Shown piece by piece: positions 1-64,000 of a DNA stretch of 64,000 bases. How positions within the stretch are numbered: the first letter of the stretch is position 1; every line of letters begins with the position of its first letter. A program made the position numbers and the translations under genes. The DNA comes from Chrysemys picta bellii (taxonomy: Eukaryota), in contig NC_088801.1 in NCBI RefSeq assembly GCF_011386835.1, positions 62,930,001 through 62,994,000 on the forward strand, given 5' to 3'. Below the pieces are notes generated by a model that saw only the letters and a list, made by a program, of their open reading frames with translations, did not search any database and had not been told where the DNA came from.

Positions 1-979
1 TCACCCTTGAGCCTGGGTGTATCTCTTTGGATGGGTGAACTGGGCCAGGGGTGCTCTTCTCTTCTTGCCTCCCAGAGTCTTCTGCTGGGCTGCTGTTGGT
101 GGCTCCTACAGTTAACCTCACACTGAAGCGCATGGGTCTGTTCAGCCCCCTCAGAGGTATTGTTTCAGGCTGGCTACAGACTTGGGCAGATGTCTCTGAA
201 TTGGTTCCACCTGGGTCATATTCAAGCTGTGCTTCACACACCCCTGGGACAGACACCTCAGTTTTCGTTATGCACAGAAAGTTCCAGTGTAATCCGGTGA
301 TTCCAGGAGCTGGGGCCCTTGACCTAGGCCTGTGGTCCCTATAGCTAGTTAATCCTGCCCTGGCTGGATCGGTGCTCAGGTAACTCGGGCCTGAGGCTCG
401 GCTGGGCAGAGAGCTATGATTGATGCTGTCTCTCGGCTGGGAGGAGGATGTGGTTCATTCCTGCCATCAGCTGGGTGCCCAGCTCTGCCTGCTCCATGCC
501 TGGCTGAGGGGGCGCCGGCTATTGCTCCCTGGTGATGCTCCCAGTACCTCTTTAGCCCTAGCTCCAAATCTGTGACCATGGGTGGGCTAGAGGATTATCA
601 TCTAGACTACAGCTGTATGGTTACAGTCCTCCCGCCCCTCTCTATCCTCCAAGCCCTGTATGTTTCATTCTATAGTTCAGCTCCTATGAAGTGGCCTGCA
701 CACTGCATTTTGGGTAAGGTCTGCACAGCCATGGAGGTGATTGGGACGGAGCCTGGTGCTCCTGTACGCCCTTGTGTGGCTGCCTAGATCTGAGCCCTGT
801 GTTTGGCGTTGAGCACTTTGTGCTGGAAGTAGCTATGCAATGCTGGGGGAGGGCAGGGAAAGATGAGGGACTAATTTTGGATCAGAAGATGATACCGTAG
901 CCCAAGAACACACAAGCCTCGACGTTCCCCTTAGTACACTTACAACAGCACACGGAGAGCACAATGGTTGCTAAAGCAT

Positions 980-985
980 TTTATT
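980..985 (-). terminator. Polyadenylation signal AATAAA, 35 nt after the stop of copy 1
   Basis: tttatt on + strand; the same motif sits at the same spacing in all copies (13270..13275, 20208..20213, 32359..32364, 46875..46880). Confidence 0.85.
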
Positions 986-1019
986 CATTAAGACCCTTCC
1001 AGACAAAAGGCGTCTTGAT

Positions 1020-3844
1020 TCAGTAGAGATCAGTGGCACGTCTCAAAGAGCCGACTCTGCCACTCATAGAGCCCCACTCGCTGAATCTCCGGTACTGCCC
1101 TGGCCTCAGGAGGTACTGGCGGCCTCTGTAATTCGGCAATTCGTAAAGGATCCAGTACCCGTCCAGCACAGAACAAGAGAGCATCTCGGGGGAGCGTAGC
1201 TGGTCCATGACTTGTGGAGAGTCCTCGGTTAACTCTACCATGTTGCCTCTGTGATCCTCCTTCTCATAGATCTTTATCCTGTAGGTGCCCCTGTGCTGTG
1301 ACAGAAAATGAGACAGGGTAATAGTGACTGCAGCAGACTGGCTGCCTGTGATCCTGGGCCCTGAGTCAGCCCTGTGCACTGCTCCAGTGATGCAAAGGGC
1401 GCTTAATGCTGCCTCTGGTCTCCAGAGGAGGGGAATCCTTGAATGCTGCAAAGGCAGCACATCCACCCATTTGACTGAGACCTACGTGAGCCAGCATGTC
1501 TGGGGTGGGGAGGGAGCCCAGCCAAGCACAAGAGGGGACAAGGCTGCAATGTACAATGCTGGCCAGTCCTCAGCCAGCACAATGATCCCATAGGCCAGGA
1601 GTTCTCAATCTTTTTCTTTCTGAGGCCCTGGTGACGGGGCATGCTTGCCCCACACCAATACTGCAAAGGTTAAATCTACTCTTTGGGCTGAGGAGGCCAC
1701 CACCCTTGGCCCTGCTGGGTGTGTTCCATCTGTAGACCAGGTATAAAAGGGAGCAGCCCAGCTCATTTGGGGCTGACTGCTGAGGAGGGAGGACGCCCGC
1801 TGGAGGCTCCAGCCCTGGAACTGCTGAGGCCTCAGAAGGAAGAAGCCGGAGATGCTGAGACACAGGCAAATGCCCAAGTTCCTGCATATGCCCAAGGAGT
1901 GACAAAGCTGCTGAGAGCCGCACAGGCTGAGGAGCCTATGGACTTCGGAGATGCCAGGACGACTCCACCAGGGACAGGATAGGAAATAGGTCAGGGAGAC
2001 TAGGCAGTGTACCAAGTGTTGTCAGTGTGTTTTGGTTGGATTCCTCACTGACTCAGTGGTGAGCATACTTGCCACTGTCAGGGCCCTGAGCTGGGACCTG
2101 GAGCAGGGAGGGCACGAGTCCCCCTTCCCGGTTTCCACCCCCCTCAGGTGGCAGCCCACTCCCTTGACCAGCCTACTGAAGAGGGCCATTATATTGACTC
2201 TGGCCATTTGGCCACACAGTCCTGCTGATTTGGGCCACAAGGACACGCAGTCCTGACGGACGGCAGCCATATTGATTTTTACCCTTAGGCAAAGCTGTCC
2301 CAAGATAAAGGGTGATTGTATAGATTCAACTGCGGGGCCATAATTATCCTCACTCCTTCCCAAGAAGGGATGGGTCACACTTGCCCCACGACAGGGTCCC
2401 CTAACATGCTATAAAAACTCCACGGACCTCTGTGCCATAACAACAGTTTTTCTGCATATAAAAGCCGGGGCTGCCATTAGAGGGTAGCAAGCAGGGCAAT
2501 TACCCAAGGCCCCGTGCCACAGGGGGCCTTCGAAGCTCAGCTGCTCTGGCTTACGCTTCAGGCACGGGTGGTGGGGCTCAGGGCACTGGGGCTTCGGCTT
2601 TCCGTCCTGGGCCCCGGTGCGTCAAATGCTGGCCTTGCATTGAGATTCTATGAAACCCATTCGTGGCCCACCAGGGGGCCTCAGATCCCTAGTTGAGAAC
2701 TGCTGGCAGAGGCTACACTAAGTTCTGATAGGGGGTGTTTCAGGCTTCAGCAGCCCCAAAACCAAGGAAACAGAAAAGTGACTTTGTTCTAAAGAGTCTC
2801 AGAAAATGTTGAGCCCAATTCTCCCCTCACACGGGTGTAACTCTCTGGGCTTCAAGGAGTTACTCCTTATTTTACACCAGTGTGCGGGGAGTGGGCCCAG
2901 TGTATCTCCAAATCCCCAGAAGTTACGGATCCATTTTCCCTTCTTAACTCGAAGTATGTTGTTGTTCACTGTCCATATTCCTAACCACAGGACAGCTGCA
3001 CCAACGCCCAGAACAGGCAGCCGTAGAGGAAGTTTCCTATCCTATCCCTGCAATGTCCCCCCAGCCATCCTGGAGGGATGACCACTAGGAGGAAGAAAGC
3101 AGTTCTCGTTTTCAGTCCTTGGGAGCTCAGTTGAAAATGATCAAGCAAGAGCCTTATGACGGTGGCTTGGGCAACGTTGCCATTTTTAAAAGCAAAATCC
3201 AACTCACAGGTGGTATCATCCGGCAGGACTTAATGGAGGTGCTGAAACCCTCAGACTGCATGTCGGGATAATCCCCCCGTTTCAGAAAGAACTGCTGTCC
3301 CTGGAAGTTGGGACGTTCATAGAGCATGAAGCAGCCACTTTCCACGCGGACGGAGTTACAGCGGCTGAGCTGACTTTGAAAATCCGGCCGGTCGCTGCTG
3401 CACTCAACGGAGCGGCCCTGGAAGTTTCTGTCCTCGAAAAGAGTGATCTAGTGCGAGAAACAAATGGCAGAGTTTGCAGTAACATCCTATACAGTGTGAC
3501 TGCGTCCTGGTATTCTAATTTCTCTCCATCCAGCACACTAAGCCTGAAGTGTCTGGACCTTGCATTTTACCCACAGTGATGATAAACTGATATACTCCTG
3601 TGACTTCAGTGGAACTGATCCTCATTTACACAAGTGTAAGCGAAAGCAGAATTGGGCTGTGAGAGATTAATATACAGGGACTAATAGAAGCAGTAGGTCC
3701 CCTAGCTCTGCATTCTTGATTCTCCTCTTCTACTGATATAGGCCAGGAGTAACTCTGTTGTAAATGGGAGGAGAATCAGGTCCCTGGCTTCAGGCTGACC
3801 TAGCGTACAACCCAGTCCAGACAGGTTTCTCTTACCTTTTCCAT
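1020..3844 (-). CDS. CRYG: Gamma-crystallin, copy 1 (174 aa); join(3836..3844, 3208..3447, 1020..1295)
   Basis: Exon 1 ATGGAAAAG|GTAAG (MEK). Exon 2 is 240 bp, tag|ATC...CCACCT|[86 protein letters not shown]. Exon 3 cag|[20 protein letters not shown]...[47 protein letters not shown]. Classic 3-exon, phase-0 gamma-crystallin layout with Greek-key motifs. AATAAA at 980..985. Orthology within the family is not resolvable by eye. Confidence 0.95.
1629..2439 (+). mobile_element. Old solo-LTR-like element in intron 2, antisense to the gene
   Basis: TGTGA...(G/T)CACA ends (perfect TGTGA/TCACA in copy 4) and internal GGTATAAAAGG at 1742..1748. Homologues at 20867..21705, 33018..33883 and 47551..48362; absent in copy 2. 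No clear TSD. Confidence 0.55.
3717..3778. repeat. Short hairpin MITE-like remnant in intron 1
   Basis: Perfect 11-bp inverted ends TGATTCTCCTC / GAGGAGAATCA; a homologue lies in intron 1 of every copy, with a degenerate right arm in copies 3 and 4. Confidence 0.55.
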
Positions 3845-3894
3845 CGTAGCTGGATTCAGGCTGCAAGCCTTAGTACTCCAGCTGGGCAACTGCC

Positions 3895-3941
3895 TTTTTA
3901 TACCTCATAACCAGTGCTAAGTGTGCACACGTTAACAAAAG
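3895..3941 (-). promoter_or_regulatory. Copy 1 proximal promoter: TATA (3895..3902), MARE-like TGC-N7-GCA (3915..3927), SOX site CTTTTGTT (3934..3941)
   Basis: Minus strand reads CTTTTGTTaacgtgTGCACACTTAGCActggttatgaggTATAAAAAgg, about 50 nt upstream of the ATG. Same SOX-MARE-TATA order as the characterised mouse gammaF-crystallin promoter. Confidence 0.75.
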
Positions 3942-4595
3942 TCTTTTCTCTGTTCATAGAGCCAACTCATGACTCTGGGGGATCATTCACTCTTTGTACT
4001 AGTGTCCATAGGTTTTGTGTTGTGGGGAACTGGTTTTATTCCTATTGTTACCAGTGACCAGTTCAGCACAGCCATTTTTACATTGAAGACAACATAGTAC
4101 AAGAAAAGAGAGAAACTTCTGGCTGAGTGACAGAGGGGACTGGATGTCGATGCCATCACAAACCTTCTCTATAGAGTCTCTGCAGTTCCATTGTTATTAG
4201 TGAATGCAGAAGTGGTTCAATAAAGATGGAAAAGGGTTCAAATTACAAAATAGAAAGTAGGGAGATAAAAACAGAAATGTGAATGTAAAAAAAAAAGTCA
4301 AAAGGGCTTAGATAGACCTCATGTGTGTTTTTGCCATTCTGTAGCTTTGGGGTCAGATGTATGGAGTCTGGAATGTCCTCCTGCGAGACCAGCATGAGAT
4401 GAGCAGCTGTTCAGTAGGTGTGCAGCGTCCACCCCCACCCGTAGCCACACAGGGCTGTTCTGAGTCCCCAGGTCTAGTCATTTCCAGCACCTCATCACCC
4501 CACATTTCCAATGGTTGAGCTTGCACAATATTTAGCCTAGCAGCCCATGGCCAGGCAGTCTTCCATTAGGCTGAATGAGGAGAAGGAGTTTCTCA

Positions 4596-4917
4596 GGCCT
4601 TGTCTACACTACAGAGTTTTGTTGACAAAAATTAAGCCCTTTAATTAAAGTGCTTCCATTAAATCACTGTTGCACGTCCTCATTATGGTCCTCATGTCGG
4701 CGGAGCCCATCCACACTAGCAGCTCTTGCATTGATGCAAGAGCTGTGCAGTGTGGGTAGCTATGCCACTGCAACTAGCTGTAGGGTTTTGGGAAAGGTAC
4801 AGTCACATGATGCAGGTTTCTCAATCCCATCATTCCATGGGCAGCCTACTAGATTGCCAGCTGCTTTTCAGCTGAAGTGTATGTGAGGCAGGAGGGGGAG
4901 AGTTTGTGACAGGGACC

Positions 4918-4949
<32 letters not shown>

Positions 4950-6491
4950 CAGAAACAGAGTGTGTGTTGTGGGAGAGTGTGAGATATTGTGTGGGTGGGT
5001 GGGGCGGGGGGAATGTGTGTTTGGGGAGAGTGTGTTGGCATGCTGTCGCTCTAAGTTCAGACAGCAGCCTGAGGCAGTGCTGGGTGCTGGGTTTACAATG
5101 GCTCCAGTGGCTCCATGGAGCCGGGCCCATGCTCAGAGGGGGTCCCGGCCTGCTCCACTTGCACTGCGCCCTGAGACCCTGCTGGCTCCCCCTGCCCACC
5201 ACTTGCTCCTCTCGGCCTGCCCGCTGGCTGGCTGAGGGCTCCTCTCCGTCCCCACCCCCACCCACCTGCTTTTCCCTGCCCCCTGGCCAGACCCCAGTGC
5301 ACCTCCAGCTCTGGGAAGTCTCTGTTTCCCACCACCTGTGGGGTCCCGCCTGTCTCCCCGGAGCTGAGCCACCTGGGATTGCTGCAGAAGCCTGGCCATT
5401 GTCAGCTCTCAGTCGGTGGTGGGGGGAGGATGGGGCTTGGCTGGGCCTCTTTAGGCAAGTGGGTCCTTAGGGACCCCGGTCGGGGCAGGCCCTGGCCTGT
5501 CTGATCGCGCCACTCCCAAGAGGCTGGAGCGATTCCCTGTCCTGGGACCAGCCCTGGCTGCGCTGCCAGCTCAGCCTGGCAGACAGTCGCCTCCCAGCAG
5601 GGCTGGTGAGTGTGGCTGGGAGGCAGTGCGTGGGGGAGAGGGTCTCTTAGGGGTTTGGGGCGGTGCTGGGCTGTGAGGAGGCAAGGAAGATGTGTGTGTT
5701 GGGGCAGTAGGGAGTGGGGGTTCTGTGGGGGTGCCGGGCAGTTTGGTGGGGCTGTGGGCGGGGAGACACTGGGCTGTGCATTTGTGGGTGGGTCAGGGGG
5801 ACACTGGCCATAGGGAGTCAGGGGGTGTTGGGCAGGGCAGCTGTGTGGTGCAATATGGGCCCGCCCCCCAAGGGGAAGGGGTATGCTGGCAGCACAGGGC
5901 CAGGTGGGCCACTGCCGGTTTGTAAATAGTGCCCTTGCACTGGGCTGAGCAGAGTGGGGCCTCCCCTCCTATGCCATGCCCCATTGCCTCTGGCTCGCCC
6001 CTCGCTCTGGGGACTGACCTCCCCGCGCCATGCTCCATTGCCTCCATGGGGGCCCACAAATATGTTTGGCAACAGGTCCAAAAAGGTTAATCCGTCCCTG
6101 GCAACCAATCCTGCAGGTGGGGGACACCCCCGCCCCACATCAGCCCCTGGCTCTGCACAGCACAGCAATCTTCCTCCCCTCCCGCCCCTGCAGAAGCAGC
6201 TTGCTCTGCCTGCCTGCCAATTCCACATTAATGGTTCTGTGATTCCCTCTGAGTTCTCCCACAGCCTCCTCAGCTGCAGGGAGCGGCATCTTCAGCAGCT
6301 CCGTGAGCTCTCCACACTGAGGAATGTCAAAGCTTGCACATGCCTGCAGGGCAGCTGAATTCAAAACAGTGAGCAGAGCGGTCACGGTGGGCATTGTGGG
6401 ATACTGGGGGAGGCCAGTTATAGCGACATAATGAACGGCAGCATCTACACTGACGCTTTCTCGCTTTAACTTTGCTGTAAAAAGCTCCATG
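4596..6491. mobile_element. Harbinger-type MITE (right end lost) with about 1 kb of extra GC-rich sequence (about 5077..6103)
   Basis: Left TIR GGCCTTGTCTACACTA; collinear with the complete copy at 15721..16726 except for the GC-rich block. Confidence 0.7.
4917..4950. repeat. Compound (TG)n(AG)n microsatellite
   Basis: gtgtgtgtgtgtgtgagagagagagagagac read directly. Confidence 0.9.
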
Positions 6492-6494
6492 TCT

Positions 6495-8200
6495 GTAGTC
6501 CATGTGGTTTTATGAGATGAGAGTGGCTGATCCCAGATGATCCCACTGGATACTCAGTTACATCCCCTTTGACATTGAACCATGCCTTGGTTTTTTATAC
6601 TTTCGCTTCCTTTCTTACCGTCACACTCCTGTGTATCTCCAAAACCTGCATCTGCAAGTCCTGTACCAGGCTTCTGACAGGGCCACTGTAGCTAGATGGG
6701 CTGGAACTGGGTTAATTATATCCTTCCACGCTCTCACTGGTCTTCCCATCAAGGCATCATTGGGGGGAAAAGCTTGTGGATTTGTATTCTGTACCTGTGA
6801 TGCACATTAGTACCGGTAGTAACGCTTCATCCCAATTGCTGCCTGTTGAATTCACCTCTTTTTTTTACCTTGGATCTGATGGTCCTATTTATTCGCTCAA
6901 CCTGTCCTGCTGCTGCTGGCTGACAGGGAATGGGAACCTTTTGATCTCCATCCAGACAGATGCACACTTCTTTGACCCCACAAATCCGCTCCCATTGTCT
7001 GAGTCAATAACTTAGGCTCCCCATCTGCAGAACACATTGCTAATCAATTATTTCACTCTTGTTAGAGCAGTCACATATTTAGTGTGGAAGGTCTCCTTCT
7101 CCAGGTGTGAGAAAGCATTTACATCAACTAGCACAGGGGGCCGGCTTTAAGCCGATTCGGCTGATTCCTCAGAATGGGGCCCCGCGCCTAAGAGGGCCCC
7201 GCAACGTCCGGGGCTGCTGGCGGAGCGAAAAAAAAAAAAAAGCTGCATCCTGCTTCTCCTCCCTCCCTCCAGCACTTGCGCCGCCATACAGCTGATCAGC
7301 GCAAGCCTGGGAGGGAGGGGTGAGGAGGAGGAATGCGACGTGCTGGGGAAGAGGCGGAGCCAGGGCGGGGATTTGGGGAGGGATCCAATGGGGCAGGGAG
7401 GGGGCGGGGCTGGGGGCAGGGCCATGGCGGGGATTTGGGGAGGGATCCAATGGGGCAGGGAGGGGGCGGGGCTGGGGGCAGGGCCACGGCGGGGATTTGG
7501 GGAGGGATCCAATGGGGCAGGGAAGGGGCAGAGTTGGGGCTGAGGGGGGCACGGGACAATTCGCATCCCGGCGTGGGGCCCCGCACATGCTAAAGCCGGC
7601 CCTTTTGTTACCTGATAAGGACACCTCCCGAGTATAGTCTATTAGAATTCATTTCCATGGACCTCTCAGTGCCTGTCTCAGAACAGCGTTTTTTGTTAGC
7701 TGGATTGTGTCTGGCACAGATTAGGGAAGTATCAAGGTGTTCCTTCAAGTTTCTTTCCCATTGGGGCCACTACCATATTTTTGCTAATCTGTCTTTGGCC
7801 TCTGTGTCTTTGGAGTGATCATCCACAGTGGACCCACGCACCCATAAGAGCCAATCTTTTTGCATATTTTGTGGTGCCACCCATACTAACCTTTCTTTAA
7901 ATTAAACATGGGAGTTCTTGCTGTATGATTAAGTTTTGACCTTGTACATTCATGTTTTGGCTGCAAGCTTGCTCCCAAAGTGGTCTTAACTTCACATCCT
8001 GTTGTTGAATGCTCTGTAGCTCACTCCGCTTTATCTTATTGTGATAGTTGCTGGCCTAAAGTGAAAACTGCTACAAGGATAGCTTTCAAAGCAGTCTCCC
8101 ATGGCCAGGGTGCTTCTGTAACTGCTGCATTTCTGGCTGCTAAATCGGCTGTCTCATTTTTGTTGTTTATTGTTAAATAGGTTCCCTTTTGTATGTGTGT
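6495..8200 (-). mobile_element. Decayed Gypsy/retroviral-like integrase region, part of the tandem unit (interrupted by the MITE at about 7134..7603)
   Basis: Homologous to 28210..29350, whose minus-strand ORF 28587..28847 reads LVVVNAFSHW...VFCRWG...IDSDNGSGFVG (integrase core). Confidence 0.6.
7134..7603. mobile_element. hAT-type MITE with an internal GC-rich minisatellite of about 55 bp x3
   Basis: Inverted ends GGGCCGGCTTTA / TAAAGCCGGCCCT. Unit ggcggggatttggggagggatccaatggggcaggg... repeats at about 7365..7530. Empty site tagcacatacttgttacc at about 28842..28859. Confidence 0.75.
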
Positions 8201-8244
8201 GTGTGCACGTAAGTGTCTGATTTTTAACCATGTCTGTTGGCTAA

Positions 8245-8897
8245 TGAGGAGCTTAGAGATAGTGGCAGGGTAGAAGTCAGACTCGAACAGCTTAATGGGA
8301 GTAAATTGTGGGGCCCAAATAATTTCCATCCAAGAATATTAAAGGAACTGGTACATGAAATTACAAACCCAATAGATAGGATTTTTAATGAATCTTTAAA
8401 CTCAGGGGTCATACTCGCTAACTGGAGAATTACTAATATAGTTCCTATTTTTAAGAAAAGGGGAGGGGCGGGGGAAATGATCCGGGAAACTAAGGGCCTG
8501 TTAGTTTAATGTCAATTGTATGCCCGGTCTTGGAACAAATTTTGAAAGAGAAAGTAGTTAAGGATGTAGAGGTAATTGGGGGGGAAAATACAACGTGGTT
8601 TTACAAAAGGTAGATCATGCCAGACCAACCTGATTTCCTTCTTTGAGAAGATAATTGACTTTAGATCTACTGCATTTCATTTGTCTCAAATCTATCTGCT
8701 CTAATTTACCTGGATTTCAGTAAGGCTTTTGATGTAGTTCCACATGGGAAATTATTAGTTACACTGGAGAAGATGGGGATTAATATGAGAATTGAAAGGT
8801 GGATAAGGAGTTGGTTAAAGGGAAAACTACAATGGTACATACTGAAAGACGAACTGTCAGGCTGGAGTGAGGTTACTAGTGGAGGTCTTCAGGGAAG
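8245..8897 (+). mobile_element. Degenerate CR1 reverse-transcriptase fragment
   Basis: ORF 8237..8509 GPNNFHPRILKEL...WRITNIVPIFKK, followed by CR1 RT-like DNA (ctggatttcagtaaggcttttgat = LDFSKAFD). Confidence 0.8.
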
Positions 8898-9211
8898 ACA
8901 GTTTTGCTGACATGCAGTTTTTTTTAAAGATTAGATGCTGGGTGCTAGCGGGGCTAATTGGGAAGTAGCACAGGATTGTGGGAAATGCCCACCAGACAGC
9001 TGGGCTGCAGGGAGCCTCATAACCTGGAGGGGGTGACAGTAGTGCCCTAGCCAGAGGGCTGAGTCATGAAATCATGAATGGGAGGTCCCAGGACTTGCCC
9101 TTGAGCTGGGTGTAGCTGTTTGGGTGGGTGGACTGGGCCAGGGGTGCTTTTCTCTTCCTGCCTCCCACAGTCCTCTGCTGGGCTGCTGTTGGTGGCTCCT
9201 ACAGTTAATCC

Positions 9212-12200
9212 AGGAGATGGGGGAAAGCCGACTGCTGCAGAGGAGCATGTGGCTCGGACAGAGATTTCTCGTAGGGGAGAGTCTAATGATAGAGAATCTC
9301 CAGGTTATAGTCAGGAGCAGAGGATGGAAGAGGATAAAGTAAGGGCCAGATCAGATGATAAACAGTCACATAAAAAAGAATCTGATACATCAGAAAAGGG
9401 CAGACAAATAAACAGTGACAAGTTTTTAAAGTGCTTGTACACAAATGCTAGAAGTCTAAATAATAAGATGGGTGAACTAGAGTGCCTTGTGATAAAGGAG
9501 GATATTGATATAATAGGCATCACAGAAACCTGGTGGACTGAGAGCAATCAATGGGACACAATCATTCCGGGGTACAAAATATATCGGAAGGACAGAACAG
9601 GTCGTGCAGGGGGGGAGTGGCACTATATGTGAAAGAAAATGTACAATCAAATGAAGTAAAAATCTTAAGCAAATCCACATGTTCCATAGAATCTCTGTGG
9701 ATAGAAATTTCATGCTCTAATAAGAATATAACATTAGGGATCTATTATCGACCACCTGACCAGGACAGTGATAGTGATGATGAAATGCTAAGGGAAATTA
9801 GAGAGGCTATCAAAATTAAGAACTCAATAATAGAGGGGGATTTCAATTATCCCCATATTGACTGGGAACATTTCACTTCAGGACGAAATGCAGAGATAAA
9901 ATGTCTCGATACTTTAAATGACTGCTTCATGGAGCAGCTGGTACGGGAACCCACAAGGGGAGAGGCAACTCTAGATTTAGTCCTGAGTGGAGCGCAGGAG
10001 CTGTTCCAAGAGGTAACTATAGCAGGACCGCTTGGAAATAGTGACCATAATACAATAGCGTTCAACATCCCTGTGGTGGGAAGACCATCTCAACAGCCCA
10101 ACACTGTGGCATTTAATTTCAAAAGGGGGAACTATGCAAAAATGAGGGGGTTAGTTAAACAGAAGTTAAAAGGTATAGTGACTAAAGTGTAATTCCTGCA
10201 AGCTGCATGGGCGCTTTTTAAAGACACCATAATAGAGGCCCAAATTCAGTGTATACCCCAAATTAAGAAACACAGTAAAAGAACTAAAAACCATGTAAAA
10301 GAAGCAGTGAGAGATAAAAAGACTTCCTTTAAAAAGTGGAAGTCAAATCCTAGTGAGGCAAATAGAAAGGAGCATAAACACTGCCAAATTAAGTGCAAGA
10401 ATATAATAAGAAAAGCCAAAGAGGAGTTTGAAGAACGGCTAGCCAAAAACTCCAAAGGTAATAACAAAATGTTTTTTAAGTACATCAGAAGCAGGAAGCA
10501 AGCTAAACAACCAGTGGGGCCCCTTGATGATCGAGATACAAAAGGAGCGCTTAAAGACGATAAAGTCATTGCGGAGAAACTAAATGGATTCTTTGCTTCA
10601 GTCTTCACGGCTGAGGATGTTAGGGAGATTCCCAAACATGAGCTGGCTTTTGTAGGTGACAAATCTGAGGAACTGTCATGGATTGAAGTGTCACGAGAGG
10701 AGGTTTTGGAATTAATTGATAAACTTAACATTAACAAGTCACCGGGACCAGATGGCATTCACCCAACAGTTCTGAAAGAACTCAAATGTGAAGTTGCGGA
10801 ACTGTTAACTAAAGTTTATAACCTGTCCTTTAAATCGGCTTCTGTACCCAATGACTGGAAGTTAGCTAATGTAATGCCAATATTTAAAAAGGGCTCTAGA
10901 GGTGATCCCGACAATTACAGACCGGTAAGTCTAATGTCTGTACCGGGCAAATTAGTCGAAACAATAGTTAAGAATAAAATTGTCCGACAAATAGAAAAAC
11001 ATAAACTGTTGAGCAATAGTCAACATGGTTTCTGTAAAGGGAAATTGTGTCTTACTAATCTATTAAAATTCTTTGAAGGGGTCAACAAACATGTGGACAA
11101 GGGGGATCCAGTGGACATAGTGTACTTAGATTTCCAGAAAGCCTTTGACAAGGTCCCTCACCAAAGGCTCTTATGTAAATTAAGCTGCCATGGGATAAAA
11201 GAGAAGGTCCTTTCATGGATTGAGAACTGGTTAAAAGACAGGGAACAAAGGGTAGGAATAAATGGTAAATTCTCAGAATGGAGAGGGGTAACTAGTGGTG
11301 TTCCCCAAAGGTCAGTCCTTGGACTGATCGTATTCAACTTATTCATAAATGATCTGGAGAAAGGGGTAAACAGTGAGGTGGCAAAGTTTGCAGATGATAC
11401 TAAACTGCTAAAGATAGTTAAATCCAAAGCAGACTGTGAAGAACTTCAAAAAGATCTCACAAAACTAAGTGATTGGGCAACAAAATGGCAAATGAAATTT
11501 AATGTGGATAAATGTAAAGTAATGCACATCGGAAAAAATAACCCCAATTATACATACAATATGATGGGGCTAATTTAGCTACAACAAGTCAGGAAAAAGA
11601 TCTTGGAGTCATCGTGGATAGTTCTCTGAAAATGTCCACGCAGTGTGCAGAGGCGGTCAAAAAAGCAAACAGGATGTTAGGAATCATTAAAAAGGGGATA
11701 GAGAATAAGACTGAGAATATATTATTGCCCTTATATAAATCGATGGTACGCCCTCATCTCGAATACTGCGTACAGATGTGGTCTCCTCATCTCAAAAAAG
11801 ATATACTGGCACTAGAAAAGGTTCAGAAAAGGGCAACTAAAATGATTAAGGGTTTGGAACGGGTCCCATATGAGGAGAGATTAAAGAGGCTAGGACTGTT
11901 CAGCTTGGAAAAGAGGAGACTAAGGGGGGATATGATAGAGGTATATAAAATCATGAGTGATGTGGAGAAAGTGGATAAGGAAAAGTTATTTACTTATTCC
12001 CATAATACAAGAACTAGGGGTCATCAAATGAAATTAATAGGCAGCAGGTTTAAAACAAATAAAAGGAAGTTCTTCTTCACGCAGCGCACAGTCAACTTGT
12101 GGAACTCCTTACCTGAGAAGGTTGTGAAGGCTACGACTATAACAGAGTTTAAAAGAGAACTGGATAAATTCATGGTGGTTAAGTCCATTAATGGCTATTA

Positions 12201-12401
12201 GCCAGGACGGCTAAGGAATGGTGTCCCTAGCCTCTGTCTGTCAGAGGATGGAGATGGATGGCAGGAGAGAGATCACTTGATCATTGCCTGTTAGGTTCAC
12301 TCCCTCTGGGGCACCTGGCATTGGCCACTGTCGGTAGACGGGATACTGGGCTAGATGGACTTTTGGTCTGACCCGGTACGGCCTTTCTTATGTTCTTATG
12401 T
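9212..12401 (+). mobile_element. 5'-truncated CR1 LINE with nearly the whole ORF2 (APE endonuclease + RT), disrupted
   Basis: LKCLYTNARSL, GITETWW, YYRPP, GDFNYP, SDHN (endonuclease); KSPGPDGIH, YLDFQKAFDKV, GVPQ, FADDTKL (RT); ORF pieces 9120..9632, 9551..10192, 10307..11578, 11614..12201. 3' tail (TTCTTATG)x2. Inserted into gttaatcc|cacactg, which is intact at about 19358..19372. Confidence 0.95.
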
Positions 12402-25699: not shown

Positions 25700-26200
25700 A
25701 CTGGTGAAGCAGAACAGACTTTCTGAAGTGGAAGATGATTTTAAAGAGAACAAATAACAGGTTATCAAGAACTGTAATGATATCAAGTCCAAAGTAATTG
25801 GTCTAGAAAGCCACTCTAGACCATGTAACATGAGGATTGTAGGTGTCCCTGAGGGAACAGAGAAAGGCAAACCTTCTGAATTTGTCCCTAAATTGCTAAA
25901 TTGTAGGATTTTCTAGTCATTTTTTATTTTCATATAGAATGGGCATACTGGACCCTTGTCCCCCAGCCAGCTCTCGGAGTTCAGCTTAGAGCGTTTGATT
26001 GTGAAGCGCCTGAACTTTACCACTAAGAAGCTTATACAGTACTGCAAAAATCCAGAGAGAGACATGGAGTGGTTATGGGAAGAACCAGCAATTAAAATAT
26101 TGCTCTCTCAAAATTATGCCGTGATGTAGTTGGAATGAGGGTAGCTTTTAACCAAGTGAAACAATTGGCTAGGAAGTTTATTAAATACCTGGCTAAGCTC
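25700..26200 (+). mobile_element. Degenerate L1/Tx1-like ORF1 remnant
   Basis: ccatgtaacatgaggattgtaggtgtccctgagggaacagagaaaggc translates PCNMRIVGVPEGTEKG, resembling the L1 ORF1p RRxNxRIxGxPEG motif. Second copy at about 37330..37790. Confidence 0.65.
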
Positions 26201-26385
26201 TATATTAAGAATGGGGATAGTATCATGCAGTTCCCCTCAGGAAGAAGAAAAATGCCTCCAAATTCTGCAAACTCCCCTTTACAAGACAAGGCATCTCTTG
26301 AATGATCAATGTGTATTGTTGGGTGTGATTTGTTATACTGTTATAGCTTATTAAAATGCGTGTATGTTAAACCCAATATGTAATT

Positions 26386-27285
26386 TGTAAGGATATAGCA
26401 GGAATTCAAAATGGAGTCTGAATCACCATTTTGTAAACTCCATCTTGTGACCCCTTAGTGCCCTGTCATCCTGGCCTAGTTACAGCTAGCTCCAACTGTT
26501 TTTTCCTGCCACTGGGCGATATCAAGGACAATTTTACCTCAGACTGTTTCCCGCCTTTGCTGGGATTGTACCATGTTTTCCCACCACTAATTGCGTAAAA
26601 GAACTGTGACCACAGACAAGTGGCGCAGTCCATCCTAGTGACTGTGCGTGCGCGGTTCAGGCCTTCGCAGCATCCTCGGAGGAGACCATCATTCCTGAAG
26701 TGAAGAGAAGAAAGAAGAAGCCGTATACAACCTTACCTGCTCCTGTTCCTGGGGACGACATCGCCAGGGGGTTCTTGGTCTACTTCTCCATCCCGAGTGA
26801 CATCGTGGGACTCTCCAGTGCTCCTCCTCTGCGGCCGGGTTCCAGTTACCCAACGAGTGCTGGTCCTGGACTTCGCCGCCACCACTTGGAAATAGTGAGA
26901 TAATAGGGTTTTCTTAGTCAGGCTTTTTATGGTTCTTGCCAGGGTGATTTTGTATTTTGGGCCTGAGCTTCATGCTCCTGTTTTAAAAGCTGTTGTTTCA
27001 CTGTTTTGAGTTATTTTATATAGTAATTACTCATTCACATTTACCCCTTCCCTTACTGTAACCTATTTCCCTAATACACTTACCTGTTATTTTAACTTTA
27101 CCGATAGTCAGTCTTTATTTCTCGCAGCACACATAGGGAAGAGGGAGGGAGGCCTATCTGAGTCCACCGGTGATGGACACAGCAGAGGGCGGGTCTGATC
27201 TTCTGAGTAAAAGGGGCTTGTTTTATTTCTTGATGCCCACACCACCATACCTATAGAGTTACCTGGGCTCCCCTTTGAGGTAACA
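26386..27285 (+). mobile_element. Probable solo LTR, present upstream of copy 3 only
   Basis: TGTAA...TAACA ends. About 1 kb here is missing from the homologous region near 37880. TSD not convincing. Confidence 0.5.
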
Positions 27286-27944
27286 GTATGGAATTTATGT
27301 ATTGCTCTCTGACATCTGGCATGGTTCCTGTAAACATGTTGGGTACTAGCTGATATTGATATGTTAGTTTCTTTTCTCTTTTTCTCTCTCATTGGGGCTG
27401 AAGGGTTAAAACGTTATTAACAATTTACTTCCTATTGCCTTAAATCATGGGGAAGGAGCATGAATGTAAAATCTATCTATCATCATTGCTTTATTAGATG
27501 GTGCTTCCTGATGGACTAAGGTTTATGAAGGTTCTATTGGTAAGAGATGACTACTGTCATGGTAATGTTCAGAGCCCCAGGGGCTGCGAGGATCTCCAAG
27601 TTTCACCTGATCTAGCTGCCCCTTTGGTTAAAAAACAGTCCAAAACTACACACTTGATAAACATATTTTTCTTTTTGATGGTATGGTACTAACATATATT
27701 TCTGTCTCCACTATCTTTTTCTGTCTTATTTTAACAATGCCTCTTTAATCTCTCTTTATTTTTCCATGCTGGGAATTTCCTCCCCATGCCTGTAGAATAT
27801 GTACTGGGCAGCTACTCTCTACCCCTGGATTATATAACTTTGGCTGCTTAGATATTCAAGAGCTGTTTTCTGTAGGAAATTTTTCAATGTCTCATTTATT
27901 CACTAAGCGACTTCATATTTTAACGATGATAGCTCTGAGAACTA

Positions 27945-28150
27945 AATGTGTGTCCTGAAACGTAAAAGGTTTCAGTAACCGTATTCAAAGCAAAAAATAT
28001 ATTCAATAATTAGAGAATGCTGCGATTGCTATGCTCCCAGAGACATATCTGACAAACTTGAAGTTTGTAAACTGAATAGAGATGGGGTGGGCCTCTCAGT
28101 TTCTAGTTGCTTTAAATTCTAAAGTGAGGGGTATTTCTTTACTAATACCT
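27945..28150 (+). mobile_element. Degenerate L1 ORF2 endonuclease N-terminus
   Basis: tcctgaaacgtaaaaggtttcagtaac...gctatgctcccagagacatatctg approximates SWNVKG...AMLQETHL. Copies at about 42780..42965 and 50685..50890. Confidence 0.6.
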
Positions 28151-28209
28151 CCCAGGACTATGAAGTTATAAGGAGGGGTTAAGTGGAGCCAACCCTAAGC
28201 ATGGACTGG

Positions 28210-29350
28210 ACCACTTTGCCTTTGGCAAAGGCTTGCAGAGAGCCTGATCCTGGATGATGACTTTAGATCCCACTTGGTGCTCAGTCAGGTCACCATTGGC
28301 ATCAAACCTGCCTTGGTCTTTTTACACTTTCCTCTCCTTTCTTCCACCACCACACTCCTCTGTAGCTGGAGAATCTCCATTTGTAAGTCCTGTACCCAGG
28401 CTTCTGTGGCCAGATAGACTGGAACCAGGTTAATTATATCCTTCCACACATTCATAGGTCTTCCCGTCAGGCCTCATTGGGGGAAAAGGCTGTGGAGTTG
28501 CATACCTAGCTCTGTTACGCATTGGTACCAGCGCTAACGCTTCATCCCAATTTCTGCCTGTTACAGAACCTTTTTTTTTGATGGTCCTATTTATTCGCTC
28601 CACCTTTCCTGCTGGCTGGCTGACAGAGAAGGGGAACCTTTTGTTCTACGTCCAGCTGGGTGCACACTTCTTTGACAACTGACCCCACAAATCCGCTCCC
28701 ATTGTCTGAGTCAATAACCCTTAGGCCCTCCCCCCATCTGCAGAACACATTGCTCACCAATTGTTTCACTCTCATTAGGGCAGTCACATATTTATTGTGG
28801 ATATCTATCTCCTCCCAATGTGAGAAAGCATTGACAACAACTAGCACATACTTGTTACCCCTTGGTGCTAAGGGCAGCTCCCCAGTACAGTTGATTTGAT
28901 CTTTCCATGAACTTCTGGGGACCTATCTCAGAAGAGCTTTTTTACTTTCTTTGATAGCTGGATTGTGTCTGGCACAGATAAGGAGCATCTACAGATCCCT
29001 TTCCCATTGTTGACAACCTGTCTTTGTCCTCTGCCTGTTTGGGGTGGGCCCATGCACCCATAAGAACAGATCTGTTTGCATATTTTGTAGTGCCACCCAT
29101 ACTAAACCGTTTTTTGATTTTACTCAGAGGAGTTCTTGCTTTATTACTAAATTTTGACCTACCTTCGTGTTTTGGCTGGAGGCTTGTTCCCAAAGGGGTC
29201 CTAACTTCACATCCTGTTTTTCAATGCTTTGTAGCTGCTACGCTTTTTGCCTTATTGCGATTTGTTGCTAGTGTCAAGTGAAATCTGTTACAGGGATAGT
29301 TTTCAAAATGATATCCCATGGCCAGTCGGTCCAGTGTCTGCTGCATTATT
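28210..29350 (-). mobile_element. Decayed Gypsy/retroviral-like integrase region (tandem-unit component)
   Basis: ORF 28587..28847 LVVVNAFSHW...VFCRWG...IDSDNGSGFVG..VC.QL; flanking ORF 28942..29193. Confidence 0.7.
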
Positions 29351-29634
29351 GACTGCTAGTTTGTAGTTTTATAGACCAGATTACAGTCTTTCTAAAACTG
29401 TGAACTCGCACCACTGTCCATGCAGAGAGTCAGGGATCAGGACTCATCTTACTGTATGTAGCAGTCTTTTTGGATTCAAAGTACATCTGCTGCTGGTAAG
29501 GCTGGGGAAAGCTGCATGGCTCCCCCTCCATTAGCCCGGCGAACGCTCTATATGACTCCCCAGCAAAAGAGACAGGAACAGCAGCATGGGGCCCTCCCCT
29601 CCCCAAAGAGTAGGAGCAAGTGCTTTTCACCCCC

Positions 29635-30699
29635 ACCATTCGTCCGGATTCTCCCGGACATGTCTGGCTTTTCTGAGTTAAAAATAGCGTCCGGGAGGAA
29701 TTTGTAAATGTCCGGATTTCCCCCCCACGCAGAGTGCGCGCGGCTGACAGGGCCACCGGCCGGATCGTGCCACTCGCATGGGGCTCCGGCAGCCAGAGCC
29801 CCTCCTCCGCTTCCCCCTCCTTTCCCCTGCTGCTTGAAATCACTCCCCTCCTCCCTGCATTCGCAGATCGCCGGATGTTCGCAACGGGCCTCCGGCAGTC
29901 TGGAGCTCCTCCCCCGCGGCCCAGCGCGCCGCTCCGCAGCACTCTGTGGGGGCGGGGGACCATGCTGGGTGCTCCACTGGGGAGCGCAGCAGCGTGTCGG
30001 GGGGTCGGAGAAGGGGCAGGGGGGTTCTGGAGGGAGCAGTCAAGAGACAGGGAGCAGGGGGAGGGTTGGATGGGTCATGAGTTCTGGGGGGGGCTGTCTG
30101 GGGGTGAGGGTATGGATAAGGTTTTGGGCAGTCAGGGTACAGGTAGGGGGTAGGGTCTCAGGAGGGGGCAGTTAGGGGACAAGGAACAGGGAGGCTTAGG
30201 TAGGGGGTGGGGTTCTGGAGGGCAGTTAGGAGCAGGGGTCCCAGGAGGGGCAGTCAGGGGACAAGGAGCAGGGGAGGTGTCGGGAGTTCTGGGGGGGGGG
30301 GGCTGTTGGGGTGGGGACTGGTTGGATGGGGCATGGGAGTCCCGGGGGTCTGTCTGGGGGTGGGGGTGTGGATAAGGGTTGGGGCAGTCAGGGGACAGGT
30401 AGGGGGTAGAGTCCTAGGGGGCCAGTTAGGATGGGAGGAGGGTCTCAGGAGGGGGCAATCAGGGGACAAGGAGCAGGGAAGCTTAGGTAGAGGGTGGAGT
30501 CCTGGGGGGCAGTTAGGGGCAGGGGTCCCAGGAGGGGGCAGTCAGGGGACAAGGAGCAGGGGGAGGGTTGGGAGTTCTGAGGGGGGCGGGAAGTGGGAGG
30601 GAGTGGAAGGGGCAGGGGCGAGGCTAAGGCAGGACGGGGCGGGGCTAGGGCGGGGCTCCTCCCATTCTCTTTTTTGATTGTTAAAATATGGTAACTCTA
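29635..30699. mobile_element. hAT-type GC-rich MITE, left TIR damaged
   Basis: Right TIR TGGTAACTCTA; left end accattcgtccgg. G-rich internal repeats. Absent at the homologous site (about 45860..45880). Confidence 0.65.
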
Positions 30700-30973
30700 G
30701 AGAACAGGGGTCCTTTGTCCCACCCACCCTGAGATGAAGAGATAGGAGTAGGGTAGCTTCCAGGCCTCGCCCTTGAGCCTGGGTGTATCTCTTTCGATGG
30801 GTGGACTGGGCCAGCAGCATTCTTCTCTTCCTACCTCCCACAGCCCTCTGCTGGGCTGGTGTAGGTGGGTCCTGCAGTTAATCCCACACTGAGGTGCATG
30901 GGGCTGTTCAATCCTTTCAGAGCTATTGTTTCAGGCTGGCTGCAGACTTGGGCAGATGTCTCTGAATTGGTTC

Positions 30974-31575
30974 TGTTGACGTCACTAGGCATCACCCTAG
31001 GTAACTCGGGAGGGTGGAAGGCCACTAAGTGTCAATGAAGCCTTCCTGCACTAGGCCTAAGTGAACCAAACTCTATCCTTCCATGTTTAAACTCTAATCA
31101 ACCTCAAAAGCCAGGTGCAATTGGAATATGTAAGCAACCAGTTATCTGTGTGCAACCCCCTGCTCAAGCAGTAATAATGAGGCCTGCATGTTTCTGGCTG
31201 TAGGGAAAAAGGACAAGATAACGGTTTAAAGAAGTTACTAATAAGTTAGCTGCCAAGAATGACTTAACTATTACCAGGGATGGGAGGGGTAGAGGGAGGA
31301 ATGGGGGGGAGAAAGGGAGGGCTAGAAGGAGGAATGGGGGGGAGAAAGGGAGGGCTAGAGCGGAAAGGGGGGGTGAGGCTTAACTGCAAAATGTATAAAA
31401 GAAGAAAAACTGTTCCTGTTAATGTGCTTGATCTGAGACGTGCCTGTCTCCTAGCACCGCTTTGGGATCCCAAATAAACTTTGTTTGCTTCTCCCCCTGG
31501 TGTGTTTATTGGTGCAAAGCACACCGGGCAACGAACCCGCTGTTGCTTTGCCTCGGGCACTCTGTGCTGGCAACA
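30974..31575 (+). mobile_element. Solo LTR (602 bp) with 4-bp TSD GTTC
   Basis: TGTTG...CAACA ends; gttc at 30970..30973 and 31576..31579; TATAAAA at about 31393; AATAAA at 31473..31478. Empty site aattggttccacctgg in other units. Confidence 0.88.
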
Positions 31576-32398
31576 GTTCCATCTGGGTTATATTTTTAAG
31601 CTTTGATTTACACCCCTATGGGACAGAAACCCCAGCTTTTCTTACACACTGGAAGTGCCAGTGTAATCGGATGATTCCAGGAGCTGGGGCCCTCAACCCA
31701 GACCTGTACTGCCTATACCTAGATAATCCTGCCCTGTCCTGGATTGGTGCTCAGGTAACTCCGGCCCAAGGCTTGGCCCCTGGCTGGGGGGAGAGCTGTG
31801 AATGGTGCTGCCTCTCGGTTTAGAGAGGGATGTGGCTGATTCTTGCCATCACCTGGGTGCCCAGCTCTGCCTGCTTCTTGCCTGGTGGCTGAGGGGGCTC
31901 TGGCTGCTGCTCCCTGGTGATGCTCCCAGGGCCATCTGGTGAAGAAGCAAGGGTGGGAGCTCAGCCCAGAGCCACTCTAGTGCTAGCTCCAAATCTCTGT
32001 CCGGGGTGGGCTGAGGATTATGGTCTAAAGTACATCTCTGCAATTGTCATCCTCTCTATGGCCCAAGTCCTGTATGTTTTGGTTTCTTGGTCAGCCTCCT
32101 GCAATGCATTCTGGGTAAGGGCAGCACAGCCATGAAGGTGCCCCTGTACTCCCTTGTGTGGCTGCCTAGGCTGGAGCCCTGGGTTTGGCCACATTGTGCT
32201 GGAAGTAGCTATGCAATGCTGGGGGAGGGCAGGAAAAGATGAGGCACAACTTTTGGTTCAGAAGATGATACCGTAGCCTAAGAACATAGGACAAGCTTCA
32301 ATGTTCCCCTTAGTACACTTACAACAGCACGCTGAGAGCACAATGGTTGCTAAAGCATTTTATTCACTGAGACCCTTCCAGGAGAAATGCGTCTTGAT

Positions 32399-34955
32399 TC
32401 AGTAGAGATCAGTGGCTCGTCTCAAAGAGCCGACCTTGCCACTCATAGAGCCCCACTCGCTGAATCTCCGGTACTGCCCTGGCCTCAGCAGGTATTGGCG
32501 GCCTCTGTAATTCGGCAATTCATAAAGGATCCAGTACCCGTCCAGCACAGAACAAGAGAGCATCTCGGGGGAGCGTAGCTGGTCCATGACTTGCGGAGAG
32601 TCCTCGGTTAACTCTACCATGTTGCCTCTGTGATCCTCCTTCTCATAGATCTTTATCCTGTAGGTGCCCCTGTGCTGTGACAGAAAATGAGACAGGGTAA
32701 TAGTGACTGCAGCAGGCTGGCTGCCTGTGATCCTGGGCCCTGAGTCAGCCCTGTGCACTGCTCCAGTGATGCAAAGGACACTTATAGCTGCCTCTGGTCC
32801 CCAGAGGAGGGGAATCCTTGAATGCTGCAAAGGCAGCACCTCCACCCATTTGAGTCGGACCTCTGCCAGCCGTGACTCCCACCCTTGGTGCAGGGAGCAT
32901 GTCTGCCCAACCAGACACAAGAGGGGACAGGGCTGCAGTGTACAACGCTGGCCAATCCTCAGCCGGCACAGTGCTCCCATAGGCCTGGGGTTCTCAATCT
33001 TTCTTTTTCTGAGGCCCTGTGATGGAGCCTGCTTGCCCTGCACTGGTACCGCAAGGGTTAACTCTACTCTTTGGGCTGAGGAGGCCACGCACCCTCGGCC
33101 CTGCTGGGCATGCTCCAGCTAGAGACCAGGTATAAAAGGGAGCAGCCCAGCTCATTCAGGGCTGAATGCCAAGGAGGGAGGACGCCCGCTGCAGTCTCCA
33201 GCCCGGCAAGTGCTGAGGCCCCAGAAGGCAGAAGCCAGAGACGCCGAGACACAGGACAATGCCCAAGCTCCTGCAGGCGCCCAAGGAGCGACAAAGCTGC
33301 TGAGAGCCGCACAGGCTGAGGAGCCTACGGACTTTGGAGATGACAGGACGACTCCACCAGGGACAGGATAGGAAGTAGCTCAGGGGGACTAGGCATTGTA
33401 CTGAGTGGTGTCCGTGTGTTTTGGGTGGATTCCCCACTGACTCAGTGGTCACTGTGAGGGCCCTGAGCTGGGATCTGGTGGAGCAGGGAGAGCACTGGTC
33501 AGGCTAATCAGCCCTACTGAAGAGGGCCATTATACTGACTCTGGGTATTGGGCCATGCAGCCATGGGCTGTTCCCTTTTATACCTGACCTCCAGCTGGAG
33601 CATGCCCAGCAGGGCCGAGGGTGCGTGGCCTCCTCAGCCCAAAACAGTCATTGTGGCACAGGGGGCCTGCTGACTCGGGCCACAAGGACACACAGCCCTG
33701 AGAGGGGGCAGCAATATTGACATTTATCCGTAGGTCAAGCTATCCCAAAACAAGGGGTGATTGTATAGATTCAGCCACAATGCCATAATTACCCTCACCC
33801 CATCCCAAGAAGGGACAGGGCGTGCTTGCCCCACAAAAGGCCCCCTAACATGCTGTAAAAACTCCACGGCCCCCTGTGTCACAATGACTGTTTTTCTGCA
33901 TATAAAAGCCGGGGTTGCCATTAGAGGGTAAGGTAAGGTAAGAGGCAAGCAGGGCAATTATCCAGGGCCCATTCCACAGGGGGCCCTGCGAAGCTAAGTT
34001 GCTCTGGCTTCAGCTTCAGGCAGCTGTAGAGGAAGCTTTCCTATCCTATCCCTGCAATGTCCCCCCAGCCATCCTGGAGGGATGACCACTAGGAGGAAGA
34101 AAGCAGTTCTCGTTTTCAGTCCTTGGGAGCTCAGTTGAAAATGATCAAGCAAGAGCCTTATGACGGTGGCTTGGGCAACGTTGCCATTTTTAAAAGCAAA
34201 ATCCAACTCACAGGTGGTATCATCCGGCAGGACTTAATGGAGGTGCTGAAACCCTCAGACTGCATGTCGGGATAATCCCCCCGTTTCAGAAAGAACTGCT
34301 GTCCCTGGAAGTTGGGACGTTCATAGAGCATGAAGCAGCCACTTTCCACGCGGACGGAGTTACAGCGGCTGAGCTGACTTTGAAAATCCGGCCGGTCGCT
34401 GCTGCACTCAACGGAGCGGCCCTGGAAGTTTCTGTCCTCGAAAAGAGTGATCTAGTGCGAGAAACAAATGGCAGAGTTTGCAGGAACATCCTATACAGTG
34501 TGACTGCGTCCTGGCATTCCAATTTCTCTCCGTTCAGCACACTAAGCCTGGGAGGGGGACGTGACTGGGGCCACCGACGTTTGCGCGCCCCCTCCGGTCG
34601 CCATCCCGTCCGCACACCCGCACCGAGAGCTCCCCATCCGGAGTATTTTGCATTTTACTGACTCTTGTGATAAATTGATATACCCCTGTGACTTCAGTGG
34701 AATTGATCCTCATTTACACAAGTGTAAGCAAAAGCAGAATTGGGCTGTGAGAGATTAATATACAGGGACTAGTAGAGGCAGTAGGACCCCTAGCTCTGCA
34801 TTCTTGATTCTCCTCTCCTATTGGTATAGGCCAGGAGTAACTCCTTTGAAATCAACAGACTAACTCAGATGTAAATGAGAGGAGACTCAGGTCCCTGGCT
34901 TCAGACTGACATACCAAACAATCCAGTCCAGACAGGTTTCTCTTACCTTTTCCAT
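32399..34955 (-). CDS. CRYG: Gamma-crystallin, copy 4 (174 aa); join(34947..34955, 34212..34451, 32399..32674)
   Basis: MEK | [11 protein letters not shown]...CRMIPP | HRGTY...VLDGYW...[13 protein letters not shown]. Intact splice sites. Confidence 0.95.
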
Positions 34956-35005
34956 CGTAGCTGGATTCAGGCTGCAAGCCATAGTACTCCAGCTGGGTAA
35001 CTGCC

Positions 35006-35052
35006 TTTTTATACCTCACAACCAGTGCTAAGTGTGCACACGTTAACAAAAG
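35006..35052 (-). promoter_or_regulatory. Copy 4 proximal promoter: TATA 35006..35013, MARE-like 35026..35038, SOX site
   Basis: Same motifs and spacing as copy 1. Confidence 0.75.
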
Positions 35053-35884
35053 TCTTTTCTCTGTTCATAGAGCCAACTCATGACTCTGGAGGCTCATTCA
35101 CTCTTTGTACTAGTGTCCATAGGTTTTGTGTAGTGGGGAACAGGTTTTATTCCTATTGTTACCAGTGAGCAGTTCTGGGCCCTGGATCTGTCAGCACAGC
35201 CATTTTTACATTGAAGACAACATAGTTCAGGAAAAGGGAGAAACTTCTGGCCGAGTGACAGAGGGGACTGGATGTGATGGCATCAACAATCCTTCTCTAT
35301 AGAGTCTCTGCAGTTACATTGTTATTAGTGATGCAGAAGTGCACTGTACACTGACGGAAGAGAGTTCAAACGACAAAATAGAAAGCAGGGAGATAAAAAC
35401 TGAAATGTGTATGTCAAAAGAAAAAAAAAAAGTCAAAAGGGCTTAGGTAGACCTCACGTGTGTTTTTGCCATTCAGTAGCTTTGGGGTCAGCAGTATGGA
35501 GTCTGGAACAGCCTCCTGAGAGACCAGCATGAGATGAGCCGTAGGTGTGCAGCGTCCATCCCCATCCACGCAGGGCTTTTCTGAGTCCCCAGGTGTGATC
35601 ATTACCCACACACCTCACCACCCCACATCTGAGTTGGTTGAACTTGTATACAGTGGCCATACAGCCAGTGTGAAAAATCGGGACAGTGGGTGTGTGTGTG
35701 TGTGTGGGTGGGGGTAATAGGAGCCTATATAAGAAAAAGACCCAAAAGCTTGTACCACAGATAACGTAGGAGCCTGAAGGTCTCCCATCAGGCTGAGTGA
35801 TGAGAGCGTAATGTAGATACGAGCAGTTTGTTCCCATTCTGCTCGCCACAGTGTCACAGCGTCCACCGTTGAGCAGTTGAGTAA

Positions 35885-36166
35885 GGGTATGTCTACACTG
35901 GAATCTTCAAAGCGCTGTTGTGGGAACGCTCCCGCGGTAGCGCTTTGAAGTGTGAGTGTGGTCACACGCGAGCTCTCTCAGCGCTCATGGTAATCCACCT
36001 CCACGAGGGGATGAGCTCCGGGTGATAGGAGTGCGGCTCCCAGCACTCTGAGCCTGTCCACACTAGCGCTTTAAAGCGCTCAGAATTGCTGCGCTCAGGG
36101 GGGTGATTTTTCACTCCCCTGAGCCAGCAAGTTAGAGCACTAAAAAATGTAAGTGTAGACAAGCCC
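35885..36166. mobile_element. Harbinger-type MITE (282 bp) with TAA TSD
   Basis: taa|GGGTATGTCTACACT ... AGTGTAGACAAGCCC|taa. Empty site gttgagtaacatagtgc at about 24494..24510. Confidence 0.9.
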
Positions 36167-36169
36167 TAA

Positions 36170-36950
36170 CATAGTGCAGATAGGCGTTCTAATGATAAGT
36201 TAGTGGTGAGGCACTGCCTATGTATGTATCTTTGAAAAGTGGCCCTGGTGGTTATCTCTGGATTGTGTCAAGGAGGTTCTTTGCTATAATATTATGCCTG
36301 ATGTTAGAGGAAAGGATATTAGAGAGGACAGGGAGCCAATCAGTGTTTGTTGGTCCTGTAGTCCCTGTTATTCTCATCATTTGATTCAATAGCACAACAA
36401 CTAGTATGGTGTGGCAAGAGTTTAACCACACAGGAGCACAGTATTGCCCAACTGAGTAGCAGAAAGTTAGGGCTGAACTGCACAGTGCTTGCACATTAGC
36501 GCCTCAACTTGAGCCCGCAAGCTTCTTTAAGAGGCTATTTCTGCTGTTAATTTTCTGAGCTCTCCTGGTGGTTTGGTTGTTATGGGTAAGAGTGCAAGCT
36601 AGAGTGACTCCTAGATATGCTGGCTTTGGGTCATGAGCCAGTCATTCTCCATTCAAGAACATGTTGAGTTCTTGTGAAGCATTAGCTTGACTAAGATGAA
36701 ACCATGACAACACAGTCTTTGACATACGGGGATTAAGTCTCCATTTCTTGCAGTCCTCAGGTTGTCCCCAGTCTTTTTGAAGTATTTCTCTTGACATTAG
36801 ACAGATATCATCTGCACACTTGAATAGCCTTGAGGTAGTTGCAGACAGATCGTTTGAAAACATATTGGAAATAAGTAGGGGCAAGAACAGATCTCCAAGG
36901 GATCCTGTTCTTCTGGATCCTCCATGCACTCAGTTCATTTCCTAACATGG
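36170..36950 (-). mobile_element. Degenerate Vingi/Ingi-like RT fragment (duplicate of 24500..25300)
   Basis: ORFs 36252..36494 and 36642..36929: CADDICL, CKKWRLNP.MSKTV.S.FHL, CAPVW. Confidence 0.65.
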
Positions 36951-38865
36951 TTTGGAATTGTCTGTTTCAAAGCATCACTTCTATAGTCACAACAACCCAT
37001 CAAGGTGACATCTTGACCAGCAAGCCAGTGTGCCAGGTGGCATCATATGCTGCTTTTGAGTCAAGAAGTACAGCCCCGGACATCATGGGGCACTGGGATC
37101 GAGGTTTCCAAGATGACCTCCAGCTCTGCTGCTGCTTCTCCAAATCTAAAAGTATGGAAAAAACAGAGGAGAGCTGCCTCCATACTTATCCAAACAAATG
37201 GTACCTGAGCCTCGTGGGATAGGGCTAATAGCTGTAACAGCAAAGGTTGCTGCTCAGACTGCTGAAATGAAATCAACAGTTTCCATCCGACAGATCACCA
37301 TGACCGAGACCGTGTGCACTGCAAGCTCTAGCCAGATAGACTGGTGAAGCAGAACAGACTTTCTGAAGTGGAAGATGATTTTAAAGAGAACAAATAACAG
37401 GTTATCAAGAACTGTAATGATATCAAGACCAAACTAATTGAGGGAACAGATAAAGGCAAAACTTCTGAATTTGTCTCTAAATTGCTAAATTGTAGGATTT
37501 TCTAGTCACTTTTTATTTTCATATAGACTGGGCATACCGGACCCTTGTCCCCCAGCCAGCTCTCGGCGGTTGGCTTAGAGCGTTTGATTATGAAGCTCCA
37601 CCACTAAGAAGCTTATACTGCAAAAATCGAGAGAGACATGGTTTGGTTATGGGAAGAACCAGCAATTAAAACACTGCTCTCTCAAGATTATGCCGTGATG
37701 TAGTTGGAATGAGGGCAGCTTTTAACCAAGCGAAACAATTGGCTAGGAAGTTTATTAAATACTTGGCTAAACTCTATATTAAGAATGGGGATAGTATTAT
37801 GCAGTTCCCCTCAGGAGGCAGAAAAATACCTCCAAATTCTGCAAACTCCCCTTTGCAAGACAAGACATCTATGGAATGATCAGAGCGTATGGAATTTTGA
37901 TATTGCTCTCTGACATCTGACATGGTTGCTGTAAACAAGTTGAGCGCTTATTGATATGTTAGTTTCTTTTCTCTTTTTTTTCTCTCTCATTGGGGCTGAA
38001 GGGTTAAAACGTTATTAACAATTTACTTCCTATTGCCTTAAATCATGGGGAAGGAGCATGAATGTAAAATCTATCTATCATCATTGCTTTATTAGATGGT
38101 GCTTCCTGATGGACTAAGGTTTATGAAGGTTCTATTGGTAAGAGATGACTACTGTCATTGTAATGTTCAGAGCCCCAGGGGCTGCGAGGATCTCCAAGTT
38201 TTGCCTGATCTGACTGCCCCCTCTGGTTAAAAAACAGTCCAAAACTACACACTTGATAAACAAATTTTTCTTTTTGATGGTAGGGTACTAATGTATATTT
38301 CTCTCTCCACTATCTTTTTCTGTCTTATTTTTATCACTTTATTTAGTCCCTCTTTCTGTCTCCATGCTGGGAGTTTCCTTCCCATGCCGGTAGAGTATGT
38401 ACTAGGTAGCTACTCTCTACCCCTGGATTATATAACTTTGGCTGCTTAGATATTTAAGAGTTGTTTACTGCACAGGAAAATTTTTAATGTCTCATTTATT
38501 CACTAAGGGTATGTCTACACTACGGGATTAATTCGAATTTATATAATTCGAATTTTGGAAACAGATTGTATAAAGTCGAATGTATGCGGCCACACTAAGC
38601 ACATTAATTCGGCGGTGTGCGTCCATGTACTGGGGCTAGCGTCAATTTCCAGAGCGTTGCACTGTGGGTAGCTATCCCATAGCTATCCCATAGTTCCCGC
38701 AGTCTCCTCCGCCCATTGGAATTCTGGGTTGAGATCCCAATGCCTGATGGGGCCAAAAACATTGTCGCGGGTGGTTCTGGGTACATCCTCCCCCCTCTCC
38801 AGGGAAGCAATGGCAAACAACTGTTTCGCGCCTTTTTCCTGGGTGAACAGTGCAGATGCCATACC

Positions 38866-40164
38866 ATGGCAAGCATGGAGCCTACTCAGCTCAAGACATC
38901 AGTCATGAACATTGTAAAGACCTCGCGCGTTATCGTGCAGTTTATGCTGAACCAGAACCTGCAAAACCAGGCGGCGAGGAGTAGGCTACGGCAGTGCGGC
39001 GGCGAGAGTGATGAGGACATGGACATGGAATTCTATGAAACCGCGGGCCCCGGTGCTTTGGAGATCATGCTGTTAATGGGGCAGATTATAGCCGTGGAAC
39101 ACCGATTCTGGGCCCGGGAAACAAGCACAGACCGGTGGGACCTCATAGTGTTGCAGGTGTGGGACGATTCCCAGTGGTTGCGAAACTTTCGCATGCGTAA
39201 GGGCACTTTCATGGAACTTTGTGACTTGCTTTCCCCTGCCCTGAAGCGCCAGAATACCAAGATGAGAGCAGCCCTCACAGTTGAGAAGCGAGTGACGATA
39301 GCCCTGTGGAAGCTTGCAACGCCAGACAGCTACCAGTCAGTCGGGAATCAATTTGGAGTGGGCAAATCTACTGTAGGGGCTGCTGTGATGCAAGTAGCCA
39401 AAGCAATCACTGAGGTGCTGCTACGAAAGGTAGTGACTCTGGGAAATGTGCAGGTCATAGTGGATGGCTTTGCTGCAATGGGATTCCCTAACTGTGGTGG
39501 GGCGATAGACGGAACTCATATCCCTATCTTGGCACCGGAGCACCAGGGTACCCAGTACATAAACCACAAGGGGTACTTTTCAATGGTGCTGCAAGCACTT
39601 GTGGATCACAAGGGACGTTTCACCAACATCAACGTGGGCTGGGCGGGAAGGGTTCATGACGCTCGCGTCTTCAGGAACACTACTCTGTTTAAACGGCTGC
39701 AGCAAGGGACTTACTTCCCGGACCAGAAAATAACCGTTGGGGATGTTGAAATGCCTATAGTTATCCTTGGGGACCCAGCCTACCCCTTAATGCCATGGCT
39801 CATGAAGCCATACACAGGCAGCCTGGACAGGAGTCAGGAGCTTTTCAACTACAGGCTGAGCAAGTGCAGAATGGTGGTAGAATGTGCATTTGGCTGTTTA
39901 AAAGGTCGCTGGCAATCGTTACTGACTCGGTCAGACCTCAGCCAAACCAATATCCCCATTGTTATTGCTGCTTGCTGTGTGCTCCACAATCTCTGTGAGA
40001 GTAAGGGGGAGACCTTTATGGCAGGGTGGGAGGCTGAGGCAAATTGCCTGGCTGCTGATTATGCGCAGCCAGACACCAGGGCGATTAGAAGATCACACCA
40101 GGAAGCGCTGCGCATCAGAGAAGCTTTGAAAACCAGTTTCATGACTGGCCAGGCTACGGTGTGA
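38866..40164 (+). CDS. Harbinger DDE transposase (HARBI1-like), about 432 aa, open frame
   Basis: GAIDGTHIPI, VDHKGRFTNINVGWAGRVHDARVF, LGDPAYPL, FNYRLSKCRMVVECAFG.LKGRW. ATG at 38866 in a good Kozak context, in frame with ORF 38716..40164. Confidence 0.92.
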   Translation: MASMEPTQLKTSVMNIVKTSRVIVQFMLNQNLQNQAARSRLRQCGGESDEDMDMEFYETAGPGALEIMLLMGQIIAVEHRFWARETSTDRWDLIVLQVWDDSQWLRNFRMRKGTFMELCDLLSPALKRQNTKMRAALTVEKRVTIALWKLATPDSYQSVGNQFGVGKSTVGAAVMQVAKAITEVLLRKVVTLGNVQVIVDGFAAMGFPNCGGAIDGTHIPILAPEHQGTQYINHKGYFSMVLQALVDHKGRFTNINVGWAGRVHDARVFRNTTLFKRLQQGTYFPDQKITVGDVEMPIVILGDPAYPLMPWLMKPYTGSLDRSQELFNYRLSKCRMVVECAFGCLKGRWQSLLTRSDLSQTNIPIVIAACCVLHNLCESKGETFMAGWEAEANCLAADYAQPDTRAIRRSHQEALRIREALKTSFMTGQATV

Positions 40165-40599
40165 AAGTTCTGTTTGTTGAAAACCCGCCCCCTTGATTGA
40201 CTCATTCCCTTTAAGCAAACCACCCTCCCTCCTTAAATCACAGCTTGCTTTTAAACGAAATAAAGTCACTATCGTTAAAAATAATGTATTCTTTATTAAT
40301 TGATTATAAACATAGGGAGAGAACCGACAAGGTAACCCGGATGAGGTTTGGGAGGAGGATAGGAGGGAAGTAAAAGGCCACTGAAAAAATTCAATATAAT
40401 AACAGCCTTTTGGTTGGGCTGTCCACTGGGGTGGAGTGGGAGGGTGCACGGAGCCTCCCCCCCCCGCGTTCTTACATGTCTGGGTGAGGAAGCTATGGAA
40501 CATGGTGAGGGGGGAGGGAGGTTATACAGCGGCTGCAGCGGCACTCTGTTATCCTGCTGCCGTTCCTGAAGCTGGGACGCCCCAGACGCCGGAGCATGT

Positions 40600-42394
40600 C
40601 TGTTTGATCACGCAGCAGCCCCAGCGTTGCAGCCTGCCACCTCTCATCTCAAGCGGGTGAGGAGGGAGGGTTGTTTGCTTAAAGGGAATGACCTCACGTT
40701 CACTGGCATCTTTCCTGTACTTAGATACTGTGTCCTTCCACTCATTCAAATGAGCTCTTTCATTGCGGGTGCATCCTTTATATCCGAGTACATCTCGTCT
40801 CGCGTCCTCTTTCTCCACCGCCTTATCTGAGATAGCCTTCGGGACGGAGGAAGGAGGCTTGAAAATTTGCAGCTGCTGGAAGGATGGAAAAAAGGAGAGA
40901 AGTTTTTAAAAAGATACATTTTACAGAACAATGCTTATACTCTTTCACAGTGAAAAACACTATTCACATTACATAGCACATGTGATTTCAGTACAAGGTC
41001 GCATTTTCCATCTTAATATTGAGTGCCTGTGGCTTTGGTGTTAGAGATCACAGACGCAGGTCCGGGCAACAGAATTCGGCTTGCATGCGGCCATGGTAAG
41101 CCATTGTCTTTTGGCTTCTGCGCCCTCCTTTCCCACATACCAAGCAAAGCCCGTTGACTGCTGCGGTTTTCCTGTTAACCTTCAGCAGCAGAAAACAAAC
41201 TCCCCCCCCCATCCAATTCTCTGGGATGATCGCTTTATCCCTCCCCCCACCGCGTGGCTGGTATCAGGGAAGATCCCTGCTAGCCAAAGGCGAAAAGCTC
41301 AGCGCCAATTTCCCCCCCCCCCCCCCCCACGCCCTTGGCTAACTGCAGGGAAGGATTTCTTTTCAGCCACAGGCAAATAGCCCAGTAGGAACGACCACCT
41401 CTGTCCCCTTAATTAAATGCCCGTATTTCAACCAGGTTACCATGAGCGATATCACTCTCCTGAGGATTACACAGCGAGATAAAGAACGGATGTTGCTTGA
41501 ATGCCAGCAAACACCGGGACCATATGCTGCCAGGCTTTGTCATGCAATGATACCAGATTATTTGCTACTAGCATGGCGTGGTCAAGTGTCCTACCATGGA
41601 GGACGGAAAAAGGCTGCACTGCCCAGAAACCTTCTGCAAAGGCTTTTGGAGTACCTCCAGGAGAGTTTCATGGAGATGTCCCTGGAAGATTTCCGCTCCA
41701 TCCCCAGACACGTTAACAGACTTTTCCAGTAGCTGCGAATGCATCCCAAGTCCTCAGGGCAAATTAATCATTAAAAACCGCTTGCTTTTAAACCATGTTT
41801 TATATTTTAAAAGGTAAACTCACCTGAGGTCCCTTCCATGGGGTCATGGTCTTGGGTACTGGCTTGGGAGGCTTGGGAGGGTACTTCAGTCAGGCTGAGA
41901 AAAAGATCCTGGCTGTTGGGGAGAACGGAGTGCCGGGTGCTCTCCGCAAGATCATCCTCCTCCTCCTCTTCCCCGTCCGCAGAATCCTCAGGTGTAGCTG
42001 ATGAGATTATCCCCGCCTCGGAATCCACGGTCAGAGGTGGGGTAGTGGTGGCGGCCCCCCCTAGAATTGCATGCAGCTCAGCACAGAAGCGGCATATCTG
42101 CGGCTCTGACCCGGAGCGACCGTTTGCCTCTTTTGTTTTCTGATAGGCTTGTCTGAGCTCCTTGACTTTCACGCGGCACTGCTCTGAGTCCCTATTGTGG
42201 CCTCTCTCCATCATGCCCTTGGAGATTTTTTCAAAAGTTTTGGCATTTTGTCTTTTCGAATGAAGTTCTGCTAGCACTGAATCCTCTCCCGATATAGCGA
42301 TCAGATCCAGTACCTCCCGTACGGTCCATGCTGGTGCTCTTTTTCGATTATCGGCCTGCATGGTTATCTGTGCTGATGAGCTCTCTGTGGTCAC
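40600..42394 (-). pseudogene. Harbinger Myb/SANT-like DNA-binding gene; exon 1 (41824..42394) open, exon 2 (about 40600..40875) frameshifted
   Basis: KRAPAWTVREVLDLI...RGHNRDSEQCRVKVKELRQAY followed by an acidic tract. Donor G|GTGAGT at 41823; polypyrimidine tract and CAG at about 40876. The downstream protein-like text is split between frames (RLSQIRR.RKRTRDEM in 40746..40931; TRNERAHLNEWKD in 40549..40818). Confidence 0.75.
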
Positions 42395-42999
42395 CTATGC
42401 TGTCCTGTGCTGGGCAAACAGGAAATGAAATTCAAATGTTCGCGGGGCTTTTCCTGTCTACCTGGCCAGTGCATCCGAGTTCAGATTGCTGTCCAGAGCG
42501 GTCACAATGGTGCACTGTGGGATAGCTCCCGGAGGCCAATACCATCGAATTGCAGCCACACTAACCCTAATTCGAAATGACAATATCGATTTTGGCGCTA
42601 GTCCGCTCGTCGGGGAGGAGTACAAAAATCGATTTTAAGAGCCCTTTATTTCAAAATAAATGGCTTCGTTGTGTGGACGGGTGCAGGGTTAATTCGATTT
42701 AACGCTGCTAAATCTGAATTAAACTAATAGTGTAGACCAGGCCTAAGTGGCTTTATATTTTAACAATGATGGCTCTGAGAACTAAGTGTGTGTCATGAAA
42801 TATAAAGCAAAAGTATATTCAATGCTTAAAGAGAATGCTGCCGGTGCCATGCTCCCAGAGACACATCTGACAAACTTGAAGTTTGTAAACTGAATAGAGA
42901 TGGGGTGGGCCTCTCAGTTTCTAGTTGCTTTAAATTCTTAAGTGAGGGGTATTGCTTTACTAATACCTCCCAGGACTATGAAGTTATATGGAGGGGTTA

Positions 43000-44160
43000 A
43001 GTGGAGCCAACCCTAAGTATGGACTGTACCACTTTGCCTTTGGGAAAGGCTTGCAGGGAGCCTGAATCTGGATGATGACTTTAGATCCACTTGGTGGTCA
43101 GTCAGGTCTCCTTTGGCATCAAACCATGCCTTGGTCTTTTCTGTCCTTTCTTCCACCACCACACTCCTCTGTAGCTGGAGAATCTCCATCTGCAAGTCCT
43201 GTATCCAGACTTCTGTGGCCAGATAGACTGGAACCAAGTTAATTATATCCTTCCACACATTCATCGGTCTTCCCGTCAGACCTCATTGGGGGAAAAGGCT
43301 GTGGAGTTGCATACCTAGCTCTGTTACGCATTGGTACCAACGGTAACACTTCATCCCAATTGCTGCATTTTTTTTTTGATGGTCCTATTTATTTGTTCAA
43401 CCTGTCCTGCTGCTGGCTGGCTGACAGGGAAGGGGATCCTTTTGTTATACGTCCAGCTGGGTGCACACTTCTTTGACAACTGACCTCACAAATCCGCTCC
43501 CATTGTCTGAGTCAATAACCTTAGGCCCTCCCCGCATCTGCAGAAGACATTGCTCACCAATTGTTTCACTCTCATTAGGGCAGTCACATATTTAGTGTGG
43601 CTGTCCATCTCCTCCCAATGTGAGAAAGCATTGACAACAACTAGCACATACTTGTTACCCCTTGGTGCTAAGGGCAACTCCCCAGTACAGTTGATTTGAT
43701 CTCCTTTTCATGAACCTCTGGGGACCCATCTCAGAAGAGCATTTTTACTTTCTGTGATAGCTGGATTGTGTCTGGCACAGATAAGGAGCATCTACAGATC
43801 CCTTTCCCATTGTTTACAACCTGTCTTTGGCCTCTGCCTGTTTGGGGTGGGCCCATGCACCCACAAGCGCAGATCTGTTTGCATATTTTGTGGTGCTATC
43901 CATAGTAAACCATTTTTTGATTTTACACAAAGGAGTTATTACTTTATTATACTAAATTTTGACCTACATTTATGTTTTGGCTGGAGGCTTGTTCCCAAAG
44001 GGGTCCTAACTTCACGTCCTGTTTTTGAATGTTTTGCAGCCGCTCCGCTTTTTGCCTTATTGCGATTTGTTGCTGGCCTCAAGTGAAATCTGTTACAGGG
44101 ATAGTTTTCCAAATGGTATCCCATGGCCAGGGTGGGCCTGTGTCTGCTGCATTATTGACT
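43000..44160 (-). mobile_element. Decayed Gypsy/retroviral-like integrase region (tandem-unit component)
   Basis: ORF 43486..43677 PLAPRGNKYVLVVVNAFSHW...VFCR; collinear with 28210..29350. Confidence 0.7.
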
Positions 44161-45032
44161 GCTAGGTCAACTGCCACATAGTTCTGCATTTGATTTCCCT
44201 GTTATTGGTAACGCGATATTTGTTCTGAGCCCATTATGCCAGCATGAACACAGCTCCTCTGAATACATAATTCAAGTCCAGAACAACGGTAAAATTAGAG
44301 TGAGATTTTTTTTATCATTACACTGATAACTTCGTCTAATTTTGTGTATACAGCTGACTTACTTTTCTGATCGTACTGTAAAGTGCTTGACCATTTTGTT
44401 TTTTACTTTGATCGCTGCTAATCTTTTTTGGTTTGTGTATATGGCTACTGTCACCTGTATTTCTAATCATTTTTAAAAAATTTGCTGGCATGATTTTTTT
44501 TAAAGATTGGATGCCAGGTGCTAGAGGGGTTGTTTTTACATATAGGCAGCATTTCTGTGTGCCTGGGTTCCCCTACCAGCCAGTGGCAAGTGGCACAGGA
44601 TTATGGGAGACACCAACCGGACAGCTGGTTTGGAGAGACTTTGATACCCTGGAAGTGGGGACTATACAGTGATCTAGCCAGAGGGCCAAGCAGGAAGAGG
44701 GGGGCACCCTGAGTCATCAAGACAGAAAGAAGGGTAACTGATGGAAGGGGGTGCCAGAGCAGGTGAGTGCTGATCCCCAGATGTACCCACAAAGAGGTAT
44801 CCCCAGCGTTGAGTGAACCCCACGACAGGCTGTTTAATACAAGCTCCAATACAGCACAGCACTTAAGCGCATACATAACTTTGTCAACGGGACTATTCAC
44901 GAGCTTCAATTAAGCACACGCTTAAGTGTTTTGCTGGATCAGGGCCTCACGCTGTCCCCCAGAGGCCATGCCAATTGCTTCCAGAATGCCAACAGGTTTT
45001 GGGCAGTCTGTCTAGAGATTTCTATTGAAATA

Positions 45033-45310
45033 GGGCAGGTCTACACTAAAAGTTCTGCACAGCTCAGCTGTGCCACTGTAGGGTTGTAATACAGGCGCTC
45101 CTACACCAACAGTAAAGTGTTCTCCCGTCGGTGTAGTTAATCTATCTCCCCAAGAGGCGGTAGCTATGTCAATGGGGGAAGCTCTTCCGCTGACTTAGCG
45201 CTGTCTGCACGAAGGGTTAGGTGGGTATAACTGTCGCTCAGAGGTGTGGATTTTTCATACCCCTGAGTGACGTAGTTATACTGATGTAGGTCTGTCGTGT
45301 AGACCCGACC
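45033..45310. mobile_element. Harbinger-type MITE (about 278 bp)
   Basis: GGGCAGGTCTACACTA ... GTGTAGACCCGACC|tta. Truncated duplicate at about 54216..54445. Confidence 0.8.
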
Positions 45311-46914
45311 TTAGTCAACCATATGACTATGGAATGTACTGGCAACAGGCTCTTGGCGATAATACTGTGTAGCTCTTATTACAAGTACCTTGCTACAATG
45401 CTGGGCTTCTCGCATAGAAAAAAGCTTGCATCGTTGATCTAAGTGCAAATCTCAACTTGGCCTGACCCATGGAGTCCCCATGAAGGGACTGTACTGTAGC
45501 CTGAGGGGTCAGGCTAAAACTGAATGTCTTGTTGCCTTTTCTCTTGTTTTCTGTATTTAATCTTGTCCCTGGTACACCGATAACTGTACGTACAGAAAAC
45601 CTTGTAGTTTTATAGACTAGATTAGTCTTTCTAAAACTGTGAACTCGCACCACTGTCCATGCAGAGAGTCAGGGATCAGGACTCATCTTACTGTATGTAA
45701 CAGTCTTTTCGGATTCAAAGTACATCTGCTGCTGGTAAGGCTGGGGAGCGCTGCATGGCTCCCCCTCCATTAGCCCATCGAAAGCTCTGTATGATTCTCC
45801 ACCAAAAGAGACAGGAACAGAAGTATGGGGCCCTTCCCCCCCCAAGGAGTGGGAGCAAGGGACCTCCAAACTCATGGAGAACAGGGTCCTTTGTCTCTCC
45901 GACCCTAAGATGAAGGGATAGGAGTAGGGTAGCTTCCAGGCCTCGCCCTTGAGCCTGGGTGTATCTGCTTGGGTGGGTGGACTGGGCCAGCAGCATTCTT
46001 CTTCTCCTACCTCCCACAGTCCTCTGCTGGGCTGGTGTTGGTGGCTACTACAGTTAACCTCACACTGAGGTGCATGGGGCTGTTCAGTCCTCTCAATTGT
46101 TTCAGGCTGGCTGCAGACTTGGGCAGACATCTCTGAATTAGTTCCAGCTGGGTTATATTTTCAAGCTCGGATAGAAACCACACCTTTCGTTACACAGTGG
46201 AAGTGCCAGAGTATTCAGATGATTCCAGGAGCTGGGGCCCTGGACCCAGGCCTGTGGTGCCTATGGCTAGTTAACCCTGCCCTGCCCTGGATCGGTGCTC
46301 AGGTAACTTTGGCCCGAGGCACGGTCCCTGGCTGGGGGGAGAGCTGTGACTGGCACTGACTCTCGGCTGGCAGAGGGATGTGGCTGATTCCTGCCATCAG
46401 GTGGGTGCCCAGCTCTGCCTGCTCCATGCCTGGTGGCTGAGGGGGCTCTGGCTGCTGCTCCCTGGTGATGCTCCCAGGGCCATCTGGTGAAGAAGCGAGG
46501 GCGGGAGCTCAGCCCAGAGCCACTCTAGTGCTAGCTCCAAATCTCTGGCCAGCGGTGGGCTGGAAGATTATGATCTAATCTGCAATTGACATCCTCTCTA
46601 TGGCCCGAGTCCTGTATGTTTTGGTTTCTTGGTCAGCCTCCTGCACTGCATTCTGGGTAAGGTGCCCCTGTACTCCCTTGTGTGGCTGCCTAGGCCGGAG
46701 CCATGGGTTTGGCTTTGGAAGTAGCTATGCAATGCTGGGGGAGGGCAGGGAAAAACGAGGGACAACTTTTGGTTCAGAAGATGATACTGTAGCCCAAGAA
46801 CACAGGACAAGCCTCGACGTTCCCCTTAGTACACTTACAACAGCACGTTGAGAGCACAATGGTTGCTAAAGCATTTTATTCACTGAGACCCTTCCAGGCG
46901 AAAGGCGTCTTGAT

Positions 46915-49773
46915 TCAGTAGAGATCAGTGGCTCGTCTCAAGGAGCCGACCTTGCCACTCATAGAGCCCCACTCGCTGAATCTCCGGTACTCCCCTGGCC
47001 TCAGTAGGTACTGGCGGCCTCTGTAATTTGGCAATTCGTAAAAGATCCAGTGCCCATCCAGCACAGAACAAGAGAGCATCTCGGGGGAGCGTAGCTGGTC
47101 CATGACTTGTGGAGAGTCCTCGGTTAACTCTACCATGTTGCCTCTGTGATCCTCCTTCTCATAGATCTTTATCCTGTAGGTGCCCCTGTGCTGTGACAGA
47201 AAATGAGACAGGGTAATAGTGACTGCAGCAGACTGGCTGCCTGTGATCCTGGGCCCTGAGTCAGCCCTGTGCACTGCTCCAGTGATGCAAAGGGCGCTTA
47301 ATGCTGCCTCTGGTCTCCAGAGGAGGAGAATCCCTGAATGCTGCAAAGGCAGCACATCCACCCATTTGAGTCGGAGCTATGCCAGCCGTGACTCCCACCC
47401 TTGGTGCAGGGAGCATGTCTGGGGTGGGGAGGAGGGAGCCCAACCAGACACAAGAGGGGACAGGGCTGCAGTGTACAACGCTGGCCAATCCTCAGCCAGC
47501 ACAGTGCTCCCATAGGCCTGGGGTTCTCAATCTTTCTTTTTCTGAGGCCCTGTGATGGAGCCTGCTTGCCCTGCACTGGTACCGCAAGGGTTAACTCTAC
47601 TCTTTGGGCTGAGGAGGCCACGCACCCTCGGCCCTGCTGGGCATGCTCCAGCTGGAGGTCAGGTATAAAAGGGAGCAGCCCAGCTCATTCAGGGCTGACT
47701 GCCGAGGAGGGAGGACGCCCGCTGCAGGCTCCAGCCCGGCAAGTGCTGAGGCCCCAGAGGAAGAAGCCAGAGACGCCAAGATCCAGGACAATGCCCAAGC
47801 TCCTGCAGGCGCCCAAGGAGCGACGGAGCTGCTGAGAGCCGCACAGGCTAAGGAGCCTACGGACATCGGAGATTCCAGGTCGACTCCACCAGGAACAGAT
47901 TAGGAAGTAGCTCAGGGGGACTAGGCATTGTACTGAGTGGTGTCCGTGTGTTTTGGGTGGATTCCCCGCTGACCCAGTGGCCAGCAAAATTCCCACTGTC
48001 AGGGCCCTGAGCTGGGACCTGGTGGAGCAGGGAGGGCACGGGCTCAGTCTCCTGAGCGGCCTGTCAGACCAAACAGCTCTACTGAAGAGGGCCATTATAT
48101 TGACTCTGGCTATTGGGCCATGCAGTCCCTCTGAACAGGGCAGCCCTGCTGACTCGGGCCACAAGGACACCCAGCCCTGAGAGAGGGCAGCCATATTGAC
48201 TTTTAGCCATAGGCCAAGCTATCCCAAGACAAGGGATGATCGTGTAGACTAAGCTGCAGGGCCATAATTACCCTCACCCCATCCCAAGAAGGGACGGGGC
48301 GTGCTTGCCCCACAAAAGGCCCCCTAACATGCTGTGTAAACTCCACGGCCCCCTGTGCCACAATGACTGTTTTTATGCATATAAAATCCAGGGCTGGCAT
48401 TAGAGGGTAGCAAGCAGGGCAATTACCCAGGGCCCGGTGCCACGGGGGCCCTGCGAAGCTCAGCTACTCAGGCTTCAGCTTCAGGCACATGTGGTGGGGC
48501 TCGGGGCGGTGGGGCTTTGGCTTCTTGCCCTGGGCCCCAGTGAGTCTAATGCTGGCCCTGCTTGGAGGACTCCCTGAAAGTTGCTCAAAGCTCTAGTTGA
48601 GAACTGCTGGCAGAGGCTACACTAAGTTCTGCTGGGGGGCGTTTCAGGCTTCAGAAGCCCCAGAATCAAGGAAGCAGAAAAGTGACTTTGTTCTAAAGAG
48701 TCAAAGGAAATATTGTGCCCAGTTCTCCCCTCACACAGGTATAACTCTCTGGGCTTCAAGGAGTTACTCCTTGTTTTACACCAGTGTGAGAGGACTGGGC
48801 CCAGTGTATCTCCAAATCCCCAGAAGTTACGGAAACATTTTCTCTTTTTAAGTCAAAGTATGTTCTCGGTCACTGTCCATATTCTTAATTACGGGACAGC
48901 TGTACCCACGCCCAGAACAGGCAGTAGCAGGGGAAACTTTCCTATCCTATCCCTGTAATGTCCCCCCAGCCATCCTGGAGGGACGACGACAAGGAGGAAG
49001 AAAACAGTTCTTGTTTTCAGTCCTTGGTAGCTAAGCTGAAAATGATCAAGCAAGTGCCTTACGATGGTGGCTTGGGCAACACTGCCATTTTTTAAAAGCA
49101 AAATTGAACTCACAGGTGGGATCATCCGGCAGGACTTAATGGAGGTGCTGAAACCCTCAGACTGCATGTCGGGATAATCCCCCCGTTTCAGAAAGAACTG
49201 CTGTCCCTGGAAGTTGGGACGTTCATAGAGCATGAAGCAGCCACTTTCCACGCGGACGGAGTTACAACGGCTGAGCTGACTTTGAAAATCCGGCCGGTCG
49301 CTGCTGCACTCAACGGAACGGCCCTGGAAGTTTCTGTCTTCGAAAAGGGTGATCTAGTGCGAGAAACAAACGGCAGAGTTTGCAGTAACATCCTATACAG
49401 TGTGACTGCGTCCTGGCATTCCAATTTCCCTCCATCCAGCACACTAAGCCTGAAGTGTCTGGGCCTTGCATTTTACTCACAGTGATGATAAACTGATATA
49501 CTCCTGTGACTTCAGTGGGATTGATCCTCATTTACACAAGTGTAAGCGAAAGCAGAAATGGGCTGTGAGAGATTAATATACAGGGACTAATTGAGGGAGT
49601 AGGTCCCCTAGCTCTGCATTCTTGATTCTCCTCTCCTATTGGTATAGGCCAGGAGTAACTCCTTTGAAATCAACAGACTAACTCTGATGTAAATGAGAGG
49701 AGAATCAGGTCCCTGTCTTCAGACTGACATACCAAACAATCCAGTCCAGACAGGTTTCTCTTACCTTTCCCAT
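46915..49773 (-). CDS. CRYG: Gamma-crystallin, copy 5 (174 aa); join(49765..49773, 49114..49353, 46915..47190)
   Basis: Exon 1 ATGGGAAAG (MGK) | [11 protein letters not shown]...CRMIPP | HRGTY...VLDGHWIFY...GEYRR...[13 protein letters not shown]. Intact splice sites. Confidence 0.95.
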
Positions 49774-49823
49774 CGTAGCTGGATTCAGGCTGCAAGCCAT
49801 AGTACTCCAGCTGGGTAACTGCC

Positions 49824-49870
49824 TTTTTATACCTCACAACCAGTGCTAAGTGTGCACACGTTAACAAAAG
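49824..49870 (-). promoter_or_regulatory. Copy 5 proximal promoter: TATA 49824..49831, MARE-like 49844..49856, SOX site
   Basis: Same motifs and spacing as copy 1. Confidence 0.75.
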
Positions 49871-50939
49871 TCTTTTCTCTGTTCATAGAGCCAGCTCATG
49901 ACTCTGGGGGATCATTCACTCTTTGTACTAGTGTCCATAGGTTTTGTGTAGTGGGGAACAGGTTTTATTCCTATTGTTACTAGTGACCAGTTCCGGGTCC
50001 TAGATCTGTCAGCACAGCCATTTTTTACATTGAAGACAACACAGTTCAGGAAAAGGGAGAAACTTCTGGCCGAGTGACAGAGGGGACTGGATGTTGATGC
50101 CATCACAATCCTTTTCTATAGAGTTTCTGCAGTTGCATTTTTACTAGTGAATACAGAAGTGGTACAATAAAGACAGAAGAGGGTTCAGATGCCAAAATAC
50201 AAAGTAGGGAGATAAAACTGAAATGTGTATGTCAAAAAAAATGTCAAAAGGGCTTAGGCAGTCATCACGCGTGTTTTACCCATTCAGTAGCTCTGGGTTC
50301 AAGCAGGAGTCTGGAATGTCCTCCTGAGAGACCAGCATGAGATGAGCAGCTATTCAGTAGGTGTGCAGCGTCCATCTCCACCCGCAGCCACACAGGGCTG
50401 TTCTGAGTCCCCACATGTGGTCATTGTATGGTACTAATGTATATTTCTCTCTCCACTATCTTTTTCTGTTTTTTTCCCCACTCTATTTAATCCCTCTTTC
50501 TGTCTCCATGCTGGGAATTTCCTCCCCATGCCTGTAGAATATGTACTGGGCAGCTACTCTCTACCCTTGGATTATATAATTTTGGCTGCTTAGATATTCA
50601 AAAGCTGTTTACTGCACAGGAAAATTTTCAGTGTCTCATTTATTCACTAAGCAACTTTATATTTTAACAGTGATGGCTCTGAGAACTAAATGTGTGTCCT
50701 GAAATATAAAGGGTTTCAGTAACCGTATTCAAAGCAAAACTATATTCAATGCTTAAAGAGAATGCTGCCGGTGCCATGCTCCTGGAGACACATCTGACAA
50801 ACTTGAAGTTTGTAAACTGAATAGAGATGGGGTGGGCCTCTCAGTTTGTAGTTGCTTTAAATTCTTAAGTGAGGGGTATTGCTTTACTAATACCTCCCAG
50901 GACTAAGAAGTATACGGAGGGGTCAAGTGGAGGCAACCC

Positions 50940-53240
50940 TAAGCCCAGACCGTACCGCTTTACCTTTGGGAAAGGCTTGCAGGGAGCCTTTAGACCCCAC
51001 TTGGTGCTCAGTCAGGTCTCCTTTGGCATCAAACCATTCCTTGGTCTTTTACACTTTCCTGTCCTTTCTTCCACCACCACACTCCTCTGTAGCTGGAGAA
51101 TCTCCATCTGCAAGTCCTGTACCCTGGCTTCTGACAGGGCCTCTGTAGCCAGATAGACTGGAACTGGGTTAATTATATCCTTCCACAGTCTCATTGGTCT
51201 TCCCATCAGGCCTCATTGGGGTAAAAGTAGGGTTGCCAGGAGTCCGGTTTTTGACAGGAACATCCGGTCAAAAAGGGACTCTGGCAGCTCTGGTGAGCAC
51301 CACTGACCGGCCTGGTAAAAGTCTGGTCGGCAGTGCAACAGGGCTAAGGGAGGCTCTCTGCCTGCCCTGGGTGCGCGCTGCTCCCAGAAGCGGCCGGCAT
51401 ATCTCTGCGGACTCTAGGCACAGGTGTGATCAGGGAAGCTCCACGCAGGAACCAAAGCCAATGGGAGCTCCGGGGATGGCACCTGCGGGCACAGGTAGCA
51501 CGTACCGTGCAGAGCCACTTGGCTGCACCTCCGCCTAGGGGCTGGACATGCCGGCCACTTCCGGGAGCAGCGCAGAGCCAGGGAGGCAGGAAACCTGCCT
51601 TAGCCCCGCTGCACCGCCGACTGGGAGCCGTCTGATATAAGCGCCACCTGGACAAAGCCCGTACCCTGAACCCCCTCCTGCACCCCAACCCCATGCGCCA
51701 AGTTGGAACACCTTCCCACATCCTAACTCTCTCCCAGCCCCAGCCCACCCATACTCACACCCCAGCCCTGAGCCCCCTCCTGCACCCAAACTCCCTCCTG
51801 GAGCCTGCACCCTGAACTCCCTCCCGCACCAACCCCTTGCCCCAGCCTTGACCACCCTCCCAGAGACCGCACCCCCTCCCACATCCCAACCCAGCCCTGA
51901 GCCCATTCCCACAATCCAACCCCCTTCACCCCAGTCCGGAGAGTCCTCCTTCACTCCAAACCCTTCATCCCCAGCTCCACTCCAGAGCCTGCACCCCTAG
52001 CCGGAGCCCTCACCCCCTCCAACACCCCAACCCCCTGCCCCAGCCTGGAGCCCCCTCCCTCACCCTGAACCCCTCATTTCTGGCCCCACCGTGGAGCCCA
52101 AACCCACAGCTGGAGCCCTCACCCCCTCTGACACTCCAGCCCCCTGCTCCAGCCCAGTGAAAGTGAATGAGGATAGGGGAGAGTGAGCAACTGAGGGAGG
52201 GGGGCTGGAATGAGTGGGGGTGGGGCCTCAGAGAAGCAGTGGAGCATGGGCGTGGCCTCAGGGTGGGGGATGGGGTAAGGGTGTTCGGTTTTGTGCAATT
52301 AGAAATTTGGCAACCCTAAGTAAAAGCCTGTGGATTTGCATCCGTAGCTCTCATGTGTTAGTGCCATCGGTAACACTTCATCCCAATTGCTGTCTGCTGC
52401 AGCGCCCCCCCCCTCCCCCCCCACACACCTTTTTTTTTTTAAGCTTAGATTTGATGGTCCTGGTTATTCAGTCAACCTGTCCTGCTGCTGACTGGGTGAC
52501 AGAGAAGGGGAACCTTTTGATCTATGTCCAGCCAGGTGCACACTTCTTTGACAACTGACCCCACAAATCCGCTCCCATTGTCTGAGTCAATAACCTTAGC
52601 CGCCCCCTCACCCTCCCCCACAGAACACGTTGCCCACCAATTGTTCCGCTCTCATTAGGGCAGTCACATATTTAGTGTGGATGTCCATCTCCTCCCAATG
52701 TGAGAAAGCATTGACAACAACTAGCACATACTTGTTACCCCTTGGTGCTAACGGCAGCTCCCCAGTACAGTAGATTTGATCTTTCCATGAACCTCTGGGG
52801 ACCCATCTCAGAAGAGCTTTTTTACTTTCTTTGATGGCTGGATTGTGTCTGGCACAGATAAGGAGCCTCTACAGATCCCTTTCCCATCGTTGACAACTTG
52901 TCTTTGGCCTCTGCCTGTTTGCAGTGGGCCCATGCACCCACAAGAGCAGATCTGTTTGCATATTTTGTGGTGCCAACCATAGTAAACCATTTTTTGATTT
53001 TACACAGAGGAGTTCTTGCTTTATTTCTAAGTTTTGACCTACATTCGTTTTGGCTGGAGGCTTGTTCCCAAAGGGGTCCTAACTTCACATCCTGTTGTTG
53101 AATGCTTTGCAGCCGCTCTGCTTTTTACCTTATTGCGATTGTTGCTGGCCTCAAGTGAAATCTGTTACAGGGATAGTTTTCCAAATGGTATCCCATGGCC
53201 AGGGCGGGCCTGTGTCTGCTGCATTATTGATTGCTAGGAT
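50940..53240 (-). mobile_element. Decayed Gypsy/retroviral-like integrase region (tandem-unit component), split by the MITE at 51228..52318
   Basis: Collinear with 28210..29350 and 43000..44160 (ORFs 51012..51206 and 52822..53088). Confidence 0.7.
51228..52318. mobile_element. hAT-type MITE (1091 bp) with 8-bp TSD
   Basis: TIRs TAGGGTTGCCA / TGGCAACCCTA; flanks ggtaaaag / agtaaaag (7 of 8 match). Empty site at about 28478..28490. Confidence 0.9.
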
Positions 53241-54964
53241 AAGTGTCTGGGTTTTTGTTTTTTCCTGATAACTAGGGACATTTTTTGTGTGTGTGCCTTA
53301 ACTTTAACCATGTCCACTTTGTTAAACTGTTTGGCAAGATTATTTAGCATTTTCCACATAGTACTGAATTTGATTTCCCTGTTATTGGTAACCTGATATT
53401 TGTTCTGTGCCCACTATGCCAGCATTTGCACAGCTTCTCTGAATACATAATTCAAGTCCAGAACAACGGTAAGCTTAGAGTGAGATTCTTTTTCTCAGTA
53501 CACTGATAACTTCTGCTAATTTTCCATACACAGCTGACTTACTTTTCTGGTTGTACTGTAAAGTGTTTGAGCATTTTGTTTTTTACTTTGATTGCTGCTA
53601 ACCTTTTCTGGTTTGAGTATATGGTGGCTACTGTCATCTGTATACTTAATACTTTTTAGAAAGTATTTGCGGGCATGCGTTTTTTAAAGATTGGATGCCA
53701 GGTGCTAGAGGGGCTGTTTTTACATTTAGGCAGCATTTCTGTGTGCCTGGGTTCCCCTACCAGCCAGTGGCAAGTGGCACAGGATTGTGGGAGACCACCA
53801 CCGGTCAGCTGGTCTGGAGAGACTTTGATACCCTGAAAGTGGGGACTATATGGTGATCTAGCCAGAGGGCCAAGCAGGAAGAGGGAGCACCCTGAGTCAT
53901 CAAGACAGAAAGAAGGGTAACTGATGGAAGGGGGTGCCAGAGCGGGTGAGTGCTGATCCCCAGATGTAGCCACAAAGAGGTACCCCCAGCGTTGAGTGAA
54001 CCCCATGACAGGCTGTTTAATACAAGCTCCAATACAGCACAGCACTTAAGCGCATATGTAACTTTGTCAACGGGACTATTCACGAGCTTCAATTAAGCAC
54101 ACGCTTAAGTGTTTTGCTGGATCAGGGCCTCACGCTGTCCCCCAGAGGCCATGCCGATTGCTTCCAGAATGCCAACAGGTTTTGGGCAGTCTGTCTAGAG
54201 ATTTCTATTGAAATAGGGCAGGTCTACACTAAAAGTTCTGCACAGCTCATCTGTGCCGCTGTAGGGTTGTAATACAGGCGCTCCTACACCAACTGTAAAG
54301 TGTTCTCCCGTCGGTGTAGTTAATCCATCTCCCCGAGAGGCAGTAGCTATGTCAAGGGGAGAAGCTCTCCCGCTGACATAGCGCTGTCTGCACGAGGGGT
54401 TAGGTGGACGGAACTGTGTCGCTCAGCGGTGAGGATTTTTCACACAAGTGCATGGGGGCTGTTCAATCCTCTCAGAGCTATTGTTTCAGGCTGGCTGCAG
54501 ACTTGGGCAGACGTCTCTGCGCTGGTTTCACCTGGGTCATATTTTCAGCTTTGCTTTACATGCCCCTGGACAGAAACCTCAGCTTTCATTATACACTGGA
54601 AGTCCCAGTGTAATCAGATAATTCCAGGAACGAGGGCCCTCAACCCAGGCCTGTAGTGCCTATGGCTAGTTAATTCAGCACTACCCTGGATCGGTGCTCA
54701 GGTAACTGGCTGGAGACTCGGCCCCTGGCTGGTGGGAGGTCTGTGGCTGGCACTGTCCCTTGGCTGAGAGAGGGATGTGGCTGATTCCTGCCATCACCTG
54801 GGTGCCCAGCTCTGTGGCTGAGGGAGCTCTGGCTGCTGCTCACTGGTGATGCTTCCAGGGCCCTCTGGCCAGGGAGTAAAGGCTGGAGCTCAGCCCAGTG
54901 CCTCTCTAGTTCTAGCTCCAAATCTCTCGCCAAAGGTGGACTGGAGGATTATGATCTAAATTAC

Positions 54965-56483
54965 TGTAAGCAGAGTCAGGATGAGCTCTACCCTGACATC
55001 TGGTGGTGAATTATGGCGAGTGTGGAAAAGAACTCCAGGGGCTGATCTGGTTTGCATAGGCACACCCACTCGCCTGGCATGAAACAACAGCAACTCAAAG
55101 TGGTTACTTTGGCTGGTGTGGGATCCCCAGTTTCTCTGTTATTGGGGCAGGAAGAATAAAGTTTTGTTACCCTGATTCTGTGAATCAAGGCCAGTGGAAC
55201 TGTTGTATGACAGAAGGACTGAGTGAGTCCTTCACCATTACCTAAGTAGCACTTGCTTGACAAGGGGCATGGGTTACAAAACCCAGTGAATGGAGAGAGG
55301 ATGTGAACAGGTATTTATAGCTGATGGTATGGGCCCCTCTTTGAGGGTTTGAAACACCAATTGCACTACTTCCTCTCTCCACTGTTGAATGTCAGAGCTA
55401 ACTTTGATTCCATTAGGAGTCTATTTACAGGCTGCTGAGCTGAATTCACTTTGGGCCAATGGTGCACTAGCACTGGGGCTCCCCTCCTATGAGCTGAAAT
55501 TGCTAAGAGCTGAAATCACAAAAGAGCTAAGGTTATTAAGAGCTGAGATCACTGAGACTGTGTTAACTAGTGGGGGAGCCTGAAGCTATATTGCTAAGCG
55601 GCTGGCGGAGCCGCTAGCAGAGTGGAGCCTCACGGGACGGTTGGAGCTGAGCGACTCACAGGTTGGTGAGCAGGGTGGAGTGTCTGGAGAAGCAGCGAGC
55701 AGAGCGGAGCCTTGTGGGAGCGGCCCAAGGAACAGCTGAAGTGGAGCAGAGCTGAGCGGCTCACAGGTTGGTGAGCAGAGCGGAGCAGCTGCCAGAGCCG
55801 TTCGTGGACGGCGGGAGCGGCTCACGGGACAGCTGGTGGAGTGGAGTGGCTCGTGGAGAAGGCTGCGGCGGAACCCCACGGAGAGGCAGCCGGTCGGCCT
55901 CGGATCACGTAAGGTGCCCCTTAACACCCTGCGTGCCTCCCCCCCCCCCGGCTTGAACTCTGGGGCTGCACTGACCAGGGACAGAGACTTTGGGGGGTTG
56001 TTGGACTTTTGGGACTTTGGTGATCCTTGGGTTGCTGGACCCAAGAGACTCTGGGGGGGGTTGTTGGACTTTTTGGACTTTGGCGATCCTTGTGTTGCTG
56101 GACCCAAGAGACTTTGGGGTTGTTGGACTTTTGGGACTTTGGTGATTCTTGGGTTGCTGGTTTCAAGAACCAAAGGGAAAGGACACAGCCCAATTTGCTG
56201 GGGTGGGTTTTTTTTTTGCTCATGAAGCCTGTTTGTGGTGTTTTTCCAATTTAATGCTGATGTCGTTTACCTCATGTTATTAAACATTTTCTGTTACACT
56301 CAGACTCCGTGCTTACGAGAGGGGAAGTATTGCCTCTTAGAGGCGCCCAGGGGGTGGTATGTAATTGTCCCAGGTCACTGGGTGGGGGCTCGAGCCAGTT
56401 TTGCATTGTGTTATTGAAACGGAACCCCTAGATACGGAACCCGGCCCTTGTTGCTGCCAACTTAGATGGGCAGAAGGGTTACA
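54965..56483 (+). repeat. 5' LTR (1519 bp)
   Basis: TGTAAG...GGTTACA; near-identical to 62149..63678. Confidence 0.96.
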
Positions 56484-56487
56484 TTTT

Positions 56488-56505
56488 TGGGGGCTCGTCC
56501 GGGAT
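56488..56505 (+). promoter_or_regulatory. Primer-binding site complementary to tRNA-Pro
   Basis: TGGGGGCTCGTCCGGGAT, the 18-nt complement of the tRNA-Pro 3' end, 4 nt after the LTR end. Confidence 0.93.
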
Positions 56506-56600
56506 CACCTGGGTCAGTACCCCTCGCAAGCACCTGTTGAGTGTTCCCCTGCATTGGGAAACAATTGTGGTTATATTTTGAGGAAATTACTGTTTGTATA

Positions 56601-59600
56601 ATGGCTAATATGTCGGGTTTGTTGGGCCCCGGCCCCGCAGCCTCTAGCTCAGGGGCCACATCCTCAGCCAATGATTGGGCAAAAGCACTGGGGCAAATAT
56701 TGGAAAAGGTTGTGTTGTCCCATGCTAGGTCAAACTCTTGTCGTGAGTTAAGGTTATTTGCTGGGGCAGAGGAGTTCGAACCCTGGTTGGAGCATACCAC
56801 TGAAATGCTGCAGGAGTGGGCCGTACCTGATGCAGAAAAGCGAAGATGTCTAATAGAGAGCCTTAGTGGCCCAGCATTAGATGTGATTCGCACCCTGAAG
56901 CTCATTGACCCTGGGGTCAGTGTGAAGGACGGCCTAGAGGCCCTTGATCATACCTTTGGGAGTGTAGAGGGCCCTGAAGACAGTTACTGTAAGTTCCTTA
57001 ATTCCTGACAGCAAATTGGCGAGAAGATTTCAGCCTATATACAGAGGCTGGAAAGACTGCTTCAGAGAGCTGTCATGAGGGGTGCAGTGACTGCTGAACA
57101 GATGGATCGGACCAGACTGGCTCAAATTGTAAGAGGAGCTCAATATCAGAACTCGATTCTACTCCATCTCCGGCTAAGAGAACGACGGGAACATCCCCCA
57201 AGTTATTCCCAGCTGATAAAGGAGGTCAGAGAAGAGGAAGAAAGGCAGGCTGCCAGCGAGTTTTGGGAAGCCCAAACATTGGAGCCAGCCGGCACAACAC
57301 CACTGCAAATGGCCAGTGTACTGATGGTGAGCACCACAGAGGAACTTGCCCAACAAGTGCAGGTCCTGACAGAACGGATAGCTGAACTGCAAAGCACCAT
57401 TGACCGAGCTAAGACTTCCGGGAATAATGAGCCTCTGACCGTGGCGATGGAGAAGTCAGCATTTAGAGCCACCATCCCATCTGGGCGAAGAGGGAAAGGA
57501 CAATTCTTCTGCTACCGATGTGGTCAGGATGGACACAGTGCTGCCAAGTGCCATAATGAAGAAAACCCCTCCTTAGTGTATGGAAAGCTGAGGATCAGTT
57601 GGGAGAGATCCGGTAGCTGCCAGAGAGTCCGGGGACGGGGACCACCCAGGCCTGCAGGATTTGAAGATTCCCCCAGAAAAGACCATCCAGCTGGGATCCC
57701 CGCAGGACTGATAGGGCCTCGAGCAGAGGTCATGGTGAAGATTGAAGGGGTGGAGTGTAAAGCCGTGCTTGACACTGGATCTCAAGTGACTATTATATTT
57801 CAGTCATTCTACCAACAAATGCTTAGGCACCTGCCTATACAGCCACTGACTGGCGTTGGTCTGTATGGCCTCAGCATGGATGAATACCCCTACCAAGGGT
57901 ATGTCATAGTGCACCTGGAATTCCCAGAGGAGGTTGCTGGGGTAAGAGAAGAGGTGGACACAGCTGCATTAATATGCCCTGACCCTAAAGGGACCTCTGA
58001 TGTGTCTGTGCTGATAGGGACCAACTCCAGTCTCTTCAAGGTGCTCGCGGATTACTGCAGACGACGGGCTGGGGACCAGTACCTGAATACCCTGATGATC
58101 CATACGCTTTGTGCTGAAGCCTATAGGAAGATTGAGGGTGCTAAAAAGGAGACATCTGAGCTACCGATTGGGGCGCTGAAGTACATGGGCACAACCCCGT
58201 TAGTAGTGCCTGCAAGGACGGAGCAAGAAGTGCTTGTCATGAGTACTCGGCTGAAAGGCAGTAAAGGGGCATTAGCAATGGTAGAGCAGCCAGTTGAAGG
58301 AGAGCTCCCGGAAGGAGTGCTGGTCCCCAGTGGAGTCATAACCCTACCTGCTGAAGCCCAGGAAAAGGTGACTATACTGATTGCTAATGAAACAAGTCGA
58401 GATGTTGTTGTGAAGCAAGGACAAAAGATAGCGGATCTCTTTGAGCCTGAATCAATTGTAAAACCCCAGTGTGAGACTCAAGTTCCGCCAATAGACCCTG
58501 CAAAGTTTGACTTTGGAGATTCACCGTTGTCCGAGGAGTGGAAAGATCGCCTGAGGAGGAAACTTTGTGAAAGAGCCAAGGTGTTCTCATTGCATGAGTG
58601 GGATGTGGGATGTGCAAAAGGAGTAGAGCACAACATCAGACTACATGACTCTCGACCTTTCAGGGAGAGATCTAGGAGGATTGCCCTCTCCGAGATGGAA
58701 GATGTGCGACAACATCTTCAGGAGCTGGCTGCGAATGGCATCATTACAGAGTCCCGCAGCCCATATGCCTCACCCATTGTGGTGGTCCGTAAAAAGAATG
58801 GGAAAATCCGGATGTGTATTGACTACCGCACCCTAAACCGCCGTACTGTGGTTGACCAGTACACAATGCCCCGAGTCCAAGATGCCTTAGACTGTTTGCT
58901 GGGAAGCCAGTGGTTCTCTGTGTTGGATCTTCGGAGTGGATACTACCAGATCCCTCTGGGTGAAGAAGATAAGGAGAAGACAGCCTTCATCTGCCCATTA
59001 GGGTTTTATCAGTTTGAACGCATGCCCCAAGGGATCTCTGGAGCACCTGCCACATTTCAACGTCTTATGGAGAAAGTTGTGGGAGACATGAATTTACTGC
59101 AAGTGTTAGTTTATTTGGATGACCTGATAGTGTTTGGAAGAACCTTGGAGGAGCATGAAGAAAGACTTCTTAAAGTGCTTGATAGGTTAGAGGATTATGG
59201 TTTGAAGCTTTCAATTGACAAATGCCAGTTCTGCAGGACCTCAGTGAAGTATGTGGGTCACATCGTGTCCCAAGAGGGTGTGAGTACTGATCCCGATAAA
59301 ATAGAAGCCCTCACTACATGGCCATGTCCAAGTAACTACAGAGAACTCAAGACCTTTCTTGGGTTTAGTGGCTACTACCGCAGATTTGTGAAAAACTATG
59401 CTACGATTGTAAAACCTCTGAATGATCTTACCAGGGGATACCAGTCCAGCAGGAACAAATCTAAGACCAAGAATAAGGGAAGGTCCCCAAAGCCTCCTGT
59501 GCAGAGACACTATGGCCCCTTCGAACCATTTGGGCCACGGTGGGATGAGAGATGTGAAAGGGCTTTTCGAGAAATCATTACTTGCCTAACTCATGCTCCA

Positions 59601-62090
59601 GTCCTAGTCTTTGCTGACCCAAGCAAGCCATTTATCCTGCATACTGATGCCAGTTTGGAGGGTCTGGGAGCAGTACTGTACCAGGAAGTGGAAGGAAGAC
59701 GTAAACCTGTAGCCTTTGCCAGCCGAGGACTGTCTGATAGTGAAACTCGCTATCCCACCCACAAGCTGGAGTTCTTGGCCTTGAAATGGGCCATCACGGA
59801 GAAATTTCGAGACTACTTATATGGTGCTCAGTTCCAGGTGTGGACAGACAACAACCCACTGACCTATGTGTTAACAAGTGCTAAGCTGGATGCTACAGGG
59901 CAAAGATGGGTGGCCGCTTTGGCTAGCTATGACTTCAGCATTCAATACCGATCAGGGAGAAGCAATGTAGATGCAGATGCATTGTCCAGGCGTCCACAGG
60001 CACCAGGAGTTGCTGTGATACCCACAGATGGAGTGAGGGCTATTTGCAGTGTGAGTCGCCGGGAGCCAGAGTCCCATGAGAGTCTTCATGGATGTGCTGC
60101 AGAAGCTTTGGGCCTGCCCCCTGAATGCGTGCCTTCTGCTTCAGTGAACTATATTGCGTTGGACCAATCTCCTTTGCCCATGCTCAATGCGGCTGACTGG
60201 CAGGAAGCCCAGCTGCAAGATATTGGCATTCGTGATACACTACTTGCCAAAAGGGAGGGGCGAAGCCCAGCTGTGGTTGTCCCACCTAACCCGGAGGGTA
60301 AACTACTATTGAGAAAATGGACCAAACTAAAACTGATTCAGGGAGTGCTACATCGAGTGACCACAGACCCTTTACAAAAGCAACGAGCACAGCTAGTGCT
60401 GCCAAAAGAGTACAGAGCCCTGGCCATGAGGGCCCTGCATGATGACTTTGGACATTTAGGGATGGAGAGGACCCTGGAACTTATTCGTAGTAGGTTCTAT
60501 TGGCCTCGGATGACTGAAGATGTTCGCAGGAAATGTGAGACCTGCGCTCGATGTGTTCAAAGGAAAACTCTGCCCACAAGGGCTGCATATCTGAAGAACA
60601 TCACCAGCAACAAACCTCTGGAGCTGGTATGCATTGATTTCTTGTCTTTAGAAGTAGACAAGAGGAATATTGGGAACATTCTAGTAGTGACTGACCATTA
60701 TACGCGATATGCGCAGGCATATCCCACACGTGATCAGAGGGCCACCACTGTTGCTCGAGTACTGTGGGAGAAATATTTCTCAGTTTATGGATTTCCAGCC
60801 CGGATACACTCGGATCAGGGGCGGGACTTTGAGAGTCATCTCCTGAAGGAGGTGCTGAGGATAGCGGGAATTAAAAAGTCTAGGACAACGCCTTATCACC
60901 CGCAAGGTGATCCTCAGCCAGAGAGGTTCAACCGAACCCTATTAGATATGTTGGGGACGTTGCGGCCAGAGCAGAAGGCAACCTGGAGCCAACATGTCGC
61001 ATTTCTGGTGCACGCCTACAATGCCACAAAGAATGATGCTACAGGAGTCACCCCATATCTCTTAATGTTTGGGCGGGAACCAAGATTACCCATAGACCTG
61101 TGCTTTGGTGTATCAGAGGATGGAGATAGCTATGAAACTCATCAGCAATATGTAGCCCGACTAAGAGAAAAGCTGCGGGATGCTTATCACTTAGCTACAT
61201 CTGCGGCTCGGAAGAACGCAGACCGCAACAAACATCGATATGATGCTAGGGTACGTTTGCAAGAACTCCAGCTGGGGGACAGAGTCCTGCTGTGAAATTT
61301 GGGTATTACTGGCAAACACAAGATAGCTGACAGGTGGAAGGCAATACCTTACTTGGTGATGGAAAAGCTAGGAGACCTGCCGGTCTACAAGATCAAACCT
61401 GAAGATGGTCCAGGGCAGACAAAGACGGTGCATAGAAACCTTTTGCTCCCTGGGGGGGAATTGGTAGACACCCCGTATGAGATGGGCCACAACAGGGCAA
61501 CCGGGCGGAACGAAGGTGCTGGACCAAAGCTGCCCTCCAACGTGGACAGCCAGCCCCCTGCAGCTAACCTACCCCTATACAGCACATGCGAGAGTGAGTC
61601 TGAGGAGGAAGACACAACCATGGTGTATCCTGGGATGGAGACAAGATTTCAGTCTCGATCAGCATCAAAAGAGAGCTCCTCCTCTTCCACCCTAAACCCC
61701 ATGGCAGAAGTATTTAGGCCCATTCCTGACACCCCTGGGCCACTGGTGGGACCCCCGTGTGATGACACACACAGGTTATTGGACAGTGGAGACATACAGG
61801 TGGAGGATGTCCTGGGCATCTTGGACCCTCCATTGTTAGAACTAGAACTGCAGGGGCCTATGCCAGTAGCCGAGGGGCCCTCAAAGGAAACCTCCCCATC
61901 TGTCGTTCAAGAGGCTGTCCCCCCTACCATGGCAACAGAGATTCTCAATAGATGAGACAGGGTAATAAGACCAGTAAAACGGTTGACTTATGATGCACCT
62001 GGGGTGACTAGTGAGGAACCAATATGTTTAGCACACAGGCTTGTGGAAGCTAAAGTGGGCTATCTGAGGCCCTTTAGAGAGAACCAGTGA
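56601..62090 (+). pseudogene. gag-pol polyprotein frame (about 1829 codons) interrupted by three in-frame TGA codons
   Basis: PNMA-like capsid (LRLFAG.EEFEPWLEH...EKRRCLIESL.GPALDVIR), CCHC knuckle CYRCGQDGHSAAKC, protease LDTGS, RT YLDD, RNase H TDAS, integrase HHCC and D-D-E (CIDF, HSDQG, PERFNRT). Stops at 57006..57008, 61293..61295 and 61953..61955; no frameshift seen. Confidence 0.93.
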
Positions 62091-62138
62091 GTTGGTATAA
62101 TAGAGAGTGTGATTTGTCGGGACGACAAATTCTCGGCT

Positions 62139-62148
62139 GGGGGGAGGA
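62139..62148 (+). other. Polypurine tract
   Basis: GGGGGGAGGA immediately before the TG of the 3' LTR. Confidence 0.9.
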
Positions 62149-63678
62149 TGTAAGCAGAGTCAGGATGAGCTCTACCCTGACATCTGGTGGTGAATTATGG
62201 CGAGTGTGGAAAAGAACTCCAGGGGCTGATCTGGTTTGCATAGGCACACCCACTCGCCTGGCATGAAACAACAGCAACTCAAAGTGGTTACTTTGGCTGG
62301 TGTGGGATCCCCAGTTTCTCTGTTATTGGGGCAGGAAGAATAAAGTTTTGTTACCCTGATTCTATGAATCAAGGCCAGTGGAACTGTTGTATGACAGAAG
62401 GACTGAGTGAGTCCTTCACCATTACCTAAGTAGCACTTGCTTGACAAGGGGCATGGGTTACAAAACCCAGTGAATGGAGAGAGGATGTGAACAGGTATTT
62501 ATAGCTGATGGTATGGGCCCTCTTTGAGGGTTTGAAACACCAATTGCACTACTTCCTCTCTCCACTGTTGAATGTCAGAGCTAACTTTGATTCCATTAGG
62601 AGTCTATTTACAGGCTGCTGAGCTGAATTCACTTTGGGCCAATGGTGCACTAGCACTGGGGCTCCCCTCCTATGAGCTGAAATTGCTAAGAGCTGAAATC
62701 ACAAAAGAGCTAAGGTTATTAAGAGCTGAGATCACTGAGACTGTGTTAACTAGTGGGGGAGCCTGAAGCTATATTGCTAAGCGGCTGGCGGAGCCGCTAG
62801 CAGAGTGGAGCCTCACGGGACGGTTGGAGCTGAGTGACTCACAGGTTGGTGAACAGGGTGGAGTGTCTGGAGAAGCAGCGAGCAGAGCGGAGCCTTGTCG
62901 GAGCGGCCCAAGGAACGGCTGAAGTGGAGCAGAGCTGAGCGGCTCACAGGTTGGTGAGCAGAGCGGAGCAGCTGCCAGAGCCGTTCGTGGACGGCGGGAG
63001 CGGCTCACGGGACAGCTGGTGGAGTGGAGTGGCTCGTGGAGAAGGCTGCGGCGGAACCCCACGGAGAGGCAGCCGGTCGGCCTCGGATCACGTAAGGTGC
63101 CCCTTAACACCCTGCGTGCCTCCCCCCCCCCCCCGGCTTGAACTCTGGGGCTGCACTGACCAGGGACAGAGACTTTGGGGGGTTGTTGGACTTTTGGGAC
63201 TTTGGTGATCCTTGGGTTGCTGGACCCAAGATACTTTGGGGGGGGGGGGGAGGTTGTTGGACTTTTTGGACTTTGGCGATCCTTGTGTTGCTGGACCCAA
63301 GAGACTTTGGGGTTGTTGGACTTTTGGGACTTTGGTGATTCTTGGGTTGCTGGTTTCAAGAACCAAAGGGAAAGGACACAGCCCTATTTGCTGGGGTGGG
63401 TTTTTTTTTTTTGCTCATGAAGCCTGTTTGTGGTGTTTTTCCAATTTAATGCTGATGTTGTTTATCTCATGTTATTAAACATTTTCTGTTACACTCAGAC
63501 TCCGTGCTTGCTAGAGGGGAAGTATTGCCTCTTAGAGGCGCCCAGGGGGTGGTATGTAATTGTCCCAGGTCACTGGGTGGGGGCTTGAGCCAGTTTTGCA
63601 TTGTGTTATTGAAACGGAACCCCTAGATATGGAACCCGGCCCTTGTTGCTGCCAACTTAGATGGGCAGAAGGGTTACA
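62149..63678 (+). repeat. 3' LTR (1530 bp)
   Basis: TGTAAG...GGTTACA followed by the TTAC TSD. Confidence 0.96.
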
Positions 63679-63682
63679 TTAC

Positions 63683-64000
63683 GTATCTGTGGTTGTTGTC
63701 CTCTCCATGGGCCGAGTCCTGGATGTTTCAGTTTCTTGCTCGGCCTCCTGCACTGCATTCTGGGTGAGGCCTGCACAGCCCTGGAGGTCCCCCTGTATTC
63801 CCTTGTGTGGCTGCCTAGCCCGGAGCCCTGTGTTTGGCATTGGGCACTTTGAGTTGGAAGTAGCTATGCAATGCTGGGGGAGGGCAGGGAAAGATGAGGA
63901 GCAGCATTTGGTTCAGAAGATGATACCGTAGCCTAAGAACACAGGACAAGCCTCGAGTTCCCCTTAGTACACTTACAACAGCACTCTGAGAGCACAATGG
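63683..64000 (-). other. 3' flank of a sixth gamma-crystallin unit; the gene itself lies beyond the window
   Basis: Ends cccttagtacacttacaacagcactctgagagcacaatgg, matching about 927..967, which lies about 50 nt from the stop codon of copy 1. Confidence 0.8.

What the first reader, a model, noticed from the sequence alone, without database searches (positions are those of the whole stretch)
1020..49773. Amplified gamma-crystallin type whose N-terminal domain has no Trp and only two Tyr
Seen: exon 2 of all five copies encodes 80 aa with 0 Trp, 2 Tyr and 8 Phe, while exon 3 keeps 2 Trp and 7-8 Tyr. Established: mammalian gammaA-F crystallins have four conserved Trp (42, 68, 130, 156), many Tyr in both domains, and an 81-codon exon 2. 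Here W42 is F (GCF), the W68 region has lost one codon (DMQSEGF), and several canonical Tyr sites are F, V, L or M. Fish gammaM crystallins also lose N-terminal Trp but are Met-rich; this protein has only 8 Met in 174 aa. Inference: a lineage-specific, dosage-amplified crystallin with asymmetric aromatic content, possibly changing UV absorbance, photodamage, refractive increment or unfolding order.
Basis: partly seen in the sequence, partly recalled or inferred. Interest (0 to 1): 0.75.

Follow-up and report, generated by a model that had tools for sequence, protein, structure and literature searches.

The report
Turtle gamma-crystallin array, Trp-free N-domain
Five nearly identical, transcribed eye-lens gamma-crystallin genes sit in tandem in this turtle genome, and their first domain has no tryptophan; the same subtype occurs in all turtles sampled, tuatara and a crocodile, so it is an old reptile gene type rather than a novelty of this genome.

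Summary
Five intact minus-strand genes have three exons and encode 174 aa. In each, exon 2 encodes 80 aa with 0 Trp, 2 Tyr and 8 Phe, and exon 3 keeps 2 Trp and 7-8 Tyr. W42 is Phe and the W68 codon is missing.

The same N-domain is found in both turtle suborders, in tuatara and in Crocodylus porosus. These sequences form one clade (100/100 support, and 100/99 on the C-domain alone). Public databases annotate them as 'gamma-crystallin B-like'.

Tandem arrays also exist in Chelonia and Emydura, and paralogs group by species. Teleost gammaM proteins lost the same two Trp independently.

The genes are constrained and expressed:
- dN/dS is about 0.1-0.25.
- Every copy has a TATA box, GT-AG introns and AATAAA.
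- Contigs spliced exactly at intron 2 occur in four runs, from four studies and four organism labels. The tissue is unknown.

A model of the Chelonia ortholog matches gammaB at TM 0.94.

The predicted consequences are a 6-8-fold lower A280 for the N-domain and a slightly lower refractive increment. I found no paper describing the feature. It is an ordinary lens crystallin array of an undescribed, Trp-poor sauropsid subtype, of modest interest.

The parts
46875..49831 (-). Gene A, from TATA box (49825-49831) to AATAAA (46875-46880); starts MGK
   Evidence: spliced contigs
49765..49773 (-). Gene A exon 1 (ATG GGA AAG, then GT)
49114..49353 (-). Gene A exon 2: 80 codons, N-terminal domain, 0 W / 2 Y / 8 F
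46915..47190 (-). Gene A exon 3: 91 codons plus stop, C-terminal domain, 2 W / 7 Y
   Evidence: joint 47190->49114 in four runs
32359..35013 (-). Gene B, TATA (35007-35013) to AATAAA (32359-32364); starts MEK; intron 1 is 495 nt (84-107 nt longer than in the other copies)
34947..34955 (-). Gene B exon 1
34212..34451 (-). Gene B exon 2 (80 codons; DNA identical to exon 2 of gene E)
32399..32674 (-). Gene B exon 3
20208..23745 (-). Gene C, TATA (23739-23745) to AATAAA (20208-20213); longest intron 2 (2527 nt)
23679..23687 (-). Gene C exon 1
23051..23290 (-). Gene C exon 2 (one extra Cys, R31C)
20248..20523 (-). Gene C exon 3
13270..15010 (-). Gene D, TATA (15004-15010) to AATAAA (13270-13275); shortest intron 2 (707 nt)
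14944..14952 (-). Gene D exon 1
14293..14532 (-). Gene D exon 2
13310..13585 (-). Gene D exon 3
980..3902 (-). Gene E, TATA (3896-3902) to AATAAA (980-985)
3836..3844 (-). Gene E exon 1
3208..3447 (-). Gene E exon 2
1020..1295 (-). Gene E exon 3

Best explanation
This is the turtle gamma-crystallin gene cluster. It holds five tandem, intact, transcribed genes for a monomeric two-domain beta/gamma-crystallin that most likely serves as a structural, refractive protein of lens fibre cells.

The proteins belong to a sauropsid-wide subtype found in turtles, tuatara and crocodile. Once, on the stem of that clade, the N-terminal domain lost both conserved Trp (W42 to F, and the 'Trp corner' W68 deleted) and every Tyr except the two structurally fixed ones (Y45 and the Tyr corner Y62). 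Most aromatic packing positions became Phe.

The fold is kept. The shown or predicted consequences are an N-domain with about one seventh of the usual 280-nm absorbance, and a protein with a slightly lower refractive increment than mammalian, amphibian or fish gammas. Purifying selection has held this state since.

The near-identity of the five copies reflects duplication within the lineage and/or gene conversion. It plausibly raises dosage, as in other gamma clusters. Lens expression and the physical consequences are inferred, not shown.
For: - **Family:** PF00030 in both exons. The best solved relatives are gammaC/B/E/D at E 1e-44 to 1e-41, well ahead of gammaS and the beta-crystallins.
- **Gene structure:** the classical gamma layout of a 9-nt exon 1 and one domain per exon, with GT-AG introns, in all five copies. 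TATA lies at -58, CTTTTGTT at -97 (-90 in D), and AATAAA 35 nt after the stop in all five. TGCTGAC lies at -241 in A-C and -234 in D, and is altered in E.
- **Transcription:** the joint 47190->49114 is exactly intron 2 (GT..AG on the minus strand). It occurs in all four runs laid, from four studies and four organism labels. One 586-nt contig is exon 3 plus exon 2 with 6 mismatches. An exon 1-exon 2 junction appears as a loose end. Exon word depth is 1e4-1e5 against about 10 in the introns of two runs.
- **Constraint:** dN/dS is about 0.1-0.25. The N-domain dN (0.046-0.068) is lower than the C-domain dN (0.072-0.093) against Emydura.
- **Distribution:** the same N-domain occurs in 13 turtle rows, tuatara P0030 and crocodile P0032. 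They form one clade at 100/100, and at 100/99 using the C-domain only.
- **Arrays elsewhere:** Chelonia and Emydura also have arrays. Paralogs cluster by species at 96/95 and 100/100.
- **Locus:** read-through gene models join C2orf80/DUF5563 to a gamma gene in Caretta, Gopherus and fox, which points to the same locus as mammalian CRYGA-F.
- **Fold:** the AF2 model of the Chelonia ortholog has pLDDT 88 and pTM 0.84, and matches human and bovine gammaB at TM 0.93-0.94, rmsd 1.6 A.
- **Predicted optics:** e280 is 2980 for the N-domain against 18,000-26,000 elsewhere; dn/dc is 0.196 against 0.198-0.206.
Against: - The tissue of the RNA runs is coded, and their RNA nature is the tool's guess. Lens expression is therefore not shown, and contig depth is a poor measure of level.
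- No protein-level evidence exists.
- The structure was predicted for the Chelonia ortholog (95-97% identical), not for the window protein.
- Most dn/dc residue constants were recalled from memory. Only Phe and Tyr were checked, in PMC4047532.
- Orthology to the CRYGA-F locus rests on read-through gene models, not on a read locus.
- The sister relations of the clade are weakly supported (89/80 and 81/75).
- Whether turtles also keep four-Trp gammas was not determined.
Confidence: 0.85

Rival explanations
1. Adaptive photochemical tuning. On this view, Trp and Tyr were removed from the less stable N-terminal domain by selection. The benefit would be less UV-B absorption, Trp photo-oxidation (kynurenine-type chromophores, W42-type core damage) and oxidation-driven N-domain unfolding in long-lived, sun-exposed reptiles with non-renewing lens protein, and a lens that stays clear at short wavelengths.
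For: - The losses are selective. Only the two structurally fixed Tyr remain, and positions 6, 42, 50 and 55 became Phe, which keeps packing but removes the indole and phenol groups.
- The state has been held under purifying selection in three reptile orders, and the N-domain is the more conserved half.
- Teleost gammaM lost the same two Trp independently; the tree needs 2 changes.
- My own recollection, not checked here: the human gammaD N-domain unfolds first, and W42 damage triggers aggregation.
Against: - In vitro, W-to-F mutants of human gammaD photoaggregate faster than wild type, and the Trp pairs are argued to be protective (PMC3823069). That runs opposite to this idea unless the reptile core is compensated.
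- No selection test was done on the stem branch.
- Trp absorbs below about 300 nm. My recollection, not checked here, is that the cornea largely removes this band.
- The C-domain keeps both Trp.
Confidence: 0.2
2. Relaxed optical constraint followed by entrenchment. In the soft, accommodating lenses of sauropsids, very high refractive increment matters less. Trp and Tyr in one domain drifted to Phe, Val, Gln or Met on the stem lineage, and the repacked core then became fixed. On this view the asymmetry has no function of its own.
For: - The clade has the lowest predicted dn/dc of the 49 sequences compared, 0.194-0.199.
- The stem branch is long, 0.22.
- Total aromatic count in the N-domain fell from 13-17 to 7-12, rather than being merely exchanged.
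- No bird gamma of this type appears among the hits. This fits my recollection that birds lack gammaA-F.
Against: - Strong purifying selection since then, with the N-domain more conserved than the C-domain.
- The loss is confined to one domain.
- Very high contig depth of the transcripts in two runs argues against a marginal protein.
Confidence: 0.45
3. The copies are decaying remnants, or an assembly artefact, rather than five working genes.
For: - Related gamma genes seem to be missing from birds and from the squamates among the listed hits.
- Near-identical tandem copies are a classical source of assembly error.
Against: - All five reading frames, splice sites, TATA boxes and poly(A) signals are intact, and dN/dS is well below 1.
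- Spliced transcripts exist.
- The copies differ by 4-9% in intron 1 and by 7-23% in the 3' flank. Intron 2 lengths run from 707 to 2527 nt, and different transposons lie between copies. They are distinct loci.
- Arrays are also present in two other turtle assemblies.
Confidence: 0.03

Closest known systems
Mammalian gammaA-F crystallins (e.g. mouse gammaC 2V2U, bovine gammaB 4GCR/1AMM, human gammaD 1HK0)
   Same: - Three-exon gene with a 9-nt exon 1 and one domain per exon.
- About 174 aa, with two PF00030 domains.
- 58-63% identity, and TM 0.92-0.94 to the predicted model.
- Tandem cluster that appears to lie next to C2orf80.
- The C-domain keeps W130, W156 and the Tyr corner.
   Different: - Exon 2 is one codon shorter.
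- W42 is Phe and W68 (the Trp corner) is deleted.
- The N-domain has 2 Tyr instead of 5-10.
- Predicted N-domain e280 is 2980 against 18,000-26,000.
- Predicted dn/dc is slightly lower.
- The five paralogs are 97-99% identical to each other. By my recollection, not tested here, mammalian gammaA-F paralogs are more diverged than that.
Teleost gammaM crystallins (Salmo gammaM2 and Gadus gammaM1-like in my set; zebrafish gammaM7, PDB 2M3C)
   Same: Both N-domain Trp are lost, with Phe at position 42, in Salmo M2 and Gadus M1-like. Both are gamma-type two-domain lens proteins.
   Different: - GammaM puts Met at position 68 rather than deleting it.
- GammaM is Met-rich (14-27 Met against 8) and keeps 6 Tyr in the N-domain.
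- GammaM has a higher predicted dn/dc (0.201-0.202).
- GammaM lies in a separate fish clade, so the Trp loss is convergent.
Engineered Trp-to-Phe mutants of human gammaD (Schafheimer & King 2013, PMC3823069)
   Same: Trp is replaced by Phe in a gamma-crystallin core, which lowers UV absorbance.
   Different: - Those are single-generation laboratory mutants in an unadapted background, and they photoaggregated faster.
- Here the state is natural, combined with a deletion and many Tyr changes, and conserved across reptile orders.
Crocodilian 'gamma-crystallin 2-like / M2-like' (P0077, P0080, P0098)
   Same: Reptile gamma-crystallins of the same length and fold.
   Different: They keep all four Trp and 12-16 Tyr, and group with amphibian gammas rather than with the Trp-poor clade. 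Crocodilians therefore have both kinds.

Membership tests
gamma-crystallin (gammaA-F type) | Two beta/gamma-crystallin (double Greek key) domains and no long terminal extensions | tested here: met
   PF00030 in exon 2 (E 8e-28) and exon 3 (E 3e-29). The protein is 174 aa. The model of the ortholog matches gammaB at TM 0.94.
gamma-crystallin (gammaA-F type) | Three-exon gene: exon 1 encodes Met plus two residues, and each domain lies on one exon | tested here: met
   Exons of 9, 240 and 276 nt with GT-AG introns in all five copies.
gamma-crystallin (gammaA-F type) | Four conserved Trp (42, 68, 130, 156), including a Trp corner in each domain | tested here: not met
   Position 42 is F and 68 is deleted, while 130 and 156 are kept. 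The Trp corner is described as conserved in lens beta/gamma domains in PMC2929430. The feature fails for the N-domain only, so I file these genes as a divergent subtype rather than outside the family.
gamma-crystallin (gammaA-F type) | Tyr corner in motifs 2 and 4 (Y62, Y150) | tested here: met
   Y62 and Y150 are present in all five copies.
gamma-crystallin (gammaA-F type) | Tandem cluster at the locus next to C2orf80 | tested here: inconclusive
   The tandem cluster is shown. The link to C2orf80 comes only from read-through models P0009 and P0012, compared with fox P0087. C2orf80 is not in this window.
gamma-crystallin (gammaA-F type) | Abundant, lens-specific expression | tested here: inconclusive
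   Correctly spliced contigs occur in four runs, with very high exon depth in two of them. The tissues are coded and the RNA status is a guess.
teleost gammaM crystallin | High Met content | tested here: not met
   8 Met in 174 aa, against 14 (Salmo M2) and 27 (Gadus M1-like).
teleost gammaM crystallin | Placement inside the fish gammaM clade | tested here: not met
   The window copies lie in a sauropsid clade (100/100) inside the tetrapod group. Salmo and Gadus gammaM lie in the fish group.
gammaS crystallin | Closest similarity to gammaS; N-terminal arm of about 4-5 residues | tested here: not met
   GammaS chains score E 1e-33 to 1e-28 against 1e-44 to 1e-39 for gammaB-F. The N-terminus is MGK/MEK directly before the first strand.

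The most novel reading that the evidence does not exclude
Sauropsid gamma-crystallins would be a natural experiment, more than 200 million years old, in which the Trp pair and Trp corner thought to be essential and photoprotective were removed by selection from the aggregation-prone N-terminal domain. The result would be a nearly UV-B-silent, oxidation-resistant domain that helps very long-lived reptiles keep clear lenses. If so, the accepted protective role of the conserved Trp pairs depends on context.
Probability: 0.15. Interest if true: 0.6.

Novelty: new variant of a known kind. Interest (0 to 1): 0.35.

Why it matters
The four buried Trp of gamma-crystallins are treated as nearly invariant and as a built-in UV-protection device (PMC3823069, PMC10706789, PMC2929430). 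A whole reptile clade has done without the N-domain pair, and without most N-domain Tyr, under purifying selection and in animals whose lenses must last for decades.

That offers ready-made natural proteins for testing several questions:
- what the Trp pair and Trp corner really contribute to stability;
- what they contribute to photodamage and refractive increment;
- why the two domains are treated differently.

It does not change what the genes are. They are an ordinary lens crystallin cluster, already present in public annotations as 'gamma-crystallin B-like'.

Tried and rejected
- **Spliced protein not searched as a whole.** I did not type the 174-aa product into any tool. I searched by reference instead: exon 2 and exon 3 alone, and two intron-read-through ORFs with the 'region' option. 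The word-based protein search therefore saw each domain separately.
- **P0121.** This Logan protein is 100% identical over part of exon 2 and looked like a transcript. It reads on into intron 2, so it is genomic and says nothing about expression.
- **P0009.** The contig look-up for the Caretta C2orf80-gamma model found nothing on record. Synteny therefore rests on the gene models only.
- **Literature.** Searches combining gamma-crystallin with turtle, reptile, tryptophan, CRYGB, gene loss or proteomics found no paper on reptile gamma-crystallin Trp content. The gammaM7 structure paper (PMC3855534) is not held.
- **Big representative-protein search not used.** I therefore cannot say whether squamates or birds retain this subtype, or whether turtles also have four-Trp gammas. 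Their absence from the 120 listed hits is only suggestive.
- **Upstream ATG.** An in-frame ATG 27 nt upstream gives the 183-aa database models of sea turtles. I rejected it as the start. It sits about where transcription should begin, roughly 31 nt after the TATA box, and it is replaced by TAA in copies D and E.
- **Species.** The exact species was not determined. The closest proteins are Chrysemys and Macrochelys at 98% and sea turtles at 96-97%.
Full report
**What is in the window.** Six-frame ORFs and motif searches show five copies of a gamma-crystallin gene on the minus strand. The gene models are:

| Gene | Exon 1 | Exon 2 | Exon 3 (with stop) |
|---|---|---|---|
| A | 49765-49773 | 49114-49353 | 46915-47190 |
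| B | 34947-34955 | 34212-34451 | 32399-32674 |
| C | 23679-23687 | 23051-23290 | 20248-20523 |
| D | 14944-14952 | 14293-14532 | 13310-13585 |
| E | 3836-3844 | 3208-3447 | 1020-1295 |

Every intron is GT-AG, and every CDS is 525 nt encoding 174 aa. tblastn with the two exon peptides finds exactly these five pairs and nothing else in the window.

Each copy carries these signals:
- a TATA box (TATAAAA) 58 nt before the ATG;
- a CTTTTGTT motif at -97 (-90 in D);
- a TGCTGAC half-MARE at -241 in A-C and -234 in D, altered in E;
- an AATAAA 35 nt after the stop.

That CTTTTGT-type Sox sites and MAREs drive mammalian gamma-crystallin promoters is my recollection, not tested here.

**The observation.** It is correct in every number.
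- The exon 2 products have 80 residues with 0 Trp, 2 Tyr and 8 Phe in all five copies.
- The exon 3 products have 2 Trp and 7-8 Tyr.
- Each protein has 8 Met.

HMMER alignments of exon 2 to mouse gammaC and bovine gammaB put Phe opposite W42 and a one-residue gap opposite W68. A 49-sequence alignment adds further changes:
- Y6 is F, Y16 is V, Y28 is Q, Y50 is F, Y55 is F and Y65 is M.
- The only Tyr kept in the N-domain are Y45, which is invariant in 61 gamma sequences, and the Tyr corner Y62.

**What it is.** Both exons match Pfam PF00030. The best solved relatives are gammaC, B, E, D and F at E 1e-44 to 1e-41, ahead of gammaM7, gammaS and the beta-crystallins.

The word-based protein search places the window in a turtle. 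Hits at 96-98% identity are 'gamma-crystallin B-like' or unnamed proteins of:
- Chrysemys and Macrochelys;
- Chelonia, Natator, Caretta and Eretmochelys;
- Gopherus and Chelonoidis.

More distant hits come from Carettochelys and the side-necked Emydura and Pelusios.

Reading those sequences shows that all of them have the same Trp-free N-domain, one residue shorter. So do a tuatara protein (P0030) and a Crocodylus porosus protein (P0032). Every amphibian, mammalian, lungfish, coelacanth and non-teleost fish gamma in the set keeps four Trp. So do three other crocodilian gammas (P0077, P0080, P0098). Salmo gammaM2 and Gadus gammaM1-like have F at 42 and M at 68.

**Phylogeny.** In a maximum-likelihood tree of 49 proteins, the turtle, tuatara and crocodile Trp-poor sequences form one clade. 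Support is 100/100 and the stem is long, 0.22.
- Turtles are monophyletic within it (100/97), and side-necked and hidden-necked turtles separate as in the species tree.
- The clade also appears at 100/99 when only the C-terminal domain is used, which contains none of the trait columns.
- Its nearest neighbours are an anuran 'M1-1' group (89/80) and then mammalian gammaA-F (81/75). These placements are weak.
- The four-Trp crocodilian gammas group with amphibian gammas instead.
- On the tree, loss of the N-domain Trp needs two changes: one for the sauropsid clade and one for teleost gammaM.

Read-through gene models fuse the C2orf80 family domain (DUF5563) to a gamma gene in Caretta and Gopherus, just as in fox. 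This suggests the turtle array occupies the CRYGA-F locus, but I could not read that flank.

**The array.** Chelonia mydas has three such genes in 22.8 kb and Emydura has three in 21.7 kb, all on one strand. Paralog identity within the window is as follows:

| Region | Identity between copies |
|---|---|
| Exons | 96-100% |
| 300-nt promoter | 94-98% |
| Intron 1 | 91-96% |
| 3' flank | 77-93% |

Intron 2 ranges from 707 to 2527 nt. The copies are therefore distinct loci, not assembly duplicates.

In a CDS tree the five window copies form one group (96/95) and the two Emydura copies another (100/100). That points to concerted evolution, or to repeated duplication within lineages.

Pairwise dN/dS is about 0.1-0.25. 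Against Emydura, the N-domain dN (0.046-0.068) is lower than the C-domain dN (0.072-0.093). The Trp-free domain is therefore the more constrained half.

**Expression.** No run is on record as RNA, but 14 small runs that the tool guesses to be RNA hold 8-32% of the gene's words. That is about the exon share of the gene.

I laid four of them, from four studies and four organism labels, on gene A:
- All four show a joint from 47190 to 49114 that skips 1923 nt with CT..AC ends on the plus strand. This is the exact GT..AG intron 2 on the minus strand.
- One 586-nt contig (X3) is exon 3 joined to exon 2 with six mismatches.
- A loose end beyond 49355 in X1 reads as the reverse complement of CGATGGAAA, which is the exon 1 (MEK)-exon 2 junction.
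- In X1 and X10 exon word depth reaches 5e4-1.5e5, against about 10 or less across most of the introns. Genomic DNA cannot give that ratio.

The genes are therefore transcribed and correctly spliced. I cannot name the tissue, and contig depth is not a proper measure of level.

**Structure and predicted physics.** An AlphaFold2 model was built for the Chelonia ortholog without its database N-terminal extension; that sequence is 95-97% identical to the window proteins.
- The model has mean pLDDT 88 and pTM 0.84.
- It superposes on human gammaB (2JDF) and bovine gammaB (4GCR) at TM 0.93-0.94 and rmsd 1.6 A.
- The block with the deletion (residues 61-70) has pLDDT 74, the same as the equivalent block of the C-domain.

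Using the standard 5500/1490 rule, e280 compares as follows:

| Domain | Predicted e280 (M-1 cm-1) |
|---|---|
| Window N-domain | 2980 |
| N-domains of all non-teleost comparison sequences | 18,450-25,900 |
| Window C-domain | 21,430-22,920 |

Composition-based dn/dc is 0.196 ml/g for the window proteins and 0.194-0.199 for the whole clade. The comparison groups give 0.198-0.203 for mammals, 0.200-0.204 for amphibians and 0.201-0.206 for fish. Most residue constants were recalled from Zhao, Brown & Schuck 2011; only Phe 0.244 and Tyr 0.240 were checked, in PMC4047532.

**How it most likely works.**
- Shown: an intact, constrained, transcribed array of canonical gamma-crystallin genes of a reptile-wide subtype.
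- Inferred: the products are structural refractive proteins of lens fibre cells, and the several near-identical copies add dosage.

The reason for the Trp and Tyr loss is open. I give about 0.45 to relaxed optical constraint in soft sauropsid lenses followed by entrenchment of a repacked core. I give about 0.2 to selection for a photochemically quieter N-domain.

The second idea must contend with one experimental result. W-to-F mutants of human gammaD photoaggregate faster than wild type (PMC3823069).

**Comparison with what is known.** The genes meet the gamma-crystallin definition in fold, gene structure and Tyr corners. They fail the 'four conserved Trp / Trp corner in each domain' feature for the N-domain. 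They are not gammaM (Met-poor, different clade) and not gammaS.

They are present in public annotation under generic names. In the searchable literature I found nothing that describes reptile gamma-crystallins as Trp-free in one domain. The 2024 cysteine-content survey includes only an alligator gamma in its gammaD-like cluster (PMC11118217).

**Verdict.** The feature is real, old and conserved, but it is neither specific to this genome nor unprecedented in kind, given the convergent loss in teleost gammaM. I rate it a new variant of a known kind, with modest interest.

No letters written N occur in the window.

Noticed in passing
window 49795-49803, 34977-34985, 23709-23717 (minus strand), and the equivalent sites in copies D and E: An in-frame ATG lies 27 nt upstream of the MGK/MEK start in copies A-C. 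It gives the 'MACSLNPAT' extension seen in the 183-aa database models of sea turtles. In copies D and E it is replaced by TAA. It sits about where transcription should start (roughly 31 nt after the TATA box), so the 183-aa models are probably over-extended.
   Followed up: partly
window 48350-48640 (inside intron 2 of gene A): A stretch of about 250 nt in intron 2 is covered at depth 60-700 in all four runs. Many contigs run on into unrelated sequence on both sides. It behaves like an abundant, transcribed short interspersed repeat.
   Followed up: no
window 49354-49773, run X6: In one run (organism label C) a 962-nt contig joins exon 3 to exon 2 but then runs unspliced through intron 1 to exon 1. 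This is either a partly processed transcript or a different 5' structure in that species.
   Followed up: no
window 9120-12201 (+): A LINE lies between genes E and D. Its ORFs carry an endonuclease (PF14529/PF03372) and a reverse transcriptase (PF00078) and are broken into at least three frames. It resembles CR1.
   Followed up: partly
window 38716-40164 (+) and 41807-42394 (-): A PIF/Harbinger-type DDE transposase ORF (482 aa, PF13359) and a Myb/SANT-like ORF (195 aa, PF13837) lie between genes B and A. This is the usual two-gene Harbinger pair, and both ORFs are uninterrupted.
   Followed up: partly
window 57075-61295 (+), with repeated flanks near 55.0-56.2 kb and 62.2-63.4 kb: A 1406-aa uninterrupted Gypsy-type pol ORF (RT, RNase H, integrase) sits between what look like long terminal repeats.
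   Followed up: partly
window 29.7-30.7 kb, 51.3-52.0 kb, 5.0-6.2 kb, 7.1-7.6 kb: G+C-rich, strongly G-skewed stretches give long Gly/Trp/Arg-rich or Pro-rich pseudo-ORFs on both strands. They are probably degenerate simple repeats between the gene copies.
   Followed up: no
L001 (Chelonia mydas) 3602-5943: The first of the three Chelonia copies is called as a 216-aa product, longer than its 183-aa neighbours. This is probably another over-extended or mis-joined gene model in the array. P0001 of Natator likewise fuses two tandem copies.
   Followed up: no
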